From contig OX638340.1 in the NCBI GenBank assembly GCA_951812955.1, forward strand, positions 1,280,001 to 1,344,000: DNA of 64,000 bases, written 5' to 3'. This document shows positions 1 to 64,000 of the stretch, in pieces. The translations under genes were made by a program, and so were the position numbers. The notes under the pieces are model-generated. The model saw only the letters and a list, made by a program, of their open reading frames with translations, ran no database searches and was not told the origin of the DNA. This stretch comes from an uncultured Gemmatimonadota bacterium. GTDB lineage: Bacteria; JAAXHH01. How positions within the stretch are numbered: the first letter of the stretch is position 1; each line of letters starts with the position of its first letter.

Positions 1-567
1 CGGATCGAGATCCTCCTAGACGGCCACGGATTCTTCCAGTTGCCCGCGGCATTACGTATCGCCGAGGCTGTACGGGACCTGAACCTGATGTGGCTCGAAG
101 ACGTCATGCGCCTGGACAACGTGGACACGCTCAGGGATTTCCGCGACAAGGCGGGCGTCCCCCTGGCCGTCAGCGAGATGTTCATCAGCCGGGAAGACTA
201 CCGGCACGTGCTGGAGAAAAACGCGGCCGACTACCTGATGGTGGATCCCACCTGGGTGGGCGGCATCAGCGAGACCAGGCGCCTGGCCGAAATGGCCCAG
301 GGCTACAACATCCCGGCAGCCATGCATGATTGTACCGGTCCTTTGACGCTCTTCGCGGGCATCCATGTCGCCACTTCCGTACCCAACGTCGTCATCCAGG
401 AGTCCGTCCGGGCCCATATCCGGACCTTCTACGATCTGCTCATCGAGCCCAACATCGTCATCGAGAACGGTTTTGCCCGGCCACCGGGGGGACCGGGCCT
501 GGGCACTCGACTGCGCCCGGAGCTTTTCGACCCTGATCACAGGGGATATCGGATCTCGCGAGGCTAA
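1..567 (+). CDS. Enolase-superfamily dehydratase/racemase (mandelate racemase/muconate lactonizing enzyme family), 5'-partial; the ORF continues in frame to window position 1.
   Basis: C-terminal region resembles enolase-superfamily dehydratases (DLNLMWLEDV..VSEMF region). No stop in frame back to window position 1. Confidence 0.65.
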   Translation, partial: RIEILLDGHGFFQLPAALRIAEAVRDLNLMWLEDVMRLDNVDTLRDFRDKAGVPLAVSEMFISREDYRHVLEKNAADYLMVDPTWVGGISETRRLAEMAQGYNIPAAMHDCTGPLTLFAGIHVATSVPNVVIQESVRAHIRTFYDLLIEPNIVIENGFARPPGGPGLGTRLRPELFDPDHRGYRISRG

Positions 568-610
568 TCTGGAGAACCTGCGGCACAGCACAGCAAAAAC
601 ATCCGGAACC

Positions 611-1435
611 ATGTCTATCAAACTAACCGATTACCACTTCGACGCGCTTGTGAATAAAGGGTACGTTGTTATTCACCGTTTCCTGCCGGAAGCACAGTGC
701 GCCGAGATGGCGGCTGCCGTACGGCGACTGCTGCCTCCGTGGGAGGAGATTGAAGATGACTCGCCGGATGACCGCAAGGAAGCCTGCTATTTCCCTTATT
801 CGGAACAGTGCCTGAACCAAGCCATCATCAATCCGGAAGCCATTCACTTTGCGCAACGCTGGCTTGAAACGGAACATATTCACTATCGACCGGGACTGGC
901 GCTCGTCCGGTATCCGGGCTTCAAGGGTAATCGCGGCAAGAGTCATATCGATAACGGCAACAATTCGTTGCTGCCGCCGACGGAAACGGACCACACCCAC
1001 GCACAGCTGAATTTCTGGTTCTATCTCGAAGATGTTGCCGCCGACCAGGCACCGACCCTTTTTATCGCAAATAACGACAATCTCGACCTTAGCAAATCGG
1101 AAGCCATGGTGGCGCCTGCGGGTTCGGTGTGCGTTTTTCACAACTATACGCAGCATGCCGCCAGCGATTATGCGCGCAGCCAGGGGCAACGATACGTATG
1201 GAAATTCGCATTCGGCCGAGCGGACCACTACTGGGAGGGCGTGCTGCACTACACGGATGCCGGCAAGGATAAACACTTCCGGGAATTCATCGGATCCATT
1301 TCCGCCAGGGAACGCGAACTGTTCCGCTTCCCACCTGCCGGCCACCCATACTACACCGAACAGACCCTCGCGGCGCTGGAGGAACAATACCCGGGATGGA
1401 ATCGACGCAACGAGTACGCGTTTCAGTCCGGGTGA
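611..1435 (+). CDS. Phytanoyl-CoA dioxygenase (PhyH) family Fe(II)/2-oxoglutarate-dependent oxygenase.
   Basis: ATG at 611. ~275 aa with a PhyH-like layout; histidine-containing motifs in the double-stranded beta-helix region. Confidence 0.7.
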   Translation: MSIKLTDYHFDALVNKGYVVIHRFLPEAQCAEMAAAVRRLLPPWEEIEDDSPDDRKEACYFPYSEQCLNQAIINPEAIHFAQRWLETEHIHYRPGLALVRYPGFKGNRGKSHIDNGNNSLLPPTETDHTHAQLNFWFYLEDVAADQAPTLFIANNDNLDLSKSEAMVAPAGSVCVFHNYTQHAASDYARSQGQRYVWKFAFGRADHYWEGVLHYTDAGKDKHFREFIGSISARERELFRFPPAGHPYYTEQTLAALEEQYPGWNRRNEYAFQSG

Positions 1436-1529
1436 ATCGTCCGGGAAGGAAGTATTGCTGATCGTCTGGCCTGAAGAAACGGCCATGTAACCGGACCGCC
1501 TTCTTGGCTACCCAATCAAGGGAATAACC

Positions 1530-2306
1530 ATGCTAAAGGCCGAGATAGTCGAAGCGGTTGATATCGAGCGCGCCGCCGCCATCTTCCACCGGGACGGATT
1601 CGTCTGCGTAAGCGACCCCATGGACGAGAAACAGTTCGCCCTGAACCGCTCGGGCGCCGAACGTGTTATGCAGGAGCAGGAAGCCGAATTCGGGCGTGAA
1701 AAAATGAACCGGGGGTTCGCGCGTCAATCTTTCGGAAGTCAGTTGCACAACTGGGAGTGGTGCATCCTGATCGACTTGCCGACAATACTGCCGATATTAG
1801 ATACGATCTGGAGTAGCGACGACTATACCTGCACCGGCGCCGGGGGCGACTATTCCCTGCCTGGCGCGAAGATCCAGCACCTGCACTCCGATCGGAAAGA
1901 GGACATTTTCAATGATCCCCAGGGGCGGGTCAGCCTCCGGGACGTCCCGGCGCCCTTTATCGTAATCAACTTCACCATGGTGGATTTCACCGTGGAAAAC
2001 GGCGCCATCCGGTTCATTCCCGGCACCCATCGATCCCATGCGCCGATCCCTTCACTCGAAGAGGAACCGGAATGGATGCGCACCAACCACCTGTGCGCGC
2101 CGGCGAACACGGCCATCATCCGCGACGTGCGCTGCTGGCACGGGGGCACGGCGAACAACTCGGACATGAAACGGCCGATGACAAGCGTGGGATTCCATGC
2201 GCCGTGGCACCGCGCAGTCGAGGAGAAAACCTTGCCGAGGGAGCACTATAATCGGCTGTCTGCGCGGGCCCAGCGGCTGTGCCGGCATATCGTGGAGGCG
2301 GCATAG
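1530..2306 (+). CDS. Phytanoyl-CoA dioxygenase (PhyH) family protein; tandem paralog of the preceding gene.
   Basis: 258 aa ORF with the conserved PhyH-like HxD...H arrangement (IQHLHSD...GTHRSH). SD-like sequence upstream. Confidence 0.7.
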   Translation: MLKAEIVEAVDIERAAAIFHRDGFVCVSDPMDEKQFALNRSGAERVMQEQEAEFGREKMNRGFARQSFGSQLHNWEWCILIDLPTILPILDTIWSSDDYTCTGAGGDYSLPGAKIQHLHSDRKEDIFNDPQGRVSLRDVPAPFIVINFTMVDFTVENGAIRFIPGTHRSHAPIPSLEEEPEWMRTNHLCAPANTAIIRDVRCWHGGTANNSDMKRPMTSVGFHAPWHRAVEEKTLPREHYNRLSARAQRLCRHIVEAA

Positions 2307-2402
2307 GCTGTCCTCCGGGCTCATTCAATTGACTCGGTATCCTCTGTAGGGTGTAGTAACACGCTACCGACAGAAGAATTGAATCTGGATGTCAAGATAA
2401 TG

Positions 2403-2431
2403 TTGACAATATGCACACATTGTGTGATAAT
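2403..2431 (+). promoter_or_regulatory. Sigma70-like promoter TTGACA-17 nt-GATAAT ending 6 nt before the brnT ATG (leaderless or near-leaderless). A perfect 6-1-6 palindrome CACACA-T-TGTGTG sits between -35 and -10 and is a likely antitoxin operator.
   Basis: Direct sequence match to -35/-10 consensus with 17-bp spacing. Palindrome overlaps the spacer, as is typical for TA autoregulation. Confidence 0.4.
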
Positions 2432-2437
2432 TGACGT

Positions 2438-2722
2438 ATGGACATCGACTTCGACTGGAGCACCGAAAAGAATCGGCAGCTCATCGAGCAGCGGGAAATC
2501 TCGTTTGAGCGCGTTGTCGTTGCCATAGAGCAAGGCGGCTTGGTGGACGTGCTTGAACATCCAAACAAGGATGACTACCCGGGACAGTTGATCTACGCCG
2601 TGGAAATCGACCAGTACATACACCTCGTGCCTTTCGTGACGCAGAGCGATGGCACTCGCTTTCTGAAGCCGATCATTCCCAGCCGGAAGGCCACGAGAGA
2701 TTACAGGAGGAGGACATTGTGA
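2438..2722 (+). CDS. brnT: BrnT-family (DUF497) type II toxin, ribonuclease.
   Basis: 94 aa with a BrnT/DUF497-like sequence. 4-bp overlap (ATGA) with the downstream antitoxin gene. Confidence 0.75.
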   Translation: MDIDFDWSTEKNRQLIEQREISFERVVVAIEQGGLVDVLEHPNKDDYPGQLIYAVEIDQYIHLVPFVTQSDGTRFLKPIIPSRKATRDYRRRTL

Positions 2723-2994
2723 GTAAGGAATTGAGCGCTGAAGAACGCGACGTGCTCGAACGATTCGAGCGGGACGAGTTACGCTCCGCCGCTGACGCCG
2801 AACACGAGGCCGAGTTGGCCAGGCAGGCGGCTCGCAATACGTTCAACAAGACCAAGCGAGTGAATCTCCGGGTGACCGAACGCGACTTCAATCTCGCGCA
2901 CGCGAGAGCCAGGGAAGAGGGGATACCCTATCAGACGCTGCTGTCCAGCGTCATCCACAAGTACCTGTCAGGTCGCCTTACAGAGAAGAAGTAG
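2719..2994 (+). CDS. brnA: BrnA-family antitoxin (CopG/RHH-like).
   Basis: 91 aa with a BrnA-like C-terminal region (YQTLLSSVIHKYL). Translationally coupled to brnT. Confidence 0.7.
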   Translation: MSKELSAEERDVLERFERDELRSAADAEHEAELARQAARNTFNKTKRVNLRVTERDFNLAHARAREEGIPYQTLLSSVIHKYLSGRLTEKK

Positions 2995-3225
2995 GCCGAA
3001 TAAACTGCCTTCGCCTCCACTAATTTAGTAGTAATTAGTATTATATTGGTAGTGAGGAACTGGTATTCCTTGTATCACGTGAAAATCTACAATGAGAATA
3101 CCCAAGACACCTCCCGATTTCGCTGACCTGATCACTTTCTGGTCGACAAGAACGGCAACCAATTCAGTTATGATCTGGTAGACCCTATCCCCAGTTTCTT
3201 ACACGCGAAGAGTTGCCAGGGATAA

Positions 3226-3357
3226 AGGGTCATAAGTCAGACAGCCCGTACGGATCTGCTGGAGCTTTACGAGCGCGGACTCTTCAGCAAGCAGAAGATA
3301 GGCAGGAAGTGGGTTTTCGATGCACCGGAAGATTTGGAGGAGAGGCTGGCTGGTTAA
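3226..3357 (+). pseudogene. Fragment (C-terminal ~40 aa) of an HTH_17/excisionase-family DNA-binding protein with no start codon; a relic.
   Basis: In-frame translation ..DLLELYERGLFSKQKIGRKWVFDAPEDLEERLAG* resembles the C-terminal recognition-helix/wing of excisionase-family HTH proteins (KIGRxWxF). Preceded by a stop, with no ATG/GTG. Lies in a lower-GC 0.5 kb non-coding stretch. Confidence 0.3.
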
Positions 3358-3514
3358 CCAGGCTAGTCCTTTGCCACCCCTGGTCGACACTCGAAGCAGA
3401 CATCCCGAAGTAAAAATCCGATGATGGACAGATTTGCCTCTGTCTCCATCGCCGCACCGTAATCCTTAAATCCATCCAATCACATCAGCCGGCTTCAAAT
3501 CTCAGACTCGCTAC

Positions 3515-4360
3515 CTACCGCTCCCACGTCCTCTTCTTGTCATCCGCGCAGGAGATTGTCAACGCGGGACCCAGTTTGTCGATGCTCAAGTGCAGGTGAT
3601 CGCCGTCCTGGACCGGGCTGAGGGCGTAGTGGTGCGTGCCCGTGGAGACGACGTCGCCGGGTTCGAGGGTGACAACGGCCGTCACTTCGGCGAGGAGTTC
3701 GGGGATGTGCCGCGCCATTTCGCCGGTGGAGAAATCGTGCTTGAGGTTGTCGTTGATCCACATCTTCGCGGGCAGGTCGTTGGCGTCGCCCACCTCGTCG
3801 GCCGTGACCAGCGCGGGCCCCATGGGACCGAAGGTGTGCCAGCTCTTGCCCAGAAAGAAGCCGCCGGGCAGTCCGCGGGCCGAGACGTCGATGAACTGGG
3901 TGTAGCCGAAGATGTGGTCTAGGGCCTCGTCCGCGCTGAGCTTGCTGGCGCGCTTGCCGATGACGATGGCGAGTTCGGGCTCGAAGTGGAAGACCGAAGC
4001 ATCGGTGTCGGGCAGTTCCACTACCGCGTTCTGGCCCATGACGGAGGTGTTGGATTTCAGAAATGCGTTGAAGGTTTCCTTGGTCGGGTGATCCGGTTCG
4101 ATGTAGTTCCCCGCCAGGCAGAGCAGTTGGCCGGGACGGGGGACCGGTGCCCTCAGACTGACCGAGGACAGAGGCGTACCGGACTGCCCCTGCGCGGCGT
4201 CGGCGATGCTTGGGCCGTAGGAATCCCAACCGCTGATTACCGCATCCAACTGCGCCTGGGGGCTGGATGCGCCGATACCCGCTACGGCGTCCGAAACGTC
4301 TTTGATCGTGTCATGCTCGATTACGCCCAGGGTATAGTCGTTGTAGTATGCCAGTTTCAC
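3515..4360 (-). CDS. Fumarylacetoacetate hydrolase (FAH) family protein (2-keto-4-pentenoate hydratase/2-oxohepta-3-ene-1,7-dioate hydratase-like).
   Basis: 281 aa with FAH-fold features (FEPELAIVIGK, GDVVSTGT). Confidence 0.75.
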   Translation of the reverse strand: MKLAYYNDYTLGVIEHDTIKDVSDAVAGIGASSPQAQLDAVISGWDSYGPSIADAAQGQSGTPLSSVSLRAPVPRPGQLLCLAGNYIEPDHPTKETFNAFLKSNTSVMGQNAVVELPDTDASVFHFEPELAIVIGKRASKLSADEALDHIFGYTQFIDVSARGLPGGFFLGKSWHTFGPMGPALVTADEVGDANDLPAKMWINDNLKHDFSTGEMARHIPELLAEVTAVVTLEPGDVVSTGTHHYALSPVQDGDHLHLSIDKLGPALTISCADDKKRTWER

Positions 4361-4545
4361 GTAAGCCTCCTGTTTACGGACGGTTTGCGAATCTGAAATC
4401 TGTTTTAGTACACTGTTGCCGGAAATGGACGAACTAATATAACCGGACCCGGCGTTCAGTCAACTTCAATCCCTACTATTGGATCTATCTTCTTTTCAAC
4501 TAGATTTCCCGTGCTGATTCCCATTCCATTGCTGCCCTGCGGCCC

Positions 4546-4638
4546 GACCTGGATGCCCACCTCAGTTTGACCTGGATGCCCACCTCAGCTTGACCTGCAT
4601 GCCCATCTCAATCCTGCCTGCATACCCATCTCAGAACG
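4546..4638. repeat. Four degenerate tandem copies of a 23-bp unit (gacctggatgcccacctcagYtt) spanning the stop codon of the TonB receptor gene.
   Basis: Read directly: units at 4546, 4569, 4592 and 4616. The stop TGA (minus strand) at 4631-4633 lies in the last unit. Confidence 0.7.
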
Positions 4639-7600
4639 TATACCTTACCCCAATCTGGACCTGCCACCTGGATGAGAGGTTGGTAGTCTGGAACACGTCC
4701 TCACGGTCGATTTTCCCATCTTCGTTGGCGTCCCGGACCCGGAGGTCCAGGTCCGGCCTGCCCTGTTCGTCGTATCCGTCGAAATTGAACAGGCCTGCGG
4801 CGTCGAACAGCACGTAGCGGCTCTGACCCCAGGCGCCGTTGATCAGGTTGGCCAGGTTCAACACGTCCAGCGTCAATTCGAAGTGGTGGGTCCGAATCGA
4901 GGGCAGTTCCTGGATCAGGCGCAGGTCCAACCGGTTTCGCCACGGCGAGCGGGACGCGTTGCGTTTGACGATGGCGCCCCGGGCCGCGCGCAAAACGGGA
5001 TCGGAATCGACAAAAGCGTCGATCGCCCTCCACTCGTCGTCGGTTACCATTGCGCTGACGTCGCTCCTGCTCGCCGGGATGTAGGCGAGGTCGTTGCCCC
5101 TTATGCCGTCGCCGTTCACGTCGTCGGCGTACATGTAGCTGTAGGGATCTCCCGCGCTGCCTTCGTAAAAGAGGGAGAGCGTCGTGGCGAGTCCCCGTCC
5201 GAATTCGTATTTCCATGACCCGGTGGCCAGGACCCGGTGACGGACTTCGAAATCGGACGTTGCGGTCGTCTCGCCGTTGGGGTCGTCGGTCTCGTTGTAC
5301 TGCCAGTTGGAGATGGCGCGGCTGGACCGTCCGCTGTTGACGTCCTCGGCGTCCTGGAACACGTAGGCGACGCTTCCGAAGAGCCCGGGCAGAAAGGACG
5401 CGTTCCCTCTCTTGCGTAGGCGCAGTGTCAGGTTGAACTGGCGCCCCTTGTCCGTGTTCTCCAGGAGTATGACATTGGTGAAATCGCCGCTGACCGTCTT
5501 CCCAGCGTAGTCGGACCGGCCGTCCGGAGTCCTTCCCGTCGGGCGGCCGTTGTCGCCGATGTTGAGGTTGCGGAAACGGACCTCGTCGATGTTACGGGCA
5601 AGCAGGAGTTCCACGGTTCCGACCAGATCCAGGGGCAGTCTGCGGTCGAGGGCGAGGTTGGCGCGAAAAACCCGGGGCAGCCGAAATTCCGGGTCGATGA
5701 CGTTTACCTCCGAGGTCTCGGGCGCGTCGAGACGGCCATCCAGCGGAAGCGGTTGCGCGAAAGGATCCGCCACGAACGCAGGAACGTCCTGGTCCCGGAA
5801 GGATGCAAGATCGATGCGGGTGAAATCCACCCCCGTGTTGCTGTACGCGTTGGAGAGCCAAACGGCCGGCGGCAGCCCCGCGAAAACCCCGCCGCCGCCG
5901 CGGAACTGCGTCCCGCGGTCCCCTCCCGCGTCGAAGTTGAACCCGAAGCGCGGCGACCAGAGGATCCGGCCGCCCGGAGTCCGGTCCGTCCGATGTCCGG
6001 CGAACTGGCGGGCGAATCGGTCGTTGGACAGAGGTTTGTCCGGCAGGATCGGCACTTCGGCCCGCAATCCGAATTTCACGCTGAGCCGAGGACTGATCCG
6101 CCAATTGTCCTGCGCGTAGAATCCCATCTGCACGTAGTCCCACGCGGCGCGGGGCTGTTCGACGCCGGGCACCATAGATCGGCTAAGGAGGTAGCGGGTA
6201 GGCTCACCACGCTCAAAGGCCTCGATGCCGTCGAACTCGTAGGCGCCGTAGTAGTCCTGAATGAACAGGTTGTCGAAAGAAATGAACTCGTTGTGCGTGC
6301 CGATCGTTATGGTATGATCCGCCCTGAACAGGTGAAGGTCGTTGGTGAATTCGAAGGTGTCCTGGTTCAGCGCGTTGGCCTGGGAGAACCGCTCCACGCC
6401 AAGCCGGACCTCGCCGAGGAACGCTCCGCCTGCCTCTTCGAGGTCGATCTGTACCTGGGGGAAGGTGCCGGACAGCGGCGACCTGCTGTCCCGCACGCGG
6501 CTGTAGGACAACCGAGCTTCATTGGCCAGGCTGCCGGAGAAAGTGCTGTTGAGTTGCGCGACCGTGGACTGGGTGACGTTATCGCGTGTAAACTGGTTGC
6601 TGGTCAGTGTAAAGATTGTGCGACCCCGGCGCAATCCGTCGTCCAGGTCGCCGGTTACATAGTTGTGGCGCAGGGTGAGCCGGTGCCTGGAAGACAGGTT
6701 GACGTCAAGCCGCCCGAAGAATTTCTCATTACGCGTGCGCTGAGAAAAGGGATCGAATCCCCCGGCATCATAGCCGTAATTGTCGCGGGCGATGTCCACG
6801 ATTTGCTGAAGGGCAGCCGACCCGGCGCCGAAACGGATGGGCTGGCCTGAATCCGCGGGACCGACGCTCGAAGGACTTGCACGCCGCCGCAGTTCACCGT
6901 TGATGAAGAAGAAAACCCGGTTGGTGACCAACGGTCCACCAAGCCGAAAACCAAGCTGATAGTCGGCAAAATCTCCGAATTTGTCGCCTTCCAGGTCCCC
7001 CACCAGGGATTCGTTCCGGCCGAAATAGTACAGGGAGCCGCGGAACCGGTTCGTTCCACTGCGCGTTACCGCGTTGATGAGCCCGCCCGCGAATCCACCC
7101 GAACGGACGTCAAAGGGCGCCACCTGGACCTGAAACTCTTCGATGGCATCGAGGCTGATCAGCTGGGCATTCACCTGCCCTGTGGGCAGACCCTCGTTCG
7201 ACAGCCCGAAGGCATCGTTCAGCACGGCGCCGTCCACCTGGAAGTTGTTCATGCGGTTGTTCTTACCCGCGATACTTTGCCCGCCGGCTTTCGACGCCGC
7301 TTCAGGCGCCAGCCGGGTATAGTCCTGTATGCTCCGGGCAATGGATGGCAGCCGGGCGATTTCGTTGGCCGTGACGTGGGTCTCGGTTCCGATGTTCGAT
7401 GCGTTGAGCACCTCGTCCCTGTGGGCTGTGACGACGACTGCCTCGGTCTCGATGACGTCCTCGCGCAACCCGAAGTTCACACGCAGGTTCTGCCCCATCG
7501 ACAGGGTTACATCCCGGCGGACAGCGGTTTGATATCCGATATAACTGACTCGTATCTCGTACGGACCGCCGGTCCTGAGTCCCGCAATGTTGTACCGCCC

Positions 7601-7792
7601 GTCGGCACGGGAAAACACGCCTGAAGAGACTCCCGTGGGCTCATGCAGGGCGATCACGGTGGCGTCAGGGAGCGGCGCACCATTGTCATCCAGAATCCTG
7701 CCGTTGAGCGTCGCGGTTGTAATGCCCTGCGCGTTGACCAGGGTCGATGTGGGAAGGACCAGAATCAGAATAGTTCGGAGCAAGATACGCAT
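4631..7792 (-). CDS. TonB-dependent receptor with N-terminal carboxypeptidase-regulatory-like domain plus plug and 22-strand barrel.
   Basis: Signal peptide MRILLRTILILVLPTSTLVNAQG, CarbopepD_reg-like RILDDNGAPLPDATV..GRYNIAGLRTGGPYEIRVSYIGY, and C-terminal ..VRYTF terminal aromatic. 1053 aa. Confidence 0.85.
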   Translation of the reverse strand: MRILLRTILILVLPTSTLVNAQGITTATLNGRILDDNGAPLPDATVIALHEPTGVSSGVFSRADGRYNIAGLRTGGPYEIRVSYIGYQTAVRRDVTLSMGQNLRVNFGLREDVIETEAVVVTAHRDEVLNASNIGTETHVTANEIARLPSIARSIQDYTRLAPEAASKAGGQSIAGKNNRMNNFQVDGAVLNDAFGLSNEGLPTGQVNAQLISLDAIEEFQVQVAPFDVRSGGFAGGLINAVTRSGTNRFRGSLYYFGRNESLVGDLEGDKFGDFADYQLGFRLGGPLVTNRVFFFINGELRRRASPSSVGPADSGQPIRFGAGSAALQQIVDIARDNYGYDAGGFDPFSQRTRNEKFFGRLDVNLSSRHRLTLRHNYVTGDLDDGLRRGRTIFTLTSNQFTRDNVTQSTVAQLNSTFSGSLANEARLSYSRVRDSRSPLSGTFPQVQIDLEEAGGAFLGEVRLGVERFSQANALNQDTFEFTNDLHLFRADHTITIGTHNEFISFDNLFIQDYYGAYEFDGIEAFERGEPTRYLLSRSMVPGVEQPRAAWDYVQMGFYAQDNWRISPRLSVKFGLRAEVPILPDKPLSNDRFARQFAGHRTDRTPGGRILWSPRFGFNFDAGGDRGTQFRGGGGVFAGLPPAVWLSNAYSNTGVDFTRIDLASFRDQDVPAFVADPFAQPLPLDGRLDAPETSEVNVIDPEFRLPRVFRANLALDRRLPLDLVGTVELLLARNIDEVRFRNLNIGDNGRPTGRTPDGRSDYAGKTVSGDFTNVILLENTDKGRQFNLTLRLRKRGNASFLPGLFGSVAYVFQDAEDVNSGRSSRAISNWQYNETDDPNGETTATSDFEVRHRVLATGSWKYEFGRGLATTLSLFYEGSAGDPYSYMYADDVNGDGIRGNDLAYIPASRSDVSAMVTDDEWRAIDAFVDSDPVLRAARGAIVKRNASRSPWRNRLDLRLIQELPSIRTHHFELTLDVLNLANLINGAWGQSRYVLFDAAGLFNFDGYDEQGRPDLDLRVRDANEDGKIDREDVFQTTNLSSRWQVQIGVRYTF

Positions 7793-7915
7793 GGCTGGTT
7801 ATGTCCCGGATCGATAAATCGTTGCACAATATCACGAATGTCGAATATAATACCCCACAAGCCTGAAAACGACACGGAACTTCGATGCGCTTTCGTAAAA
7901 TGGCAAATCGGTGCC

Positions 7916-8023
7916 GGTCACACAGAGCCTGGCCGCCTGTCACACAGAACCTGGCCGCCGGTCACGCAGAGCCCGGCTTCATGTCATGTACAGCCGACCT
8001 CATGTCACGTATAGCCCGACCTC
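7916..8023. repeat. Five degenerate tandem copies of a ~22-bp unit (Rgtcacacagagcctggccgcc) in the divergent intergenic region between the TonB receptor and uxuA.
   Basis: Read directly: units start near 7916, 7938, 7960, 7981 and 8002. Confidence 0.65.
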
Positions 8024-8065
8024 CTGACCAGTCCTATAGGTCGTATACCAGAAAAGGAGCCTGCC

Positions 8066-9076
8066 ATGGCGTTGATGGAAATTGAACCCGGTCTCAAGAT
8101 CGCGGGTCAGATGTCTCCCGAACCGACGCGGGAAGACCTGGAGTTCGCCCAGCAGTTGGGCATAGAATACGTCTGTCTGTGGACGGACGGTGAACACGCG
8201 AACTACGACTATTTCATGAGCCGCAGGGAGATCTACGAGGAAGCAGGCATCAAGATCTACGGATTCGGCAACAGCGACGTGCACAACCAGGATGCCATTG
8301 TGCTCAACCTGCCGAACCGGGACGCGAAAGTGGAGCAGTACAAGAGATACATTCGCGACCTCGGCAGGGCGGGCATCCCCTATACGACGTACGCACACAT
8401 GGGCAACGGAATCTGGAGCACGGAGCGGGAGACCACCCGCGGCGGCGCCCCGGCCCGGGGTTTCGACCTGGCCAGCGCCGAGGAGGGGCACTGGGGCGGC
8501 CGGTTGTTCAGGATGCCGCTGACCCACGGACGAGTGTACAGCGAGGACGAAATATGGGACAATTTCGCCCATTTCGTCGGTGAAGTCGCGCCCGTCGCCG
8601 AAGAGGCCGGCGTCCGGATCGGCATTCATCCGGACGATCCTCCCCAGCCGGAACTCGGCGGCATTCCGCGGTGTATTTTCAGCAGTTTCGACGGCTATTA
8701 CCGGGCCATGGAGATCGCCGACAGCCCGAACGTGGGGCTCTGCTTCTGTATCGGCTGCTGGCTAGAGGGCGGATCGCTGATGGGCAGGGGCGTGGAAGAT
8801 TCGCTGCGACATTTCGGCGAACAGGGCAAGGTCTTCAAGGTCCACTACCGCAACGTGGACCAGCCGCTGCCTCATTTCGTGGAGACCTTCATCGATAACG
8901 GATATTTCGACATGTACCAGGCCGCGCGGGTCCTGGAAGAAACCGGCTTCTACGGGGTCATGATTCCTGATCACATTCCCGAGATGGCGGGAGACGGCCG
9001 GATCGGCTACGCCTACTCGATCGCGTACATGAAGGCGCACGCGGACCGGGCGAGAGCGGAATGCGCCGCCGCGTAA
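8066..9076 (+). CDS. uxuA: D-mannonate dehydratase UxuA.
   Basis: Conserved VAEEAGVRIGIHPDDPP motif and IPDHIP/PDHG region match the UxuA xylose-isomerase-like TIM-barrel family. Confidence 0.8.
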   Translation: MALMEIEPGLKIAGQMSPEPTREDLEFAQQLGIEYVCLWTDGEHANYDYFMSRREIYEEAGIKIYGFGNSDVHNQDAIVLNLPNRDAKVEQYKRYIRDLGRAGIPYTTYAHMGNGIWSTERETTRGGAPARGFDLASAEEGHWGGRLFRMPLTHGRVYSEDEIWDNFAHFVGEVAPVAEEAGVRIGIHPDDPPQPELGGIPRCIFSSFDGYYRAMEIADSPNVGLCFCIGCWLEGGSLMGRGVEDSLRHFGEQGKVFKVHYRNVDQPLPHFVETFIDNGYFDMYQAARVLEETGFYGVMIPDHIPEMAGDGRIGYAYSIAYMKAHADRARAECAAA

Positions 9077-9141
9077 GTGTATAGCGGGCCGGGCGAGAGC
9101 AAAGTGCGCCGCCGCGTAAGCGTAAACGACTGTTCCTGACC

Positions 9142-10053
9142 TTGTCCGAGGAAGGACCGGCGCGCGTCATGGACGAACTGAACGACTTCCTTACCCACCT
9201 GATCATCGAACGTGGGCTGTCGCCGAACAGCTACGAGGCGTACCGCCGCGACCTGACTTCCTACAAGGATCACCTCGACCGGCGGGGGATCGCTTCCTTC
9301 TCGGTTGCGACGCGTCAGGACGTCCAGGGATTCATCGCATACCTGCGCCGGCGCGGCCTCGCGCCTTCGAGCATCGCGCGGCACGTATCGGCGGTCCGGA
9401 TTTTCCACCGATTCCTCATCGGTGAAGGGCTGGCCACGGCCGATCCGACCGAACACGTCAGGGTGCCCAAGCAGCCCCGGCGCCTTCCCGTCGTCCTGAA
9501 CCGGGAGGAGATCGGGAAGTTGCTCGAGCAGCCGGACCATACGACGTCGCTGGGACTGCGCGACCGGGCGATCCTCGAATTCATGTATGCTACCGGCCTG
9601 CGCGCGTCCGAGTTGCTGGATTTCAGGAGGCCCGATCTGCTCTTTGAATCGGGATTGGCGCGCATCTTTGGGAAGGGCGGCAAGGAGCGGCTGGTACCCG
9701 TGGGCCGCCAGGCGATCAACCTGATCAGGAACTACCTGCACAAGGTGCGTCCCGCCCTGGCCTCATCGAACAGCGGCGAGGTGCTCTTCCTGAACGCCCG
9801 GGGAGGCCGGCTGTCCCGCATGGGCCTGTGGAAGATCATGGATACCTACGTGGAGCTCGCCGGTTTCGAAAAGAAAGTCAGTCCCCATACCATGCGCCAT
9901 TCCTTCGCCACCCATCTCCTGGAGGGCGGCGCCGATCTCCGCGCCGTCCAGGAAATGCTGGGTCACGTGGACATCGCCACGACGCAGATCTACACCCACG
10001 TGGACCGCAAATACCTCAAGGATGTGTACGCCCGGTACCATCCCCGGGGTTGA
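9142..10053 (+). CDS. Tyrosine site-specific recombinase, XerC/XerD family.
   Basis: N-terminal SAM-like domain plus catalytic R..HxxR..Y (HTMRHSFATHLLEGGADLRAVQEMLGH..TQIYTHV). Confidence 0.8.
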   Translation: MSEEGPARVMDELNDFLTHLIIERGLSPNSYEAYRRDLTSYKDHLDRRGIASFSVATRQDVQGFIAYLRRRGLAPSSIARHVSAVRIFHRFLIGEGLATADPTEHVRVPKQPRRLPVVLNREEIGKLLEQPDHTTSLGLRDRAILEFMYATGLRASELLDFRRPDLLFESGLARIFGKGGKERLVPVGRQAINLIRNYLHKVRPALASSNSGEVLFLNARGGRLSRMGLWKIMDTYVELAGFEKKVSPHTMRHSFATHLLEGGADLRAVQEMLGHVDIATTQIYTHVDRKYLKDVYARYHPRG

Positions 10054-10084
10054 TTCGCTGGGTGGGAACGAAACGTCTACGCAG

Positions 10085-11683
10085 TCATTTCGATTTGCTT
10101 CTGAATAGTACTGCGGTCCCGCCGCCCGCCAGGTAAGCCGCGGCGACGGCGAGTACGCAGCAGAAAAGGGCGAAGACATCACCGTACCGGGTGTAGAACG
10201 TGGGACCACTCCGGTTGGGATGGACTTCCGCGACCGTGGTCGTCGCTACCATCATGGGCGTGGTACCATACACCTCGCCGGTGGACGATATGAACCCCGA
10301 TATGCCGGTGTTCGCCGCTCGGATGACGGGCATGCCGTTTTCCACGGCGCGCAGCACCGCCATGGAAAAATGCTGGGCAGGCGCGGATGAAGTCCCGAAC
10401 CAGGCGTCATTGGTCATGACCACGAGCACGTTGGCGCCGTTCAGCGGGAATCTACGGACCAGGTCCGGGAAGATGGATTCGTAGCAGATGACCGTACCGA
10501 TATGCATATCGAGACCGCTGAGGGGCATAACGGTCAGTTCGTCACCGGGCGTCAGATCGCCGATCGCGCCGGTCAACCCGGCAAGAAAGGAGAACAGACT
10601 CGGCATAGGCAGGTATTCGCCGAAGGGCACCAGGTGCATCTTGCTGTAGGAGCTGACGATCCCACGTTCTGGCAGCAGCAGGAAGGCACTGTTTAAGATG
10701 TCTCTTTCGCCCGAACGGAATCCCAGCGCGCCGGTAAGCATCGGCACCCCGGCCTCCTCGGTCAACGCATGCACCTGGTCATTGAACTGCTGATAGACCG
10801 GGCTTTCCAGGTAGAAGGTCATCGCCGTCTCGGGAAACACGATGAACTCGGGCTCCTGGGGCAGCACGGACCGGGTCAGGTCCCGGTACACGTCCACGGT
10901 CTGCTGGATGATGGATTCCGACCACTTCATGCCCTGTTCCTTGCTTCCCTGGACGACGGCCACCTTGACCGGGGGCGTCATTCGTTCCACGCCCCGCGCC
11001 TGCGAGATCGACCACCAGCCGAATCCCGTCGCGCCGATTACGGCCAACCAGGCCAGCGACATGGCGAACACCAGAGCGCGCCAGGTGGTGCGCTCGCGAA
11101 GGGCAATGAATACCATGGCCAGCGTCGCATTCAGCAGCATGACCAGGAAACTGACGCCGTAGACACCCGTGAATTTCGCGATCTGTATGACGGGAAGGAC
11201 CTGGTGCTGAGAGTAACCCAGCAGTTCCCAGGGAAATCCCGTGAAAAGGTAGGTCTGAATGTATTCCAGGGCCGTCCACAGGGCGGCCGCGGACAACGGG
11301 AACAGGGGGGACTTCCAGTCGGCCCGCGCCGCGAATATACCGAAAATGAGGGCATACAGGGCGACGACGAGGGCCACGCCCGCCATGCTGACCAGACCCA
11401 GCGCCAGGTTCAGGCCGCCGTAATTCATGACGGTTTCCATGATCCAGTATACCTTGGCGACGCCTGACAGAAACGCGAATGCCAGGGCGATCAAAACCAC
11501 CCTTGACATGGCGCCGTTCCGGCCGGCGTCGTGCAGGGCAATCATGACCGGCACGAACGCGATCCAGGCCAGGGGCCACCAGTCTACCTTGGGAATGCTG
11601 AGGAAGATGAACAGTGCGGAACAGCAAGCGAGCCCGAACCCGGCTATGGGCGATGCGGCGTGTAGTCGCTGAAGCAGGACCAT
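10085..11683 (-). CDS. lnt: Apolipoprotein N-acyltransferase Lnt.
   Basis: Multi-pass N-terminal membrane domain followed by a CN-hydrolase domain (E..K..C triad context, ICYES). Start chosen at MVLLQRL (ATG rc at 11681-11683). Confidence 0.75.
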   Translation of the reverse strand: MVLLQRLHAASPIAGFGLACCSALFIFLSIPKVDWWPLAWIAFVPVMIALHDAGRNGAMSRVVLIALAFAFLSGVAKVYWIMETVMNYGGLNLALGLVSMAGVALVVALYALIFGIFAARADWKSPLFPLSAAALWTALEYIQTYLFTGFPWELLGYSQHQVLPVIQIAKFTGVYGVSFLVMLLNATLAMVFIALRERTTWRALVFAMSLAWLAVIGATGFGWWSISQARGVERMTPPVKVAVVQGSKEQGMKWSESIIQQTVDVYRDLTRSVLPQEPEFIVFPETAMTFYLESPVYQQFNDQVHALTEEAGVPMLTGALGFRSGERDILNSAFLLLPERGIVSSYSKMHLVPFGEYLPMPSLFSFLAGLTGAIGDLTPGDELTVMPLSGLDMHIGTVICYESIFPDLVRRFPLNGANVLVVMTNDAWFGTSSAPAQHFSMAVLRAVENGMPVIRAANTGISGFISSTGEVYGTTPMMVATTTVAEVHPNRSGPTFYTRYGDVFALFCCVLAVAAAYLAGGGTAVLFRSKSK

Positions 11684-11944
11684 GGAGGTTTTCTCTGCGG
11701 GATAAATGCGTCGTTTTAAGTGACTGAAATCAACACGCAATACGGTAGACTGTCAACTTAAAGAAGCGGTGTTCGCCGGGGATGCCGGAGTCAAAGGGGT
11801 TGACTGTTCGCCGTGCCGACAACTACATTCCTGCCGGCGTCCGGCCGGGGCGATCCGCCGCCGAAAGGGCCATGCCAATCCGTCCGGCGGCACGCACCGG
11901 ATCGTCGGGACTACAGCAGGCAGGATGGCACGGAGTATCTGCAC

Positions 11945-12931
11945 TTGGACCCCTTGCGAATAGCCGTAATCGGTGTCGGACGGCTCGGTGAAGCCCATGC
12001 CCGGGTGCTGGCGGGAATGCCCGGCGTGAAGCTTTCCGGCGTGTACGACATACGGGAAGATCGCGCGGAGGAGGTCGCGCGTCGCTACGGCACGAATGCG
12101 CTCGACAGCCTGTCGCGTGCCACGGAGGAATCGGACGCTGTCACCGTGGTCGTACCCACCACCGCGCACTACGAGGTGGCGTCATTCGTCCTGTCCCGGG
12201 GCATGCATACCTTCGTAGAGAAGCCGATCACCGCCACCGTGGAGGAAGCCGACCGGCTGATCGAACTGGCGGACACCGGGGACCTGGTGCTTCAGGTCGG
12301 ACACATCGAACGGTTCAACGGCGCCTTCCTCGCCCTCGAGGGCATGGACATATCGCCAGGTTTCATCGAAGCGCACCGGCTGGCCTCCTTCGACCCCAGG
12401 GGAACGGACGTGTCCGTCGTCCACGACCTGATGATCCACGATATCGATCTCATCCTGCGTCTCGTCAAATCGGACCTGGAGTCGGTGGACGCCACGGGTG
12501 TCGCCGTGATTTCCAACCAGGTAGACATCGCCAACGCCCGCATGCGGTTCGCCGACGGATGCGTGGCCAACGTCACGGCCAGCCGCATCTCGCTGAAAAA
12601 GATGCGCAAAATGCGTATCTTCCTGCGCGATCATTATGTTTCGATGGACTTTCTGGCGGGCGAAAGTGAGATATACCGATTGTTAGACGATCCCGGTCAG
12701 GCCGGGAAGCGGGGTTTGAAAATACCCGTCCAGACCGGTGATGGACGAACACGGCATATCACGCGGCAGAAGACTTCGAAGAAGCGGAACGAGCCGTTGA
12801 AATCGGAACTCGCCTCCTTCGTCGCGGCGGTGCGTGGCGAGGCGCCGCCTCCGGTGACCGGCTTCGACGGCCGGGAAGCCCTGCGCGTTTCGCTGGCGGT
12901 AGTCGATCAGATCGACATCAGCAGCCGGTAA
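11945..12931 (+). CDS. Gfo/Idh/MocA family NAD(P)-dependent oxidoreductase.
   Basis: Rossmann motif RIAVIGVGRLGEAHARV right after a TTG start, and a C-terminal GFO_IDH_MocA_C-like domain. The long upstream ORF extension is low-complexity and judged non-coding. Confidence 0.65.
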   Translation: MDPLRIAVIGVGRLGEAHARVLAGMPGVKLSGVYDIREDRAEEVARRYGTNALDSLSRATEESDAVTVVVPTTAHYEVASFVLSRGMHTFVEKPITATVEEADRLIELADTGDLVLQVGHIERFNGAFLALEGMDISPGFIEAHRLASFDPRGTDVSVVHDLMIHDIDLILRLVKSDLESVDATGVAVISNQVDIANARMRFADGCVANVTASRISLKKMRKMRIFLRDHYVSMDFLAGESEIYRLLDDPGQAGKRGLKIPVQTGDGRTRHITRQKTSKKRNEPLKSELASFVAAVRGEAPPPVTGFDGREALRVSLAVVDQIDISSR

Positions 12932-13030
12932 GGCAGGCATCCTCGTACGTTGCGGCGACGAGGTCAGGACTGGCCGGCAGGCATCCTCGTTCATCTCTGC
13001 AACGAGATCCGGTCCCGCCGGCAGACCGGA
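12926..13030. repeat. Two-plus tandem ~45-bp units (ccggYaggcatcctcgt...), each with an internal hairpin, overlapping the stop of the upstream gene.
   Basis: Read directly: ggcaggcatcctcgtacgttgcggcgacgagg / ggcaggcatcctcgttcatctctgcaacgag, then partial ccggcagaccgg. Confidence 0.6.
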
Positions 13031-13061
13031 CGAATTAGCAGAAGGAGGACAGACCTTCAGC

Positions 13062-13631
13062 ATGAATATACGCGCCTTCGTCTTCGCTGCACGAAGCTAT
13101 ACGCCCATCCCGCTCGTCGCCGCCGTGCTGGTCATGGCCGAGCCCGGACCGATGACCTTCGTAGGAGGCGGCCTGCTGGTCCTACTCGGGGAATCCATAC
13201 GCCTGTGGGCGGTCGGCTATGCCGGCTCAGCCACCCGTACCCGACACGTTGGCGCGCCTTCGCTCATCACCAACGGTCCTTATGGACGGGTACGCAATCC
13301 GCTATACGTCGGCAACTTCGTGCTGAGTCTCGGCCTATGCATCATGGCTTGGGCCTGGATGCCCTACATGCTCGGAGTTTTCCTTGCCGCCTTCGGTGTG
13401 CAATACGGTCTCATCGTATCGCTGGAGGAAGAAAGCCTGCGAAAAACCTTCGGCGCGCAATACGAAGCGTACCTGACCGAGGTTCCCCGCTTCCTGCCTC
13501 GAATCTCCGAGTACGCCGCGGGCGAACCTGCGACTTACGATTTCGCAGCCGCCCTGCGCAGCGAGAGACGGACTTTCCAGTCCACGGCCGTGGTCATGGC
13601 TGCCATCGCCGCGCGCTGGTATTGGGGTTAG
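13062..13631 (+). CDS. Isoprenylcysteine carboxyl methyltransferase (ICMT)/phospholipid methyltransferase family membrane protein.
   Basis: Multi-TM protein with RNPLY motif (GPYGRVRNPLYVGNF) characteristic of ICMT/PEMT-family methyltransferases. Strong SD (aggagga) upstream. Confidence 0.65.
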   Translation: MNIRAFVFAARSYTPIPLVAAVLVMAEPGPMTFVGGGLLVLLGESIRLWAVGYAGSATRTRHVGAPSLITNGPYGRVRNPLYVGNFVLSLGLCIMAWAWMPYMLGVFLAAFGVQYGLIVSLEEESLRKTFGAQYEAYLTEVPRFLPRISEYAAGEPATYDFAAALRSERRTFQSTAVVMAAIAARWYWG

Positions 13632-13653
13632 TCCGAGCTAGAGGTTGGCGGCG

Positions 13654-14079
13654 CTACGGATTCTTATCCACGCCGCTCAGGCTGTTCAGGGTCCGTTCAT
13701 GCATCGTGCAACGGATGGTATCGGAGTCCTGGCCGGGCGGGCCGGGCAGTCGGGACGACGCCGATCCGGGTGGATCCTCCGAACCGTCGGTGGCCCCGGC
13801 GTCCTGCTGCTTGACGGATCGCCTTTGTACCGTGACACCCGCGTTCCCGTGTAGGAGGCTGAGCAGAGCGATGAGCGCTACGAGGAGGACGACGGGCCAC
13901 CAGGGTACGCTGAACAGCATGCGGACCGAATCCGATCCGGCGTGGAACAGCAGTCCGTACATGAAGATGGGACCGAGGATAATCAACAAGGCAACCCCCA
14001 CGACGCATATCACTTGCGACCAGGCCGGGTTGCGCTGAAGAAACCTCGATAGTTGCGATATGTCGTGCTTTCTCTTCAT
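13654..14079 (-). CDS. Hypothetical small membrane protein (two predicted TM helices).
   Basis: ORF with hydrophobic segments (VICVVGVALLIILGPIFMYGLLF, WWPVVLLVALIALLSLL). No recognisable family. Confidence 0.3.
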   Translation of the reverse strand: MKRKHDISQLSRFLQRNPAWSQVICVVGVALLIILGPIFMYGLLFHAGSDSVRMLFSVPWWPVVLLVALIALLSLLHGNAGVTVQRRSVKQQDAGATDGSEDPPGSASSRLPGPPGQDSDTIRCTMHERTLNSLSGVDKNP

Positions 14080-14324
14080 GAGTCGTTCCGTTCGGCGAAT
14101 GGGTTCATTGTCATCGGTTACCCACCTCCCACCAGGGTGGATGCAGGTTAGTTTACGAAGAAAACAATCGGAATCGGCGAAGGTCCGCAGGGGGCCGGTA
14201 CGCACGCCGGTACGTGCGCCGGAACCTCTTGACAATCCCGATCCTCGGACCTACTGTTACAGGTCAAAACTGACACGAACCGCATGAGCAGAGTCGGCCA
14301 ACACGCCAACGTAATGAGGTATCC

Positions 14325-14912
14325 GTGCCTCGCACCGCCACGAAAACGCGCGAAACCCTGGAAACCCGTATCGAGCTGACCCTCAACCTCGAGGGCGAAG
14401 GCAAGCTTTCCGGAGAAACCGGCATCGGTTTCTTCGACCACATGCTGGGGAGTTTCGTGAAGCACGCGGGGTTCGACCTCGATCTTGCCTGTACCGGCGA
14501 TTTGCATATCGACGATCATCACACGGTGGAAGACGTGGGGATCTGCCTCGGTCAGGCCCTTGCCAGGGCGATCGGCGACGGATCCGGCATTGCGCGATTC
14601 GGCCATGCCTACGCACCACTGGACGAGGCACTGGCCCGGGCCGTCTTCGACGTAAGCGGCAGGGCGCACCTGGAATTCGACGCCGATTTCACCCGGTCTT
14701 CGGTCGGCGATTTCAGCACGGAAATGGTGCGGGAGTTCTTCGGGGCCCTCGTCCACCACGGACGGGTCACCCTGCACATTGCCCTGCTCTCCGGCGTAAA
14801 CGCGCACCACCAGGTCGAAGCGGTCTTCAAGGCGTCGGCCAGGGCCCTGCGCCAGGCCGTGGCCATGGATGACCGGGTATCGGGCGTGCCGTCCACCAAG
14901 GGCAGTCTCTAG
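14325..14912 (+). CDS. hisB: Imidazoleglycerol-phosphate dehydratase HisB.
   Basis: Conserved IGPD motifs (TRETLETRIELTLNLEG, GFFDHML, DDHHTVEDVG, HHQVEAVFKA). GTG start with GAGG 8 nt upstream. Confidence 0.85.
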   Translation: MPRTATKTRETLETRIELTLNLEGEGKLSGETGIGFFDHMLGSFVKHAGFDLDLACTGDLHIDDHHTVEDVGICLGQALARAIGDGSGIARFGHAYAPLDEALARAVFDVSGRAHLEFDADFTRSSVGDFSTEMVREFFGALVHHGRVTLHIALLSGVNAHHQVEAVFKASARALRQAVAMDDRVSGVPSTKGSL

Positions 14913-15041
14913 CCCGCGGACGGTTAATCTGTCTTGCCGGCAGAAGACGTGAATTAAATCATGGCGTTATTGACGACGTGTATACCGCATATACATAAAT
15001 GACGTGCGCCTGATACAGCTGCACAATAGACTCGGGACACC

Positions 15042-16085
15042 ATGCACATCGACGAACTGGACACCCCGGCCTACGTGGCCGACCTGGACGTGATGGAGCG
15101 GAATATCGCGTCCATGGCGCAGCACTGCCGCAATCTCGGTATCGCCCTTCGATGCCATACCAAAAGTCACAAGATCCCTGAAATCGCCCACCGCCAGGTC
15201 CGGGCCGGAGCGATCGGCATCTGCTGCCAGAAACTAGGCGAGGCGGAAGTCATGGCCGCGGCGGGCATCGAGAACATCCTGGTCCCTTACAACATCGTGG
15301 GACCCCGGAAGGTGGAACGCCTTACCCGTGTAGCCAGACGTACCGAGATCACCGTGGCCGTCGACGACGTCATCACGGCACAGGGCATTTCGGACCGGGC
15401 GCTACAGGACGGATGCCGGGTCAACGTAATCATCGAGCTGGATACGGGTACGAAGCGTTGTGGCGTCCAGTCGCCCGAAGCGGCGGCGGACCTGGCCGAA
15501 CGCATCATGGACCTGCGCGGTCTCGCATTCAAGGGCGTCATGATCTTTCCCAGTCCTATTGAAGCAAAAGGGTTCTTGCGTGAGACCGTCGAGCGGATCA
15601 CGGAGAAGGGCATCCCCATCGAGATCATCAGCGGGGGCGGCACGGGTGGCGAGGAGAATTCGAAGGCTATGGGCTGCACCGAAACCCGCAGCGGTTCCTA
15701 CATCTGGGAGGGCATGAGCCGCATCGGGAACTCCGGCATGCTCAACGCCGAGCGCTGCGCCTGCCGCATGATCGTCACCGTGGTGAGCGCTCCTACGCCG
15801 GACCGAATCATCATCGACGGCGGGATGAAGACCTTCGCCAGCTACCCGCCCACACCGTACGGCCATATCATCGAGCATCCCGAAGCGGAGATTTACGGCA
15901 TGTCCGTGGAACACGGCCACGTGGACGTATCCCGGTGCGCGCATCGCTTCAAGGTCGGAGAGCGCCTGTCGGTCATTCCCCTGCACCAGGAAATGGCGCT
16001 GAACCTGCACGACGAACTCAACGGCGTACGGGGCGAGCAGGTGGAAGTCGTCTGGCCCGTCGCCGGCCGGGGCAAAGTGAAATAG
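15042..16085 (+). CDS. D-TA family PLP-dependent enzyme (alanine-racemase-like N-terminal domain; D-serine dehydratase DSD1/D-threonine aldolase-like).
   Basis: CHTKSHK PLP-lysine motif near the N-terminus and a C-terminal D-serine-dehydratase-like domain. Confidence 0.7.
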   Translation: MHIDELDTPAYVADLDVMERNIASMAQHCRNLGIALRCHTKSHKIPEIAHRQVRAGAIGICCQKLGEAEVMAAAGIENILVPYNIVGPRKVERLTRVARRTEITVAVDDVITAQGISDRALQDGCRVNVIIELDTGTKRCGVQSPEAAADLAERIMDLRGLAFKGVMIFPSPIEAKGFLRETVERITEKGIPIEIISGGGTGGEENSKAMGCTETRSGSYIWEGMSRIGNSGMLNAERCACRMIVTVVSAPTPDRIIIDGGMKTFASYPPTPYGHIIEHPEAEIYGMSVEHGHVDVSRCAHRFKVGERLSVIPLHQEMALNLHDELNGVRGEQVEVVWPVAGRGKVK

Positions 16086-16112
16086 CCACTGACAGTCTGG
16101 AAGGAGAAAACG

Positions 16113-17657
16113 ATGTCGGAACACCACGGAAGGGAAGTCTGGCAAAGCCGCCTGGGCCTGATCATGGCCATGGCGGGCAACGCCATCGGCCTGGGGAATT
16201 TCCTGCGGTTCCCTGTCCAGGCGGCCGCAAATGGCGGCGGGGCCTTCATGATTCCCTATTTCGTCGCGTTCCTGGTCGTGGGCATCCCCATGATGTGGGT
16301 GGAATGGAGCGTGGGCCGGTTCGGAGGCAAGCATGGCCACGGCACCACGCCGGGTATCCTGTACCGCCTGTGGAAACACCCGGCGGCAAAGTACATAGGC
16401 GTCCTCGGCATCGCTGCGCCGGTGGCCTTCGCGCTCTACTATTCCTACGTACAGTCGTGGACCCTGGCCTACAGCTTCTTCTCGCTGACCGGCGAGTACT
16501 TCGGCATCAGCACCCAGGCGGAGATGGGCGCATTCCTGAGCAGCTTCCAGGGCGTCTCCGAAAGTGCCTACTTCAGCAGCGTCGCCACCGCCTACGTCTT
16601 CTTCCTTATCAATCTCGGTATCGTATTCTGGGTGCTGACCCGTGGCGTGGTTCGGGGCATCGAAACCCTGGCCAAGTTTGCCATGCCCATGCTGCTGATC
16701 TTCGCGATCGTGCTGGTGGCGCGGGTGCTTACCCTGGGCACGCCCGATCCGTCCATGCCGGACCAAAGCGTCATGGCCGGTTTCGCCTGGATCTGGAATC
16801 CGGATCTCAGCCGACTTTCGGAAGGCAGCGTATGGCTCGCGGCAGCGGGTCAGATATTCTTCTCCCTGGGCATCGGCATCGGCAGCATGCAGTGCTACGC
16901 GAGTTATGTCCGCGCCCGGCAGGACGTCGCCCTGACCGGATTGACCACCTCCATGAGCAACGGCTTCGCCGAGGTGGTACTGGGCAGTTCCATCGCCATT
17001 CCCGTAGCCGTGGCCTTCTTCGGCGTCACCGCCACCGAGGCCATCGCGACCGGCGGATCCTTCGACCTGGGCTTTCAGTCCATGCCCCTGATCTTCCAGC
17101 AACTGCCCCTGGGCCAGTTCATCGGGACGCTGTGGTTCGGTCTGCTCTTTTTCGCCGGCATCACATCGACGGTAGCGCTGACGCAACCGCCCATGGCCTT
17201 CCTCCAGGACGAAATGGGCTGGCCGCGTAAGAAGGCGGCCATGGTCGTAGTCTCCTTCCTTTTCATCTTCGGAAACTTCATCGTCTTTAACATCGAGCAT
17301 GGCGTCATCGACGAGCTTGATTTCTGGATTGGGACCGTGGGACTGGTCGTATTTTCCTTCCTCGAGATCATTATATTCGCCTGGATTTTCGGCATGGACA
17401 AGGCATGGGAGGAGATCAACGAAGGTTCGGCAATCAAGATTCCACGGATATTCTACTACATGATCAAGTACGTCACGCCCGTTTCGCTTGCGATCCTGCT
17501 CGTCGTTTGGACCTACCAGGCGGGATTCGATTTGCTCCTGCTGCGCAACGCCAACCCGGAGGACATGCCCTTCCTGCTGATGACGCGCGGCATCATCGTG
17601 GGATTGATCCTGGTCGGCGTATTGCTGGTCAGACGGGTCTCTAAAAACTGGGGCTGA
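16113..17657 (+). CDS. Sodium-dependent transporter, neurotransmitter:sodium symporter (NSS/SNF) family.
   Basis: Hallmark N-terminal GLGNFLRFP motif and 11-12 TM helices. Confidence 0.85.
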   Translation: MSEHHGREVWQSRLGLIMAMAGNAIGLGNFLRFPVQAAANGGGAFMIPYFVAFLVVGIPMMWVEWSVGRFGGKHGHGTTPGILYRLWKHPAAKYIGVLGIAAPVAFALYYSYVQSWTLAYSFFSLTGEYFGISTQAEMGAFLSSFQGVSESAYFSSVATAYVFFLINLGIVFWVLTRGVVRGIETLAKFAMPMLLIFAIVLVARVLTLGTPDPSMPDQSVMAGFAWIWNPDLSRLSEGSVWLAAAGQIFFSLGIGIGSMQCYASYVRARQDVALTGLTTSMSNGFAEVVLGSSIAIPVAVAFFGVTATEAIATGGSFDLGFQSMPLIFQQLPLGQFIGTLWFGLLFFAGITSTVALTQPPMAFLQDEMGWPRKKAAMVVVSFLFIFGNFIVFNIEHGVIDELDFWIGTVGLVVFSFLEIIIFAWIFGMDKAWEEINEGSAIKIPRIFYYMIKYVTPVSLAILLVVWTYQAGFDLLLLRNANPEDMPFLLMTRGIIVGLILVGVLLVRRVSKNWG

Positions 17658-17692
17658 TCCCTTAATTCGCGGGATTGAATGTGTAGACCGCC

Positions 17693-18772
17693 ATGAGCAG
17701 GCATAACGAAGAATACCAGAGCATCGGCTTGCCTCCCGGCATCATCCGCCTGAGTCGTAACGAGAATCCTATCGGGCCCTCGCCCGGCGTCATCGAAGCG
17801 GTGAAGGCAAGGTGCGCCCGGATCAATCGCTACGAAGACGCTGACCAGATCGCACTCTTCCGCAAACTGGCGGAACTGCACGGCGTGCCCCACGATGAGC
17901 ATCTCGCCCTTCCCGGGGTGGATTCGGACGGTGCGTGGATCCGCGTAGGCGACGGCTCCGAACACCTGATGCACGCCATCGCCCGCGCCTTCCTGTCCGC
18001 GGGAGACGAAGTGATCGAGCCCGACCCCTCCTTTGGACTCATGTCCCGGTACGCGGAGCAGTGTGGCGGCCGCGCCGTGCGCACGCCTTTGACTGCGGAT
18101 TACGTTTATGACCTGGATGCCATGGAAGGTGCCGTCAACGAACGGACCCGCATGGCCGTCATCACCAACCCGAACAATCCCACGGGGACGATCCTCACCC
18201 ACGACGAGCTGTCACGCTTTGTCGCCGGCCTGCCGGAACGGGTGATCGTCCTGGTGGACGAAGCCTACGCGGATCTGGTGGAGGATTGCGCATGCGCCGA
18301 TGGCGCCGCCCTGGTCCGGGAGTTCGAGAACGTCTTCGTGGTACGCACCTTCTCTAAAGGGTACGGCCTGGCGGGATTCCGTTTGGGTTACGGCCTGGCG
18401 CAACCTCATATGATGAAGCGCGTCCGCGCGTTCCATGGCGGAACACCCAGCGCCATGGTCATGACCGCGGGCATTGCCGCCCTCGACGATCCGGATCATG
18501 TATCACGGACCCGTGCCGCGGCGAGTGCCTCCAAGGCACTGTACTACGCGGCGTGCGCTGAACTCGGACTCGAGTATGTCCGCAGCGAGGCGGCCTTCGT
18601 CCTCATCAGGGTGGGAGACGCCGCGGCCGTTGTCGACGCCCTGGCGAAGCGCGGCATACTCGTCATCGACGCCGAATCCTCATGGAAGCTGAAGGGCATG
18701 ATCAGGGTTTCGTACGGCAACGAACGGGAAAGCCGGATATTCGCCGAGGCGCTGCGGCAGATTTTGTGCTGA
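17693..18772 (+). CDS. Class II (HisC-like) PLP aminotransferase.
   Basis: Histidinol-phosphate aminotransferase family signatures (LSRNENPIGPSP, NPNNPTG, RTFSKGYGLAGFRLGY). Not in a his operon, so substrate is uncertain. Confidence 0.75.
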   Translation: MSRHNEEYQSIGLPPGIIRLSRNENPIGPSPGVIEAVKARCARINRYEDADQIALFRKLAELHGVPHDEHLALPGVDSDGAWIRVGDGSEHLMHAIARAFLSAGDEVIEPDPSFGLMSRYAEQCGGRAVRTPLTADYVYDLDAMEGAVNERTRMAVITNPNNPTGTILTHDELSRFVAGLPERVIVLVDEAYADLVEDCACADGAALVREFENVFVVRTFSKGYGLAGFRLGYGLAQPHMMKRVRAFHGGTPSAMVMTAGIAALDDPDHVSRTRAAASASKALYYAACAELGLEYVRSEAAFVLIRVGDAAAVVDALAKRGILVIDAESSWKLKGMIRVSYGNERESRIFAEALRQILC

Positions 18773-18846
18773 CGCGCCGGCGAAGACGTGCTCCACCCCC
18801 TCCGTAGCGTTATAAACAAACCGCAATCCAAATCGAAAGGCACACG

Positions 18847-20268
18847 ATGCCCGTATCCGAACTGTGTTTCACCCCGGCGACCGATCTCGTACGAATGATA
18901 CGTAAGAAGGACGTATCGGTAACCGAAGTCATGGAAGCCCATCTCGCGCAGGTCGACCGGGTGAACCCCGTCGTGAACGCCATCGTCACCTATCATCCGG
19001 AACAGGCGCTGGATGGCGCTCGGAAAGCCGACCAGGCCATTGCGCGCAACGAAGCTCAGGGCCCGCTATTCGGCCTGCCCATCGCCCACAAGGACCTGGT
19101 ATCAACCAAGGGAGTCCGGACGACTTTCGGTTCACCAATCTTCCAGGATTTCATTCCGGGACAAGACGAACTGATCGTGGAGCGTTTGAAAAAGGCCGGA
19201 GCGATTTCCTTCGGCAAGACCAACGTGCCGGAATTCGGCGCCGGTTCGCAGACTTTCAATCCAGTTTTCGGGGCGACCCTCAATCCATACGACACGTCCC
19301 GGACCTGCGGCGGAAGCAGCGGGGGCGCCGCGGTGGCGCTCGCCTGCGGCATGCTGCCCATTGCTGACGGGAGCGACATGGGCGGCTCGCTGCGCAACCC
19401 GGCCAGCTTCTGCAACGTGGTGGGGCTGCGGTCCGCGCCGGGCCGCGTGCCGCGGTGGCCGGCGATCAATGCCTGGGGTAAGCTCAGTGTCCAGGGACCT
19501 ATGGCTCGAACGGTCGAGGACGCCGCCCTCATGCTCAGCGCCATAGCGGGTCCCGATCCTCGCGCACCGCTTGCCATCCGCGAACCGGGCCGTGCATTCG
19601 CCCTGCCCCTGGAACGCGATTTCAAGGGGGCGACCGTCGCCTGGAGCATGGACTTCGGCGGGCTGCCCGTGGATCCCGAGGTCACCTCGGCCATCGAAGC
19701 GAAGCGCCAGATATTCGACGATCTCGGGATGACCGTCGAGCCTGGTCAGCCCGATTTCACCGAAGCCGACGAGGTATTCAAGACGCTGCGGGCGTGGAGC
19801 TTCATCCAGGGTTACGGCGATCTCCTCGAGACGCACCGCGACCAGATCAAGGACACCGTCATCTGGAATCTCGAGGCCGGCTTCGCCCTTTCAGGTCCGC
19901 AGATCGCCCGCGCGGAAGTGGACAGGACCACCCTGTACCACCGGGTCCGCAGGTTCATGGAGCGCCACGATTTCATGGTCTTCCCCGTCAGTCAGGTTCC
20001 TCCTTTCGACGTGAATACGCCCTATCCCACGGAAATAGACGGCGTGCGGATGGAAACCTACATTGACTGGATGAAGTCGTGCTACTACGTCACCGTCACG
20101 GGACTGCCCGCCATTTCCGTTCCCTGCGGATTCACTTCGTCGGGGCTCCCCGTGGGACTGCAGATCGTCGGCCGGCACGAGGACGAGTTCGGCGTCCTGC
20201 AACTCGCCCACGCCTTCGAACAGGCAACACAGACGTATAGAAAGCGCCCGTCGGTGGCCGAGGCATGA
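18847..20268 (+). CDS. Amidase (amidase-signature family).
   Basis: AS motif GGSSGGAAVALACGMLPIADGSDMGGSLRNPASFCNVVGLR, with Ser-cisSer-Lys context. Confidence 0.85.
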   Translation: MPVSELCFTPATDLVRMIRKKDVSVTEVMEAHLAQVDRVNPVVNAIVTYHPEQALDGARKADQAIARNEAQGPLFGLPIAHKDLVSTKGVRTTFGSPIFQDFIPGQDELIVERLKKAGAISFGKTNVPEFGAGSQTFNPVFGATLNPYDTSRTCGGSSGGAAVALACGMLPIADGSDMGGSLRNPASFCNVVGLRSAPGRVPRWPAINAWGKLSVQGPMARTVEDAALMLSAIAGPDPRAPLAIREPGRAFALPLERDFKGATVAWSMDFGGLPVDPEVTSAIEAKRQIFDDLGMTVEPGQPDFTEADEVFKTLRAWSFIQGYGDLLETHRDQIKDTVIWNLEAGFALSGPQIARAEVDRTTLYHRVRRFMERHDFMVFPVSQVPPFDVNTPYPTEIDGVRMETYIDWMKSCYYVTVTGLPAISVPCGFTSSGLPVGLQIVGRHEDEFGVLQLAHAFEQATQTYRKRPSVAEA

Positions 20269-20352
20269 GCGGGCTCGGCGCATTGCCCATACCGAACTGC
20301 AATGCCACGGACGGACCGATCTGAATCACCGCGTTCGGCCATCTCACGCTTT

Positions 20353-20397
20353 GCCATCATTCGTTCTGCCATTATTCATTCTGCCATTACTCGTCTT
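20353..20397. repeat. Three tandem 15-bp units (tgccatYaYtcRttc) in the intergenic region.
   Basis: Read directly. Confidence 0.5.
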
Positions 20398-20420
20398 GTC
20401 CCGTTCAGTCGGTTATCACC

Positions 20421-21779
20421 ATGTCCAATAAGGCGGAAGTCGTCATCTGCGGGGCGGGCATTGCAGGCGTGTCCGCTGCGTACCATCTCTCCCTGCGCCA
20501 TGGCGTGCGGGACATCGTACTCGTCGATGAAAGACCGCCTCTCTCCCTGACCAGCGCCTACGGGACCGAGGCCTACCGAAACTGGTGGCCCGATCTCCCC
20601 ATGTTCCGGTTTATGGACCGGAGCATCGGCCTGATGGAGGAGCTCGCCCGGGAGAGCAATAATGCGATCCGAATGAACCGTAGGGGATACGTTTTCCTCA
20701 CAGGTGACGAGAACCGCGTTCAGGAACTGACAGAAGAAGCGGACGCTGTGTCCAGCCTGGATGGAGGCGCCTTGCGTGTACACCGCGACGCCGGATCGTA
20801 TGTTCCGTCACGGCCGGAAGGCCTGGAACCGGATCTGACGGGCGCCGATCTGCTGCTGGATGAGGATGCGGTGAATACCCTGTTTCCATTTATCACGGAC
20901 GATGCAGTCGCCATGCTGCACGTTCGCCGCTGCGGATGGCTGGATGTACCGTCCCTCGGCCGGTGGATGCTGGACCGCATCGCATCCCGGGGCGGCAGGC
21001 TCGTTCAGGACAGGATTTCGCGGGTCGTGACAGTAAACAACCGGGTCAGGGGCGTGACGCTGGAATCAGGATCGGTCCTCGAAACAGGTAAATTCGTCCT
21101 CGCGGCCGGTCCACTGGTACCTGAAGCCGGCCGGATGCTGGGACTGGATATCCCGGTCTTCATGGAACTGCACGGCAAGGTCGTCGTGGAAGACCGGGCC
21201 GGCGTACTTCCGCCCGAGGCGCCCATGTTGATCTGGACGGACCCCATCGAGCTGGTCTGGGACAATGATGAGCGTGAGACACGCTCTGCGGATCCTGCCA
21301 CGCGCTACCTCACCGAACCCTTCCCCGGGGGGCTCCACATCCGTCCCCGGTTCAGGGACGGTAAACAGACCTTTCTGGGCATCTGGACTTACGATATCAA
21401 GCCGAGGAAGGCTGAATTCCCGCTCGAGTTCGACCCGGCCTACCCGGTGATCATCCTGCGCGGACTCGCCCGGATGATCCCGGGGATGCGCGCGTATTTC
21501 GAAACGGCCGACGCTATGCAGGTCGACGGCGGGTACTACTGCAAGACGGTGGACAACCGGCCGCTGATCGGACCACTGCCCGTCGAAGGCGCATATATCG
21601 CAGGCGCGCTTTCCGGCTACGGTGTGATGGGTTCCCAGGCCGCGGGAGAACTGATCGCCGCCCAGGTCACCGGCGCGGCACTGCCTGATTATGCGGAGGA
21701 CTTCTCCTTCGGTCGTTTTGACGGCCTGTCGTCCGACGACATGTTGAAAATGCGCGACGCGACCAGGGGGCAGCTGTAG
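20421..21779 (+). CDS. FAD-dependent oxidoreductase (DAO family).
   Basis: N-terminal dinucleotide-binding motif VVICGAGIAGVSAAYHL; 452 aa. Confidence 0.8.
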   Translation: MSNKAEVVICGAGIAGVSAAYHLSLRHGVRDIVLVDERPPLSLTSAYGTEAYRNWWPDLPMFRFMDRSIGLMEELARESNNAIRMNRRGYVFLTGDENRVQELTEEADAVSSLDGGALRVHRDAGSYVPSRPEGLEPDLTGADLLLDEDAVNTLFPFITDDAVAMLHVRRCGWLDVPSLGRWMLDRIASRGGRLVQDRISRVVTVNNRVRGVTLESGSVLETGKFVLAAGPLVPEAGRMLGLDIPVFMELHGKVVVEDRAGVLPPEAPMLIWTDPIELVWDNDERETRSADPATRYLTEPFPGGLHIRPRFRDGKQTFLGIWTYDIKPRKAEFPLEFDPAYPVIILRGLARMIPGMRAYFETADAMQVDGGYYCKTVDNRPLIGPLPVEGAYIAGALSGYGVMGSQAAGELIAAQVTGAALPDYAEDFSFGRFDGLSSDDMLKMRDATRGQL

Positions 21780-21985
21780 GTATGGATGTATGGATGTGTG
21801 CTGTCCCATGGCGGACCCGGCCGGACTGCCTGTGGTGTTAAATCACCAGAGAACATGTTGTGCGGCGCTCAAACGACATTTTGTATTGGTCCCCCGTCCC
21901 GCTCATGGTATAATCAGTCAGCACTTTCCCCAGGCAAAACCCGATACCTCGACAATCGGAAATACCAGTCTGAACCGGAGCTTAC

Positions 21986-23104
21986 ATGCCTGCACCTGAC
22001 TACGACCTGCTCATACGCGCCGGCCGCGTGTTCTGCGCGGAAACCGGTCTCGACGGACCGGGCGCCGTGGCTGTGAAAGACGGGCGCATAGCGGCATCCG
22101 GCCCCGGGGTCGAGGGTACCGCCGCCATGGTTTACGACTTCCCCGACGCCCTGGCGTTGCCCGGACTCGTGGACCTGCACGCCCATCCCGCGCGGGGCGG
22201 TTCGCGTTACGGCGTGGATCCCGATGTCCATTTTCTTTCCCGGGGTGTTACGACCGTCATGTCCCAGGGGGACGCGGGCGCCGGAAACTGGCCGGCGTAC
22301 CGGGAACGTGTGATCCGGGCCTGCAGGACGCGGGTACTGCTCGCCATCAATTTATCGATTCATGGTGAATCCCATCCGGACGGCTGCTTTCCCGACCTGG
22401 ACGCCGCGGACATGGACGCCTGCGTTTCCGCCATCGAATCGGGGGGCGGGGATATATGGGGTATCGCGGCGAACACGGGACCCAGCAATCCCACGCCGCC
22501 CAGGGAGATCATGAATCGGGCATTGGAAGCCTCCGAACGATCGGGTAAGCCCCTACTGGTCGGTACGCGCCTTTCCAGCGACTGGTCTCTCGACGACCAA
22601 TTGCCCCTGCTGCGCGCCGGGGACGTGGTGACTTACTGCTTCAACGATTTTCCGGAGAGCGTCGTTAAGGACGGCAGGATCCGGGCCAGCGTGCGCGACG
22701 CCCGCGAACGGGGCGTAATCTTCGATATCGGCCACGGCATGCGGTCATTCAGCTTCGCGGTCGCCGAGGCGGCCATCGCGGACGGATTCCTGCCGGATAC
22801 GATATCCACCGACCAGTACAGCCGTCACGTGGGGAGCAGCCCGCAGCACGACCTGCCCAGAACAATGTCCAAGCTGATCGCCGCGGGGATGTCGGAACGC
22901 GACGCGCTCCCACGTATGACGAGCCGTCCCGCGGAAGTGCTGGGATTGAAGGGCGAGGTCGGCACCCTGCGCGCCGGCGCCTGCGGCGACGTGGCGTTGC
23001 TGCGTTGGAACGAACATGCTCCTCCGCTGCGCGACGTGGACGGCCTAGAGCGGCCCGGCGGATGCTGGGAACCCGTGCTCGCCGCCCGGGCGGGCGTAGT
23101 CTGA
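21986..23104 (+). CDS. Amidohydrolase-family metallohydrolase.
   Basis: DLHAHP metal-binding motif near the N-terminus, later HG.. and D.. motifs. 372 aa TIM-barrel hydrolase fold. Confidence 0.7.
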   Translation: MPAPDYDLLIRAGRVFCAETGLDGPGAVAVKDGRIAASGPGVEGTAAMVYDFPDALALPGLVDLHAHPARGGSRYGVDPDVHFLSRGVTTVMSQGDAGAGNWPAYRERVIRACRTRVLLAINLSIHGESHPDGCFPDLDAADMDACVSAIESGGGDIWGIAANTGPSNPTPPREIMNRALEASERSGKPLLVGTRLSSDWSLDDQLPLLRAGDVVTYCFNDFPESVVKDGRIRASVRDARERGVIFDIGHGMRSFSFAVAEAAIADGFLPDTISTDQYSRHVGSSPQHDLPRTMSKLIAAGMSERDALPRMTSRPAEVLGLKGEVGTLRAGACGDVALLRWNEHAPPLRDVDGLERPGGCWEPVLAARAGVV

Positions 23105-23273
23105 CATTACGCACGCAATGTGCGACTGCGGCGCGAGCGGGTTTACCAACCACGCCGCCCGGGCGGGTATCATGTAGGCGGATCGGCCGGCTACCGGAAA
23201 GCAGATCACGCAGTTCAGATCCATGCTCAACCCAGGCTAATCCAACCGGCCACACCGATGAGGAGATTTCAAC

Positions 23274-24131
23274 ATGGTATATGGATCGGGAGACTTTACC
23301 TACGAGCTCGTCGAAGGCTGGGGAGGCGGAGCCGCAGGCCGGGACCTCGGGGTGGTATCCTCCATGGCCGTGGATTCGCAGGACCGCGTCCACGTCATCG
23401 ACCGGGAACCGGATCCGGCCGTCGTCGTTTACGACCGCGACGGGCGATTCCTGTACGACTGGGGGCAGGATATCTTCAAGGTGCCCCATTCCATCTGGAT
23501 CAGCGAGGACGACATCATCTACATGACTGACGTCGAGCTGCATACCGTCATGGCCTTCACCCTCGATGGGAAGATGCTCTCCATGCTCGGAACGCCTGAC
23601 AGGCCGGGTGAACTCGGCCAGCCGTTCAATGCGCCAACCTGGGCGGTGCTCGGTCTGGATGACGACCTTTACGTGACCGACGGCTACGGCCAGAGTTACG
23701 CGCACCGTTTTACGACGGCGGGAGAGCGGCTCTGTACATGGGGCGGCCACGGCAACGAGGCGGGACAGTTCGACACGCCCCACTGCGTCCGCGTCGACAA
23801 GGATGGCCGCGTCCTGATCGTGGACCGCGGCAACTCCCGGGTACAGGTATTCGACGCCAACGGCGGCTTCCTCGAATCGTGGGACCATTTGCTGGCCGCC
23901 AACGACCTGTATATCGACCCAGACAACGTGGTGTACCTTGCCGAGGCGCCCGGCAGGGTCAGCATACTCAACCTGGATGGCGAGGTACTGTCGCAGTGGG
24001 GCAACCGGGACGGGAAGTCCGGGCTGTTCGTGGACGCGCCCCACGGGATCTGGGTGGACTCCCATGGTGATATCTACGTGTGCGAAGTACCCTTCGCGCA
24101 TAACCGCATTCAGAAATTCCGGCGGGTGTAG
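23274..24131 (+). CDS. NHL-repeat beta-propeller protein (peptidylglycine alpha-amidating lyase-like).
   Basis: Repeated ..LY(V/M)TD.. and ..V.D..G.. blades (DIIYMTD, DLYVTDGYG, RVLIVDRGNSRVQVFD, DIYVCEV). Confidence 0.65.
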   Translation: MVYGSGDFTYELVEGWGGGAAGRDLGVVSSMAVDSQDRVHVIDREPDPAVVVYDRDGRFLYDWGQDIFKVPHSIWISEDDIIYMTDVELHTVMAFTLDGKMLSMLGTPDRPGELGQPFNAPTWAVLGLDDDLYVTDGYGQSYAHRFTTAGERLCTWGGHGNEAGQFDTPHCVRVDKDGRVLIVDRGNSRVQVFDANGGFLESWDHLLAANDLYIDPDNVVYLAEAPGRVSILNLDGEVLSQWGNRDGKSGLFVDAPHGIWVDSHGDIYVCEVPFAHNRIQKFRRV

Positions 24132-24248
24132 GATTCCACAGGCACCGACCTATGAATCTGCAGGCCGCCGACCCTTGATTCTGCAGGCCGCCGTCAGCGG
24201 GCGGGTCCACATGCGTCGCGGAGTGGCACAAGGAAAGGCTCATAGCAT

Positions 24249-24749
24249 TTGAACTGGCTCGTTCCACTTCTGTTGGGTCTCGTCGTCACCTGGGCGGCGG
24301 CCTGTGGGAACGGCGATGACAATCCCATCTCAAAAACACCTGCACCGGATCCTCCCGCCGACGTCAATAAGGCGGGAAACGTCGTCTTCAGTCCGGGTGG
24401 GGTCGAATCCGCCGCGCAGTGGGGTTCGGATGACTTTGAACTGGGGGCCGTTGCCGTTGCCGGCGATACGCTTACAGTTACCGTATCGTATAGCGGCGGA
24501 TGCAGAACGCACCGGTTCACGCTCGTTGCCGCCGACGGCTTCCTGGAATCGGATCCCGTACAGCTCGAAGTCGCCATTGCCCACGACGCCGACGGCGACC
24601 CGTGCGAGGCATACCCCACGGAAGACTGCCATTTCATCCTCGATCCGATCAAGGCGCGGTACAAGGCGTCCTACGGACCCGGGCCGGGCGCCGTCGTCCT
24701 CAGGCTCGATCGCGCCACGGGCGCACCGCTCATCTATGAGTTCGATTAA
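24249..24749 (+). CDS. Hypothetical secreted protein/lipoprotein.
   Basis: Signal peptide with a Cys-containing lipobox-like AAAC. No known domain. Confidence 0.45.
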   Translation: MNWLVPLLLGLVVTWAAACGNGDDNPISKTPAPDPPADVNKAGNVVFSPGGVESAAQWGSDDFELGAVAVAGDTLTVTVSYSGGCRTHRFTLVAADGFLESDPVQLEVAIAHDADGDPCEAYPTEDCHFILDPIKARYKASYGPGPGAVVLRLDRATGAPLIYEFD

Positions 24750-24756
24750 CCGAGCC

Positions 24757-24871
24757 CGGGTAGCGCGTTGCGGCGAGGCGTCGACAAACTCAGTCCGGGG
24801 TGGCGCGTTGCGATGAGGCGTCGAAAAACTCAGTACGGGGTGGCGCGGTGCGATGAGGCGTCGATTTCCGG
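24757..24871. repeat. ~3 tandem copies of a 40-bp unit (cggggtggcgcgttgcgatgaggcgtcgaaaaactcagt).
   Basis: Read directly in the intergenic region; units start near 24757, 24796 and 24836. Confidence 0.7.
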
Positions 24872-24892
24872 TAACCTGATGAGGAGCGTACG

Positions 24893-25990
24893 ATGGCATT
24901 CGAAATCCTGGAACAAGGCATGATCGCCCGGCAGCCGACCACCGGGCCGGACGCAGTCGCGGCATGCTCCCGCTGCGTGGTCACCGCGGAAAGCAACCTG
25001 GTCTGTTCTTTCGCCGTACAGGAAGCGCTCGGTCAGAATGACTTCAAGCAGGTCATCGTCCATTCAGACGACGGCGGCCGAACGTGGACTAAGCCCGCCT
25101 ATATGTGGCCCCATCTGCACGACGATTTCGCGCACATCGGTTCTATAAGCAAGGCGCCGGACGGAACCTGCTTCATCACGGGCATTCGCATCCCCATCGA
25201 CTCCCCCGGCGAATCGTTCTGGCTCGACGAAACCCAGGGCATCAAGCAGAACGCCATGTTCTGGGCGTCCTCGGCGGACCAGGGACTAACCTGGACCGAC
25301 CCGGTTCCCATCGACCTGCCCGCCGCCGGTTCGGCCGAAGCGCCCGGCGCGCTCACCGTGACCCGCGACGGATCGTGGATCTGCTGCTATTCGCCTTACA
25401 ACACCTTTGATCCCGACGTGGAAGTGGACCGTAACCGGGTGGTTTACCTGCGTAGCGAGGACCGGGGCGCTACCTGGCAACATGGATCGATGCTGCGTTT
25501 CGACGACGCCGGATCTACTGCCGCCGAGGCTTGGGTTGTGGAACTGGCCGATGGCCGGCTCCTCGGCGCGTGCTGGCAAATCGCGCCGCACGGCAAGCCG
25601 GACTATCCCAACGCGTACGCCCTGTCCCATAACGGCGGCCTGTCGTGGACGCCCACCCGCTCCACGGGCACAATGGGCCAGTCCATATCCCTGACCGCCC
25701 TGGCGGACGGAAGTGCGCTGATGGCATACAACCAGCGCCAGCACGGAGAACCGGGAATCCGCCTCGCCGTCGCCCGGCCCGCGGACGATGACTTCGGTAT
25801 CGAAGCGGATGAGCTCGTCTGGAAGGCTGAGGTGCGGACGCAAAGTGACTCCTCCGGCGAACATGACGAGTGGCAGGACTATTCCTTCGGCGAACCCGCG
25901 GTGACCGTCCTTCCGGACGGCGCGTTTCTGGTCGTCTTCTGGCTCATCCAACCCGATGTCCGGGGCATCGGCTACGTCAAGGTAAAGTAG
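24893..25990 (+). CDS. BNR/Asp-box repeat glycoside hydrolase, exo-alpha-sialidase-like.
   Basis: Four Asp-box repeats S-x-D-x-G-x-T-W (SDDGGRTW, SADQGLTW, SEDRGATW, SHNGGLSW). Confidence 0.75.
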   Translation: MAFEILEQGMIARQPTTGPDAVAACSRCVVTAESNLVCSFAVQEALGQNDFKQVIVHSDDGGRTWTKPAYMWPHLHDDFAHIGSISKAPDGTCFITGIRIPIDSPGESFWLDETQGIKQNAMFWASSADQGLTWTDPVPIDLPAAGSAEAPGALTVTRDGSWICCYSPYNTFDPDVEVDRNRVVYLRSEDRGATWQHGSMLRFDDAGSTAAEAWVVELADGRLLGACWQIAPHGKPDYPNAYALSHNGGLSWTPTRSTGTMGQSISLTALADGSALMAYNQRQHGEPGIRLAVARPADDDFGIEADELVWKAEVRTQSDSSGEHDEWQDYSFGEPAVTVLPDGAFLVVFWLIQPDVRGIGYVKVK

Positions 25991-25994
25991 CGCC

Positions 25995-26525
25995 GTGTCC
26001 AGCACCCGGATCATACTGGGCTCCCTGATCGCGGCGTCGGTACGCCACGGCATTTTCACGATCGCCTTGCCCTGGCTTATCCTGTACCAGGCCGCCGGCA
26101 TGGAGGAGATGGGATTCGATTCCGGTTATCCGGCTGCGGGATCGGTGTTCATCCTCCTGGGCGCGGCACTCTATATCCGCGCCTTCGCCGAACGTCTTCG
26201 CATGACCGCCATGGTGGCCGCGTCCAGCGAAACCTTCGAGGATAGTGGCGCGAAGGATCCTCGCCCGGTCTGGTCCGAAGGGATCCACGGATGGTCTCGC
26301 AATCCCCTGCAACTCGGCGTCGTCGTCATCCTGTTCGGAGAGTCCCTCGCCTTCGAATCGCTCTTGTTGCTAGTCTACGCGGCGCTGTATTGGACCTGGA
26401 CGACCCTGTACCTGATCATCGCCGAAGAGCCAGTCCTTAGACGCACACTGGGTGACGAATATACCGCATACTGCCGCCATGTCCCGCGCTGGTTTCTACC
26501 ATTTCGATTCCGCAAGCCGGCCTGA
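25995..26525 (+). CDS. Isoprenylcysteine carboxyl methyltransferase-like membrane methyltransferase.
   Basis: Multi-TM with RNPLQ motif and a C-terminal EEPVLRRTLGDEY region typical of ICMT/PEMT-like proteins. Confidence 0.55.
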   Translation: MSSTRIILGSLIAASVRHGIFTIALPWLILYQAAGMEEMGFDSGYPAAGSVFILLGAALYIRAFAERLRMTAMVAASSETFEDSGAKDPRPVWSEGIHGWSRNPLQLGVVVILFGESLAFESLLLLVYAALYWTWTTLYLIIAEEPVLRRTLGDEYTAYCRHVPRWFLPFRFRKPA

Positions 26526-26597
26526 TTCTCCACGCTGAGAGATTTCCTCCAATCGACACGATTCTCGTCGGCCTTCCATATTACACCATACAATTCA

Positions 26598-26627
26598 TGC
26601 CATTTTGGCAGTTCTGCCATTATGGCA
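26598..26627 (+). promoter_or_regulatory. Two direct copies of the palindrome TGCCA-N3-TGGCA, ~200 bp upstream of clpB; possible operator for a dimeric regulator.
   Basis: tgccattttggca (26598-26610) and tgccattatggca (26615-26627), read directly. Does not match CIRCE, HAIR or CtsR consensus. Confidence 0.25.
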
Positions 26628-26827
26628 TATCTGGTTATTTTCATTCCGGTCTAGCAAACGGAAACTGCCTTCCGGTTATGTCGAAACCCCCGGAAACGCG
26701 GGGATAACACTCCATGGCACACGTTTTGCAATCTATAGGGTGTGTAATGCGTGGGGATAGGGACTGGAGCTGGGACTGAGCGCATACACATACAGATAAA
26801 TTGAAAACGAGCGAGGAGGCAAAGGGC

Positions 26828-29425
26828 ATGAGAACAGACAAACTGACCCAGAGATCGATGGAAGCGCTTCAGATCTCCCAGGAGATCGCACGAGGTCGAA
26901 ACCACAACCGATTGGAGCCCGTCCACCTGGCGCTGGCACTGCTTGATCAAGACGAAAGCCTGGCGGCCACGTTGCTGAAGAAGTCGGGAACGGATCCGGC
27001 TCGAGTCCGGGAGGGACTGGAAGCCGTCCTGGCCAAACTTCCCCGGGTGACCGGGGACGGCGCGTCACTATACGCATCCGACGCTTTCCAGCGTGTACTG
27101 GACGAAGCGCTGAAGGAGGCGCAGGGACTGAAAGACGAATACATCAGCGTGGAGCACCTGCTCCTCGCGCTGTTGAAGGACGGCGGGGAGACCGGCCGCG
27201 CCATGAAGGATGCGGACGCTCACCGCGACGGCATATTGAAAGCCATGCAAGCGGTCCGTGGAAACCAGCGCGTCACCAGCCAGACGCCGGAATCCGGCTA
27301 CCAGGTCCTGGAAAAGTTCAGCATGGACCTGACCGAACAGGCCCGGGAAGGCCGGCTCGACCCGGTCATCGGACGCGACGAGGAGATCCGGAGGGTGATC
27401 AAGGTGCTGTCCCGGCGGACCAAGAACAATCCTGTGCTCATCGGCGAGCCCGGCGTGGGAAAGACGGCCATCGTGGAGGGACTGGCCCAGAAGGTCGTGG
27501 CCGAGGACGTGCCGGAATCCCTAAAGGGACGCAAGGTGATCAGTCTCGATATGGGCGCCATGCTGGCCGGGGCCAAGTTCCGCGGCGAATTCGAGGAACG
27601 ATTCAAGGCCGTGCTGAAGGAGGTGGAGGAGGCCGCGGGCGACATCGTCCTGTTTATCGATGAACTGCACACCATCGTCGGCGCGGGGGCCGCGGAAGGC
27701 GCCGTGGACGCCTCCAACATGCTCAAGCCGGCGCTGGCGCGGGGGACGCTGCGCTGCGTGGGCGCTACGACCCTGGACGAATACCGCAAACATATCGAGA
27801 AAGACGCCGCGCTCGAAAGGCGGTTCGCACCGGTATTCGTCGGTGAACCTTCCGTTGAAGACACCGTGTCCATACTGCGCGGACTCAAGGAGCGCTACGA
27901 GATCCATCACGGGGTGCGCATCCGGGACAGCGCGCTGGTCACGGCGGCGACCCTGGCGGAGCGTTACATCAGCGACAGGTTCATGCCCGACAAGGCCATC
28001 GACCTGATCGACGAGGCCGCGGCGAACCTGCGCATGGAAATCGACAGCATGCCGGCCGAACTGGACGACCTCGAGAAGCAGATCCGACAGCTTGAAATCG
28101 AGCGTGAAGCCGTAAAACACGAAAACGACGCGGAAGAGCGGCTCAAGCCATTGGTTAGCCGGCTGGCCGACCTGGAAGAACAGCGTAACGCCCTGCGGGC
28201 GCACTGGCTCGCCGAGAAAGAGATGGTAAAAACAATCCAGGAGATCAAGGAAAAGACCGAGCAGCTCAAAATCGAGGCCGACCGGGCCCAGCGAGCCGGA
28301 GACTACGAACGGGCGGCCCGTATACAGTACGGTGAGCAACGGGAGCTTGACAGCCGGCTCGAAGAGAAAAACCTGGCGCTTACCGAGTTACAGCAGGAAC
28401 GCCGGATGCTCAAGGAGGAAGTGGACGAGGAGGACATCGCCCAGGTCGTTTCCAAGTGGACCGGGATTCCGGTCAACCGCCTGGTCGAAGGCGAGGTCGA
28501 GAAGCTGGTCCGGATGGAGTCTCGGCTACACAGGCAGGTGGTAGGCCAGGATGAGGCCATCGCCGCCGTTTCCAACGCCGTCAGACGAAGCCGGGCCGGT
28601 CTGGGTGATGGCGACAGGCCCATCGGGTCCTTCCTGTTCCTCGGACCCACCGGCGTGGGCAAGACCGAACTGGCCCGGGCCCTGGGAGAGTTTCTATTCG
28701 ACGACAGGAACGCGATGGTGCGCGTCGACATGTCCGAGTACATGGAGCGCCATTCCGTCGCCCGGCTCGTCGGCGCCCCACCCGGTTACGTGGGTTACGA
28801 GGAAGGCGGCCAGCTGACCGAAGCGGTGCGTCGCAGGCCTTACCAGATCGTGCTGCTTGACGAGATCGAGAAGGCACATCCCGACGTGTTCAACATGCTG
28901 CTGCAGGTCCTCGACGACGGAAGGCTCACGGACGGCCAGGGACGCACGGTGGATTTCAGGAACACCGTGATCATCATGACTTCCAACATCGGGACGGAGT
29001 TCATCGGCGGTCACGATGCGTCCCGAGACCAACAGGTGCGGACGGACGTGATGAATGCGGTGCGTTCCCATTTCTGCCCCGAATTCATCAATCGACTGGA
29101 GGAGATCATCATCTTCCACCCCCTGGACCGGGATCACATCCGGGAGATTGTCCGCATTCAGATTCGCGAACTGCAGGAACGCCTGTCGAAACAGGCCGGA
29201 TTGACGCTGGAACTGGCGCCCGAGGCCGAATCGCTGCTAGCCGATGAGGGGTACGAGCCCCAGTACGGCGCGCGGCCCCTCAAGCGGGTTATACGCAAGT
29301 TCGTTGAGAACCCGCTGTCCATGGCACTGCTCGAAGGCAGGTTCCGTGAAGGGGATGCGATCCGGGCCATCCGCGAGGGCGACCGCCTGGACTTTGTCCG
29401 CCAGGATGCTTCGGCAGCCGCATAA
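26828..29425 (+). CDS. clpB: ATP-dependent chaperone ClpB.
   Basis: Clp N-domain, two AAA+ modules ([16 protein letters not shown]), a long middle coiled-coil, and a C-terminal ClpB_D2-small domain. GAGGAGG SD 10 nt upstream of the ATG at 26828. Confidence 0.9.
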
Positions 29426-29448
29426 ATCGGGCTCAGGGGTTCGTTGCC

Positions 29449-29517
29449 GGCCGCCTCATAGTGTGGTCACCTGGGATCGTATTCGGCCGCCTCGCAGTGG
29501 ACACCGGGCATCGTACC
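29449..29517. repeat. Two tandem ~35-bp units (ggccgcctcRYagtgg...atcgtaYc).
   Basis: Read directly in the intergenic region. Confidence 0.55.
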
Positions 29518-29644
29518 TGGTAGCAGGTACAATTGAATTGACTGCGGATTGGCGAATGTTCATCTTAATCTGACGGAAATTGCATACCGTAACAGGTCTA
29601 ACGGGCGATCGACAACCTCCACGGTTCAAAGGCTGCCGCATAAT

Positions 29645-30748
29645 ATGAATAGGCGATCCTTTCTACAAAAATCCGCCGGAGTGACCAGCGCGGGTATCTT
29701 GGCGGGATTCGGTAACCGGACCGAATTCGCTACCGGCCAGACGGCCGATCCGTACGGGCCATCAGGGTCCGTCACGGATGTTGCCGGAATCAAAGTCGGA
29801 CACTTCACCGATACGCGGCGACCCACGGGCTGCACGGTAATCCTGGCTGAAGACGGCGCCGTGGGCGGAGTGGACGTCCGTGGAGGCGCGCCAGGCACTC
29901 GGGAAACCGATCTCCTGGATCCTGTGAACATGGTGCAGCATGTCCACGCTGTCGTCCTGTCCGGAGGCAGCGCCTATGGCCTGGACACGGCCACGGGCGC
30001 GATGCGTTATCTCGAAGAGAAATCCATCGGCTTCGACGTGCGCATTGCCCGGGTGCCGATCGTTCCCGCGGCGATCCTCTTCGATCTAGGCATCGGTGGC
30101 AAACCCCATATTCGTCCCGACGCAGAAGCCGGCTACCAGGCCTGCGAAGCCGCAACGCACGGTCCGGTGGCCGAGGGCAGTGTCGGGGCGGGAGCGGGTG
30201 CCACGGTGGGTAAGATGTCCATCGGTGCACCAGGCACGCGCACGTCCATGAAAAGTGGCATAGGCAATGCGTGCTTCACCATGCCTGACGGGCTCAGGGT
30301 CGGCGCCATCGTTGCGGTGAATGCCGTGGGCGATGTGTACGATCCGGACACGGGGAGTGTGCTCGCCGGCGCGAGGATGCCGGATGGGTCCGGATTCGTC
30401 CAGATAGTCCGGCGGATCCGTGAGTCGGGGTCTCTTAGGTTGGAGACGCCGCCGGGAAATACGACCATCGGTGTGATCGTGACCAATGTCGGGCTGACCA
30501 AGACCCAGGCCAACCGGATCGCCCAGGTCGGGCACGACGGACTGGCCCGCGCTATCAATCCATCCCACCTCCAGGCGGATGGAGACACCCTTTTCGCCAT
30601 GGCCACCGGGACCTGGGAGGGCGACGTAAACCTGTCTCTGGTATCCATCCTTGCGGCGGAAGCCGTCACCCGGGCCATCATCCGCGCCGTGGTGACAGCC
30701 GATGGGCTGCCCGGGTATCCTTCCTATTCGGACTTGAACAATGGCTGA
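29645..30748 (+). CDS. P1/S58-family peptidase (DmpA/L-aminopeptidase D-Ala-esterase/amidase-like) with Tat-type signal.
   Basis: RRSFLQ twin-arginine motif in the signal peptide. DmpA/ArgJ-like fold residues (GIKVGHFTD, GCTVILAE, self-processing G-S/T region). Confidence 0.75.
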   Translation: MNRRSFLQKSAGVTSAGILAGFGNRTEFATGQTADPYGPSGSVTDVAGIKVGHFTDTRRPTGCTVILAEDGAVGGVDVRGGAPGTRETDLLDPVNMVQHVHAVVLSGGSAYGLDTATGAMRYLEEKSIGFDVRIARVPIVPAAILFDLGIGGKPHIRPDAEAGYQACEAATHGPVAEGSVGAGAGATVGKMSIGAPGTRTSMKSGIGNACFTMPDGLRVGAIVAVNAVGDVYDPDTGSVLAGARMPDGSGFVQIVRRIRESGSLRLETPPGNTTIGVIVTNVGLTKTQANRIAQVGHDGLARAINPSHLQADGDTLFAMATGTWEGDVNLSLVSILAAEAVTRAIIRAVVTADGLPGYPSYSDLNNG

Positions 30749-30814
30749 CCGTGGGTCCGATGGCCGTGGTGCACCGCCCGTTACGAACGATTACCCACGG
30801 AAGAACACGTACCC

Positions 30815-30868
30815 GTTCCCGTACCCTGAAGCGTTCCCGTACTCTGAAGTGTTCCCGTACACTGAAGC
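30815..30868. repeat. Three tandem 18-bp units (gttcccgtacNctgaagY) ending 3 nt before the start codon of the SSS transporter gene.
   Basis: Read directly. Confidence 0.7.
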
Positions 30869-30871
30869 GTT

Positions 30872-32266
30872 ATGTCCCCCTATGTAACCGCCCTCCTCGT
30901 CTATTCCATTTTCCTCATGGTGATCGGCTGGTGGACGTCGCGGTCGGTACGCCGCGCCGAGGACTTTTTCGTGGCCGGCCGGCGGCTTTCTCCCGTCCTG
31001 CTGTTTTCCACGCTACTGGCCGCTAATCTGGGCGCAGGATCTACAGTTGGCGCCACCGGCATAGGATATACACACGGACTGTCCGCGTGGTGGTGGGTGG
31101 GATCGGCGGGGATCGGCAGTCTCATCCTGGGATTGACCGTCGGGCCCCGCATGTGGCGCGTGGCAAAGGACCACGACCTGTACACGGTCGGAGATTTTCT
31201 GGAGCACCGGTATAGCCGCAGTGTCCGGGGTCTCATCGCGGTACTGTTATGGTTCGGTTCCCTGGCGATCCTGGCCGGCCAGTTCATTCCCCTTGCCTGG
31301 ATCCTCAACCTGGTCCTGGGCATCCCGAAGTACGTCGCCTGCCTGGCCGGCGGCGCCGTGGTGGTCGTGTATTTCACCTTCGGGGGCCTGACGTCCACGG
31401 CCCGGGTCAACATGGTCCAGCTGGTGGTGAAAATCTCCGGTTTCGTCCTTGCTTTTCTCCTGATCGTCTCAGGGGGCGATCTCCTGTCCGCCGAAGGCGT
31501 GGCGAAGGAAGGATTCACGACCTGGTTCGGAGACGATCCGTCCCGTATCTGGGCCTACTTCATCGTCCTCGTTCCCGCCTTTATCGTTTCGCCGGGCCTT
31601 CTGCAGAAGATCTACGGCGCAAGGGACGCCAGGGCGGTCCGGCGTGGTGTCTGCACGAATGCTGTCGCCCTGATGCTCTTTGCCTTCATTCCCGCACTGC
31701 TCGGCATGGCGGCCTACCACGCCTTCCCTGCCCTGCCCTCGCAGGACCTGGCGCTGCCCCGCCTGCTGATGGACGCCCTCCCCTTCTGGATCGGCGGACT
31801 GACCCTGGCGGCCGTGTTCTCCGCGGAGATCAGTTCGGCGGACGCCGTGCTCTTCATGCTGACGACCTCTCTGAGCCGGGACCTGTACCAGACCTATATC
31901 GAACCCGGCGCTTCCGAGCAACGGATGCTGACCGTCAGCCGGATCACGGCCGTCGTCGCGGGGCTCGCGGGCGTCGTCCTGGCGGCCGTGCTGCCGGACG
32001 TCATCACGGCACTGACCATTTTCTACAGCATTCTGTCCGTGGCCCTCTTCGTACCCCTTATTGCGGGGCTGTATTCCAGAAAGCCGAATGCCGCGGGCGC
32101 ACTGGCGACGATCATCGGTTCCGTTCTCGTGATGACCCTCGTACATCTGGCCACGGACGGGAGTGGAACCGGAGGCGTATCTCCCGCGACCTGGGGCATC
32201 GGTACGGCCGTTGCGATTATGGCACTGCACATGGTGTACCGGCGTGACGCAGAACCGGCAGGATGA
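30872..32266 (+). CDS. Sodium:solute symporter (SSS) family transporter.
   Basis: 13 TM topology; N-terminal ..DFFVAGRRLS.. motif characteristic of SSS (SglT/PutP/SiaT-like). Confidence 0.8.
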   Translation: MSPYVTALLVYSIFLMVIGWWTSRSVRRAEDFFVAGRRLSPVLLFSTLLAANLGAGSTVGATGIGYTHGLSAWWWVGSAGIGSLILGLTVGPRMWRVAKDHDLYTVGDFLEHRYSRSVRGLIAVLLWFGSLAILAGQFIPLAWILNLVLGIPKYVACLAGGAVVVVYFTFGGLTSTARVNMVQLVVKISGFVLAFLLIVSGGDLLSAEGVAKEGFTTWFGDDPSRIWAYFIVLVPAFIVSPGLLQKIYGARDARAVRRGVCTNAVALMLFAFIPALLGMAAYHAFPALPSQDLALPRLLMDALPFWIGGLTLAAVFSAEISSADAVLFMLTTSLSRDLYQTYIEPGASEQRMLTVSRITAVVAGLAGVVLAAVLPDVITALTIFYSILSVALFVPLIAGLYSRKPNAAGALATIIGSVLVMTLVHLATDGSGTGGVSPATWGIGTAVAIMALHMVYRRDAEPAG

Positions 32267-32349
32267 CGTTGGTATCTATTCTGTTTATGCAAAAGACTCG
32301 AATTTCAAACGGGCGTAACTGGTAACTCAACCAATCGAAGGAGGAAGAC

Positions 32350-33240
32350 ATGCTGAATGACCTGCGGGGCGTGATCCCCCCGGCAACCACACCATTCTCG
32401 CGGGACGGAGACGTGGACCTCGGGGCCATGAAGGAACAGGTCGACTGGCTGATCGACCAGGGTGCGCACGGCATCGCGGTGGGCGGCAGCACGGGCGAAG
32501 GCCATACGTTGGACGTCGACGAATTCCGGGGTCTGGTGGACACGGCCCTGGACGCCGCGGCGGGGCGCGTACCGGTCGTCGCCGGAATCATCGTCGACAG
32601 CACCCGCGACGCCGTCCGTAGGGGGCAGGCCATCGCGGACCTGGACGTGGCGGCGTTGCAGGTGACCCCGGTCCATTACCTGTTTCGCCCGGACGATGAT
32701 GCCATGCAGGAGCATTTCAGGGTGATGGGCGAGGAAGTGGAACATCCCATCATCATCTACAACGTGGTGCCCTGGAGCTACCTTTCGCCTGAACTGCTCT
32801 GCCGGATCATGGACGAAGTGCCCGGAGTCGTCGGGGTGAAGCAGAGCGCCGGAGATCTGAAGCTGTTCGCCGACCTGATGCTCATGGCCGACCCGGAGCA
32901 CCTGCTGTTCTGCGCCGTCGACGCCCTGATGTACTCGGCATACGCCCTGGGCGCCCGCGGATCGATCGCGGCCATACTGACGGCGACGCCCCGGGCCTCG
33001 GTGGATGTGTGGGACGCCGTACAGGCCGGAGATCACGCGCGGGCGCTCGATATGCACAAGAAACTGCTGCGACTCTGGAATGCCATGGATGGGACGAACC
33101 TGCCCGCCTGTACCAAGTATGCCCAGACGCTGCAGGGATGCCCCGGCCGATTCCCCCGCGCCCCAATGCAAGAAGCGTCCGACGAGCAGAAGCGGAACAT
33201 TGAAGAAGGACTTGCGCACCTGGGTGCGCTGGACGGATAG
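32350..33240 (+). CDS. DapA/NanA-family class I aldolase (dihydrodipicolinate synthase family).
   Basis: TPF..DG..D motif (ATTPFSRDGDVD), GSTGE motif, and a Schiff-base Lys context (VVGVKQS). Confidence 0.8.
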   Translation: MLNDLRGVIPPATTPFSRDGDVDLGAMKEQVDWLIDQGAHGIAVGGSTGEGHTLDVDEFRGLVDTALDAAAGRVPVVAGIIVDSTRDAVRRGQAIADLDVAALQVTPVHYLFRPDDDAMQEHFRVMGEEVEHPIIIYNVVPWSYLSPELLCRIMDEVPGVVGVKQSAGDLKLFADLMLMADPEHLLFCAVDALMYSAYALGARGSIAAILTATPRASVDVWDAVQAGDHARALDMHKKLLRLWNAMDGTNLPACTKYAQTLQGCPGRFPRAPMQEASDEQKRNIEEGLAHLGALDG

Positions 33241-33381
33241 TACCGGAAGGTCCGTGCACGACGTATCTTGCGAGTGGGCGGGCGCGCTAATAACAGCGGT
33301 TCGAGGACTGCAGAAATGGAGGATGCATCGCGTATGTCCGCATCGGAGAGCAAGTCGGCATCGGCCCCACGTCCCATCCGC

Positions 33382-34434
33382 ATGGAACCGGATCGCGTGA
33401 CGCGGATCATGGACCTCGTCTTCACGCGTCTGGGCCTGGAATGCGACGAAAGAAAGGTGGTCGTCGAGCGGCTCATGGAGGCCTCCCTTTCCGGGTACCA
33501 CTCCCACGGCGTGATGCGGATAACCATGTATACGGAAGGCATTCGCGTCGGCAATATGATCCCGGGCGCGAAGCTGGACGTCCTGGGTGAAACGGTCTCC
33601 ACGCTGCACCTGGACGCCAACAAGGGCATGGGGCCCTGGACGGCCACCGAGGCCATGAAGCGCGCGGTGGGCAAGGCCGAGGCAACGGGTATCGGTTGCG
33701 TGAGCGTCGTGAACGCCAATGATGTCGCGCGGCTGGGCGGATACGTGGAACAGCCGGCAAAAGACGGTTACATCGCCCTGCTGATGGCCAACGACGCCGG
33801 CGGCAATCCCTGCGTGGCGCCATGGGGCGCGACCTCACCCCTGATGAGCACAAACCCTATGGCCGTCGGTATTCCCCGGAAAGGCGGCGACCCGATCCTC
33901 ATCGATATCTCCACGGGGGTTTCTTCCGAGGGACGGGTCAAGATGCTGCGCAACCGGGGCCAGGCGGTACCCGACGGCTGGCTGATTGACGGAGATGGAC
34001 GGACCACGACGGATGCCGAAACCTACTTTTCAACGCCCAGGCAGGCAGCACTCCTGCCACTGGGCAGCCTGATCGCGGGACACAAGGGGTTCGCGCTGAG
34101 CATACTGGTCGACGTGCTGACTGGTGGCCTGAGCGGCGCGGGCTGCAGCGGCCGGTCGCCGGACGACCTCGACGAGAATGCCCTGTTCATCCTCGTCATC
34201 GACCCCGACAAGTTTGGTTCCAGGTCCGCCTTATCCGCAGAAGTGGACCGGCTCGCTGAGAGCATCAAGGGCGCACGCAAGGCACCCGGAGTCGACGAGA
34301 TCCGTGTGCCCGGCGATGGAGCCCGCAGCGAACGGGAGCGGCAACTGAAACAGGGTATTGAAATCGATCCGCCTGTCTGGTCCTCCATACAGGAAATCAT
34401 GGACGAATTGGGGATTGATCAGGACGGCCTGTAA
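33382..34434 (+). CDS. Ldh_2 family (malate/L-lactate dehydrogenase-like) NAD(P)H-dependent oxidoreductase.
   Basis: Family-typical segments (GYHSHGVMRI, ATSPLMSTNPMAVGIP, HKGFALSILVDVLTGGLSG). Start chosen at MEPDRVTRIM (33382). Confidence 0.7.
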   Translation: MEPDRVTRIMDLVFTRLGLECDERKVVVERLMEASLSGYHSHGVMRITMYTEGIRVGNMIPGAKLDVLGETVSTLHLDANKGMGPWTATEAMKRAVGKAEATGIGCVSVVNANDVARLGGYVEQPAKDGYIALLMANDAGGNPCVAPWGATSPLMSTNPMAVGIPRKGGDPILIDISTGVSSEGRVKMLRNRGQAVPDGWLIDGDGRTTTDAETYFSTPRQAALLPLGSLIAGHKGFALSILVDVLTGGLSGAGCSGRSPDDLDENALFILVIDPDKFGSRSALSAEVDRLAESIKGARKAPGVDEIRVPGDGARSERERQLKQGIEIDPPVWSSIQEIMDELGIDQDGL

Positions 34435-34464
34435 CACGGCGTTCGGCTTCGCTCCCAACAGTCA

Positions 34465-36402
34465 TCAATAACCGCTGTTCCCTAACCTGACACCGATGTA
34501 GCCGGTCATGCCCACGGTTCCGTATCCCAGGATTTCCTCGTACTCCGCATTGAGCAGATTGTCGATCCTTCCGAATAACTGGATGTTCGGTGTGACCTTC
34601 CAATTGGCGGCCACATTCACGATCCCGTAGCCATCCAGCGTTACCGGTGTGGCGGGCCAGGTCGAGAAGTCGTTGTCCCTTCGCTCCCCCGAAAAACGGA
34701 AACTCAGGTTCAGATCTACGCCCTGCCGTACTCGCTGATCAAGGACGATCCCGCCGCTGTGCCTCGGCCGTCTCAATAACTGCTCATCCGACTCATGGTC
34801 CTTCGAATCGGTCAAAGTATAGTAGGCACGCAGGGAAGTTCCCGCGATTCCCACATACCGTCCGGTCAACTCCAACCCCTTGCTTGTGGCCTTGAACACG
34901 TTCTTGTAACTGGATGTTTCGCTGTCCCACCCGACCATATTGTCGAAGGTATTGTCGAAATAGGTCACGCCGGCCACCAGCTTCTGATCGGCCAGGTACT
35001 GCTCCAGCCCCGCTTCCCAGCTCTTGCTGGTCCCGGCCTGGAGCGTGGAATCACCGAAGGAAGAATGCAGTTGAAACAGTGACGGCGCCTTGTAACCCGT
35101 ACCGTAGGCGCCTTTGATCCTGATTCCCGACGCTTCGAAGTACGCGTTTGGCGCGATGCTGTAGGTGACTTTAGAACCGTACCGGCTGTGATGATCGGCT
35201 CGCACGCCAAGGGTTGCAAACAGCGTATTGCCATACTGCAGCAACTCCTGCAGATAAGCACCGGTCATCCTTGCGGATCGGCGATCGAACTTGCTCGGGA
35301 ATCGGCCCCTTGATTCTGATTCTCCCTGTTCCGTTTCGGTTTCGGCGCCGAATACGAGCGTATTCCCGCCAGACAGCATCAGCGTGTTCTGCCAGTCTAT
35401 TTTGTGCAACCGCGCGTAGAACGTGGAGTTCGAAGCCGTTTCCTGGTTCTCGTCCACCGGATTGTCGTCTTCCCTGCTGTGATCGACGAGGCTATATCCC
35501 AGGGTCTGCTTCCATCGCTGCGACCACAATTCGAGGGTGGCCGAGGGACGGACAAACAGTTGCCTGGAGGAGTTTACCCGATTGGGATCGTCCCCATCGG
35601 GACCGGCTCCATTATCGATATCGGCCCGGCCATCCGTGAAACGAAACGTGAGATCGACCGAAGCATTCGCGGCGGGCGTCGCCCCGAAGCGTCCACCCAC
35701 CGTGGTGTTTCGATAGCCGTCTTCTTCCTGGTTCCCCAGGGCATTCGCTGAAATACCCCGAGCGTTCAGGAAGGAGCCGTCGATCGCATACTGGTAACTG
35801 TCCGTTCCGCCATTCAATCCCGCCCGGCTTCGAAACGTACCCAGGGCGCCGCCCTCGAAGGATGCCCCGATCTTTGGCTTACCCTCACCGCGCTTCGTAA
35901 TGATGTTCACGACCCCCGCGATGGCGTCCGACCCGTACAGTGTACTCTGGGACCCGTACAGCACCTCGATACGTTCTACCTGGTCGACGGTCAGATGCGC
36001 CGGGCTGTAGCCGCGACCCGGAGACATGGCATCGTTGACCTCGATTCCATCGATCAGAAACAGGGTGTAGGACGATTCGGCACCGCGAAGAAAAACAGAC
36101 GCGTTATTACCCGTGCCGCCAGCCTGTGCCATGCTCAAACCGCCCACGTCGCGCAGCACGCCGGCGACCGTGTTCTGGCTGCTGCGTTCGATATCGTCGG
36201 CGGTGATTACGGCGATCGAGCTCGACACCTGCCGCAAGGGTGTTTCGATTTTCGCAGCGGTTACGACAACGGCATCCAGAATGTATCTGGGTTCCTGGTC
36301 CACCGGGTCCTCCGGGTCCGGTGAATTCTGCGCAAATCCTGGCGCTGCGGACAGCAGGTAAAAACAGAGCACGGCTTTAATCGCATGTGGTATGTGTTTC
36401 AT
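34465..36402 (-). CDS. btuB: TonB-dependent receptor, BtuB-like (vitamin B12/cobalamin outer-membrane transporter).
   Basis: Signal peptide; plug domain with TonB box-like DAVVVTA; barrel ending in aromatic ..GY. GGGAGG SD 6 nt upstream of the ATG at 36402. Preceded by a cobalamin riboswitch. Confidence 0.8.
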   Translation of the reverse strand: MKHIPHAIKAVLCFYLLSAAPGFAQNSPDPEDPVDQEPRYILDAVVVTAAKIETPLRQVSSSIAVITADDIERSSQNTVAGVLRDVGGLSMAQAGGTGNNASVFLRGAESSYTLFLIDGIEVNDAMSPGRGYSPAHLTVDQVERIEVLYGSQSTLYGSDAIAGVVNIITKRGEGKPKIGASFEGGALGTFRSRAGLNGGTDSYQYAIDGSFLNARGISANALGNQEEDGYRNTTVGGRFGATPAANASVDLTFRFTDGRADIDNGAGPDGDDPNRVNSSRQLFVRPSATLELWSQRWKQTLGYSLVDHSREDDNPVDENQETASNSTFYARLHKIDWQNTLMLSGGNTLVFGAETETEQGESESRGRFPSKFDRRSARMTGAYLQELLQYGNTLFATLGVRADHHSRYGSKVTYSIAPNAYFEASGIRIKGAYGTGYKAPSLFQLHSSFGDSTLQAGTSKSWEAGLEQYLADQKLVAGVTYFDNTFDNMVGWDSETSSYKNVFKATSKGLELTGRYVGIAGTSLRAYYTLTDSKDHESDEQLLRRPRHSGGIVLDQRVRQGVDLNLSFRFSGERRDNDFSTWPATPVTLDGYGIVNVAANWKVTPNIQLFGRIDNLLNAEYEEILGYGTVGMTGYIGVRLGNSGY

Positions 36403-36491
36403 CTTGCCTCCCGATATGGTAGATGGTTCGGTGCCTGCAAATTGACGACGCGCATTGGGGTCCATCAGGTCGTTGATTCAGATCGATCTCC

Positions 36492-36535
36492 TTTAAATAA
36501 AAAATCCCCGTACCTGAACGTTGTCAGATACGGGG
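36492..36535 (-). terminator. Intrinsic terminator hairpin (CCCCGUA...UACGGGG followed by AUUUUUUAUUU) in the riboswitch expression platform, upstream of btuB.
   Basis: Read directly on the minus strand: GC-rich 7-bp stem with extended pairing, followed by a U7-rich tract. Confidence 0.6.
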
Positions 36536-36679
36536 ATGCCGTTTGTCATCCTCGGAATACGGCCACTTGCAGATTACGCCCCAATGAATATACTACGGGA
36601 CAAAAACGCCTGGCGGCCGTACTTACGATTATCCATGTACACCGGACGACTTCAGTCCACGGAAGTCCCGATGAAAACT

Positions 36680-36850
36680 ATGGGCAGGTCGGTCTTCTGG
36701 CTTCCGGATCGATCTACTCGCCGCGCCTTCCCATTCCCGGAGGAACAGTGGCTCGAGCACTATGGCTCTTGATGCGGTTTTCGTCCCCGGTCACAGCGAC
36801 GGGTCCGCGACGGATTCGCACCGTCTTCCCAACTTCTCACCTGCTCCTGT
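36680..36850 (-). promoter_or_regulatory. Cobalamin (adenosylcobalamin) riboswitch aptamer.
   Basis: Minus-strand sequence GGUGAGAAGUUGGGAAGACGGUGCGAAUCCGUCGCGGACCCGUCGCUGUGACCGGGG...GAGCCACUGUUCCUCCGGGAAUGGGAAGG...GAUCCGGAAGCCAGAAGACCGACCUGCC matches the conserved Cbl riboswitch core (GGUG..AGGGAA..CGGUGnnAAUCC..GCnGnCCCGC.ACUGU; B12 box GCCACUG..GGGAAGG; ..GCCAG.AGACC.GCC). Confidence 0.85.
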
Positions 36851-36851
36851 C

Positions 36852-36880
36852 AAGATAGTACCGTTTCGGGGTGAGATCAA
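36852..36880 (-). promoter_or_regulatory. Candidate promoter for the riboswitch/btuB transcript (TTGATC-17-TATCTT).
   Basis: Weak -35/-10 match with correct spacing; TSS would fall at the aptamer 5' end. Confidence 0.25.
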
Positions 36881-37006
36881 TCGAAAACTGCGGATTACCT
36901 TAAGGTCGCAGCAAAACTGCTACGTGAGCTACTGGGAAGTGTAATCCTTGATGCGAGGGAGGATTGGTCCGGAGGCGTTCTGGAATCCGCATACAAGCGT
37001 CAATAA

Positions 37007-37762
37007 TTATGACACTTCGATAAGTATCCTGCAATGATCGCTGGGACCCCATTCTTCCGGCTTGTTCAGTGCCGTTGTTCTGATGGAATTCTTCATGCTT
37101 CGTGAAGCAAACACGTAATCCAGCTGCCTGGTGGCCGTCGCAGGTTTTTGACTGGTATGATAGTATGTGGGACCCTGGGGGCCTATCATGGGCAGACCAA
37201 TTGATGACATCCTGTCGAATACTGCTTTCTTGCGGGTCTTCCAGTATTCGTTGCTTCCATCGCCATCCATCACAGTTGTATCTCCAGCCGCGATCATCCT
37301 GAAACTGTTCTTCCTGCCTATAAGCAGCGAGATGTCCGATATGATGCGATGGATCGACGTGTCTACTAGATCACGGCTTTTAAGGCCCGATGATGGATGA
37401 TATGCCTCATACTGGGGACAGAATGACACTACATGAATCGGCCAGTCCCGGAATTTGCCTTCAAGAGGGGTCACAACGGCCGCGGACAGGCATCCCGGAT
37501 GACTGGACTGTATATCATCCAGATAACACACCTTAACCCTGTCGGATGTTTTTACTATAGCACATCTGGATCGTGCTTTGCCCCGACTATCTGGTCTAAG
37601 TGGGTCCTTTTTGTAGTATGGCGCAGGATCCACTTCAATTCTGCCAGCCACATCCTTTGGCGGTTTATAGCCTTCCTGGAGCAGGACAATATCTACGTCC
37701 AGATCAGGCAAGGATCTCCATGCCGCCCTGCGATGCCCGATATTCCAGCAGACCAGTTTCAT
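37007..37762 (-). CDS. Endonuclease/exonuclease/phosphatase (EEP) family protein, within a low-GC islet.
   Basis: N-terminal MKLVCWNIG..DIVLLQE and C-terminal GPSDHCRILIEV motifs typical of EEP (ExoIII/DNase I/sphingomyelinase) fold. Local GC ~47% versus ~65% flanking. Confidence 0.65.
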   Translation of the reverse strand: MKLVCWNIGHRRAAWRSLPDLDVDIVLLQEGYKPPKDVAGRIEVDPAPYYKKDPLRPDSRGKARSRCAIVKTSDRVKVCYLDDIQSSHPGCLSAAVVTPLEGKFRDWPIHVVSFCPQYEAYHPSSGLKSRDLVDTSIHRIISDISLLIGRKNSFRMIAAGDTTVMDGDGSNEYWKTRKKAVFDRMSSIGLPMIGPQGPTYYHTSQKPATATRQLDYVFASRSMKNSIRTTALNKPEEWGPSDHCRILIEVS

Positions 37763-37798
37763 CCAGATCTCCAAACGGTCCATCTGAAGATCGCAGCA

Positions 37799-38170
37799 CT
37801 ATGGCTTGTCGTCAAAGTACGGAGAGCAGTTTTGTTTCCAGGCCAGCCAGGTCCGACTGCCGTCGGAAGCCACAATGACGTGATCTTTGAACTTTTCCGG
37901 TATATTGGTGATTTTGCCTTGAGGGCCTTCGCCCGTTACGAACAGATCGTCCAGCGTCGTCCTTTCATGAAACAACCTGCTCTTTCCTTCGTGCACGGCG
38001 TCCTTTATTTCTGAAATCACCTGTCTGAATTCTTCTTCTATATCATCGGTTATTGTTTCCCTTTCCGACATTGTCCTTGTCTCCTTGTAGGCTTCCCACA
38101 ACCGCTTGACATGTTTGGCATACCTAAAATACTTCGCAAGCTCCAGAAGCAGTTCGAGGTATTCGGTCAT
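37799..38170 (-). CDS. Hypothetical protein (123 aa) immediately upstream of the EEP gene and in the same reading frame, separated by one TAG.
   Basis: ORF with ATG at 38170 (TTG at 38179 also possible). No recognisable domain. Same low-GC composition as the EEP gene. Confidence 0.4.
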   Translation of the reverse strand: MTEYLELLLELAKYFRYAKHVKRLWEAYKETRTMSERETITDDIEEEFRQVISEIKDAVHEGKSRLFHERTTLDDLFVTGEGPQGKITNIPEKFKDHVIVASDGSRTWLAWKQNCSPYFDDKP

Positions 38171-38285
38171 GACCTGCAATGCCTGATTTAAAGGATACCC
38201 AATGCCGCCCTGAATTCAAAGGTATTCCCGATAAACATCCAAACAGCACCCTTGTACCTGGCATAGCCTCAGTTTTCTACCACAA

Positions 38286-39941
38286 TCACCACCTGGCGTT
38301 TAACTGCAAAATCCATCGTGTTTCGACGAGGGGAACCTTGAGTTGATCGTAGCGGGTCTGACGTGTCCGCGTATAACGCACCACGGTGGAAACGCCCGAT
38401 CCGACCGGTCCGTACAGCAGGATAACCCACCTATCGCGGCGGTTGGATCGAAATAGGGAGGTCGATTCCTCCGGCTCGGGTAACCCGGCCAACGTGTATT
38501 CCCACTGGGCGGACAGGCTGACACGGTCCCTGGACCGGTATCGCATGTACAATCGCAGATCGTGCGCGGGATTCAAACCGGACTGGCCGCGTCGCTCGTA
38601 GCGGGCCCGCCACTGGACCCGGGCGGGCAGCCGCCAGGCCATCTGACCTCGCCAGGATTCCAGCAGAACCGATCCATCAATTCTATGCGCATCCATCTCA
38701 CGGCGCCACACGCCCGAGAGTACGAGGCCGCCGTTCATTCTTCGGCGAAATCGGAAGGTGCTGCGCCGGTACAACTCCAAGTTGGTCAACCGGGGTTCAA
38801 CGCTCAGTTGCAGCGTGGTCCGGCGGTCCGGCCGCCAGCGCAGGAGCAGGCTCTGCCACGTCCGTTCGGACTTCTCGATGAACCGGGCATTCGGCTGACG
38901 GTGGATAGTCAGTCCCCCTTCCACGCGCTCCATGCTCCAGATCATGCCCCCCTGAACGGTCTGGTATCCCTCATCGTCGATGGCCATTTCACCGAACAGA
39001 TTCGTACCGCCGAAGAGCAAGTCCAGGTCCACGCCAGCACGTACGCGACCTTCCGTGTGAATGGCCGAGATACCGATCAGTCCACTGTTTCGCTTCCAGT
39101 CCAGGCGGCCCCCAGGTTCCCATTTTCCCGATGCGGTCCGTGAGAGGATCCCCGTCAGGCTATAACCTGGGCGGGCAATCCGCAGCGCCACGCCACGACG
39201 GGCGCCGGATACGTAGGTCGTTCTTACGGGTCTCAGTCCCCGGACACGGCGTTTCACGGACGCACTTAGACTGGCCGTCGAAGGCCGGATCGAATGACTG
39301 CGCCACACCAGTCCCTGGCCGAAATCCACTTCGTAGTATCCCAGGATCAACATGCGGGATGCATCCGCCTGACCCAGTTCCAGGTATCCCGACCGCCACC
39401 GGGTTTCACCGTCTCGATCCCGGCGTTCCCCCCGTCCGCCCAGTCTGAACGACCGTCCGAGTTCAATGTCCCCCTGCAGACCGAGGATGCCGTTTCCCGT
39501 CGCTTCCGGACGGTCGGTGCGGCTTCGCGACAGGCGCCCGCGACCCGCGGTTTTAAAGGTGCGGACACCGTCCGCCCGAATAAAGGGACTGATTCGGGAT
39601 ACAAGAGCCTCCGTGAAACCTGGAATTCGAACGAGTTCCCCCACGCTGGTGAAGGGGCCGAGCTTTTCACGCCAGGTGACGACGGCTCCGGCGAGCGCCG
39701 GCGTGATCCACGGCAGTTGTTCCAGCTCGGTCCGGCTGGCCCGGTTGATATCGAGCGGGTCGCGCCGCAAGGAGACCAGCAGCGCGATGTCCTCCGGATC
39801 GATGTCTGCTGCTTCCCGGTCGATCAGTGCATCAATGGAGTAGTCTGGTTCCTGCCCCGACCGTTCTTCAGGAGAGAAAATCATCATTGCTAGGTACACG
39901 GAGACCAGAATTCGCCATGCGTGGTACATGAACCGGCTCAT
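38286..39941 (-). CDS. ComEA-like helix-hairpin-helix domain fused to a large C-terminal putative outer-membrane beta-barrel.
   Basis: Residues ~60-125 (DINRASRTELEQLPWITPALAGAVVTWREKLGPFTSVGELVRIPGFTEALVSRISPFI) match the ComEA HhH DNA-binding domain. Remaining ~420 aa have alternating amphipathic beta-strand character rich in R/W/Y and end ..LQLNARW (terminal aromatic). Confidence 0.55.
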   Translation of the reverse strand: MSRFMYHAWRILVSVYLAMMIFSPEERSGQEPDYSIDALIDREAADIDPEDIALLVSLRRDPLDINRASRTELEQLPWITPALAGAVVTWREKLGPFTSVGELVRIPGFTEALVSRISPFIRADGVRTFKTAGRGRLSRSRTDRPEATGNGILGLQGDIELGRSFRLGGRGERRDRDGETRWRSGYLELGQADASRMLILGYYEVDFGQGLVWRSHSIRPSTASLSASVKRRVRGLRPVRTTYVSGARRGVALRIARPGYSLTGILSRTASGKWEPGGRLDWKRNSGLIGISAIHTEGRVRAGVDLDLLFGGTNLFGEMAIDDEGYQTVQGGMIWSMERVEGGLTIHRQPNARFIEKSERTWQSLLLRWRPDRRTTLQLSVEPRLTNLELYRRSTFRFRRRMNGGLVLSGVWRREMDAHRIDGSVLLESWRGQMAWRLPARVQWRARYERRGQSGLNPAHDLRLYMRYRSRDRVSLSAQWEYTLAGLPEPEESTSLFRSNRRDRWVILLYGPVGSGVSTVVRYTRTRQTRYDQLKVPLVETRWILQLNARW

Positions 39942-39942
39942 T

Positions 39943-40752
39943 TCAGCCGAATTCCATGGTGACAGAAAACCGGTGCGTGATGCCTAGCAGGGAGTGAGAC
40001 GACAGGGCGTAATCCGTTTTCACGCGGCCCTTTTCCAGGCCCAGGCCAACATAGAACAGTGACGGATCGGTCGTCAGACCCGCCCGGATCGTTACAACCT
40101 CGGCCAGGTGAAACTCCTGCCCCACCCTCGTGGTGTAGCCGTGGCGGGGGTGGTGGTCGAACTGGAACGAAACCGTCAGGCGGTCTCCCGTCCTGCTCAG
40201 CCCCGCCTGGATGATACGCGGATTCTCAGTTGCCGTGCCGGACTCCTTGAGAAGTGCGACGGCATGGGCCATCGCGCCGAGACGAAGTTGATACGGGAGA
40301 TCTATGAGGACACCCGCGTCCAACGCGACGGCGGAAGCGCCTTCGTAGTTTTTGACTGCAAGGCTCAATCGGCGAAGCGTAAGTCCCGCATGGAATCTCC
40401 TGCTGATGGATCGTCCGTAGGAAAGGCCGAACACACCCTCCCGGTACAACGAGCTTCCGAGACCGTGGTAGAACAGGCCGATGTGGCCCAGGACGGTAGG
40501 TGCGACACCGGAGATGGCCACCTGGGCCAGCTCTTTCATGCCGAATAGCCGCGTGTAGTGGCTCGTCAATGCGAACCGGCCGACCTGGGGCGTACCGCCC
40601 GGATTGAGGAAGGCCGCTTCGGCGTCATCCGCGACGGCTACGAAAGCGCCCGCCATGCCGACCGGCCTCGCACCGGCAAAAACTGGTTCGAATGCGCTCC
40701 AGGCCGTACCTGGAGTCAATAGCAGTAACAACAGCGGTAGTATCCGTTTCAT
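39943..40752 (-). CDS. Small FadL/OmpP1/PorV-like outer-membrane beta-barrel protein; first gene of a two-gene operon with the HhH-barrel protein.
   Basis: Signal peptide MKRILPLLLLLLTPGTAWS. N-terminal FAGARPVGMAGAFVAVADDAEAAFLNPGG resembles the FadL-family N-terminal motif. Only ~270 aa, shorter than FadL. Stop is 1 nt from the downstream ATG. Confidence 0.5.
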   Translation of the reverse strand: MKRILPLLLLLLTPGTAWSAFEPVFAGARPVGMAGAFVAVADDAEAAFLNPGGTPQVGRFALTSHYTRLFGMKELAQVAISGVAPTVLGHIGLFYHGLGSSLYREGVFGLSYGRSISRRFHAGLTLRRLSLAVKNYEGASAVALDAGVLIDLPYQLRLGAMAHAVALLKESGTATENPRIIQAGLSRTGDRLTVSFQFDHHPRHGYTTRVGQEFHLAEVVTIRAGLTTDPSLFYVGLGLEKGRVKTDYALSSHSLLGITHRFSVTMEFG

Positions 40753-40920
40753 TTGGGCTCCCATCTCGAAATGATCGACTTGTTTCTCTATTCAAAGCGC
40801 CACACTTCATCAGTCGGAAGCACATCATGAAATCTCGTTTTAGACTGCCATTAATCGGCCTGAACCCGCTCCAATCTCGTATTGACTCCCACCCCTGATC
40901 CCGTATATTGTGGATGGTGC

Positions 40921-40994
40921 GCCCCAGTAGCTCAGTTGGACAGAGCATCGGACTTCTAATCCGAGGGTCGCAGGTTCGAATCCTGCCTGGGGTA
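40921..40994 (+). tRNA. tRNA-Arg (anticodon TCT).
   Basis: Manually folded cloverleaf: acceptor GCCCCAG/CTGGGGT, D-arm GCTC-AGTTGGACA-GAGC, anticodon stem TCGGA/TCCGA with loop CTTCTAA, T-arm GCAGG-TTCGAAT-CCTGC, discriminator A. G1:U72 wobble noted. Confidence 0.8.
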
Positions 40995-41054
40995 TGGGAA
41001 CCGGGCTTTCAGCGTAGTCCGCGCAGTGGTTGCGCCGGTTCCCGGTTCCCCCGT

Positions 41055-41128
41055 GCGTCCGTAGCTCAGCTGGATAGAGCAACTGACTTCGGATCAGTAG
41101 GTCGGGGGTTCGAATCCCTCCGGGCGTA
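41055..41128 (+). tRNA. tRNA-Arg (anticodon TCG).
   Basis: Cloverleaf: acceptor GCGTCCG/CGGGCGT, D-arm GCTC-AGCTGGATA-GAGC, anticodon stem ACTGA/TCAGT with loop CTTCGGA, T-arm GGGGG-TTCGAAT-CCCTC. G1:U72 wobble again. Confidence 0.75.
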
Positions 41129-41194
41129 TACATTTCATCGACATCCCCATCTGTTCATCGTTTCCAAGGCATCGATTGCCGGGAAGGAACGACC

Positions 41195-42280
41195 ATGGAC
41201 CGTATCAGGATCGGCGTGATCGGCTGCGGTGCGATCGCCCAGATTCAGCATCTGCCCCATATCGCCGAGCTCCGGGACCGGTACGAGCTGGCTGGGCTTT
41301 GCGACGCGTCCGCGAAGCTCGTGGACTTCATCGGCGGGATGTACCACGTACCCCAACGCGCCCGGGTCACCCGGTACGAGGAACTCCTCGGACTCGATCT
41401 CGACACCGTGCTGCTGTGTTTCGCCGACCCCAAGACCGAAGTGGCCGTCGCCGCGCTGAATGCGGGAAAACACGTCTTCATCGAGAAGCCCATGTGCTTT
41501 ACGGTCAAGGATGCGGACCGGATCATCGGTGCCGCCGAGGCTTCGGGCAAAACCCTGATGGTGGGGTACATGAAGCAGCACGACCCGGGATACCAGTTCG
41601 CGCGGAACGAGGTCCTCGCCATGTCGGATATCCGCTTCATCCAGGCCAACCACCTCCACTGCGGCAACGACCGGCACCTCCAGGAATTTAAGCTGTATGC
41701 CTTTGACGACGTTCCGCGCGACCTGATGGAGGACACGGCGCGGAGACGGGAACAGACCGTCCGGGATGCCATAGGCGACGCCCCGGAAGCAGCCCGCCGC
41801 ATCTTCTTCTCCCTTTCCGGAAGCATGATCCACGACATCAGCAGTTTGCGCGGCATGTTCGGGCCGCCGGAACGCGTGATCAGCGCGGAAGTATGGCGGG
41901 ACGGAACCAGCGTAACGACCGTGCTGGCCTACGAGAACGACGCGCGCTGCTCGGCGACCTGGACGAGCCTGCCAGGCCTGCATGATTTTCGGGAGACTCT
42001 GGAAGTCTTTGGCGCGGAGCGCCGCGTGAGCATCCGGTTTCCCACGGGATTCGACCGGGGACTGCCGACTCCGGTGACGGTGCAGGGCATGGACGGCGAA
42101 CAGCCCTGGAAGAAGGAACTCGTCGTAAACAAGCAGAATGCCTTCAAACTGGAAATGATCCACTTTCATGATTGCGTCGTGAACGGAAAACAGCCCATCA
42201 CCGACGGATACGGCGCCCGGCAGGACCACGCCCTGTGCCGGGACATCGTCAACGCGTACCTGGGGAAAAACACTACATGA
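41195..42280 (+). CDS. Gfo/Idh/MocA family oxidoreductase (inositol 2-dehydrogenase-like).
   Basis: Rossmann IRIGVIGCGAIAQIQHLP, EKP motif (HVFIEKPM), and C-terminal domain. Confidence 0.8.
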   Translation: MDRIRIGVIGCGAIAQIQHLPHIAELRDRYELAGLCDASAKLVDFIGGMYHVPQRARVTRYEELLGLDLDTVLLCFADPKTEVAVAALNAGKHVFIEKPMCFTVKDADRIIGAAEASGKTLMVGYMKQHDPGYQFARNEVLAMSDIRFIQANHLHCGNDRHLQEFKLYAFDDVPRDLMEDTARRREQTVRDAIGDAPEAARRIFFSLSGSMIHDISSLRGMFGPPERVISAEVWRDGTSVTTVLAYENDARCSATWTSLPGLHDFRETLEVFGAERRVSIRFPTGFDRGLPTPVTVQGMDGEQPWKKELVVNKQNAFKLEMIHFHDCVVNGKQPITDGYGARQDHALCRDIVNAYLGKNTT

Positions 42281-43209
42281 AGATCGTCTTCTGTACCCTG
42301 ACACTCAGTCCGTACCGTTCACCCGAAGCCGCGGAGCGAGGCTATCCCCTGGCCGAGGAGCGCAAACCCGTGTGGGACTGGCTCGTCCGTCACGGATTCG
42401 ACGGGATCGACCTGGGTGAGACCTGGTTCAACTTCTACGACGCCCCGGACGAGGTCCTGGTCGAACTCGGCGAGGAGGCGCGCGAGCATAGTCTCGAAAT
42501 CGGCGGACTGACCGTTCTGCGCAAGATCATCACCTGGCCGGCCCCGGAAGAGGTCCGCGCGACGAACCGGGGACTGCTGCGAAGGGCGGTAAAAGCGGCC
42601 CAACTCGCCGGCGCGCCGCTCGTCAACATGTCCATTTCGCCGCAACCCTGGGAAGTTGGCGTGCGCGAACAGGATCTCCGGGGACAGTCCGACCCGGTGG
42701 GCAGCAGCCTGCGGGCGCGGGACGAAGACTACGAGGAAGCCGCCGGGGTGTTGAAAGCGCTGGCCAGGGAGGCCGAACCGGAAGGCACCGAACTGACGCT
42801 GGAACTGCACCAGAACAGCATCGTGGACACCCCGGAGGGCATGCTGCGGCTCATCGATCTCGTCGGCCATCCCCTGATCAAGGCGAATCCGGACCTCGGC
42901 AATTTCTACTTCGCCTACGCGACACCCGACGGCGGCTGGGACGACGTGTGCCGGATGCTGGCGCCGCACACCAACTTCTGGCACGTCAAGAACATACAGC
43001 GGATCTACTTCCAGGAAGAAGACCGCGCACAGCACATCAACGCGCCACTCGGCGAGGGCATGATCGATTACCGGCGGGCGCTCCGGATCCTGCGGGACGG
43101 CGGATTCGACGGATATATCAGTATCGAGCTGGCCACGGGCGCCGATCCCTTCAACGCGATCCTGTCCGGGAAGCGATACCTGGACGAAATGATGCAGGAC
43201 GGGATCTGA
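42277..43209 (+). CDS. Sugar phosphate isomerase/epimerase (xylose isomerase-like TIM barrel) family protein.
   Basis: TIM-barrel AP-endonuclease-2-like segments (LELHQNSIVDTPE, ISIELATG). ATGA overlap with the upstream gene. Confidence 0.7.
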   Translation: MKIVFCTLTLSPYRSPEAAERGYPLAEERKPVWDWLVRHGFDGIDLGETWFNFYDAPDEVLVELGEEAREHSLEIGGLTVLRKIITWPAPEEVRATNRGLLRRAVKAAQLAGAPLVNMSISPQPWEVGVREQDLRGQSDPVGSSLRARDEDYEEAAGVLKALAREAEPEGTELTLELHQNSIVDTPEGMLRLIDLVGHPLIKANPDLGNFYFAYATPDGGWDDVCRMLAPHTNFWHVKNIQRIYFQEEDRAQHINAPLGEGMIDYRRALRILRDGGFDGYISIELATGADPFNAILSGKRYLDEMMQDGI

Positions 43210-43212
43210 GAG

Positions 43213-43271
43213 GCCGGCGATTTCCGGCCTGATTCCGGCATGACTATCGGCCTGATTCCGGCCTGATTCCC
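43213..43271. repeat. 4-5 tandem copies of an 11-13-bp unit (cggcctgattccgg).
   Basis: Read directly, just after the stop codon of the preceding gene. Confidence 0.55.
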
Positions 43272-43321
43272 TTTAGCATCTTCCGGGTTTATTCCAATGG
43301 GCTTACCCACCTGATTCCTAT

Positions 43322-44566
43322 GTGGAAATCACCTTGAAACTGAACTTCTTCCAGATGTTTGCGCTGATGGGCCCGGGCATCGCCGTGGCGGCCACCGGGG
43401 TCGGCGCGGGCGACATGATCTCGGCAACCAACGCCGGGGCGAAATTCGGCACCGTGCTCCTGTGGGCCATCGTCTACGGCGCCGTACTCAAATTCGCCCT
43501 GAACGAGGGGATCGGCCGCTGGCAATTGGCGACCGGCACCACGCTGCTGGAAGGGTGGGTGGAACGCCTCGGCAGGCCCGTCCAGTATTTCTTCCTGCTG
43601 TACCTGGTCATCTGGTCCTTCCTGGTCGGAGGCGGACTGCTTTCGGCTTCCGGCCTGGCCGGCCACACGGTTTTTCCGTCTCTTTCGGTCGCCCAATGGG
43701 GTGTCATCCACGCCCTGGCGGCGTGCCTCATGGTCTGGTTAGGTAGATTCGGGTTTTTCCTGAAGGTCATGAAAGTGCTCATCGGCCTGATGTTCGTTAG
43801 TTTCCTGATCAGCGCCTGGGCGCTGCGTCCCGATCTGGGCGACGTCGTTCGGGGTATCGCGATACCCAGCGCGCCATCCGGATCGGTGGTCGCGGTACTG
43901 AGCGTCCTAGGCGGTGTAGGCGGAAGCCTGTCCGTCATGTGCTACGGATACTGGATCCGCGAAGCCGGGCGAACCGGAAGCGAATGGGTGAAGGGCATCC
44001 GAATCGACCTGGCAGGCGCTTACATCCTGACGGGTTTCTTCGGTATCGCGGTTATGATCCTGGGCGCCCAGATCCAGCCCGAAGCCGTGGGCCTGGACAT
44101 TGTACTGAGCATGGCCGACCGGCTGGAAGTGGCGATGGGACCCTTCGGAAGGTGGTCCCTCTACCTGGGATTCTGGGCCGCGGTCATCACGTCGGTCCTG
44201 GGCGTCTGGCAGGGCATCCCCTATCTCTTCGCTGATTTCATGTCGTTGTTCAAAAACGCGTCCAGCGAGGACCGGGAGAACATGGTCCGCACCGATTCGC
44301 CCTACTACCGGGGGTTTCTGCTGTTTCTGACCTTTCCGACCATGGTCTTGCTGCTCTTCGACAGGCCGGTCGCCGTGGTCATCGTATACACCGTTGTCGG
44401 CGCGCTGTTCATGCCGTTCCTGGCCGGGACCCTGCTCTACATGAACTCCCGGAAGGACTGGGTCGGCAGGCTGAGGACGGGATGGTTGCTGAACGCGATG
44501 CTGATCCTCGCGCTGGTCCTCTTCCTTTACCTGGGCGTCAACCAGTTGATTCAAACCCTGGGCTGA
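43322..44566 (+). CDS. NRAMP-related divalent metal cation transporter family membrane protein.
   Basis: ~11 TM; N-terminal GPGIAVAATGVGAGDM...AGAKFG..LLW resembles the NRAMP/MntH consensus. Distant, so family assignment is tentative. Confidence 0.5.
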   Translation: MEITLKLNFFQMFALMGPGIAVAATGVGAGDMISATNAGAKFGTVLLWAIVYGAVLKFALNEGIGRWQLATGTTLLEGWVERLGRPVQYFFLLYLVIWSFLVGGGLLSASGLAGHTVFPSLSVAQWGVIHALAACLMVWLGRFGFFLKVMKVLIGLMFVSFLISAWALRPDLGDVVRGIAIPSAPSGSVVAVLSVLGGVGGSLSVMCYGYWIREAGRTGSEWVKGIRIDLAGAYILTGFFGIAVMILGAQIQPEAVGLDIVLSMADRLEVAMGPFGRWSLYLGFWAAVITSVLGVWQGIPYLFADFMSLFKNASSEDRENMVRTDSPYYRGFLLFLTFPTMVLLLFDRPVAVVIVYTVVGALFMPFLAGTLLYMNSRKDWVGRLRTGWLLNAMLILALVLFLYLGVNQLIQTLG

Positions 44567-44600
44567 CCACGGCCATCATCAGGAGAACGGAACAGAAGGC

Positions 44601-45773
44601 ATGACTCCGCACATCGGAATCGGCATTATCGGAATGGGCTGGATGGGCATGGTCCATGGCCGCGCCTACCGCCAGGTCCGGCAGCGATTCCACGAAAGCG
44701 AACTCCTTCCCGATCTGGTCATATGCGCCGACGATGTGGCAAACCGATGCGGGCAGGCCATGGACATGCTGGGATTCACGCGTACTACAACGGACTGGCG
44801 CAAGGTCATCGACGACCCCGAGGTGTCGGTTGTCAACATCACCGCGCCCAATTTACTTCACCTGGAAATGGTCCGCGCCGCCGCCGCCGCGGGCAAGCAT
44901 ATCTTCTGCGAGAAGCCCGTGGGCCGTTCCCCCGGCGAAACGGACGAAATCGCCCGGGCGGCCGCCGATGCCGGCGTGCTGACCTGGGTCGGATACAACT
45001 ACCGGTGGGCGCCGCTCGTGCAGCATACGCGCAGTCTCGTCGCAGACGGCAAGCTGGGGGACATCACCCATTACCGCGGCCGGTTCTTCGCGGGGTACGC
45101 GAGCCATCCGGACGGTGTGCTGTCGTGGCGATTTCAACGGGAACATGCGGGTAGCGGAGCCCTGGGCGACCTCATGTCCCACGTTGCCGACATGGCCCAC
45201 ATGCTCGCGGGACCCATCAGACGCGTAGTCGGCCAGCAGGCGCTGATCATCGAAGACCGGCCCGTCGCCCCAGCCGGCGAAGGCACCCATTTTTCCGTAG
45301 GGACCGGAGGCAATCGGGAACCGGTGACCAACGAAGACTACGCCGGGGCGCTGGTGGAATTCGAGAACGGCGCGCGGGGAACCTTCGAAGTCTGCCGCGT
45401 GATCCAGGGAACGAAATGCCAGATGGCCTTCGAGATCCACGGCACAAAAGGCGCGGTCCGGTGGGATTTCGAACGAATGAACGAACTTCAACTCTATTCC
45501 GTCGATGGCCTGCACGACGGTTTTGTAACGCTTCAGAGCGGTCCGGCCTATCCCGGGCATGCGCACTTCAACCCCGGGCCGGCCGTGGGACTGGGATACG
45601 ACGACCTAAAGGCGATCGAGACCTTCCACTTCCTGCAGTCCATCGCGGCGGGCAGACAGGGTGAACCGGGTTTCAGCGAAGCGCTGGCCGTCGCGCGGGT
45701 GCTTTCCGCGATCGAACGCTCCTGGTCGTCCGACCGGTGGGAAACGATCGACAGTTCCTGCCTTGATCGGTAG
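44601..45773 (+). CDS. Gfo/Idh/MocA family oxidoreductase.
   Basis: Rossmann [19 protein letters not shown] and EKP motif (HIFCEKPV). Confidence 0.8.
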
Positions 45774-45862
45774 ATTCGGCCGTTGATCGATAGAGACAGG
45801 CCTATGATCGACAGTTCCGACCTTGATCGGCAGAACCGGCCGTTGATCGATCGAGACAGGCC
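45746..45862. repeat. Two tandem ~60-bp units; the first copy includes the last 28 nt and stop codon of the Gfo/Idh/MocA gene.
   Basis: gatcgacagttcctgccttgatcggtagattcggccgttgatcgatagagacaggcc / gatcgacagttccgaccttgatcggcagaaccggccgttgatcgatcgagacaggcc, read directly. ~88% identical. Confidence 0.75.
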
Positions 45863-45916
45863 GCGGCCCTCCTCCCGATTCAACCGGGATCAGATATTCA
45901 AACGAAGGAGCAGACC

Positions 45917-47806
45917 ATGGCATATCCCCACGAAAAAGTCCGTCTGACCACGGCGCAGGCGGTGGTCAAATTCCTCTCGGTGCAGTACAGTGAACGGGAC
46001 GGCTCGGAGCGTCGTTTCATTCCTGCGATTTTTGGGATTTTCGGCCATGGGAACGTGGCGGGGCTGGGCCAGGCGCTTTTCGAGTACGGACAGGATCTGA
46101 CCTACCATCAGCCTTGCAACGAGCAGTCCATGGTGCACACGGCTTCGGGCTATGCCAAGGTGAACCACCGCATGGCCACGATTGCGTGTACGGCTTCCAT
46201 CGGACCGGGGTCGACCAACATGTTGTCCGGCGCGGCAACAGCCACGATCAACCGCCTGCCCGTGCTCCTGTTGCCTTCAGACTACTATGCCACCCGGTAC
46301 CAGGGCCCCGTGCTGCAGCAGCTTGAGCACCCGGTGTCCGCCGAAGTCAGCGTCAACGACTGCTTCCGACCGGTCAGCCGGTTCTTCGACCGGATCAACC
46401 GGCCCGAACAACTGCTTACCGCTCTACCGGAAGCCATGCGCGTACTCACCGATCCGGCCGATACCGGCGCCGTGACGATCTCGCTGCCGCAGGACGTGCA
46501 GGCCCACGCATACGACTATCCGGCCCACCTCTTCGAAAAGCGCACCTGGCGCGTGGAGCGCAGGCCGCCGACATCGGAACGCATCGCGGAGGCAATCGAA
46601 ATGCTCAAAGGTGCGAAGCGGCCCATGATCATCGCGGGCGGCGGCGTACACTACTCGGAAGCATGGGACGCCCTGGCGGAGTTCGCCGGGAACTGCGGCA
46701 TTCCCGTGGGAGAGACCTTCGGCGGCAAGGGCGCCATGCGCGAATCCTCGCCCTGGGCAATCGGCGGGTTCGGGGTGACCGGCACGCCGGCGGGCGCGAG
46801 GGTCGCCGCGGAGGCCGACCTGGTCATCGCCGTGGGGACGCGTTTGACCGATTTCTCCACGGGCTCGCAGTCGGCCTTTTCCCATCCCGACGTGCGATTC
46901 ATCGGCATCAACGTGGCCGGACACGACGCCTTCAAGCAAGGGGCTCTGCCGGTGACTGCCGACGCCCGGGAAGCGCTGCACGCGTTGATCAAGGCCGCCG
47001 GAGAGGCCGGTATCCGTCCCGATGAGGCGTACCTGGCCGAAATTCGACGCCGCCTGGATGCGCACAGCCGGTCCCTGCAGGAGGAAGTATACGTCGACCC
47101 TCCCGGAGAGGCCATGAGCCAGGCCCGTCTCATCCGGACGCTCAACGAGGAAGCCATGGACGGTGATTGCGTCATTGCCGCGGCGGGCAGCCCGCCGGGC
47201 GACCTGCACCGGCTCTGGGACGTGACGGGCGGCGCGGCCTGCTATCTGGAGTTCGGCTTCTCGTGCATGGGCTGGGAACTGCCGGCCGGCCTGGGTACCC
47301 GCATGGCCGGGAAACACGACGAGGTCTACGTCTACATCGGCGACGGGACCTACCTGATGAACCCCACCGAACTGATGACCGCCATGCAGGAAGGCCTCAA
47401 GGTGACCGTCGTCATCTCGGAGAACCACGGTTACCAGATCATCCGTGCGCTGCAGATGGCCCGGGCGGGCCGGTCGTTCGGCAACGAGTTCCGGGGACGA
47501 GACACCGATTCGGACCGCCTGGAAGGGGCATACCTGAAGATCGATTTCGCGGCCAATGCCGAGAGTTTCGGCGCGCGGGCATGGCACGTCAAGTCACCGG
47601 ACGCGCTGCGACAAGCCCTCCGTGAGGCCCGATCGGAGACGCGGGCCTGCGTGATCGTGTGCGAGACCGAGAAACACCGCTACCTGCCGCCCTCAGACGT
47701 CTGGTGGGACATCGCGTCCGCCGAGGCGACCAACGATCCCATGACGCGGAAGCTGCGCGAGGGTTACGAGGCCGAACGGCGCAAGAGCCAGCGGTTTCAT
47801 TACTAA
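45917..47806 (+). CDS. iolD: 3D-(3,5/4)-trihydroxycyclohexane-1,2-dione hydrolase IolD (ThDP-dependent).
   Basis: ThDP-enzyme three-domain layout with N-terminal IolD-typical segment (TTAQAVVKFL..GIFGHGNV) and GDG ThDP-binding motif (IGDGTY). AAGGAG SD. Confidence 0.8.
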   Translation: MAYPHEKVRLTTAQAVVKFLSVQYSERDGSERRFIPAIFGIFGHGNVAGLGQALFEYGQDLTYHQPCNEQSMVHTASGYAKVNHRMATIACTASIGPGSTNMLSGAATATINRLPVLLLPSDYYATRYQGPVLQQLEHPVSAEVSVNDCFRPVSRFFDRINRPEQLLTALPEAMRVLTDPADTGAVTISLPQDVQAHAYDYPAHLFEKRTWRVERRPPTSERIAEAIEMLKGAKRPMIIAGGGVHYSEAWDALAEFAGNCGIPVGETFGGKGAMRESSPWAIGGFGVTGTPAGARVAAEADLVIAVGTRLTDFSTGSQSAFSHPDVRFIGINVAGHDAFKQGALPVTADAREALHALIKAAGEAGIRPDEAYLAEIRRRLDAHSRSLQEEVYVDPPGEAMSQARLIRTLNEEAMDGDCVIAAAGSPPGDLHRLWDVTGGAACYLEFGFSCMGWELPAGLGTRMAGKHDEVYVYIGDGTYLMNPTELMTAMQEGLKVTVVISENHGYQIIRALQMARAGRSFGNEFRGRDTDSDRLEGAYLKIDFAANAESFGARAWHVKSPDALRQALREARSETRACVIVCETEKHRYLPPSDVWWDIASAEATNDPMTRKLREGYEAERRKSQRFHY

Positions 47807-47817
47807 AGGAGATTCCC

Positions 47818-48702
47818 ATGAACATCCGCATCGGCAGTGCGCCGGACTCGTGGGGCGTCTGGTTTCCGGACGATCCGAGGCAGACGCCGTGGCAACGTTT
47901 CATGGACGAGGTGGCCGAAGCCGGCTATGAATGGATCGAACTGGGGCCCTACGGCTACCTGCCCGCGGATGTCGACAGGCTGAAAGGGGAATTGGACGGA
48001 CGCAGCCTGAAGGTGACCAGCGCTTTCGCCATGGGGAACCTGGAAGATCCGGGCAGATGGACCGAACTGGAGCAGCAGGTGGAGGGTGCGGGTGAACTGC
48101 TGGCCGCCACCGGCGCCGGCTACCTGGTCCTGATCGACGGAACTTACTCGGACCTCTTCACGGGAGAACTGATCGAGCCCAGGACCCTGGACGACGAAGC
48201 CTGGCGGCGTCTCGTCGACACGACCCACCGCGTAGCCGATCTCGCCCGGGACGCATACGGACTGCAACTCGTTTTCCACCCCCACGCGGAGACCCACGTG
48301 GAATACGAGGAGCAGATCGAACGTTTCCTGGCGGACACCGACCCCGGACGGGTGGCGCTTTGTTTCGACGTGGGACACCACGCCTATCGCGGGGGCGATC
48401 CGGTCGCGTTCCTCGAAAAACACCGCGACCGAATCCCCTACCTTCATCTCAAGAGCGTGGATCCGGAGAAACAACGGAAAGTGGACGAAGAGAACATCCC
48501 CTTTGCCGCGGCGGTGGCCATGGACATGTTCTGCGAACCTTCGGCGGGCGTTGTGGACTTCCCGGCATTGCTTGAATTGCTGAAACGCATCGATTACGAC
48601 GGATACGCCATCGTGGAGCAGGACATGTACCCCGCGCCGTTCGACAAACCCTTTCCTATCGCGAAACGGACGCTGGAGTACCTGCGGGAAATCGGGTTTT
48701 AA
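47818..48702 (+). CDS. iolE: Inosose dehydratase IolE.
   Basis: Matches B. subtilis IolE segments (FDVGHHAYRGGDP.., IPYLHLKSVDPEK, YDGYAIVEQD). AAGGAG SD 7 nt upstream. Confidence 0.7.
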   Translation: MNIRIGSAPDSWGVWFPDDPRQTPWQRFMDEVAEAGYEWIELGPYGYLPADVDRLKGELDGRSLKVTSAFAMGNLEDPGRWTELEQQVEGAGELLAATGAGYLVLIDGTYSDLFTGELIEPRTLDDEAWRRLVDTTHRVADLARDAYGLQLVFHPHAETHVEYEEQIERFLADTDPGRVALCFDVGHHAYRGGDPVAFLEKHRDRIPYLHLKSVDPEKQRKVDEENIPFAAAVAMDMFCEPSAGVVDFPALLELLKRIDYDGYAIVEQDMYPAPFDKPFPIAKRTLEYLREIGF

Positions 48703-48726
48703 AGAAGCGCCAGGACCGCGCATCGA

Positions 48727-49203
48727 TCACTGGGCTCGAGCCTGCCGCCTGCGCATAGCTCCGGGCAGCCAGGTGAACAACGTACCCAGCGTGATGCTCC
48801 AGACCGAACCGGCGAGGAATGTGGCCCCCGCCACCATGCCGCCGTTTAGAATGATCATGAGTGGACCCTGGAAGTTTTCTCTTCTCCCGGAATTCTCTGG
48901 CGAAAACCGTCCGTGATCCAGACCGACAAAGTAGGCCGTCGAATAAGAAATCAGGTTTGGAATGAACCAGACAAGGAAAGCCACTACGAGCAGCGACCCC
49001 GCCACCCGCCTCCAGGCCAGATGGTCCCACCGGCCTTTCCAGCCGTAGTACAGGTACGCCAGGGGCATCAGAATGTAAACGCCGAGGTACATCGACTGGT
49101 CTGGCGCGACGAAATCCAGCAGAAGGCGCGTCGCCGCAACGACCCAGCCGAAGAACACGAGTCCGCGGATGTCCGACCAGAGCGACGGTTGGTCCAATGT
49201 CAT
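48727..49203 (-). CDS. Hypothetical integral membrane protein.
   Basis: 158 aa with 4 predicted TM helices. No recognisable family. Confidence 0.4.
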   Translation of the reverse strand: MTLDQPSLWSDIRGLVFFGWVVAATRLLLDFVAPDQSMYLGVYILMPLAYLYYGWKGRWDHLAWRRVAGSLLVVAFLVWFIPNLISYSTAYFVGLDHGRFSPENSGRRENFQGPLMIILNGGMVAGATFLAGSVWSITLGTLFTWLPGAMRRRQARAQ

Positions 49204-49282
49204 TTAGATTCCTCCCTGAAACAGATTTGAGGGGATGATCAGTACTGAAAGTTTGCGGACCGTTTGTCCGCGAGCCAGCACT

Positions 49283-49912
49283 TCAATACTGGAAATGGGC
49301 CGACCGTTTGTCCGCGAGCCAGCCCTTAAAAGAACGCGCGTCCCGGTCCTTCCCGGAAATGATGGCCTTTCCGGCAGTGACCTTGTCGAAAGCGCGCTTT
49401 AACCCGCTGTCGCACAAGGACCAGTCCAAATCCGGGGCCAGCGGCGAGATACCGGCCTGGTTGCCGGGGCTGTATTCCCCGTCGCACAGGTACTCCAGGA
49501 CGCAGTCGGTCGTGCAGAAGAACCCGTGGGCGAATCCCGGCGGAACCCAGATCCAATCTCCGTGGTCCGCTTCGGGATCCTCTGAGATGTCCCGGGCGAC
49601 GATCCTGCCCAGAGTGGGAGACCCCAGCCGGATATCCAGCGCCAGGTCCACGACGCGTCCGCGGACGGCCCTGACCAGTTTGCCCATATGGGGATTCCAC
49701 TGAAAATGGAGGCCTCGCACCACGCCGGCTCGGGAAAAACTCTCGTTGATCTGTAGAAACCGGACCTCGCGGAGGAAACTGGTCTCCGGGTGATGGACGA
49801 GATCGCCAAGACGGTAGGATTCCGTGAAGTAACCCCGCTCATCGGTGTACCGGCCGAAACGAATGACCTTCAGATCGGGGATCGCAAGGGTCTCCACCGC
49901 ATCGATCTTCAA
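49283..49912 (-). CDS. dTDP-4-dehydrorhamnose 3,5-epimerase-like cupin (RmlC family).
   Basis: RmlC-like core (FGRYTDERGYFTESY..RGLHFQ..KLVRAVRGRVVDLALDIRLGSPTLG..PPGFAHGF). TTG start with AAGGAGG SD 5 nt upstream. Confidence 0.65.
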   Translation of the reverse strand: MKIDAVETLAIPDLKVIRFGRYTDERGYFTESYRLGDLVHHPETSFLREVRFLQINESFSRAGVVRGLHFQWNPHMGKLVRAVRGRVVDLALDIRLGSPTLGRIVARDISEDPEADHGDWIWVPPGFAHGFFCTTDCVLEYLCDGEYSPGNQAGISPLAPDLDWSLCDSGLKRAFDKVTAGKAIISGKDRDARSFKGWLADKRSAHFQY

Positions 49913-50099
49913 CCGGGCCTCCTTTCCTGGACGTTTTACAGGGGAACAAGATAGGGCAAGGCTGAACCTCACAGCAAGGACGAAATAGAAAGGGCGAGGG
50001 CTCAGCGCTTGACAAGACTGGGCCCATTCTGTTGATTCGGGACAATACCCTGAACACCTCCTGGCGACACCTGTTTCGGAAAGAAAGGACACTCGTTTT

Positions 50100-50828
50100 A
50101 TGACAGGAGACTCCGGTCCCACACCGGCGGAACGGAAGCAATGGGAGGACCTTGGATACCTTGTCTTCGAAGAGGCGATCAGCGGAGATGTGCTGGCCCG
50201 TCTACAGCACGCCTTTGACTACTGGGCGGAGGCCTGCAAGGAGGAATGGCTCGGCCGCATTGCCAAGGGTGAGGCCGCGGCGACCTATTACGACATCCCG
50301 AATACCCTGGAGAAGGACGACGTCTTCATCGATATCCTCGACCGGCCGAAGTATTACAGATATATAAAGGCCTTCGCGGGGGACGACGCCATCGTCATCG
50401 GCGAACAGGTGCGGACAGCGCCGGTCTGGACCACAAGCTACACGGGCTGGCATCCCGACGTACCTCCCAGCCACCCGCTGCATATCAAGGTGCAGGTTTA
50501 CGTGAACGACGTAGAGCCCGGCGGGGGGGAATTCGCCTTCGTACCGGGCAGTCACCGGCCTGGCGCGGGGCCCTATCCCCGGGTGAAGAACCTTGCGGCC
50601 ATGCCCGGCCACAAACGGTTTGCAGGCAAGGCGGGCACGGCGATCATGTTCAATTCATACGGCTGGCACGTGGCCATGGAGAACCATACCGAAACGCCGC
50701 GTAAGTCGATTATCCTGATTTACGAAAAACGGACTCCGGACCGCGTCGCCGAGAACGAGAATCGGTTCGCTTCCATCTCACACGCGCTGAACACGCCGGA
50801 ACGCCACCGGCTCTTCGGAATATCCTGA
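50100..50828 (+). CDS. Phytanoyl-CoA dioxygenase (PhyH) family protein.
   Basis: PhyH-like HxD..H arrangement (WHPDV..GSHRPG). Confidence 0.7.
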   Translation: MTGDSGPTPAERKQWEDLGYLVFEEAISGDVLARLQHAFDYWAEACKEEWLGRIAKGEAAATYYDIPNTLEKDDVFIDILDRPKYYRYIKAFAGDDAIVIGEQVRTAPVWTTSYTGWHPDVPPSHPLHIKVQVYVNDVEPGGGEFAFVPGSHRPGAGPYPRVKNLAAMPGHKRFAGKAGTAIMFNSYGWHVAMENHTETPRKSIILIYEKRTPDRVAENENRFASISHALNTPERHRLFGIS

Positions 50829-50846
50829 TTCGAGTCGAGAGGTAAC

Positions 50847-51746
50847 ATGCCGCGCATCGATGCCCATGGTCACGTATTCGCAAAAGTTTCACGCGAATTT
50901 CCGCGGGAAACCGGCGGAAACACGCCGGCGGATCGGGAAGAATCGGTCGAGAAGCTGATGACCTACATGGCCGCAAGCGATATCGGCCAGGCCATGCTCG
51001 TTCAGATGGGTGGCGCGACGGCGGCACATCACGCCTACGTGCTCCACTGCCTCAGGACCTACCCCGACCGCTTCCTCGGCATCGGGCTCATCCCGGAAGA
51101 CCTCGTCGCATCACCAGAGGAGCACATGGACCGCCTGACGGACGGAACGGGCATCGTGGGCTTCCGGCTCGGACTGGTCGGCGGACCCAGGGATCCCTTC
51201 GATGACGTGGACGTACGCACCTTCCTGACCTACCGGATCTGGAAACACGCGGCGGAGAAGGACCTCGTCCTCTGGCTGTACGTACGCGCCGCGGACGCCC
51301 ACCTGATCGCCTATCTCGTCGACGCCTTTCCCCAGGTCCGTGTCGTACTCAACCACCTGGGCATCTGTCCCGGCGAAGGCAAGGGGCGCCACGACCAGTG
51401 GGGCCGGCCGCAGATCGACATTGCGTCATACAACCCGGCGTTTCACACCACCCACCGCCTGAGTACCTACGAGAATGTGACCATGAAACTGTCCGGGCAC
51501 TACGCCTTCAGCAAGAAACCGTACCCCTATGAGGACCTGGCGGGATGGCACAGGGCGGCGCTCAATTCCTTCGGGGCTGACCGGCTCATGTGGGCGACGG
51601 ACTTTCCCTGGATCTACGAGGAACCGGGATACGACAAACTGGTGGACCTCGTGGAAAAACTCACGCCCGATATCATGCCGCACGAATACGAGGCGGTCAT
51701 GGGCGGAACGGCCAGGCGGTTTCTTCGTTTTCCGGACCTGAAATAA
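50847..51746 (+). CDS. Amidohydrolase-2 (ACMSD/TIM-barrel metal-dependent hydrolase) family protein.
   Basis: N-terminal IDAHGHV metal motif, ..VVLNHLG.., and C-terminal ..LMWATDFP.. typical of Amidohydro_2. Confidence 0.7.
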   Translation: MPRIDAHGHVFAKVSREFPRETGGNTPADREESVEKLMTYMAASDIGQAMLVQMGGATAAHHAYVLHCLRTYPDRFLGIGLIPEDLVASPEEHMDRLTDGTGIVGFRLGLVGGPRDPFDDVDVRTFLTYRIWKHAAEKDLVLWLYVRAADAHLIAYLVDAFPQVRVVLNHLGICPGEGKGRHDQWGRPQIDIASYNPAFHTTHRLSTYENVTMKLSGHYAFSKKPYPYEDLAGWHRAALNSFGADRLMWATDFPWIYEEPGYDKLVDLVEKLTPDIMPHEYEAVMGGTARRFLRFPDLK

Positions 51747-51816
51747 TGCATCCCGCATCTGAATGAAGTGATGCATTTCGCATCCGTAAGAGTCTACGCC
51801 CCGATCGGAGACAGAT

Positions 51817-52902
51817 ATGAGCGAAGACCAGCATGGTTTACTGACCAGCGAGCACATCCAGGGCCTGGTTCAACGGATGGGAGAAGCCGCCGTCGATTTT
51901 ACGGCCGTCCTGGCCACGGACCAGCGGACGAAAGCGCTCTTCCCCTTCGAAGACGACGACGCACGCACCTTCTGGGACTACGTGCCCCTGGCGAGAAAAG
52001 GCCTTCCGCTTGGGGAAATGGAACGGGGACAACGGCGCCGGGCACTGCAACTCGTGGCCACGGGGCTGAGTGGTACGGGTTATGCCACTACGACGACCAT
52101 CATGGGCCTGGAAGCGACGCTGGATGCCCGGGAGGGGTGGTCATCGGGCAACTGGCGGGATCCTTCCGACTACTACGTGTCCATATTCGGCACGCCATCG
52201 GACCGTGACCCCTGGGGATGGAAATTCGAGGGACACCACGTTTCCATCAACTATACGATCGCCGGGGGACGGATCGTCGCGCCTACGCCCTTCTTCTTCG
52301 GGGCAAATCCTGCGTCGGCGGCCCTCAACGGGGTAGGATACCTCCGGCCCCTGGGCAACGTGGAAGACCTGGCGCGGGAACTGGTACGCGCCTTGGACGA
52401 GGACCAACGGCACAACGCGCTGATCGCGTCCGTTCCGCCCGGGGACATCGTCACGGTGAATCAGAGGTATATACAGGAGAACAGGGAGAAGCCGGACCGG
52501 CTGGCCCGAACGGAGGTGCCTTACGATTCGGTGCGGTACACGGAGACGCCCCGTGGCCTTTCCGGGGCGGGCATGAATGACGGACAGCGGGAGATACTGG
52601 AGGCCCTCATAGGCGAGTACATTCACCGCATGCCCGACGCCGTTGCCGAGATCGAGTCCGATCTGCTGCGTAGAAACGGCGTGGGCGACGTCCACCTGGC
52701 ATGGGCAGGCGGCCTGGAATCCCGGCAACCCCATTACTACCGCCTGCAGGGCGGACGATTCCTGGTGGAATACGACAACGTCCAGAACGACGCCAACCAC
52801 GTGCACACGGTCTGGCGCAACCCGACGAACGACTTCGGCGCGGATCTGCTCACCCACCATTACCACACCGCGCACAACCACGGCGTGGAACACCGGCACT
52901 GA
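51817..52902 (+). CDS. DUF3500-like protein with His-rich C-terminus.
   Basis: Contains a WKFEGHHVS segment, which I recall as a DUF3500 motif. C-terminal HHYHTAHNHGVEHRH suggests metal binding. Confidence 0.5.
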   Translation: MSEDQHGLLTSEHIQGLVQRMGEAAVDFTAVLATDQRTKALFPFEDDDARTFWDYVPLARKGLPLGEMERGQRRRALQLVATGLSGTGYATTTTIMGLEATLDAREGWSSGNWRDPSDYYVSIFGTPSDRDPWGWKFEGHHVSINYTIAGGRIVAPTPFFFGANPASAALNGVGYLRPLGNVEDLARELVRALDEDQRHNALIASVPPGDIVTVNQRYIQENREKPDRLARTEVPYDSVRYTETPRGLSGAGMNDGQREILEALIGEYIHRMPDAVAEIESDLLRRNGVGDVHLAWAGGLESRQPHYYRLQGGRFLVEYDNVQNDANHVHTVWRNPTNDFGADLLTHHYHTAHNHGVEHRH

Positions 52903-53011
52903 GCGGCCGGCCGCGGCCGGGATGGTATGCTCAGAGATAGGGCGTGCTGCGATCCGGACCGTTAGCGCCGCGCTTCGGAACGACGGCGCCGCGCTTCGGA
53001 ACGACTATGAA

Positions 53012-53959
53012 TCAGTAACCCTTGCGTTTGTCGATGACGCTCACCAGCGGAAGCCCATCCCGGTAACGCCGCAGATTCTCGCAGAACAGGGCCACGCACC
53101 GTCCGTCCCGATTGGGAGATCCTCCGGCCGTATGGGGCGTGATTACCACGTTGTCCATCTTCCACAGCGGGTGGTCTTCGGGTAAAGGTTCCTGTGGTAC
53201 CACGTCCAGACCTGCGCCGCCGATCTGGTTCCCTTCGAGCGCATCCAGCAGAGCCGCCTCGTCGACTATCCTGCCCCTGGTGACGTTGATCAACAACGCG
53301 TGATGCCGCATGCGGGCGAAGGCCGTCCGATCGAACAGCCCCTCGGTTTCCGCCGTCAACGGCGCGCAGATGGCCACGACATCGGACTGTTCCAGGAGCG
53401 CGTGGAACCGATCCATGCCCCAGCAGGCTTCAACTTCGGACGGCACTTCGACGTCCTCCGGATCCACGGCGACGACCCGCATGCCGAAAGCTGCCGCCCG
53501 CCTTGCCAGTTCGCGTCCGGTGCCGCCCAGCCCCACGATCCCCATCGTCCGGTCGACCAGCTCCCACGAGGCATCGCGAATGGGCCAACGGATATTATCC
53601 CAGCCCTGGTTTCGAAGCGCGGTGTGTATACCGCGGGTTAATGCAAGCAACAGCGCCATCCCGTGGTCGGCCAGATGTACACCCACCGTGCCCTTCGCAC
53701 TACACAGTACTACGTCGCTCTCCACCAGTTCGGGATAGAGCAGTCCGTCCACCCCGGCACCCCAGCTCTGGATCCACGCGAGCTTATCCCGACGCGCGAA
53801 AAGGGCACGCGTAATCTCGCCGCAGACTACTTCGATGCCGGGCATGACTTCCGCGGCTTCTTCTTCCGAATCCGTGCGTACCACCTGTACATTCTCGTCA
53901 ACCCGGCGGATTTCATCGACGAGGGGTTCGATCAGATTCATCCTGAGCAAAACGTTCAT
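53012..53959 (-). CDS. D-isomer-specific 2-hydroxyacid dehydrogenase family protein (NAD-binding).
   Basis: GxGxxG (GIVGLGGTGRELARRA), catalytic R/E/H context (LINVTRG..D, HTAG). Confidence 0.85.
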   Translation of the reverse strand: MNVLLRMNLIEPLVDEIRRVDENVQVVRTDSEEEAAEVMPGIEVVCGEITRALFARRDKLAWIQSWGAGVDGLLYPELVESDVVLCSAKGTVGVHLADHGMALLLALTRGIHTALRNQGWDNIRWPIRDASWELVDRTMGIVGLGGTGRELARRAAAFGMRVVAVDPEDVEVPSEVEACWGMDRFHALLEQSDVVAICAPLTAETEGLFDRTAFARMRHHALLINVTRGRIVDEAALLDALEGNQIGGAGLDVVPQEPLPEDHPLWKMDNVVITPHTAGGSPNRDGRCVALFCENLRRYRDGLPLVSVIDKRKGY

Positions 53960-53983
53960 CGTTGTACCTCGAGGTAGACGGAC

Positions 53984-54025
53984 CTAAGGCGCGTTTCTTG
54001 AGGTCTCAGGTGCGTTTCTTGAGAT
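53984..54025. repeat. Two tandem 21-bp units (cYMaggYgcgtttcttgagRt); the second encodes the last 6 codons and stop of the ankyrin gene.
   Basis: Read directly. Confidence 0.6.
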
Positions 54026-55124
54026 AAGCAGCGCCGAGCCGGGCGATTTCTAAGGCGGTTTTTCCGCTTTTGTTCAGCACGGTCCCGTCCGCGCCCTCGG
54101 CGAGCAGGACCTCCGCGGCTTTGGCATGCCCTTCGTACGTGGCCCTGTGTAGGGGTGTGCGGCCCTTTCGATCCTGGGCATCCAGGTCCGCTCCGGCCTG
54201 TGTGAGTAGTTTCACGGAATCCGACCGGCCACTTTCCGCCGCCAGGTGCAAGGGCGTTCGGTGCGCCTTGTTCCGGGCGTCCACCTCGGCGCCATGGTCC
54301 AGCAGCAGCTTAGCGCACTCAACTGAACCTGCCCGGCACGCCCAGTGCAGCGGGGTCATCCCGTAAACGCCAATTTCCCTGGCCATCGCCGGATTTGTGG
54401 ACAAAAGTTCCAGGACCCGGGTTACGTCATTCAGTCCCGCCGCCGCATAGGCGTCGTATACCGCGCCGTCCTCGATCAACAAGCGGGCGACTTCCCGCTT
54501 ACCTTCGTTCCGGCGTGCGTCGTCTCCACCCCACCTGCCAGGCGCCACAGCCTCGTGCAGGGCCGTCTCACCTCGCTCCCCGTTGCCCGTGATAGGCAGT
54601 TCGTGATGCACGGAGGCACCATTGTCGATCAGGAGTCCGGCGACTTCAGGAAACCCGCCCCAGGCGGCCCAGTACATGAGGGAAAGGTTCGCGGGCCAGC
54701 CCGTGTGGGGCTTTGCGATGGACACCGGGGTGGCGTCCGCCGCACCCGCGGCGAAAACGGCTTCAAGGGTGTCCACTGAACCCGCCCAGGCCGCTTCGTG
54801 CAGGACGTTGTAGGAGGTCGTGTCGATGCTTAAAACAATTCCGCGATCGAGGAGAAACGATACCGCCTCTCCACAGCCGCGCATGCCAACGGCTACGGTA
54901 AGCAGGCTGGAACCGATGCGATCGAGAACGGCCGGATGTTTCGCGTGGATTTCCGCCATCATCGGCAGGTCCGGCTGTCCATCCCAACGATCCGATGCCT
55001 GACCGATAGCCGCTTCGATGAAGCGCCCTTCCGCTTGCGTGACGTCCGGCAACTGTTCTTCACGAAGAAACCAGTTTTGTCGGAACAACCGGATTGCGGG
55101 ACTGTCGAGCACCGCGCCTCCCAT
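54006..55124 (-). CDS. Ankyrin-repeat protein (at least 6 ANK repeats).
   Basis: Repeated TPLH..A...G.......LL..GA..(D/N) modules (TPLHWACRAGSVECAKLLLDHGAEVDARNKAHRTPLHLAAESGRSDSVKLLTQAGADLDAQDRKGRTPLHRA). Confidence 0.8.
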   Translation of the reverse strand: MGGAVLDSPAIRLFRQNWFLREEQLPDVTQAEGRFIEAAIGQASDRWDGQPDLPMMAEIHAKHPAVLDRIGSSLLTVAVGMRGCGEAVSFLLDRGIVLSIDTTSYNVLHEAAWAGSVDTLEAVFAAGAADATPVSIAKPHTGWPANLSLMYWAAWGGFPEVAGLLIDNGASVHHELPITGNGERGETALHEAVAPGRWGGDDARRNEGKREVARLLIEDGAVYDAYAAAGLNDVTRVLELLSTNPAMAREIGVYGMTPLHWACRAGSVECAKLLLDHGAEVDARNKAHRTPLHLAAESGRSDSVKLLTQAGADLDAQDRKGRTPLHRATYEGHAKAAEVLLAEGADGTVLNKSGKTALEIARLGAAYLKKRT

Positions 55125-55141
55125 TGGCTCGAGACCAGGCG

Positions 55142-55777
55142 CTATTCGAGCAGATCGGCGCCGCCGTCATCCATTTTCTCGGGCTGGCGCCAGTACCGGT
55201 ACTGCGGGGTCCATTCCGCTTCGCCCAGGCCCGCGAGCCCCAGCAGGTTCCAGTGCGAGCAGTACAGGTCGCCGGGACCGAATACGCAGCTGTTCTTCCG
55301 GAGTACCTGGTCGTCCTTACGTTCGTAGACCACGGCGCCGGGCATGTTCTCCACGCCTTCCATCACCGTCTGCTCCACGATGTAGTCGCCGCCTTCGTGG
55401 GAAGCGAGGCGAAAGCGCCAGTTTCTCGAATTTGCGAAATCACGCTGCAAGGCTGGGGGATCGCCGGAAAGGAGCACGACGGACATGGCGTCCTCGAGAT
55501 GGGCAAGCATGCCGTTGAATCCGTCCGCCCAGAGCGTACAGTATCGGCAGCCCTGTCCCATGTTGTGGATGGCCAGCAGGCGATCGCGGCCGGCGAACAG
55601 GTCGAGCAGGGAGACTTCCCCGGTCAGGGTGGCGAACCGGTAATCGGGAACCGGCCGCGGATCGTTGTCTCGCCGCAACGCATTCAACTTCGCGGTGAGC
55701 TCGTATATCTGCCGTTCGAGGGCGACGATGTCCTGGTCAGCCTGGTCAGCCTGGTCAGCCTGGTCAGACATGCTCAT
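55142..55777 (-). CDS. DUF899 thioredoxin-like domain protein with CxxC.
   Basis: CRYC motif and DUF899-like length and layout. N-terminal (DQA)4 repeat. Confidence 0.55.
   Translation of the reverse strand: MSMSDQADQADQADQDIVALERQIYELTAKLNALRRDNDPRPVPDYRFATLTGEVSLLDLFAGRDRLLAIHNMGQGCRYCTLWADGFNGMLAHLEDAMSVVLLSGDPPALQRDFANSRNWRFRLASHEGGDYIVEQTVMEGVENMPGAVVYERKDDQVLRKNSCVFGPGDLYCSHWNLLGLAGLGEAEWTPQYRYWRQPEKMDDGGADLLE
55732..55767. repeat. Four in-frame copies of a 9-bp unit (cctggtcag on plus; encodes DQA repeats) in the 5' end of the DUF899 gene.
   Basis: Read directly; copy number is a multiple of 3 nt and so phase-neutral. Confidence 0.7.
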
Positions 55778-55831
55778 GCCTTTCGCGAGTCGGAGGGCGT
55801 CTCGATTGCCATCCGGAGTGGTTTACTGTCG

Positions 55832-56872
55832 TCAGAACCGGTCGATGACCGTCACGCCCGTCTGGCTGAAACGGCCCATGGCTTCCAGCTCCGCGCCGGC
55901 TTCTTCGAGGGCGACCGTCCTGCCGACCAGTTTTCCGGGCCGAAGCACGCCGGAGGTGATCATGCGTAGCAGGTCGGCGTACCGGTGGGCCGGCATACCG
56001 TGGCTGCCCACGATTTCGAGTTCTTTCGCGATTACGGCGTTCATCGGGATCGAGACGTCGGCCTCGTCCGCCAGAGTAAGGCCGATCTGCACGTGACGGC
56101 CGCGTTTCCGAAGGCACCGGATGGAGTTTCGGCTGGTAACCTGGCTGCCAAGGGCATCGATCGAGACCAGGGCGCCGCCGCCCGTCATTTCCCGAATCTC
56201 CCTGACTACATCCGGATTCGTCCTGGCATTAACCGTCATGCGTGCGCCGAAATCGCTGGCCAGTTGCAGACGGTCGTCATCGATGTCCACGGCAATCACC
56301 GTGGCCCCCAGGGCCGCCGCGATCATCGTCGCCGACAGGCCCACGCCACCGCATCCGTGGATGGCCACGCAGTCGCCTCCGGTCACCCGGCCCTGGTCCA
56401 CCACGCCGCGGAAAGCCGTCATGAACCGGCATCCCAGGCTCGCCGCTTCTACGAAGTCCAGCTCATCCGGCAAACCCACTAGATTCACGTCGGCGTACGG
56501 CATGGCCACATATTGGGCGAAAGCTCCCCATCCGGAGAATCCAGGCTGGTATTCATCATCACAGATGTGGTGATTGCCGGCCAGGCACTGCGTACAGACG
56601 CCGCATCCGCTACTAAAGGGGACGGTCACCCGGTCCCCGATCTGCCAGTTCCGAACCAGGCCGCCCTTTTCGACAACAACGCCGGCGAATTCGTGGCCCG
56701 GCACGTGGGGCAGCTGGATCGACGTGTCGTGTCCCATCCATCCGTGCCAGTCGCTTCGGCAGATCCCGTTGGCCCGCACCTCGATCACGACACCGTCCGC
56801 CGACGGTACGGGATCGGAGACTTCCCGCACCTCGAGCGACTTTCCGAAGGCGTCCATTACGGCGGCTTTCAT
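55832..56872 (-). CDS. Zinc-dependent alcohol dehydrogenase (MDR superfamily).
   Basis: Catalytic and structural Zn ligands (CRSDWH..GHEFAG; CGVCTQCLAGNHHIC) and Rossmann GCGGVG. Confidence 0.8.
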   Translation of the reverse strand: MKAAVMDAFGKSLEVREVSDPVPSADGVVIEVRANGICRSDWHGWMGHDTSIQLPHVPGHEFAGVVVEKGGLVRNWQIGDRVTVPFSSGCGVCTQCLAGNHHICDDEYQPGFSGWGAFAQYVAMPYADVNLVGLPDELDFVEAASLGCRFMTAFRGVVDQGRVTGGDCVAIHGCGGVGLSATMIAAALGATVIAVDIDDDRLQLASDFGARMTVNARTNPDVVREIREMTGGGALVSIDALGSQVTSRNSIRCLRKRGRHVQIGLTLADEADVSIPMNAVIAKELEIVGSHGMPAHRYADLLRMITSGVLRPGKLVGRTVALEEAGAELEAMGRFSQTGVTVIDRF

Positions 56873-56977
56873 CAGGCTATCCAAAGGTTTGGCGGGAGCT
56901 TCGGTGACCACGGGGCTACCGGACACGCCCGCCTCGTGATCCGGGGATTGGCCATGAAACCTGAATGACAGGGGATC

Positions 56978-64000: not shown

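Follow-up and report, generated by a model that had tools for sequence, protein, structure and literature searches.

Tandem arrays in the window

The window is a stretch of 64,000 nucleotides on a 3.8-Mb contig of a Gemmatimonadota metagenome-assembled genome (MAG) from a sponge-associated clade. It carries clpB, an SSF transporter gene and an inositol-catabolism gene cluster among other genes, and many of its spacers hold short tandem direct repeats. All 11 arrays listed in an earlier note are present; nine were recovered by TRF within about 10 nt of where the note had placed them and with similar periods, and the remaining two (29449-29517 and 53984-54025) were missed by TRF and are visible by direct alignment. 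The copy identity of 80-95% given there does not extend to 29449-29517, where 26 of 35 positions match, below that range. Six more tandem arrays start at 9041, 24145, 26598, 51740, 52965 and 57739. Unless direct alignment is named, the arrays described here were delimited by TRF. Their copy numbers were compared with those in lineages that are 93-97% nucleotide-identical to the window (L081, L083, L091 and L096), and further relatives (L102-L181) came from a metagenome scan with a peptidase protein as the query.

Array 4546..4634 (no strand assigned; 23-nt unit, 3.8 copies, with a 46-nt higher-order structure) covers the stop codon (4631-4633) of an outer-membrane barrel gene at 4631-7792(-); synteny with the L096 lineage breaks exactly at this array, which hence stands outside the copy-number comparison. 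The divergent spacer between the barrel gene and a uxuA-like gene at 8066-9076(+) contains array 7913..8023 (no strand assigned; 22-nt unit, about five copies of two unit subtypes), which has equal length and another unit mix in L081 and is shorter by one unit in the L096 lineage (252 vs 273 nt). At the other end of the uxuA-like gene, duplication 9041..9124 (+; 43-nt unit, two copies) takes in the final 33 coding nucleotides and the TAA stop codon; it is also present in L081, and its unit is single-copy in the L096-L101 lineage (73 vs 116 nt, a difference of exactly 43 nt). Array 12932..13024 (+; 44-nt unit, 2.1 copies, with a small hairpin in each unit) begins 1 nt past the stop codon of the gene at 11945-12931, and its unit, flanked by GCAG/GGCAG microhomology, is single-copy in the L096 lineage (97 vs 141 nt). 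An in-frame array at 14194..14222 (-; 12-nt unit, 2.4 copies, TRF score 44) near the 5ˊ end of a hypothetical gene at 13654-14235(-) has one additional 12-nt unit in L081, where the protein is 197 instead of 193 aa long. Array 20352..20397 (+; 15-nt unit, 2.5-3 copies; reported by TRF as 20352-20389, 15 nt in 2.5 copies), in the spacer flanked by an amidase gene and an FAD-oxidoreductase gene, likewise has one more 15-nt unit in L081, and the sequence at this place in L084 is unrelated. Starting 14 nt past the stop codon of an NHL-repeat gene (23274-24131), array 24145..24193 (+; 23-nt unit, 2.1 copies) has 3.1 copies in L083 and none in L084.

Array 24747..24864 (+; 40-nt unit, about three copies; reported by TRF as 24758-24864, 40 nt in 2.7 copies) opens at the TAA stop codon of a 166-aa gene at 24249-24749, and its unit forms a series of one copy in L084, about two in L083 and about three in the window. 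Downstream of clpB, 24 nt past the stop codon, lies the degenerate array 29449..29517 (+; 35-nt unit, two copies by direct alignment); the orthologous site in L083 holds a 36-nt unit in 2.2-3 copies with a TRF score of 116, and the entire segment is missing in L084. Array 30814..30871 (+; 18-nt unit, 3.2 copies) adjoins the ATG (30872) of the SSF transporter gene. It has 8.2 copies in L083; its unit is single-copy in L084 and L088, where a 6-nt motif (TACCCA or CCCGTA) is expanded within that spacer. The conserved array/start-codon junction, CTGAAGCKTTATGTCCCCCTA, had no match in a separate metagenome scan.

Further downstream, array 43222..43270 (+; 11-nt unit, 4.4 copies) starts 13 nt past the stop codon of the gene at 42277-43209 and is represented in L091-L095 by a single unit, with the sequence 34 nt shorter. 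Array 45746..45862 (+; 60-nt unit, two copies, built of about six GATC-rich 20-nt subunits) takes in the final 25 coding nucleotides and the TAG stop codon of the gene at 44601-45773; it is rearranged in L091-L095 (209 vs 191 nt), and the protein there has 388 instead of 390 aa. The stop codon of the gene at 50847-51746 is covered by the degenerate array 51740..51790 (+; 25-nt unit, two copies, 18/25 matches by direct alignment), whose ortholog in L091 (17157-17209) reaches a TRF score of 92. Array 52965..53005 (no strand assigned; two perfect 21-nt copies) occupies the convergent spacer between 51817-52902(+) and 53012-53959(-) and also has two copies in L091, diverged and with a 5-nt indel. 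Array 53984..54025 (-; 21-nt unit, two copies, 18/21 matches by direct alignment) duplicates the final five codons and the stop codon of an ankyrin-repeat gene at 54006-55124(-) and has two copies in L091 too. Two arrays with 9-nt units lie in frame within genes: 55732..55767 (-; four identical copies), which encodes (DQA)4 at the N-terminus of a DUF899 protein (55142-55777(-)) and has two copies in L091, and 57739..57773 (-; 3.9 copies) within the gene at 56978-57856(-).

The TRF hit at 26598..26633 (+; reported as 17 nt in 2.1 copies) is of another kind. It consists of two palindromes in tandem, TGCCA-N4-5-TGGCA, which are followed by a sigma54-type promoter (26715-26730) and then by clpB. 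The palindromes, together with a TGGCAC-N5-TTGCA element, are kept in L083, L084 and L103. Because it is conserved between species, it was left out of the variable arrays.

Density in the clade and in other bacteria

With a strong array defined by a TRF score of at least 75 and a period of at least 10, the 64 kb of this genome carry 1.41 strong arrays per 10 kb. TRF found 14 arrays at a score of at least 50 and nine at a score of at least 75, as against means of 0.32 and 0.01, respectively, in 100 dinucleotide-preserving shuffles of the window. In 80 loci centred on clpB from diverse bacteria (ClpB 55-62% identical among the matches listed), strong arrays occur at 0.10 per 10 kb, and across the full set of 157 comparator loci (1.98 Mb) at 0.166 per 10 kb; given the latter rate, the Poisson probability of at least nine in 64 kb is 1.9e-6. 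The density, which had been called unusual from the window alone, is thus 8- to 16-fold above the comparators and far beyond the shuffles. Arrays make up about 12% of the non-genic DNA of the window, and 14 of its 33 spacers of at least 60 nt bear one.

The earlier note had also suggested a check on relatives. Five close relatives with 85-97% protein identity to the window (105 kb in total) have 1.23 strong arrays per 10 kb, and no strong array was found by TRF in 61 kb from relatives at 65-78% identity. Array abundance is a genuine trait of a sponge-associated Gemmatimonadota clade that comprises the window species and its neighbours at 85% protein identity or above. Five of the 66 comparator loci of at least 15 kb have two or more strong arrays and are of comparable density locally, so that the clade stands at the high end of a range and is not unique.

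Variation between lineages

Copy-number polymorphism, also suggested as a check, is widespread: among the 15 arrays open to assessment, 10 vary in copy number or in unit mix across lineages with a divergence of 3-6%, and arrays account for five of the approximately eight indel events that separate the window from L081. L084, L088, L091, L096 and L102 have arrays of their own at sites that are single-copy in the window, and one and the same spacer can have different motifs expanded in different lineages (the 18-nt unit of 30814..30871 versus TACCCA). The alignments of spacers between the window and its relatives thus indicate that the arrays are young. The L096 lineage has identical arrays in six samples, which means that they are not hypermutable over short time scales.

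As the window comes from a MAG and repeats are known to cause assembly errors, we considered whether errors of assembly or consensus produced the arrays, or whether they belong to a dispersed family (REP, BOX, MITE or MIRU-like). The arrays are at most 120 nt long, below typical sequencing read length. Independently assembled genomes from different samples contain them too, each lineage with its own differences, and the contig names point to different sequencing technologies as well: a short-read-style name in L081 (NODE_19) and long-read-style names in L083 (ctg49669l) and L091 (ctg21612c). They are therefore not assembly artefacts. As the earlier note had said, each locus has a unit of its own; when each unit was compared with the window by blastn-short, the only match was the array from which it came, and neither dispersed copies nor a second copy at another place in the window were found. 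Both possibilities can be regarded as refuted, and the probability left to them is negligible.

Unit sequence and possible regulatory roles

Fold z-scores were obtained for 14 arrays; the lowest is -3.1 and the highest +1.5, the median is close to 0, two values are below -2, and 45746..45862 is the sole array that folds clearly non-randomly (z = -3.1). The arrays are thus not generally structured RNA or terminator hairpins. Rejected as well were a C-rich, rut-like skew (the sense strand has no GC skew), palindromic repeats of the REP/BOX type (the units have neither a stable stem-loop each nor dispersed copies) and a CRISPR array (the units directly adjoin each other with no spacers between them).

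The arrays might be under selection as cis-regulatory elements, with expression tuned by the number of copies; they would then be repeated protein-binding sites, promoters or operators in duplicate, or elements that set spacing. Some bacterial VNTRs sit in cis-regulatory regions, and in M. tuberculosis the expression of lpdA is reported to be affected by the copy number of a promoter VNTR (PMC12817950). Several arrays of the clade are found in promoter-bearing spacers (7913..8023 in the window, and those before clpB in L084 and L088), and TTCCGGCCT is common to the units of 43222..43270 and 45746..45862, both within the inositol-catabolism gene cluster. The conserved palindrome pair at 26598-26633 upstream of the sigma54-type promoter speaks for such a role, but no other array is conserved between species: the corresponding spacers in L084, L088 and L096 are single-copy, lack the array or carry unrelated units, for which reason iterons and operator arrays were rejected with the exception of 26598-26633. 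Moreover, the units are unrelated in sequence to one another and many arrays are re-copied coding 3ˊ ends, and a regulatory function as the general explanation is improbable.

Placement relative to genes

Fifteen of 17 arrays lie mostly within the non-genic 12.5% of the window (P = 3e-12). Within genes, the array periods are 9, 9 and 12 nt, those of the intergenic arrays are without bias to multiples of 3, and periods divisible by 3 make up 73% of the comparator arrays versus approximately 50% in the clade. That several arrays re-copy the 3ˊ end of a gene, as had been noted before, is borne out by the window arrays: six or seven of them overlap a stop codon and none a start codon, the others including arrays in divergent and convergent spacers, and clade-wide about 10 overlap a stop codon and again none a start codon.

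It had been suggested that an unrecognised process acts at transcript 3ˊ ends. Such a process, specific to the 3ˊ ends of transcripts or genes, could make the duplications through a conflict between replication and transcription, for example, or through template switching at a terminator or stop codon. The stop-codon overlap is consistent with this, as are the 10 of 12 window arrays in co-directional spacers that lie closer to the upstream stop than to the downstream start, and the two independent duplications over the same stop codon, one of 40 nt in the window (24747..24864) and a separate one of 33 nt in L103. However, there is no 3ˊ end in the divergent spacer that holds 7913-8023; a start codon directly follows 30814-30871 and adjoins most of the arrays in L084 and L088; and in-frame arrays lie inside genes. 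The clade-wide tally of 13 arrays closer to a stop and seven closer to a start is not significant in a sign test, and neither terminator-like folding nor a C-rich skew accompanies the arrays. Geometry and selection predict stop-spanning survivors anyway when the units (20-60 nt) match the length of free spacer. A duplication over the stop codon preserves the reading frame, so selection leaves stop-spanning arrays in place, and the excess of these arrays with no start-spanning counterparts is probably a product of selection. A dedicated 3ˊ-end process is not needed, and we consider it very improbable.

Origin of the arrays

We propose, with good confidence, that the arrays are bacterial minisatellites of the VNTR type, namely slippage or microhomology duplications of single-copy spacer DNA that are filtered by selection and enriched in this clade. 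They are most probably ordinary replication-slippage DNA and represent no new type of genetic element. Their birth is seen where a stretch of 10-60 nt is single-copy in one lineage and tandemly duplicated in another; after birth, arrays gain and lose units, and they recur independently within the same spacers. The initial duplication would arise when replication slips or switches template from one short direct repeat to another, and microhomology of 4-6 nt is present at two of the three polarised duplications inspected. Later changes in copy number would be due to slipped-strand mispairing; they comprise gains and losses of whole units, and hierarchical structures (20 to 60 nt and 23 to 46 nt) are present. 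Selection would then retain duplications within non-coding spacers, those spanning a stop codon (the first copy preserves the frame and the stop, and the second merely adds spacer) and those within a gene if the unit length is divisible by 3. The part of the earlier interpretation that invoked lineage-specific slipped-strand or template-switch duplication at intergenic sites is thus upheld by the clade density and the copy-number differences, and its alternative of a process acting at transcript 3ˊ ends is not needed.

Bacterial VNTRs are imperfect, locus-specific tandem units of approximately 10-60 nt, mostly intergenic or in-frame, variable among strains and attributed to slipped-strand mispairing; VNTR or minisatellite loci such as ETR, QUB and VNTR of Mycobacterium tuberculosis, and others in Burkholderia and Xanthomonas, serve in MLVA typing. 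The arrays described here resemble them in locus-specific units, placement, imperfect copies and variable copy number: the units stand head to tail with periods of 11-60 nt in two to five copies (8.2 in L083), the copy number varies among lineages and sister species, and each unit is of local origin, with ancestral single-copy forms in relatives. They differ in their occurrence in uncultured sponge-associated Gemmatimonadota at a density far above the comparators sampled, and in being short (two to eight copies) with a fast turnover between sister species. In the literature searched, no relevant publication on tandem repeats of Gemmatimonadota or of sponge symbionts turned up. MIRUs are also tandem units between co-directional genes, often overlapping the upstream stop codon; of the window arrays, six or seven overlap a stop codon and none a start codon, and others lie in divergent or convergent spacers. 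MIRUs form one dispersed family, whereas the blastn-short comparison places the units of the different loci here in no common family, each having come from local single-copy sequence. Simple-sequence contingency loci share the change of copy number by slippage, and (TACCCA)n and (CCCGTA)n in L084/L088 and the in-frame 9- and 12-nt arrays come close to them, but the units here are mostly 11-60 nt long, are not positioned to switch frame or promoter spacing and have no evident on/off logic. REP/BIME and BOX elements are similar in their intergenic position at gene boundaries, but the arrays are not dispersed, not one family and not generally palindromic or structured.

Significance of the arrays

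The clade-wide excess points to an altered slippage rate or selection strength in a host-associated bacterium. More frequent duplication, for example because a repair or exonuclease function is missing, may lie behind it, or duplications may be purged less strongly in a population that lives with a host. A stronger version, that the clade is a "minisatellite mutator" in which a heritable change in replication or repair causes roughly tenfold more tandem duplication of 10-60 nt, possibly favouring gene ends, is possible although rather unlikely; loss of a single-strand exonuclease, loss of an anti-slippage function of mismatch repair and gain of a low-fidelity polymerase would be candidates for such a change. 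As markers, the arrays amount to about one strain-resolving site per 5-7 kb, useful for tracking an uncultured sponge symbiont across hosts and samples. They also enlarge and reshape intergenic spacers and protein termini, and protein length is altered between lineages by two in-frame arrays and by one stop codon within an array.

Tandem arrays in the window and their density

The abundance of short tandem arrays in the window is a real, lineage-specific, quantitatively striking and mechanistically ordinary genome feature. Nine of the 11 arrays listed in an earlier note were recovered when TRF was run on the whole window, with coordinates the same or within ~10 nt; the remaining two have copies too diverged for TRF and are clear by direct alignment (29449-29517, 26/35 matches between copies; 53984-54025, 18/21), and one relative has an orthologue of 29449 with a TRF score of 116. 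Six arrays were added to that list: 9041-9124, 24145-24193, 26598-26633, 51740-51790, 52965-53005 and 57739-57773. In total, 14 arrays score at least 50 and nine at least 75, compared with means of 0.32 and 0.01, respectively, in dinucleotide-preserving shuffles of the window (n=100).

Strong arrays, defined by a TRF score of at least 75 and a period of at least 10, were then counted with identical TRF settings across samples. Their density is 1.41 per 10 kb in the window (64 kb), 0.10 in a first comparator set of 80 clpB-surrounding loci from diverse bacteria (1.37 Mb, among the matches listed), and 0.09 in that set at GC 0.55-0.68 only. A second set comprised 77 further, more distant loci, of which the subset L108-L181 (74 loci, 572 kb) gave 0.33; pooling of all comparators (157 loci, 1.98 Mb) gave 0.166. 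The pooled rate predicts 1.07 strong arrays per 64 kb (P(>=9) = 1.9e-6), and only 5 of 66 comparator loci of at least 15 kb hold two or more. An equivalent density in random high-GC genomes, which would have spoken against an unusual lineage, was thus found neither across the 157 loci nor in the GC 0.55-0.68 part of the first set. A few other genomes have a similar local density; the lineage therefore stands towards the upper end of a spectrum rather than alone.

Orthologous DNA of relatives at graded distances was obtained via exact-protein look-ups. The closest are L081 (nucleotide identity ~97%; contig named in short-read style), L083 (94-97%; a 2.25-Mb contig with a long-read-style name) and the groups L091-L095 and L096-L101 (90-96%; among them ctg21612c, a contig of 3.91 Mb, and others from several further samples), followed by the fully syntenic sister species L084 and L088 (~80-88%). 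L102 and L103 share 89% and 85% protein identity, and L085-L087, L089 and L090 share 65-78%. The arrays are found in independent assemblies of these relatives, which excludes an assembly artefact. Five clade relatives (105 kb) carry 1.23 strong and 2.18 any-strength arrays per 10 kb, close to the values of the window, whereas the more distant ones (65-78% identity; 61 kb) carry 0 and 0.16, indicating that the trait belongs to a shallow clade.

Birth, growth and turnover of arrays

Alignments of the window with its relatives, made spacer by spacer, revealed that local sequence has been tandemly duplicated repeatedly, lineage by lineage, with whole units gained and lost. The 43-nt unit of 9041-9124, which includes a stop codon, and the 44-nt unit of 12932-13024 are present in one copy only in the L096 lineage, as is the 11-nt unit of 43222-43270 in L091-L095. 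Stepwise growth is seen at 24747-24864, where the 40-nt unit has one copy in L084, ~2 in L083 and ~3 in the window; L103 has a separate 33-nt duplication over the stop codon that this array also spans. The 18-nt unit at 30814-30871 occurs 3.2 times in the window versus 8.2 times in L083; L084 and L088 keep one copy, with a 6-nt motif expanded a few bases upstream. One additional unit is found at 24145 and at 29449 in L083, and at the 20352 array and the in-frame 12-nt array 14194 in L081. The 22-nt array 7913-8023 has an altered unit composition in L081 and one unit fewer in the L096 lineage. The array 45746-45862 was rebuilt in L091-L095, changing the protein C-terminus (388 vs 390 aa), and the (DQA)n array 55732-55767 has four copies in the window versus two in L091.

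Conversely, L084, L088, L091, L096 and L102 have arrays at sites that are single-copy in the window, including 16-nt x5.9 before the DHDPS gene, 21-nt x2.9-6.2 upstream of clpB, 23-nt x2.9 after hisB and 20-nt x2.1 over the 3' end of an ADH gene. Of the ~8 indel events that separate the window from L081, five are in arrays. Six L096-lineage contigs from different samples have the same sequence at the compared spacers; together with the differences among lineages, this places visible array change at 3-6% divergence and not within a clone.

In-frame arrays in relatives alter the length of proteins: 15-nt x4.3 inside clpB of L088 (9362-9425; 880 vs 865 aa), 18-nt x6 in an FAD-oxidoreductase homologue of L084 (1111-1218; 482 vs 452 aa) and, in L096, 18-nt x3.5 within one hypothetical protein (15585-15697; 223 vs 193 aa).

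Placement at gene boundaries

Of the 17 arrays, 15 are in the non-genic 12.5% of the window (binomial P = 3e-12). Arrays cover ~12% of the non-genic bases and occur in 14 of the 33 spacers of at least 60 nt. Periods of the within-gene arrays are 9, 9 and 12 nt; those of the intergenic arrays are 11, 15, 18, 20/60, 21, 21, 22, 23, 23, 25, 35, 40, 43 and 44 nt, among which no bias to multiples of 3 was seen. Multiples of 3 account for 73% of comparator arrays, implying that these are mostly coding, versus about half in the clade; clade enrichment is 6- to 7-fold for other periods and ~2-fold for multiples of 3.

The stop codon of the upstream gene lies inside six to seven window arrays, and in co-directional spacers 10 of 12 arrays are closer to the stop codon than to the next start codon. 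This stop-side excess agrees with the earlier suggestion of a process acting at transcript 3' ends, but with the independent arrays of the relatives added our tally of stop-proximal versus start-proximal arrays, 13:7, is not significant, and arrays also occupy a divergent spacer, sites abutting start codons and in-frame positions within genes. We propose that selection on where duplications survive fits the data without a mechanism specific to 3' ends, which is still a formal alternative as the source of the arrays. A duplication over a stop codon would leave the gene intact, one within a gene would usually break it, and one over a ribosome-binding site or start codon would add a decoy; where the unit length is about that of the free part of the spacer, stop-spanning survivors are to be expected.

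At one boundary (4630 in the window, 6589 in L096) synteny stops exactly at the edge of a 23-nt array; past the outer-membrane barrel gene there is an FAA-hydrolase gene in the window versus RND efflux genes in L096.

Relation to known repeats and proposed mechanism

Within the window every unit matches its own locus only, and a dispersed repeat family is rejected, in line with the earlier note's reading that the loci are not one family. A hairpin or terminator class is rejected as well: the z-scores of 14 arrays folded on the transcribed strand range from -3.1 to +1.5, falling below -2 only for 45746 and 43222. Sense-strand GC skew varies from array to array and is near zero overall. The arrays do not belong to one family as MIRUs do, and they lack the defining traits of REP/BOX elements, of iterons and of CRISPR. 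They possess all tested defining features of bacterial VNTR/minisatellite loci and are an addition to that already known class. A limited search found no literature on such arrays in Gemmatimonadota or sponge symbionts. The closest analogy is with M. tuberculosis, whose locus-specific VNTRs are in part situated within cis-regulatory DNA (PMC12817950).

The 43222-43270 and 45746-45862 units, both in the inositol-catabolism gene cluster, have the 9-mer TTCCGGCCT in common. The latter array contains many GATC-containing palindromes (TGATCGATCGA) and is the sole one with clearly non-random folding (z = -3.1).

Short direct repeats flank two of the three polarised duplications inspected (GCAG/GGCAG at 12932, GTCCGG at 24747), and some arrays are hierarchical (20 to 60 nt, 23 to 46 nt), with two unit subtypes at 7913. 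The first duplication may arise by replication slippage or microhomology-mediated template switching, and slipped-strand mispairing would drive subsequent change, in keeping with the accepted view of bacterial VNTRs. Regarding the suggested lineage-specific propensity for slipped-strand or template-switch duplication, the lineage-specific excess and the duplications are observed, and slippage is their presumed route. Candidate causes of the clade excess are a raised slippage rate via changed repair or exonuclease functions and weaker purging in a host-associated population.

Some short-read relatives contain split genes: an OEP outer-membrane factor gene in four pieces (L097, 3923-6560) and iolD in two (L094, 8210-10140). 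These may be errors of assembly or else pseudogenes, the latter in line with decay or relaxed selection. Between the FAD-oxidoreductase and amidohydrolase genes, L081 (15725-17182) and L088 (1151-2608) carry a cbiA-like gene (cobyrinic acid a,c-diamide synthase) that is broken into two ORFs in L083 (750-2207) and is missing from the window (site 21780-21985), a pattern that looks like decay or loss inside one species-level group.

Host and gene content

The Pfam content of the window is an ordinary chromosomal mix, with genes for a TonB-type outer-membrane barrel, uxuA-like and xerC/D-like proteins, lnt, hisB, clpB, an inositol-catabolism cluster and an ankyrin-repeat protein, in addition to a cobalamin riboswitch and two tRNA-Arg genes. 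Sponge symbionts typically encode ankyrin-repeat proteins. The relative L102 (LXNJ01002123.1; 89% protein identity) comes from a Petrosia ficiformis sponge metagenome (PMC5099237). From this origin and the ankyrin-repeat gene, a sponge-associated clade is the likely source of the window DNA.

The ankyrin-repeat protein (54006-55124(-)) has 372 aa in the window versus 240 aa in L091, owing to a ~275-nt indel (window 54727-55001). Relative to the window, the L091 lineage also has ~5 kb of extra genes (L091 1615-6628; DUF4268, HTH regulator, Exo_endo_phos) adjoining the equivalent of 40921-41129, where the two tRNA-Arg genes lie; the segment, which carries its own 28-nt x3.8 array overlapping a stop codon, may be a small island inserted by the tRNA genes. 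The cobalamin riboswitch (Rfam RF00174, 94.8 bits; 36670-36859(-)) is upstream of a TonB-dependent receptor gene (34465-36393(-)), a typical btuB-type arrangement that is kept in L084.

The TRF match at 26598-26633, absent from the earlier list, differs in kind from the other arrays and consists of two tandem TGCCA-N4-5-TGGCA palindromes. About 85 nt downstream of them, at 26715-26730, follows a perfect -24/-12 element of sigma54 type (TGGCACacgttTTGCA; TGGCAC-N5-TTGCA), which precedes clpB (26828-29425). L083 and L084 retain both the palindromes and the element, and L103 retains the palindromes. The arrangement resembles a sigma54 promoter with sites for an enhancer-binding protein, suggesting that clpB in the clade may depend on such a protein and sigma54.

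Follow-up and report, generated by a model that had tools for sequence, protein, structure and literature searches.

A co-directional gene block downstream of hisB in Latescibacterota and its probable division into several units

The locus and its gene content

The window analyzed here, a stretch of 64,000 nucleotides, belongs to a lineage of Latescibacterota, certain records of which carry the label Gemmatimonadota and which is known mostly from sponge metagenomes; the source bacterium is itself marine and sponge-associated. The features discussed below are as follows, with g1 to g7 denoting the seven consecutive genes under study.

14325–14912, + strand: hisB, imidazoleglycerol-phosphate dehydratase (PF00475, E = 1e-62; NF002111, 264 bits against a cut-off of 231)
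15042–16085, + strand: g1, fold-type III PLP enzyme of the D-threonine aldolase/DSD1 superfamily (PF01168, PF14031)
16113–17657, + strand: g2, LeuT-type Na+-coupled neutral amino-acid symporter (SNF/NSS; match to PDB 2a65)
17693–18772, + strand: g3, subfamily I-beta (HisC/ArAT-type) aminotransferase, Aminotran_1_2 (TIGR01141, 244.7 bits)
18847–20268, + strand: g4, amidase-signature (AS) amidase of the PRK07486 subfamily (NF005686)
20352–20389, no strand: direct repeat of 15 bp, 2.5 copies, in the g4–g5 spacer
20421–21779, + strand: g5, DAO-family FAD oxidoreductase (PF01266, E = 1e-37)
21781–21877, no strand: 97-bp segment at the cobQ site (blastn break points against the clade locus L001)
21986–23104, + strand: g6, cog3964/PRK09237-type metallo-amidohydrolase (PRK09237, 254.7 bits against 371; HxH motif)
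23274–24131, + strand: g7, cytoplasmic NHL-repeat beta-propeller (PF01436)
50100–51746, + strand: PhyH dioxygenase gene (50100–50828) and Amidohydro_2 gene (50847–51746), orthologs of a Poribacteria pair (64% and 60% identity)

All seven plus-strand open reading frames between 15042 and 24131 are present and intact, and their profile matches agree with the domain families given in the original prediction. That prediction had described them as a seven-gene same-strand cluster; the plus-strand run actually comprises 14 genes of mixed functions (14325–32266), beginning with hisB, which lies 129 bp 5′ of g1, and ending with an SSF symporter. Beyond hisB, g1–g7 and this symporter, the run holds a lipoprotein ORF and genes for BNR, PEMT, ClpB and Peptidase_S58 proteins, and the shared strand of the seven genes is nothing special. 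Tight spacing is limited to g1–g2–g3–g4, with gaps of 27, 35, and 74 bp, and the later gaps are wider (152 bp for g4–g5, 206 bp for g5–g6, and 169 bp for g6–g7). The 15-bp repeat in the g4–g5 spacer may be a candidate regulatory site 5′ of g5. A search of the region for a regulator gene, a riboswitch, or a composition anomaly found none of these.

Family assignments and residues of the encoded proteins

The g1 product combines an Ala_racemase_N domain (PF01168, E = 3e-23) with a D-ser_dehydrat domain (PF14031, E = 1e-13), a two-domain architecture that places it in the D-threonine aldolase/DSD1 superfamily, and its nearest solved structure is a D-threonine aldolase (PDB ID: 4v15, E = 8e-51). 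With this enzyme, from Alcaligenes xylosoxidans (AxDTA), it shares the fold-type III architecture, the PLP lysine (Lys41, aligned to Lys59 of AxDTA), an equivalent of Arg157, and the metal-binding histidine; Lys41, Arg139, and His315 are invariant across 59 orthologs. In contrast to 4V15, g1 is ~30 residues shorter, the His193 loop of AxDTA is missing through a 7-residue deletion common to the whole g1 subfamily, and the equivalent of Tyr187 is Phe169 in the clade of g1 (Tyr in 81% of the g1 family). His193 and Tyr187 are reportedly catalytic in AxDTA, and by these residues g1 is not a canonical D-threonine aldolase. We assessed the metal site by the motif HxD (aldolases) or HxC (dehydratases): next to the invariant His315, the second ligand, Asp, is replaced by Glu317 here and is Gly in 56% of orthologs. 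The g1 product belongs to a short (347 aa), non-canonical subfamily, which is common to Poribacteria, Chloroflexota, Acidobacteriota, and Thermoproteota at 57–68% identity. For BhcC of the beta-hydroxyaspartate cycle we required the NCBIfam equivalog cut-off of 690 bits together with BhcA, BhcB, and BhcD neighbors; g1 scores 217.8 bits and has none of these neighbors, and it reaches 23 bits as Alr (cut-off 168). Its substrate would be either a D-amino acid or a beta-hydroxy amino acid, and the enzyme is probably metal-dependent.

The g2 product is an ortholog of LeuT from Aquifex aeolicus (PDB ID: 2A65, E = 3e-145, 53% identity over 456 residues). It retains N21, A22, G24, L25, G26, N27, Y108, F253, T354, and S355 of that protein, which marks it as LeuT-type; in the LeuT structures these are the residues of the Na1 and Na2 sites and of alpha-amino and carboxylate (backbone) binding. 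The side-chain pocket, in contrast, differs at five positions (V104F, T254S, S256G, F259I, and I359L), so the preferred amino acid is probably other than that of LeuT. Transport would be the Na+ symport of a neutral alpha-amino acid into the cell.

Like HisC (HspAT) and the M. tuberculosis ArAT (PDB ID: 4r2n), the latter its nearest solved structure (E = 2e-43), the g3 product keeps the Lys, Asn, Asp, Tyr, and Arg that bind PLP, as well as the distal Arg that anchors the substrate. Its score of 244.7 bits is below the cut-off of the equivalog model for hisC (TIGR01141, 276.55). In M. tuberculosis HisC, Arg337 and Arg346 hold the phosphate of histidinol-phosphate, and Tyr25 belongs to an N-terminal lid (PMC4703992). 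In a residue comparison that included an E. coli reference sequence, the first of the two C-terminal arginines is Ile in g3, the “PY” lid segment with its Tyr is absent, and the distal Arg alone is present; the ORF cannot be extended upstream to supply the lid segment. Two more HisC-family paralogs in the inspected part of one same-clade chromosome score 205.6 and 256.7 bits, both also below the cut-off, and no better HisC candidate than g3 was seen there. Orthologs at least 67% identical to g3 occur inside the clade only, those outside being at most 42% identical, and the alleles of loci L150 and L002 share 75–80% nucleotide identity between flanks of 94–98%. The g3 gene is atypical, clade-restricted, and a recombination hot spot. 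Its enzyme would convert an amino acid to its 2-oxo acid, a role as HisC being less likely.

The g4 product scores 553.5 bits against NF005686 (cut-off 465), placing it in the PRK07486 subfamily; it has the GGSSGG motif at residue 155 and the Lys and Ser positions of the Ser-cisSer-Lys triad, and its orthologs in Desulfobacterales and Chloroflexota show ~70% identity. The g5 product belongs to an uncharacterized, widespread DAO subfamily of ~455 aa, whose members in other lineages (52–59% identity) have unrelated neighbors. It is assigned neither to DadA (27.9 bits against a cut-off of 383) nor to the sarcosine oxidase SoxB (33.3 bits against 529). A DAO-family flavoenzyme and an alanine-racemase-fold PLP enzyme give the locus a superficial likeness to a dadAX-type operon, but g1 and g5 are not adjacent, and their orthologs do not co-occur elsewhere. 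Across the seven members, all scores against models of characterized D-amino-acid enzymes (DadA, Alr, and BhcC) fall far below the cut-offs.

The g6 product aligns over its full length with EF0837 (PDB ID: 2ICS) and Atu3266 (PDB ID: 2OGJ) at E-values of 1e-34 to 1e-38 and contains the HxH metal motif, although its PRK09237 score is below the cut-off. We know of no physiological substrate for the cog3964 amidohydrolase group. An extended −10-like sequence, TGGTATAAT, is found 5′ of g6. No signal peptide was found in g7, which matches TRIM-type NHL domains (E = 1e-35) more strongly than PAL (E = 2e-18); its single-sequence AlphaFold model is poor (pLDDT 65), with a Foldseek TM-score of ~0.32. 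A PAL (peptidyl-alpha-hydroxyglycine alpha-amidating lyase) would combine a six-blade NHL propeller with a Zn/Ca site and a catalytic Tyr and Arg; of these features g7 shows the NHL repeats, and the PAL-likeness named in the original prediction stays putative.

Conservation inside and outside the clade

Comparison with relatives establishes the limits of synteny directly. The full seven-gene order is found only in a close clade (loci L001–L017, L026, L093–95, L150, and L155), in which flanking genes that bear no relation to the set (lnt, gfo, hisB, bnr, pemt, and clpB) are equally conserved. Across 22 clade loci, the spacing is 21–84 bp for g1–g2, −4 to 35 bp for g2–g3, and always at least 117 bp for g5–g6, and hisB lies 18–49 bp from g1 in 13 of the 22. 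Insertions are observed at two points: a Schlafen/AlbA_2 (Schlafen-like) gene separates g2 and g3 in L005, and of the 19 clade loci covering the g5–g6 junction, 9 carry cobQ there (cobyric acid synthase, cobalamin biosynthesis; NF001989, 536.7 bits, cut-off 273). In L001 (~95% nucleotide identity to the window) cobQ, 1514 bp in length, replaces the 97-bp segment of the window in a clean indel. Among the more diverged relatives, L026 and L095 (g4 79%, g5 56%) keep all seven genes, whereas an equally diverged deep-sea lineage (L081–83; g4 77%, g5 58%) has g4 and g5 alone of the set, beside PhyH, Amidohydro_2, Rieske, and ADP-ribosylglycohydrolase genes. The deepest kept link is hisB–g1 in L018 and hisB–g1–g2 in L019, in both of which unrelated genes come next.

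Orthologs of g1, g4, g5, and g6 in other phyla (52–70% identity) lie in unrelated neighborhoods. The surroundings of 62 distant g1 orthologs (41 of these loci with at least 3 kb on each side) yielded none of g2–g5 and no g7, and g1–g5 were likewise not found around 58 g6 orthologs, which sit in varied contexts at 53–64% identity on metagenome contigs that are often short (15 with at least 3 kb on each side). Partners from the set were also not found adjoining g5 orthologs in four other lineages or g4 orthologs in two. The sole partner near g6 orthologs is an NHL gene (38% identity) that adjoins g6 once, in L096. Directly 5′ of the g1 ortholog in three Bryobacterales loci (L068, L069, and L073) and one of Bathyarchaeia (L072) is a cog3964 paralog 35% identical to g6, which hints at a functional link between g1 and g6. 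At 26 Poribacteria loci the g1 ortholog is followed directly by PhyH and Amidohydro_2 genes, and the corresponding pair in the window lies 35 kb from g1. The original prediction had proposed conservation in relatives as its own test, and here it does not hold up: the full order is confined to the clade, is split by cobQ, and is absent around distant orthologs. Nor did we find the co-localization beyond background synteny, in distant lineages or after rearrangement, that would mark a dedicated seven-gene operon.

Several units or one pathway

We consider it likely, with a probability of roughly 0.6, that several independent units, and not one dedicated pathway, make up this lineage-specific, co-directional block. 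Its transcription units, substrates, and reaction directions are what we infer from the layout and families above, and the most defensible division is into hisB–g1–g2–g3, g4–g5, and g6–g7. The hisB–g1–g2–g3 unit is probably a single transcript, which may continue into g4 and g5. These two would form a second unit of widely conserved stand-alone enzymes whose adjacency was inherited within the phylum, and the cog3964 amidohydrolase and NHL propeller would form a third, which has an upstream region of its own and can be split from the second by cobQ. Counted against this division are the stability of the seven-gene order and short spacing across the clade, down to 56–79% protein identity, the plausible part of all seven products in nitrogen-compound catabolism, the hint of a g1–g6 link, and the shortness of many g6 contigs; a single long transcript reaching from hisB as far as g7 may exist.

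Could the seven genes nevertheless form one operon, in which g2 imports a D- or beta-hydroxy amino acid or an amidated compound and the remaining products degrade it? The steps envisaged would be deamidation or deacylation by g4 and g6, PLP chemistry by g1 and g3, FAD oxidation by g5, and an NHL lyase reaction by g7. All seven products plausibly suit nitrogen-compound catabolism, and the enzymes are all complete and belong to fitting classes; order and strand are the same and gaps mostly short in every clade member with enough sequence, and both the cog3964 paralogs beside g1 orthologs in two other phyla and the single NHL gene adjoining a g6 ortholog agree with such an operon. Apart from those weak links, however, neither the set nor its pairs are kept outside the lineage, the housekeeping genes hisB and cobQ stand at the head of and inside the run, and an equally diverged relative holds g4 and g5 alone. 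The consistent Poribacteria partners of g1 lie 35 kb off in this genome, a regulator is absent, and every member scores below the cut-offs of the characterized D-amino-acid enzyme models, all of which leaves a single operon quite improbable. The uptake-and-processing logic of the original prediction thus survives in part; with the g2 sites intact and the close clade-wide spacing, g1–g3 are a plausible unit of amino-acid uptake and conversion, but the extension to all seven genes as one pathway is not upheld.

The HisC-like gene had also been placed outside any his operon, which is wrong for g3 because a genuine hisB lies directly 5′ of g1, two genes 5′ of g3 and closely spaced in many relatives. 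This raises the alternative that the core is a remnant hisB…hisC operon, with g3 as histidinol-phosphate aminotransferase, g1–g2 as a lodged cassette, and g4–g7 unrelated. The top NCBIfam matches of g3 are all full-length HisC models, and both other HisC-family paralogs seen in the inspected part of the same-clade chromosome score below the cut-off as well. Against this, g3 lacks the lid Tyr and the first phosphate-holding Arg (residue roles from PMC4703992), its nearest solved relative is an aromatic aminotransferase, and its allele has been swapped among strains in the fashion of an accessory gene. Moreover, a Zn-ADH-like gene comes after hisB–g1–g2 in L019, where a HisC-like gene is lacking, and a cation-efflux gene comes after hisB–g1 in L018. 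We therefore regard a remnant his operon as unlikely.

A further reading, which we hold to be very doubtful, is that hisB–g1–g2–g3, possibly joined by g4 and g5, constitutes a lineage-specific operon that imports and degrades a sponge- or host-derived non-proteinogenic amino acid. The compound would be a D- or beta-hydroxy amino acid, imported via the re-tuned LeuT in sponge-associated Latescibacterota; g1, being of the D-threonine aldolase superfamily without the canonical catalytic His, would therefore perform a new reaction. If this were true, the cross-phylum g1 subfamily would represent an unrecognized, widely used enzyme activity.

Returning to the division into several units, the locus holds an ordinary group of uncharacterized nitrogen-metabolism genes, clustered through shared ancestry and not as a demonstrated pathway. 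Same-strand adjacency in one window overstates operon logic if relatives are left unconsulted. As a system the block has little significance, and its worth lies in single proteins: g1 represents a short D-threonine aldolase-like PLP subfamily without the known catalytic loop that is kept across several phyla, including archaea; g4 is an AS amidase of no known substrate whose orthologs in different phyla share ~70% identity; and g2 is a LeuT ortholog with an altered substrate pocket. For enzyme discovery in the metabolism of sponge symbionts, all three are reasonable targets.

Composition and spacing of the gene run

The seven plus-strand open reading frames (ORFs) of the original prediction are present at exactly the coordinates claimed for them, and the families to which they had been assigned were upheld by domain and profile searches.

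Genes g1 to g7 (window coordinates, strand, assignment)
g1, 15042-16085, +, PLP enzyme; Ala_racemase_N and D-ser_dehydrat domains
g2, 16113-17657, +, SNF/NSS symporter
g3, 17693-18772, +, class I/II aminotransferase; best models all HisC
g4, 18847-20268, +, amidase-signature (AS) amidase; NF005686 at 553.5 bits, above 465
g5, 20421-21779, +, DAO family
g6, 21986-23104, +, PRK09237/cog3964-type amidohydrolase
g7, 23274-24131, +, NHL repeats

The aminotransferase had also been described as lying outside any his operon, which is incorrect: a genuine hisB gene occupies 14325-14912, 129 bp upstream of g1. The co-directional run comprises 14 genes rather than the seven first noted, extending from hisB to an SSF symporter ending at 32266, and beyond g7 it includes a lipoprotein ORF and genes for BNR, PEMT, ClpB and Peptidase_S58 proteins. 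Tight packing in the window is confined to g1-g2-g3-g4, which are separated by 27, 35 and 74 bp; wider spacers, of 152, 206 and 169 bp, precede g5, g6 and g7, and these hold a 15-bp direct repeat and TGGTATAAT sequence. The repeat, TGCCATTATTCATTC, is present in 2.5 copies in the g4-g5 spacer (20352-20389) and may be a binding site. Base composition is uniform over the region. A consensus scan of 14000-25000 returned no sigma-70-like promoter sites, and terminator-like sites at chance frequency; neither a riboswitch nor a leader was detected with Rfam over 11000-27000. No regulator gene was found in the region, and a minus-strand ORF upstream of hisB, considered for this role, was rejected as a small membrane protein.

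Downstream of g7, a 23-bp repeat (2.1 copies, 24145-24193) directly follows the gene, and an unannotated ORF of 166 aa, whose signal sequence resembles that of a lipoprotein (a Cys after a hydrophobic stretch), lies between g7 and the BNR gene at 24249-24749. This ORF has no match in Pfam or NCBIfam; one relative (L155) has a 170-aa ORF in a comparable position, with no Pfam match. Just upstream of the BNR gene, a 40-bp unit unique within the window is repeated in 2.7 tandem copies (24758-24864). Downstream of clpB, at 29549-32266 on the same strand, Peptidase_S58 (a DmpA-type aminopeptidase/amidase) precedes the SSF sodium:solute symporter, and the two may form another small uptake-plus-hydrolase pair.

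Conservation within the clade and beyond it

Synteny inside the clade (loci L001-L017, L026, L093-L095, L150 and L155) was traced by tblastn with 14 window proteins; genes were called with a GC3-weighted caller and intergenic gaps taken from the tblastn coordinates. The order lnt (minus strand), gfo, hisB, g1-g7, bnr, pemt, clpB is kept throughout the clade, with the lowest protein identities (56-79%) in L026 and L095. Since the unrelated flanking genes are equally conserved, this conservation does not single out g1-g7.

Intergenic gaps in 22 clade loci
hisB to g1, 18-325 bp (18-49 bp in 13 loci)
g1 to g2, 21-84 bp
g2 to g3, -4 to 35 bp
g3 to g4, 10-151 bp
g4 to g5, -4 to 213 bp
g5 to g6, 117 bp or more
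g6 to g7, 23-169 bp

The g5-g6 junction is covered by 19 loci of the clade; nine, L001 included, carry an extra gene there, encoding cobyric acid synthase CobQ (NF001989 at 536.7 bits, above 273), and ten, the window included, do not. The difference is a clean indel in which 97 bp of the window (21781-21877) replace 1514 bp of L001 (16740-18253); presence of cobQ is thus polymorphic even between genomes of about 95% nucleotide identity. In L005, and in no other relative, g2 and g3 are separated by a Schlafen/AlbA_2 plus HATPase_c_4 gene (12750-14456 of that locus).

Orthologues of g1 (57-75% identical) occur at 62 loci outside the clade, 41 of them with at least 3 kb on either side, in Poribacteria, Caldilineaceae and other Chloroflexota, Bryobacterales, Bathyarchaeia, Nitrososphaerales and deeper Latescibacterota. 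None of the 62 has g2-g5 or g7 nearby except L019, which reads hisB-g1-g2; the gene after hisB-g1 in L018 encodes a cation-efflux protein. Immediately upstream of g1, three loci from Bryobacterales and a single contig from Bathyarchaeia (L072) carry a paralogue of g6 (cog3964 type, 35% identical), the sole cross-phylum hint that members of the set are linked. An amidase near g1 in the Bathyarchaeia contig was rejected as a link to g4 because it is GatA beside GatB. The genes after g1 in 26 Poribacteria loci encode a PhyH dioxygenase and an Amidohydro_2 protein, and their window orthologues (about 64% and 60% identical) lie at 50100-51746, 35 kb from g1. The three genes are apparently common to sponge-symbiont phyla, though unlinked in the window, and g1 may in fact function together with the PhyH and Amidohydro_2 proteins.

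In one deep-sea lineage of Latescibacterota (L081-83), the amidase (77%) and DAO (58%) genes occur together with a PhyH gene between them, flanked by Amidohydro_2, Rieske and ADP-ribosylglycohydrolase genes and with a Clp_N fragment downstream, in what looks like residual ancestral synteny. This lineage is as divergent as L026 and L095, which retain all seven genes. A network joining g1, PhyH, Amidohydro_2, g4 and g5 was considered and dropped, as PhyH and Amidohydro_2 of L081-83 are not orthologous to their Poribacteria counterparts, with 24% identity or no match. Elsewhere, orthologues of g4 in Desulfobacterales and Chloroflexota share about 70% identity with it, and those in two such lineages have no adjacent partner from the set; g5 orthologues (53-57% identity) in four other lineages likewise have neighbors unrelated to it. 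Orthologues of g6 (53-64% identical) are found in 58 metagenome contigs of varied context, only 15 with at least 3 kb on either side, and an NHL gene adjoins one once, in L096. For g3, no orthologue above 42% identity was found outside the clade. The roughly 70% conservation of g4/P0294-P0360 (PRK07486 type) across Latescibacterota, Desulfobacterales and Chloroflexota is unusually high for an enzyme without a known substrate, and recurrent neighbors of such amidases elsewhere are PhyH, MR_MLE, Amidohydro_2, MFS and Peptidase_S58 genes.

Protein assignments and interpretation of the region

The symporter g2 is an orthologue of LeuT (53% identity, E 3e-145) in which the Na+ sites and the backbone-binding sites are intact whereas five pocket positions are altered; orthology together with the intact sites predicts import of an alpha-amino acid. 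Alignment of g1 with D-threonine aldolases (E 8e-51) shows that the PLP lysine, an arginine and a metal-binding histidine are retained, but the loop bearing His193 in AxDTA, the Alcaligenes xylosoxidans enzyme, is absent from the whole 347-aa subfamily, and the second metal ligand is variable. By sequence, g1 is a member of the D-threonine aldolase superfamily that appears not to keep the catalytic features of an aldolase. The catalytic motifs of g4 (GGSSGG) and g6 (HxH) are intact, and in profile scoring g5 falls far under the DadA, SoxB and ThiO cut-offs. The g7 protein, predicted to be cytoplasmic, is closer to TRIM-type NHL domains than to peptidyl-alpha-hydroxyglycine alpha-amidating lyase (PAL); its single-sequence AlphaFold model (pLDDT 65) is too poor for comparison of PAL residues, and Foldseek with this model did not separate PAL from TRIM NHL domains. 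Searches on cog3964, PDB 8JE0, sponge-symbiont NSS transporters, sponge D-threonine aldolase and PAL residues found no usable literature.

We favor, at a probability of about 60%, a lineage-specific co-directional block of separate units. Of these, hisB-g1-g2-g3 has the deepest conservation and the tightest spacing, and it would plausibly combine amino-acid import with PLP-dependent conversion. In g4-g5, adjacency would have been inherited inside the phylum, while g6-g7 has its own upstream region and can be split from g4-g5 by cobQ. The proposal of a cluster for amino-acid uptake and processing stands for the first unit, where it is plausible, and not for all seven genes, whose order is found only inside the clade with flanks equally kept; a single pathway of all seven is improbable, shared strand and order notwithstanding. 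The region matches no characterized D-amino-acid, sarcosine, beta-hydroxyaspartate or hydantoin operon among those tested. Little in it is new: an unremarkable stretch of synteny holds uncharacterized proteins from enzyme families already described.

Slightly less improbable, though still unlikely, is a remnant his operon with g3 acting as HisC. The nearby hisB and the uniformly HisC best models speak for it; against it, g3 scores 244.7 bits with TIGR01141, under the 276.55 cut-off, is nearest to the aromatic aminotransferase of M. tuberculosis, and has neither the lid tyrosine at the N terminus nor the first arginine of the pair with which HisC binds the phosphate of histidinol-phosphate (PMC4703992). 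A chromosome of the same clade (OZ241838.1) has at least two further HisC-family paralogues (205.6 and 256.7 bits), both also under the hisC cut-off.

The g3 protein was also considered as a CobD partner for the cobQ of relatives and rejected (TIGR01140 at 155.9 bits against 290.55; the hisC match is stronger). In the g3 region (17781-18940), L150 and L002 are 75-80% identical to the window in nucleotides, compared with 94-98% in the flanking g1, g2 and g4. On these alignments the g3 allele is apparently exchanged between near-identical strains, and the gene resembles a hot spot of allelic replacement.

Source lineage and habitat

A scan with g1 of one genome per species recovered a 3.9-Mb MAG chromosome, OY762445.1 (L001), with 99% protein identity in g1 and about 95% nucleotide identity to the window over the region. 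Relatives of the window carry the labels Latescibacterota or Gemmatimonadota, and many, to judge by their isolate names, derive from sponge metagenomes; Aplysina and Petrosia are among the sponges that yielded assemblies of relatives. Ankyrin-repeat proteins have frequently been described from sponge symbionts; one is encoded on the minus strand at 54006-55124, which fits the inferred sponge-symbiont habitat.

Follow-up and report, generated by a model that had tools for sequence, protein, structure and literature searches.

A predicted cobalamin riboswitch with a conserved intrinsic terminator in the leader of a BtuB-like receptor gene from an uncultured Gemmatimonadota bacterium

We analyzed a 64,000-nucleotide stretch of DNA (the window) from an uncultured Gemmatimonadota bacterium; among named relatives, a Gemmatimonadetes MAG stands closest to it. 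A gene for a TonB-dependent receptor is preceded there by a leader of roughly 445 nt, which holds the features listed in Table 1. The next gene (33268-34434, plus strand) is convergent, and the receptor gene is therefore considered monocistronic. An ankyrin-repeat protein is also encoded in the window.

Table 1. Positions of the features at the receptor locus, numbered along the window.
Feature	Position	Strand	Basis
Promoter-like site	36852..36880	-	conservation in relatives
Cobalamin riboswitch aptamer (RF00174)	36670..36859	-	Rfam full-model match and aptamer covariation
P13 hairpin	36640..36673	-	stem covariation and conserved loop
Variable spacer hairpin H2	36558..36622	-	folding and relatives
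Invariant small hairpin, candidate antiterminator	36531..36554	-	folding and conservation
Intrinsic terminator	36492..36537	-	pattern scan, folding and covariation
SD-like GGAG and start-like codon	36479..36491	-	conservation in relatives
Shine-Dalgarno (SD) sequence GGGAGG of the receptor gene	36407..36412	-	sequence
BtuB-like TonB-dependent receptor, 645 aa	34465..36402	-	domain, family and structure matches

The receptor carries a signal peptide (MKHIPHAIKAVLCFYLLSAAPGFAQ), a plug domain (PF07715) and a beta-barrel domain (PF00593); the barrel of BtuB-type proteins has 22 strands. Its best NCBIfam match was TIGR01779 (TonB-B12) at 329.1 bits, and the next non-B12 family, CirA, scored 150 bits. 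The best solved-structure match was E. coli BtuB (E 3e-56, full length), and the best PDB matches were all BtuB. A previous interpretation of this DNA (the sequence-only reading) had proposed a BtuB-like receptor with B12 as its substrate. These matches agree with that proposal; however, the scores fell below the equivalog cut-offs of the NCBIfam BtuB models compared (TIGR01779, 329.1 vs 599.7 bits; NF007926, 274.4 vs 836), and the protein is therefore labeled BtuB-like rather than BtuB. We regard it as a predicted B12 receptor, on the basis of best-hit homology and of the riboswitch itself.

At the upstream end of the leader, a -35 hexamer TTGATC (36880-36875) and a -10 hexamer TATCTT (36857-36852) are separated by a 17-nt spacer. 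Both hexamers are conserved in the alignment of relatives (TTGAYC; TATCTT/TATATT/TATGTT/TACAAT) and the spacer sequence is variable. The site scores below the threshold of a consensus scan; we infer that it may serve as the promoter, with transcription probably starting near 36846. At the other end are the GGGAGG motif (36412-36407) and the ATG (36402), as previously proposed. Two ORFs on the plus strand cover the leader (36385-36858 and 36521-36772), neither with a Pfam match. The antisense ORF of 157 aa was considered as a gene and rejected, since it too lacked a Pfam match and was open over anything between 89 and 158 aa in the relatives; the invariance of the aptamer largely accounts for the open frame.

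In cmscan, RF00174 aligned along its entire length (positions 1-189 of 189) to the aptamer (36859-36670, minus strand), with 94.8 bits and an E-value of 2.5e-22 against a curated gathering score of 31.5 bits. Beyond RF00174, no Rfam family matched 36350-37050 even at E<=1. Landmarks include L5 (ACCCG, 36804-36800) and the B12 box (GCCACUG, 36752-36746). The core GGGAA junction, the B12 box and GCCAG.AGACC align to the RF00174 consensus and are invariant in relatives, and L5 is invariant across all of them. Among 11 aptamers, compensatory changes on both sides were found in 16 of the 34 consensus pairs of the core helices. The sequence-only reading had recognized a cobalamin riboswitch core and had named an RF00174 search and the pairing of the core helices as checks. 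All of its quoted motifs were located on the minus strand, and both checks came out in its favor. By sequence, the aptamer is a class-I-type cobalamin riboswitch that is predicted to bind corrinoids.

The association with this type of gene is also found in relatives. RF00174 was detected upstream of receptor homologues at 17/20 loci (28-81 % identity) and at 15/15 further loci, or 32/35. In L123, whose homologue has 49 % identity, the gene after the receptor gene is of the CbiA family. Both observations lend indirect support to a role in B12 transport. A metagenome scan with the 3' end of the aptamer returned only 3 contigs.

Immediately downstream of the aptamer core is the P13 hairpin, with an upper stem GACUUC/GAAGUC (36667-36662 with 36653-36648), a predicted lower stem CAUCGG/CCGGUG and the loop L13, CGUGGACU (36661-36654). 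The folding energy of the extended hairpin is -18.7 kcal/mol. The P13 stem covaries, with 93 % of cells paired and 3 of the 6 pairs altered on both sides. The loop sequence CG(U/A)GG is conserved in all lineages, a Syntrophaceae MAG (L002) included. CGUGG of L13 fits CCCG of the invariant L5, so that four G-C pairs could form with the third base bulged; the bulged position is U or A, depending on the relative. With L5 unchanged throughout, this candidate contact offers no covariation. A bulged base in L13 has been reported for the kissing loop of env8HyCbl (PMC10327014).

The pattern scan found a terminator at 36537-36504 with 14 pairs (7 G-C), followed by TTTTTTATTT. Its 14-bp stem (36537-36524 with 36517-36504) closes a CAACGU loop and precedes the U-run UUUUUUAUUU. 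Hairpin and U-run together (36537-36499) fold at -23.7 kcal/mol (z -7.7), and 0 of 200 shuffles folded as well. Among relatives, 99.4 % of cells in the stem were paired, compared to <=53 % in a control with the partner columns slid, and five pair types occur at pair 28-47. A terminator lies 3' of the aptamer in every lineage with such a leader (the window clade, L093, L094, L096, L098, L123 and L002). This retention, together with the five pair types, indicates a real intrinsic terminator, at which transcripts would end near 36499. The distance from terminator to start codon ranges from 13 to 228 nt among relatives, which suggests that the terminator is tied to the riboswitch rather than to the gene. 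In the window, the terminator is ~130 nt past the aptamer and ~95 nt short of the receptor start codon. The strong terminator of the sequence-only reading was thereby borne out by the scan, the folding and the covariation. Its spacing of ~130 nt holds only with the stem's 5' base as the starting point; the end of the U-run (36499) is 86 nt from the SD and 96 nt from the ATG. A riboswitch and terminator ahead of a B12-type receptor gene are thus confirmed, a well-known pairing that makes the proposal correct but ordinary.

Decayed copies of this arrangement exist; L090 and L091 have lost the terminator, along with the 5' portion of the receptor gene. The aptamer in the window could likewise be a decaying relic that has lost its function. 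However, the window retains an intact aptamer, P13, terminator, SD and ORF, and among relatives with receptors 77-96 % identical, the aptamer and terminator hardly vary. We consider a relic extremely improbable.

Directly past the terminator, ~95 nt before the real start, is a GGAG (36491-36488) with a CUG 6 nt on (36481-36479). This GGAG is invariant in 11/11 aligned leaders, and in 9 of 10 relatives a start-like codon follows at a constant distance of 6 nt. Such conservation, set against a variable sequence behind the codon, would fit a riboswitch that acts mainly on translation, or via the short frame past the terminator, with the hairpin and U-run serving as a constitutive partial attenuator or stabilizing the 3' end of the leader. 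Upstream ORFs that modulate B12-riboswitch genes have been documented (PMC11260477), and folding found no antiterminator linked to the ligand. However, the short frame varies from 1 to 34 codons, with neither length nor frame maintained, and L086 has no start codon at that place. No consistent structure sequestering the receptor SD or ATG was predicted in the 95-nt spacer, and none is conserved. In L089, L096, L098, L123 and L002, moreover, the regulated gene begins directly past the terminator, which leaves the terminator as the sole regulatory element between aptamer and gene. Mainly translational control is therefore unlikely, and termination remains the preferred reading.

Between P13 and the terminator are two further hairpins. 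H2 (-28.4 kcal/mol, z -4.6) varies in sequence and length among relatives (about 14 to 150 nt), and the hairpin itself is kept. The small hairpin, CG-A-GGAUG[ACAAACGG]CAUCC-C-CG, contributes its 3' arm to the base of the terminator 5' arm, and because of this overlap it is a candidate antiterminator. Its fold is weak, at -7.8 kcal/mol compared to -23.7 for the terminator, with 94 % of cells paired, and it was in the minimum free energy structure of most relatives folded when the terminator 3' arm was omitted. Covariation was absent from the small hairpin among relatives because its sequence is invariant; this and the weak fold count against such a role. The 24-nt hairpin contains GGAUG[AMAAACGG]CAUCC. 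In the terminator, the distal stem varies but the basal 7 bp do not, and neither does the small hairpin's 5' arm; two alternative partners for the basal strand would produce such a pattern. From these folds, the small hairpin may serve as an antiterminator.

For the 59-nt module of small hairpin and terminator, a covariance model gave scores of 85.9 bits for the window and 69.7 bits for L002; over 81 sources, it matched only these and the truncated L090/L091 copies. The module is common, nearly base for base, to the riboswitches of the window and the Syntrophaceae MAG. The small-hairpin motif also had 24 matches in viral contigs, none with a riboswitch or terminator, which we attribute to chance; 23 of them were at the same spot in near-identical, coding-like sequence of one contig family, and the other also looks coding.

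How the ligand state would reach the small hairpin was addressed by folding. Neither forcing P13 nor blocking its 5' arm altered the fold downstream of it in the 12 relatives examined. The sequence-only reading had suggested folding the region for mutually exclusive terminator and antiterminator pairings, and no ligand-dependent switch was found. Its claim of B12-dependent attenuation is supported by the conserved terminator in the leader but not by any ligand-linked antiterminator from folding; we infer such attenuation by the riboswitch on well-founded grounds. Several pairings were considered as the link. In the window, GUCGUCC of the P13 3' flank, or GUUUUCAUC of the linker before P13, could pair with GGAUGAC/GAUGACAAAC; none of the candidate relay pairings was conserved across all lineages compared. 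In L002, GGGGAUG of the P13 3' strand pairs directly with CAUCCCC of the terminator arm, whereas the P13 3' strand of the window is not complementary to that arm. The best RNAduplex partner of the terminator 5' arm was CCGGGGA of aptamer P6, which was rejected as a general antiterminator because the pairing is lost in L094 (P6 strand CCGGAAAC). For a contact between L13 (CCGU) and the loop of the small hairpin (ACGG), the L094 lineage offers a single compensatory change (UCGU/ACGA); such a contact is unlikely, since L098 and L123 change U to A uncompensated.

The GUCGUCC pairing bears on the direction of control. A strict relay of four strands (P13, the P13 flank with GGAUGAC, the small hairpin and the terminator) would give ON logic, in which P13, once stabilized by ligand, releases GGAUGAC, and the small hairpin that then forms prevents termination. 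The 7 bp available in the window would allow it, and an activating corrinoid riboswitch exists (PMC10327014). However, the same pairing comprises only 4-5 bp with wobbles in other lineages, no equivalent was seen in L002 or L123, and the direct pairing of P13 with the terminator arm in L002 follows OFF logic. ON logic is also implausible for a B12 importer; in the cases studied, in E. coli and beyond, B12 represses btuB-type uptake genes. An ON switch is accordingly rated very unlikely.

Taken together, these data indicate that a class-I-type riboswitch controls the BtuB-like receptor gene, most likely as an OFF switch via premature transcription termination, and we hold this reading with good though not full confidence. 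With corrinoid bound, the L5-L13 kissing loop would fix the P13 region, the 14-bp terminator would form, and RNA polymerase would stop upstream of the receptor gene, at ~36499. In the ligand-free state, the small hairpin (36554-36531) would hold eight basal nucleotides of the terminator 5' arm, so that the terminator stem could not reach the U-run and transcription would read through. A more specific proposal is that the platform is a so-far undescribed transcriptional cobalamin design made of P13, a variable hairpin, the invariant 24-nt hairpin and the terminator, with the ligand state passed via the small hairpin and not the P13 3' strand, and with the GGAG and start-like codon perhaps adding a translational layer; we put this forward as speculative and rather doubtful.

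Annotation of the receptor as a corrinoid importer gains support from this result, which also suggests that the source bacterium takes up environmental B12 and shuts down uptake when supplied. It is otherwise a routine gain in annotation, of specialist interest only for the coupling within a long, unusually conserved expression platform.

The E. coli btuB riboswitch belongs to the same aptamer family (RF00174) and precedes the same type of gene, with an L5-L13 kissing loop in both (predicted here). E. coli btuB is repressed by B12, with ribosome binding controlled via an RBS hairpin (PMC10327014). In contrast, the window has a conserved intrinsic terminator and no RBS-sequestering structure was seen. 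The env8HyCbl riboswitch resembles the window in the bulged L13 base of its kissing loop (CG-U-GG with CCCG, predicted here); however, it is class-II and translational, whereas the window aptamer fits a class-I-type model with a P6 extension. The M. tuberculosis metE/ppe2 leaders carry a uORF with a B12 riboswitch (PMC11260477), and the window likewise has a short RBS and frame, but this frame lies past the terminator, spans 1-34 codons among relatives and is only putatively translated. For Priestia megaterium metE, a transcriptional OFF switch (PMC10327014), L002 fits the rule exactly, with the P13 3' strand pairing with the terminator 5' arm. The window differs in that its P13 3' strand is not complementary to that arm and in that a variable 65-nt hairpin and the invariant small hairpin intervene between P13 and terminator. 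In transcriptional OFF cobalamin riboswitches, the published mechanism combines a kissing loop and P13 with an antiterminator and a terminator (PMC10327014); the window has the same parts, the kissing loop and antiterminator as candidates, which counts in favor of the OFF termination model.

A single riboswitch match, to RF00174 (Cobalamin), was returned when the whole window was scanned with Rfam. It lies on the minus strand, covers model positions 1-189 in full and scores 94.8 bits (E = 2.5e-22) against a gathering score of 31.5, bearing out the cobalamin riboswitch proposed in the sequence-only reading; all of the motifs quoted there were present in the minus-strand leader of the receptor gene. 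No other family reached E ≤ 1 in a permissive Rfam scan of 36350-37050. Changes on both sides had preserved pairing at 16 of the 34 consensus pairs in 11 aptamers that represent different lineages, and hairpins of the peripheral extensions covaried among close relatives as well (for example, GAGCCAUAGUGCUC vs GAGCCUUACGGGCUC). Loop L5 of the aptamer read ACCCG in every relative, so kissing-loop covariation had no variation to show; except on this point, the window element agreed with RF00174 in every testable respect. It is a further cobalamin riboswitch of the established class, whose founding example was found ahead of btuB-type receptor genes.

Elements of the leader, read 5' to 3' on the minus strand
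Feature	Position	Strand	Remarks
Promoter-like hexamers	TTGATC 36880-36875; TATCTT 36857-36852	-	17 nt between them; both kept in relatives, spacer varies
Aptamer	36859-36670	-	RF00174
Hairpin identified as P13	36673-36640	-	Upper stem GACUUC/GAAGUC
Stable hairpin	36622-36558	-	Variable in sequence and length (folding, comparison of relatives)
Small hairpin	36554-36531	-	CG-A-GGAUG[ACAAACGG]CAUCC-C-CG; invariant; -7.8 kcal/mol
Terminator	36537-36504, then U-run	-	5' arm starts within 3' arm of small hairpin
GGAG, CUG 6 nt later	GGAG 36491-36488	-	After terminator
Spacer	Between GGAG/CUG and Shine-Dalgarno	-	Poorly conserved (comparison of relatives)
Shine-Dalgarno GGGAGG, then ATG	36412-36407	-	Ahead of receptor ORF

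We infer a promoter at TTGATC/TATCTT, a site below the threshold of the consensus scan. The receptor ORF (34465-36402, minus strand) encodes 645 aa with a signal peptide at its start, and an in-frame ATG at 36465 is a possible alternative start. The receptor gene stands as a monocistronic unit, since the next gene (33268-34434, Ldh_2-family) is convergent. Plug and TonB-dependent barrel domains were recognised in the receptor protein. Its top NCBIfam models were the B12-receptor models TIGR01779 (329 bits) and NF007926 (274 bits), both under their curated equivalog cut-offs, with CirA (150 bits) next and far lower, and every one of its best matches among solved structures was E. coli BtuB, with full-length alignment (E = 3e-56). 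Judged on these matches, the earlier label of a BtuB-like receptor is the appropriate level of claim. Close homologues (77-96% identity) came from large metagenome-assembled contigs, and the nearest named genome was a Gemmatimonadetes MAG.

RF00174 stood directly upstream of the receptor homologue in 17 of the 20 best loci (33-81% identity, species-representative genomes) and in all 15 further loci scanned. One locus, L017, carried two aptamers in tandem right before the receptor gene (2466-2977). In L002, a Syntrophaceae MAG, one riboswitch preceded a 296-aa ORF that by eye is possibly a TonB-like protein, and a second, with an RBS-type platform, preceded the receptor (61-2305). A TARA contig had a 49%-identical homologue followed by a CbiA-family gene. 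In the window, no B12-related gene besides the receptor was recognised in a Pfam check of roughly 35 larger ORFs. The locus was syntenic in close relatives, with an HHH_3 protein gene upstream and Ldh_2, DHDPS and SSF genes convergent downstream. The site between the HHH_3 gene and the putative riboswitch promoter was variable. At 37007-38179 (minus strand) the window has there a 258-aa gene weakly similar to the endonuclease/exonuclease/phosphatase family, together with a 126-aa ORF that matched no family; the former was not in 96%-identical L081, and in other relatives the opposite strand carried an arginase-family gene at this site. Elsewhere in the window were a 372-aa ankyrin-repeat protein (54006-55124, minus strand), a XerC/D-like tyrosine recombinase (9142-10053, plus strand) and adjacent tRNA-Arg genes TCT and TCG (40921-41129, plus strand). 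A degenerate motif, GGRTGRNAWACGRCATCCCCG, in 24 viral contigs (L099-L122) was rejected as a chance match unrelated to riboswitches; in 23 of them it sat in one shared position within nearly identical sequence reading as coding (...KAAGMENDIPAAS...).

A pattern scan of the minus strand found one terminator-like site, 14 pairs followed by TTTTTTATTT. Its fold of -23.7 kcal/mol was equalled by none of 200 shuffles. When 12 leaders representing seven lineages were aligned, the 14-bp stem was paired in 99.4% of cells, compared to 23-53% with the partner columns slid; one position occurred as U-G, U-A, A-U, C-G and G-C, another as U-G, C-G and U-A, and the U-run followed in every leader. On this comparative evidence the terminator is genuine, as first read from the sequence, and the distance then given to the ATG, about 130 nt, holds if counted from the stem's 5' base but not from the end of the U-run (96 nt). 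A decayed relic is excluded, as the window parts are intact and conserved and the decayed copies look unlike them. Those copies (L090:4742-5297 and L091:1904-2400) have a leader intact to GGATGACAAACGGC, with L13, the loop of P13, reading GGUGGACU; past GGATGACAAACGGC they have no terminator and no 5' part of the receptor gene, only receptor fragments.

The terminator lay 13, 14, 24 and 37 nt from the gene in L089, L002, L096 and L098, about 92-108 nt in the majority of window-clade members and 221-228 nt in L084 and L093. Because it tracks the aptamer at any gene distance, the terminator belongs to the riboswitch and not to the gene. A terminator of the upstream gene was ruled out, that gene being missing in L081. 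Tandem CACCGTGAG-like repeats widen the L084 spacer to about 220 nt (2790-3000). In L089 (2980-3012) the ~95-nt spacer is missing and the first GGAGG past the terminator is fused to the receptor ATG, as if the stretch between the paired CAGGAG..CA repeats seen on either side of the spacer in its relatives L001 and L012 had been deleted.

Control chiefly at translation or through a uORF is a weaker possibility, as the receptor Shine-Dalgarno is not consistently sequestered and the gene begins directly past the terminator in five lineages. In the window (36479-36491, minus strand), L001, L012, L081-L087, L093 and L094, GGAG adjoins the U-run and is invariant in all close relatives. Exactly six nucleotides on stands a start-like codon, CUG, AUG or UUG (none in L086), opening an unconserved frame of 1, 2, 3, 13, 26 or 34 codons, with a UUG-UAA "start-stop" in L001 and L012. 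The site could serve ribosome loading or be left over from an earlier start of the gene.

All lineages shared, without change, the terminator's basal 7 bp (AUCCCCG/CGGGGAU) and the upstream GGAUG, and the distal stem varied freely; a basal 5' strand with two alternative partners would be expected to show this pattern. In intrinsic terminators, termination should be lost when the stem is unable to reach the U-run. If formed, the small hairpin would leave the terminator stem without contact to the U-run and abolish termination; because it should keep the two apart, it is the best antiterminator candidate. A 59-nt module of hairpin plus terminator was common, near base for base, to the window and the Syntrophaceae MAG riboswitch (69.7 bits, against a model for which most sequences came from the window clade), where it stands before a different gene; it was not found in the other related loci searched.

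The hairpin after the aptamer was identified as P13. Its upper stem becomes GACUCC/GGAGUC, GACUUU/GAAGUC or UCCCC/GGGGA in other lineages, with 93% of cells paired and 3 of 6 pairs changed on both sides, and its 8-nt loop retains CG(U/A)GG. In L002 the P13 3' strand, GGGGAUG, can pair without a mismatch with CAUCCCC of the terminator arm, which is precisely the OFF arrangement already published (PMC10327014). That complementarity is absent in the window clade, where two candidate relay strands, GUCGUCC (P13 3' flank) and GUUUUCAUC (pre-P13 linker), can each pair with GGAUGAC/GAUGACAAAC; these pairings shorten or vanish in other lineages. In folding, the downstream structure was the same with P13 forced or blocked, and no switch was seen. 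Read strictly as a four-strand system, the window sequence gives an ON switch, with ligand permitting read-through; this fits neither L002 nor B12 uptake biology. On the whole picture we hold an OFF terminator, with good confidence, to be the most likely mechanism.

The long platform is the sole unusual aspect of this riboswitch. A new coupling design, perhaps with a translational layer, is unlikely. Genetic dissection has been carried out on terminator-type platforms that use an L5-L13 kissing loop, and in P. megaterium metE this loop has CCG with CGG as its functional core (PMC10327014). The L13 CG-N-GG of the window could pair with L5 CCCG provided that its third base is bulged; a bulged L13 has likewise been reported for env8HyCbl (PMC10327014).

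Follow-up and report, generated by a model that had tools for sequence, protein, structure and literature searches.

A conserved gene pair encoding a PorV-family barrel and a helix-hairpin-helix-bearing predicted large barrel points to a possible uncharacterised outer-membrane complex

Two adjacent genes of an uncultured Gemmatimonadota bacterium encode a small PorV-family barrel and a 551-aa protein in which a ComEA-type helix-hairpin-helix (HhH) domain precedes a large predicted outer-membrane barrel, and the two genes have stayed together in distant relatives. As the best explanation, we tentatively suggest that their products form an uncharacterised two-barrel outer-membrane complex of the Fibrobacterota-Chlorobiota-Bacteroidota (FCB) superphylum, represented here by Gemmatimonadota, Latescibacterota-labelled and Bacteroidota genomes, and that this complex handles a polyanion, possibly DNA. 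The window referred to below is the whole stretch of DNA that was analysed, 64,000 nucleotides in length.

Results

Both genes lie on the reverse strand, with the open reading frames that an earlier note on this DNA had described. The pair and its immediate surroundings comprise the following features:

39943..40752, reverse strand: PorV-family barrel gene, 269 aa from the ATG at 40752
39943..40764, reverse strand: mechanical open reading frame of the same gene, 273 aa from the ATG at 40764
38286..39941, reverse strand: HhH-barrel gene, 551 aa plus stop, ending ..LQLNARW
39939..39945, reverse strand: gene junction TGA-A-ATG, with a 1-nt spacer
40758..40762, reverse strand: GGGAG, a Shine-Dalgarno-like motif 5 nt upstream of the ATG at 40752
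40921-40994: tRNA-Arg(TCT)
41054-41129: tRNA-Arg(TCG)
~37000-38500: low-GC stretch, GC 0.50 vs ~0.60-0.64

The true start of the PorV-like gene is probably the ATG at 40752, which is also where the earlier note ended the pair, because the GGGAG motif stands just ahead of this codon and the homologs have the same length, 269 aa. The 1-nt spacing reported between the two genes was recovered at the junction, and is consistent with their translational coupling. The low-GC islet and the tRNA-Arg pair between which the genes had been placed are both present, but both are incidental: the two genes form a conserved core module, and the synteny around them is conserved as well. We rejected a mobile origin of the pair, whether in an insertion island or linked to the tRNAs, as the flanking GFO_IDH_MocA, AP_endonuc_2 and Nramp synteny is kept in relatives, where variation is confined to the downstream slot. 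The islet's two open reading frames had no match in PADLOC. A link of the pair to the neighbouring TonB-dependent receptor was also rejected, since the receptor gene has its own cobalamin riboswitch.

The upstream product had been described as a truncated FadL/PorV-like protein. By fold and sequence it is FadL/PorV-like, but it is not truncated: the AF2 model has 14 strands (pLDDT 84, pTM 0.79), indicating a complete PorV-family barrel with short loops and ruling out the identity of a truncated FadL. The top Foldseek match was the T9SS protein PorV (8gl6_F/6h3i_F, E=2.9e-10, TMq 0.77), and FadL/TodX channels were matched at E about 1e-8. Alignment to the NCBIfam model PorV_fam (NF033709) was nearly full length, pairing residues 30-272 with model positions 11-326, at 58.1 bits and E=1e-15, which is below the cut-off of 90 bits. 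The profile of the small-protein family also matched the F. johnsoniae PorV sequence (6h3i_F, E=1.8e-16), and the protein is ~130 residues shorter than PorV. No Pfam model, Toluene_X (PF03349) included, matched its 269 aa at E<=1; PF03349 is borne only by distant homologs, and PorV/PorQ is the sole family assignment at the sequence level. The N-terminus reads as a Sec signal peptide, with a basic n-region, a Leu-rich h-region and A-W-S before the mature end, and was modelled by AF2 as a helix (residues 3-16) with low pLDDT:

40696..40752, reverse strand: predicted Sec signal peptide of the PorV-like protein (MKRILPLLLLLLTPGTAWS / AFEP), read from the sequence

Within the 551-aa protein the following features were distinguished:

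39855..39941, reverse strand: N-terminal hydrophobic segment, probable signal peptide, residues 1-29 (AF2 helix 4-21)
39576..39758, reverse strand: HHH_3 (ComEA-type double helix-hairpin-helix) domain, residues 62-122
38289..39560, reverse strand: predicted outer-membrane beta-barrel of ~24 strands, residues 128-551 (AF2)
39201..39347, reverse strand: most conserved family motif, residues 199-247, ILGYYEVDFGQGLV...KRRVRGLRPVRTTY
38289..38315, reverse strand: C-terminal beta-signal-like strand WILQLNARW, in which hydrophobic residues alternate and the last residue is Trp

The earlier proposal of a C-terminal barrel of ~420 residues with an aromatic end agrees with the model, in which ~24 antiparallel strands span residues 133-550 with pLDDT 66-88 over most of residues 250-550. 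All structural neighbours found by Foldseek were outer-membrane barrels, and 64/87 family open reading frames end in Phe or Trp. It is extremely unlikely, in our estimate, that these 420 residues are a soluble beta-rich domain or a prediction artefact, given the regularity of the antiparallel strands, the family-conserved aromatic C-terminal strand, the hydrophobic leader, and an obligate partner that is itself an outer-membrane barrel; such a reading would draw on the mean pLDDT of 63 and pTM of 0.50 of the model, its low TM-scores to solved barrels (0.2-0.32), and the Arg found at many predicted lipid-facing positions in a rough alternation analysis. Model confidence is low in the N-terminal part of the barrel region, with pLDDT <50 over residues 126-247. 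This includes the conserved motif (pLDDT only 25-43), in which G201, G208, Q209, G210 and L211 show little or no variation among 101 family members; the motif might form a plug or a loop that contacts the partner. The residues at -3/-1 of the putative signal peptide are atypical, and Gln30, right after the leader, is invariant in 101/101 aligned family members.

The large barrel is strongly cationic, with 16.5% Arg and a net charge of +34; the net charge averages +9.6 over the family, and that of the TonB-dependent receptor in this window is -14. Predicted lumen-facing strand positions hold 35 Arg vs 20 Asp+Glu, according to the same rough alternation analysis. No Pfam or NCBIfam model was found for the barrel, searches of the PDB with the family profile linked the barrel to no chain by sequence, SprA included, and domain searches of the protein and of diverse family members detected no POTRA or Omp85 domain.

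The HHH_3 match (PF12836) scored 52.2 bits vs a cut-off of 27 (E=6.4e-14), the domain is present in 56/60 diverse family members, and it was modelled with pLDDT 65-81. Comparison of the domain to the PDB with phmmer matched EEPD1 (1e-11) and ComEA 8dss (5e-9), with 31% identity to G. stearothermophilus ComEA over 81 residues. The family-level profile matched EEPD1 (5e-19), ComEA (2e-14) and Tex (3e-9), and also KIF22 and TEFM; its strong PDB matches were nucleic-acid-binding HhH modules only, with PsbU at E=2.2. The relationship to ComEA that had been claimed is therefore significant and far beyond chance, but the domain is not the canonical one that it had been taken for. Its hairpins read P-W-I-T and P-G-F-T, where WIT and GFT align to the G-I-G and G-I-G of ComEA 8dss. 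The G-h-G signature is absent from both, the corresponding columns are also non-Gly family-wide, and G-[FL]-D is the prevailing form of the second hairpin. Leu83 aligns to the DNA-contact Lys of ComEA, a column that is Gln in 69% and Leu in 18% of 101 members, while Ala112 and Leu113 stand at ComEA K195 and T196. Scores on the curated ComEA models were 36.1 bits for TIGR01259 (cut-off 152) and 31.3 bits for TIGR00426 (cut-off 53). The contact Lys is essential for DNA binding and transformation in G. stearothermophilus (K166), B. subtilis (K164) and V. cholerae (K63) (PMC9747964). Because the GIG hairpins are degenerate, the contact Lys is lost and TIGR01259 is below its cut-off, DNA binding by this domain is, on sequence grounds, unproven. 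The domain precedes a barrel with an even number of strands, from which we infer that it is most likely periplasmic.

Conservation of the gene pair was evaluated in Gemmatimonadota, Latescibacterota-labelled and Bacteroidota genomes. The survey of related loci covered 80 from Bacteroidota and 6 from Gemmatimonadota or Latescibacterota-labelled genomes (87 in another of our counts), and the genome scan for further loci used a 10-sequence alignment and the search pattern GD[YF]QxQ[FI]GQ. Results demonstrated that a PorV-like gene stands directly upstream on the same strand in 75/84 evaluable loci, from Gemmatimonadota to Bacteroidota, and that the pair is kept across at least two phyla at identities down to ~17-20%. 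At the junction, a 4-nt overlap was the commonest arrangement (31/75 loci), the alternative being a gap of a few nt. Besides the PorV-like partner, no conserved neighbour was identified in the surveyed loci. A profile of the barrel alone collected 3,082 clusters at 50% identity (E<=1e-3), and cultured genera with homologs include Pontibacter, Hymenobacter, Fulvivirga and Roseivirga; a word-indexed protein search from a 101-sequence alignment returned already known close relatives only. Conserved order, strand and adjacency form a pattern typical of subunits of one complex. Each protein could also work alone as a channel, and the two might then be independent, co-transcribed outer-membrane proteins, such as a large porin and a small channel for hydrophobic compounds that are not coupled; this seems very improbable for genes that keep the same order and strand at such low identity while their other neighbours vary.

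The gene neighborhoods lent no support to the association with competence genes such as comEC and pilQ that the earlier note had considered. None of comEC, comF, dprA, pilQ, type IV pilus or nuclease genes occurred in the ~20 open reading frames scanned in the window, and these genes were absent from the conserved neighbours of the 80 Bacteroidota and 6 Gemmatimonadota or Latescibacterota-labelled loci. T9SS genes were likewise absent from the open reading frames scanned in the window and from most related loci. In two Bacteroidia loci (L008, L009), a 1,121-aa protein with a lamin-tail domain and a weak T9SS C-terminal-domain-like tail is encoded directly upstream of the pair. The architecture had not been recognised as a described system, and our literature search agrees: no paper on the large barrel or the pair was found, nor one joining helix-hairpin-helix with PorV or T9SS, and nothing useful was found on T9SS in Gemmatimonadota.

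Discussion

In the arrangement that we propose, the first gene encodes a compact 14-strand PorV/FadL-family barrel and the second a predicted cationic ~24-strand barrel whose ComEA-type HhH domain would hang in the periplasm; its topology, the ligand, the direction of transport and a physical contact of the two proteins are inferred. The PorV-like barrel could dock on the large barrel at its wall or seam, as PorV does on SprA and BamG on BamA, and the large barrel would receive or conduct a polyanionic polymer. DNA would be the single most likely polyanion, captured in the periplasm by the tethered HhH domain in the manner of a ComEA anchored to the outer membrane. A polyanionic ligand is favoured by the strong positive charge of the large barrel, while the moderate confidence of its model weighs against this explanation as a whole. 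Against DNA in particular speak the degenerate hairpins and the lost contact Lys; to our knowledge, moreover, known PorV-family proteins handle proteins, not DNA. The missing linkage to competence genes also counts against it, as does the existence of another route, since outer-membrane DNA import in Bacteroidota has been assigned to the DdbC/RA0C_RS04915 transporter with DdbD (PMC12478041, PMC8459023). A bolder version, in which the pair is a pilus- and secretin-independent FCB DNA translocon with a cationic channel, a ComEA-derived domain for ratcheting or handover, and a PorV-type gate or primer, appears distinctly unlikely.

A cationic barrel would also suit other anions. The large barrel could be a channel or exporter for anionic LPS, capsular or exopolysaccharide, polyphosphate or nucleotides, with the HhH domain as a periplasmic adaptor and the PorV-like barrel handling a moiety that is hydrophobic or linked to lipid by way of a lateral opening of the FadL type. 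The loss of DNA-contact residues and the known lateral opening of FadL-family barrels to the bilayer (PMC12611786) agree with this, but no glycosyltransferase, Wzx/Wzy, Lpt or ABC exporter gene was consistently linked in the surveyed loci and the HhH profile is far closer to nucleic-acid binders than to anything else, and we regard this alternative as unlikely.

The main rival to the polyanion reading is protein handling in the style of the T9SS, which we consider somewhat doubtful. PorV, PorQ and PorP/SprF are shuttles or anchors for secreted T9SS proteins; the PorV-like barrel could accordingly be a shuttle or anchor, the large barrel a docking platform or secondary translocon, and the HhH domain a periplasmic module repurposed from DNA binding to protein interaction. 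The partner is assigned to PorV/PorQ by sequence, its top fold match is PorV in the SprA translocon, and the carriers of the pair belong to FCB lineages, where the T9SS occurs. The HhH domain lacks the DNA-contact residues of ComEA, non-DNA-binding HHH_3-like folds exist (PsbU and a GspK domain, both weak matches here), and the upstream protein of the two Bacteroidia loci has its T9SS-like tail. However, most loci have no linked T9SS component or cargo gene, the partner reaches 58 of the 90 bits required by PorV_fam and is considerably shorter than PorV, the large barrel has no sequence similarity to SprA, and its strong positive charge would be left without explanation.

Under either reading, the pair is a well-defined and experimentally tractable target, whose large subunit has no domain model, solved relative or paper that we could find despite thousands of sequence clusters. 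If the complex binds or moves DNA, it would be a third, structurally distinct nucleic-acid route at the Gram-negative outer membrane, next to systems that combine a secretin with a pilus and to the TonB-dependent DdbCD type, with consequences for how Bacteroidota of soil, marine and gut habitats scavenge DNA and exchange genes horizontally; a true DNA translocon would explain how FCB lineages pass DNA over the outer membrane. If it is instead a PorV-dependent protein device, it would widen the theme of FadL/PorV-type barrels as general partners of large machines, which is emerging in the FCB superphylum from SprA-PorV and BamA-BamG.

Among known systems, the 24-strand FimD/PapC ushers offer an analogy of size only, as the large protein has no plug, no usher N- or C-terminal domains, no sequence similarity to ushers, and no chaperone or pilin genes beside it. 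ComEA shares the homologous HHH_3 double helix-hairpin-helix fold and the predicted periplasmic location, but it is free or anchored in the inner membrane, whereas the HhH domain here is fused to a ~420-residue barrel in a protein without SLBB or oligomerisation domain. In Riemerella anatipestifer, natural transformation requires the HhH protein RA0C_RS02645, which carries HhH at residues 236-301, reportedly has three HhH domains, and is predicted to be periplasmic (PMC8459023). These features would suit a stand-alone multi-HhH ComEA of ~300 aa better than a member of the present family, and the protein was not counted as evidence.

DdbC/DdbD and RA0C_RS04915/RA0C_RS04920 resemble the pair as a proposed pilus-independent outer-membrane DNA route in the same superphylum. 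They are, however, entirely different proteins, a CarboxypepD_reg TonB-dependent barrel and a DUF5689 surface lipoprotein (PMC12478041, PMC8459023), and are backed by genetic evidence, whereas the pair is known from sequence and models. A 1,053-aa CarboxypepD_reg barrel is encoded elsewhere in the window; the three flanking open reading frames that were scanned had no DUF5689 match.

The small protein shares with FadL/TodX a 14-strand barrel and an N-terminal segment inside or near the pore, but has 269 aa and short loops compared to about 420-450 aa in those channels, and its sequence is closer to PorV. BamA-BamG of the Bacteroidota BAM (PDB 9n2d, 9hiv) similarly places a FadL-family 14-strand accessory subunit beside a larger barrel (PMC12611786), and BamG chains occur among the fold matches of both our proteins; the small barrel is nevertheless less similar to BamG (TMq 0.48) than to PorV, and POTRA and Omp85 domains are missing from the large protein. 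SprA-PorV of F. johnsoniae (PDB 6h3i, 8gl6) likewise combines a small PorV-family 14-strand barrel with a much larger one in FCB-lineage bacteria. It differs in that the SprA barrel is giant, compared to ~24 strands in 551 aa that also carry an HhH domain, and in that our pair is without linked T9SS genes. A partner-subunit role of FadL-family barrels beside larger outer-membrane barrels is thus documented for both BamG (PMC12611786) and PorV (PDB 6h3i/8gl6).

The gene pair and its surroundings

The minus strand of the window carries a deeply conserved, translationally coupled gene pair. One gene encodes a barrel of the PorV family, the other a large cationic barrel carrying an HhH_3 domain at its N-terminus.

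Features of the pair and its neighborhood
39943..40764, minus: PorV-like ORF in its longest reading, 273 aa
38286..39941, minus: HhH-barrel ORF, 551 aa, C-terminus ..WILQLNARW
40921-40994, strand opposite to the pair: tRNA-Arg(TCT)
41054-41129, strand opposite to the pair: tRNA-Arg(TCG)
37007-38179, minus: low-GC (0.50) islet with two ORFs, 258 aa and 126 aa
36670-36859, minus: cobalamin riboswitch (RF00174, 94.8 bits, E=3e-23)
34465-36465, minus: 666-aa TonB-dependent receptor (Plug and barrel), downstream of the riboswitch

The stop and start codons of the two ORFs are 1 base apart (...GGC TGA A ATG AGC...), bearing out the 1-nt spacing reported in the earlier note. ATG 40752, the end coordinate given there, is the most likely start of the upstream gene, because GGGAG lies 5 nt ahead of this codon and every close homolog is 269 aa long.

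The low-GC islet and tRNA-Arg pair previously described as bordering the two genes are both present, with a GC content of 50% at about 37000-38500 vs 60-64% elsewhere. The pair is also flanked, at 41195-44566 (plus strand), by genes for a GFO_IDH_MocA oxidoreductase, an AP_endonuc_2 protein (xylose-isomerase-like TIM barrel) and Nramp, in an order shared with the related loci L003, L004 and L006 at 29-75% identity; the pair therefore sits in a conserved chromosomal backbone. The slot downstream of it holds the islet here and other genes in relatives, such as a 90-aa ORF and an arginase in L003. Because the flanking genes are syntenic and the downstream slot is variable, the islet and tRNAs are incidental to the pair. 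The 258-aa islet ORF has a weak endonuclease/exonuclease/phosphatase match under the cut-off (PF03372, E=1.9e-4), the 126-aa ORF has no match, and a PADLOC search of both found none. The riboswitch and 666-aa receptor are a BtuB-like B12 uptake unit, transcribed apart from the HhH-barrel pair.

The small barrel

The small protein had no match in Pfam, and aligned over almost its full length with NCBIfam PorV_fam (58 bits, E=1e-15, cut-off 90). Its AlphaFold2 model (pLDDT 84, pTM 0.79) has 14 strands and a short N-terminal segment, and the top solved fold match is PorV of the F. johnsoniae T9SS translocon (8gl6_F/6h3i_F, E=2.9e-10, TMq 0.77), followed by FadL/TodX and BamG subunits of Bacteroidota BAM complexes. 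The family profile also matches the PorV sequence (E=1.8e-16). Taken together, these results identify the small protein as a PorV/FadL superfamily member that is compact but complete. The earlier note was thus right to call the protein FadL/PorV-like, but the truncation it proposed is ruled out by the 14-strand model and the near-full-length alignment.

The large barrel and its HhH domain

Outside HHH_3, the remaining 430 residues of the 551-aa protein are covered by no Pfam or NCBIfam model. AlphaFold2, run on a 33-sequence alignment (mean pLDDT 63, pTM 0.50), placed an N-terminal helix at residues 4-21, a helical HhH module (pLDDT 65-81) and about 24 antiparallel strands at residues 133-550, with pLDDT of 66-88 across most of 250-550 and below 50 across 126-247. 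Foldseek with this model agreed on a barrel, but TM-scores were low (<=0.32) and no close solved barrel emerged; a profile search of PDB sequences with the barrel likewise gave no match. The C-terminal strand has alternating hydrophobic residues with Trp last, and Phe or Trp is the last residue in 64 of 87 family ORFs, in keeping with the C-terminal barrel and aromatic end predicted previously. The best-conserved family motif, GDYxxQxGQGLV...KRxxxGxxPY (residues 199-247; 39201-39347, minus), falls on the least confident part of the model (pLDDT 25-43), and may be a plug or a partner-contact loop. At the position that directly follows the N-terminal hydrophobic leader, all 101 aligned members, which span several phyla, have Gln (Gln30; 39852-39854, minus). 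Signal peptidase I substrates in Bacteroidetes follow a '+1 Gln' rule, of which this residue is reminiscent.

The HhH domain had been described as canonical ComEA. Its fold is homologous to that of ComEA by profile and sequence matches: Pfam HHH_3 covers residues 62-122 at E=6.4e-14 (52 bits, cut-off 27), and phmmer with the domain retrieved EEPD1 (1e-11), G. stearothermophilus ComEA (5e-9), KIF22 and T. thermophilus ComEA (about 1e-5) and PsbU (about 1e-3), with a family profile widening the lead of nucleic-acid binders over PsbU (E=2.2). The canonical signature, on the other hand, is eroded. ComEA family models gave partial matches far under their cut-offs (TIGR01259: 36 vs 152 bits), and in ungapped alignment LPGIGPAKA and VTGIGEKTL of ComEA become LPWITPALA and IPGFTEALV. 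No ComEA residue is better conserved than the Lys of GIGPAK (G. stearothermophilus K166, B. subtilis K164, V. cholerae K63), and DNA binding and transformation are lost when Ala replaces it (PMC9747964). Leu83 stands at this position here, and across the 101 family members the column is 69% Gln and 18% Leu, with hairpin 1 reading [ILGFW]-[LI]-[STN] and hairpin 2 G-[FL]-[DTS]. DNA binding by the domain is nonetheless possible, since EEPD1 and KIF22 also have G-h-T hairpins in HhH modules that bind DNA, although from its sequence it cannot be assumed.

Distribution of the pair

For both proteins, close homologs (63-100% and 59-96% identical) come from Gemmatimonadota metagenome-assembled genomes. 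A barrel-only profile run against 1.84 billion cluster representatives matched 3,082 proteins at E<=1e-3 and 1,536 at E<=1e-10, the majority 650-740 aa long with the barrel starting at about residue 200, and a minority of 540-590 aa like the window protein; one JGI entry among the homologs is named 'competence ComEA-like'. A scan over GTDB species, with one genome for each, gave at least 600 stretches, of which at least 582 were confirmed; the best 80 of these belong to Pontibacter, Hymenobacter, Fulvivirga, Roseivirga and other Cytophagales. HHH_3 is kept in 56 of 60 diverse members. Some Bacteroidota members retain the barrel and partner while their HhH module drifts. The Pontibacter ramchanderi orthologue (L010, 4923-7079, plus) has no Pfam HHH_3 match at E<=0.001.

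When an HMM of the PorV-like protein was run on all 87 loci with the HhH-barrel gene, 75 proved to have an upstream homolog in the same orientation, so the pairing noted in the window is conserved across relatives. The genes are immediately adjacent in 67 of these, most commonly with a 4-nt overlap (31 loci), and 8 have a 1.3-2.5 kb insert between them. Three of the 12 loci lacking a partner have no upstream sequence to search; for the remaining 9, neither this HMM nor a second one, trained on partners from Bacteroidota, gave a match within 5 kb. The pair is kept in the most divergent short forms (29% and 42% identical to the window protein) and in a Bacteroidia lineage with a barely recognisable partner. 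Clustering of all neighboring ORFs yielded no further conserved neighbor; peptidase S46, ECF sigma factor, transglutaminase-like and Omp85/POTRA proteins occur in subsets only.

Two neighbors deserve separate mention. In one Bacteroidia lineage (L008 762-4127, plus; L009 1-2190, plus), the gene directly upstream of the pair encodes a roughly 1,121-aa protein. It combines a lamin-tail domain (LTD) and Ig-like domains with a tail weakly resembling a T9SS C-terminal domain, and could be a cargo or surface partner. In 11 Cytophagales loci (e.g. L029 966-2411, plus), the gene for a 481-aa Omp85/POTRA protein lies some 1.5-3 kb upstream of the pair in the same orientation.

Discussion

The barrel part of the 551-aa protein is 16.5% Arg with a net charge of +34, compared to a family mean of +9.6 and -14 for the TonB-dependent receptor 2 kb away, and a crude alternation analysis assigns 35 Arg vs 20 acidic residues to the putative lumen face. 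HhH ancestry and the Arg-rich barrel place a polyanion first among possible substrates, with DNA as the leading candidate. We hold this reading only tentatively, because the DNA-contact residues are eroded, no competence gene is linked in the loci scanned, and DNA import in Bacteroidota is already assigned to DdbCD/RA0C_RS04915-04920. The association with competence genes raised in the earlier note did not materialize, as none was linked to the pair among the window ORFs scanned or in related loci. In Bacteroidota, import is attributed to the DdbCD/RA0C_RS04915-04920 system, which is unrelated to the pair (PMC12478041, PMC8459023). The main rival, somewhat less probable, is a T9SS-style device for shuttling or anchoring proteins, with the HhH as a repurposed docking module. 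After it we rank a channel for another anionic polymer or solute, which is unlikely. A categorically new DNA translocon has a modest chance.

The proteins are present in databases under generic names. The earlier note did not recognize the architecture as a described system, and we found no domain model or solved homolog for the large barrel, and no paper in a literature search describing the HhH-barrel architecture or its pairing with a PorV-like gene. The Riemerella transformation gene RA0C_RS02645 encodes an HhH protein (PMC8459023) that, by its reported features, fits a stand-alone multi-HhH ComEA better than the HhH-barrel family. Elsewhere in the window, at 4631-7792 (minus), a 1,053-aa CarboxypepD_reg and OMP_b-brl_4 outer-membrane protein has a domain annotation identical to that of the RA0C_RS04915/DdbC class of proposed Bacteroidota DNA importers. 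DUF5689 had no match in the three flanking ORFs scanned; the two with assignments, an FAA hydrolase and a UxuA-like protein, are metabolic, and the third is without a Pfam match.

The module is built from known parts, namely a ComEA-type fold, an outer-membrane barrel and a PorV-type partner. Both proteins would reside in the outer membrane. The HhH domain probably faces the periplasm, given its position N-terminal to a barrel with an even number of strands. By analogy, the two may make one complex, with the small barrel on the large one as PorV is docked on SprA (PDB 6h3i/8gl6), or as BamG lies beside BamA (PMC12611786).
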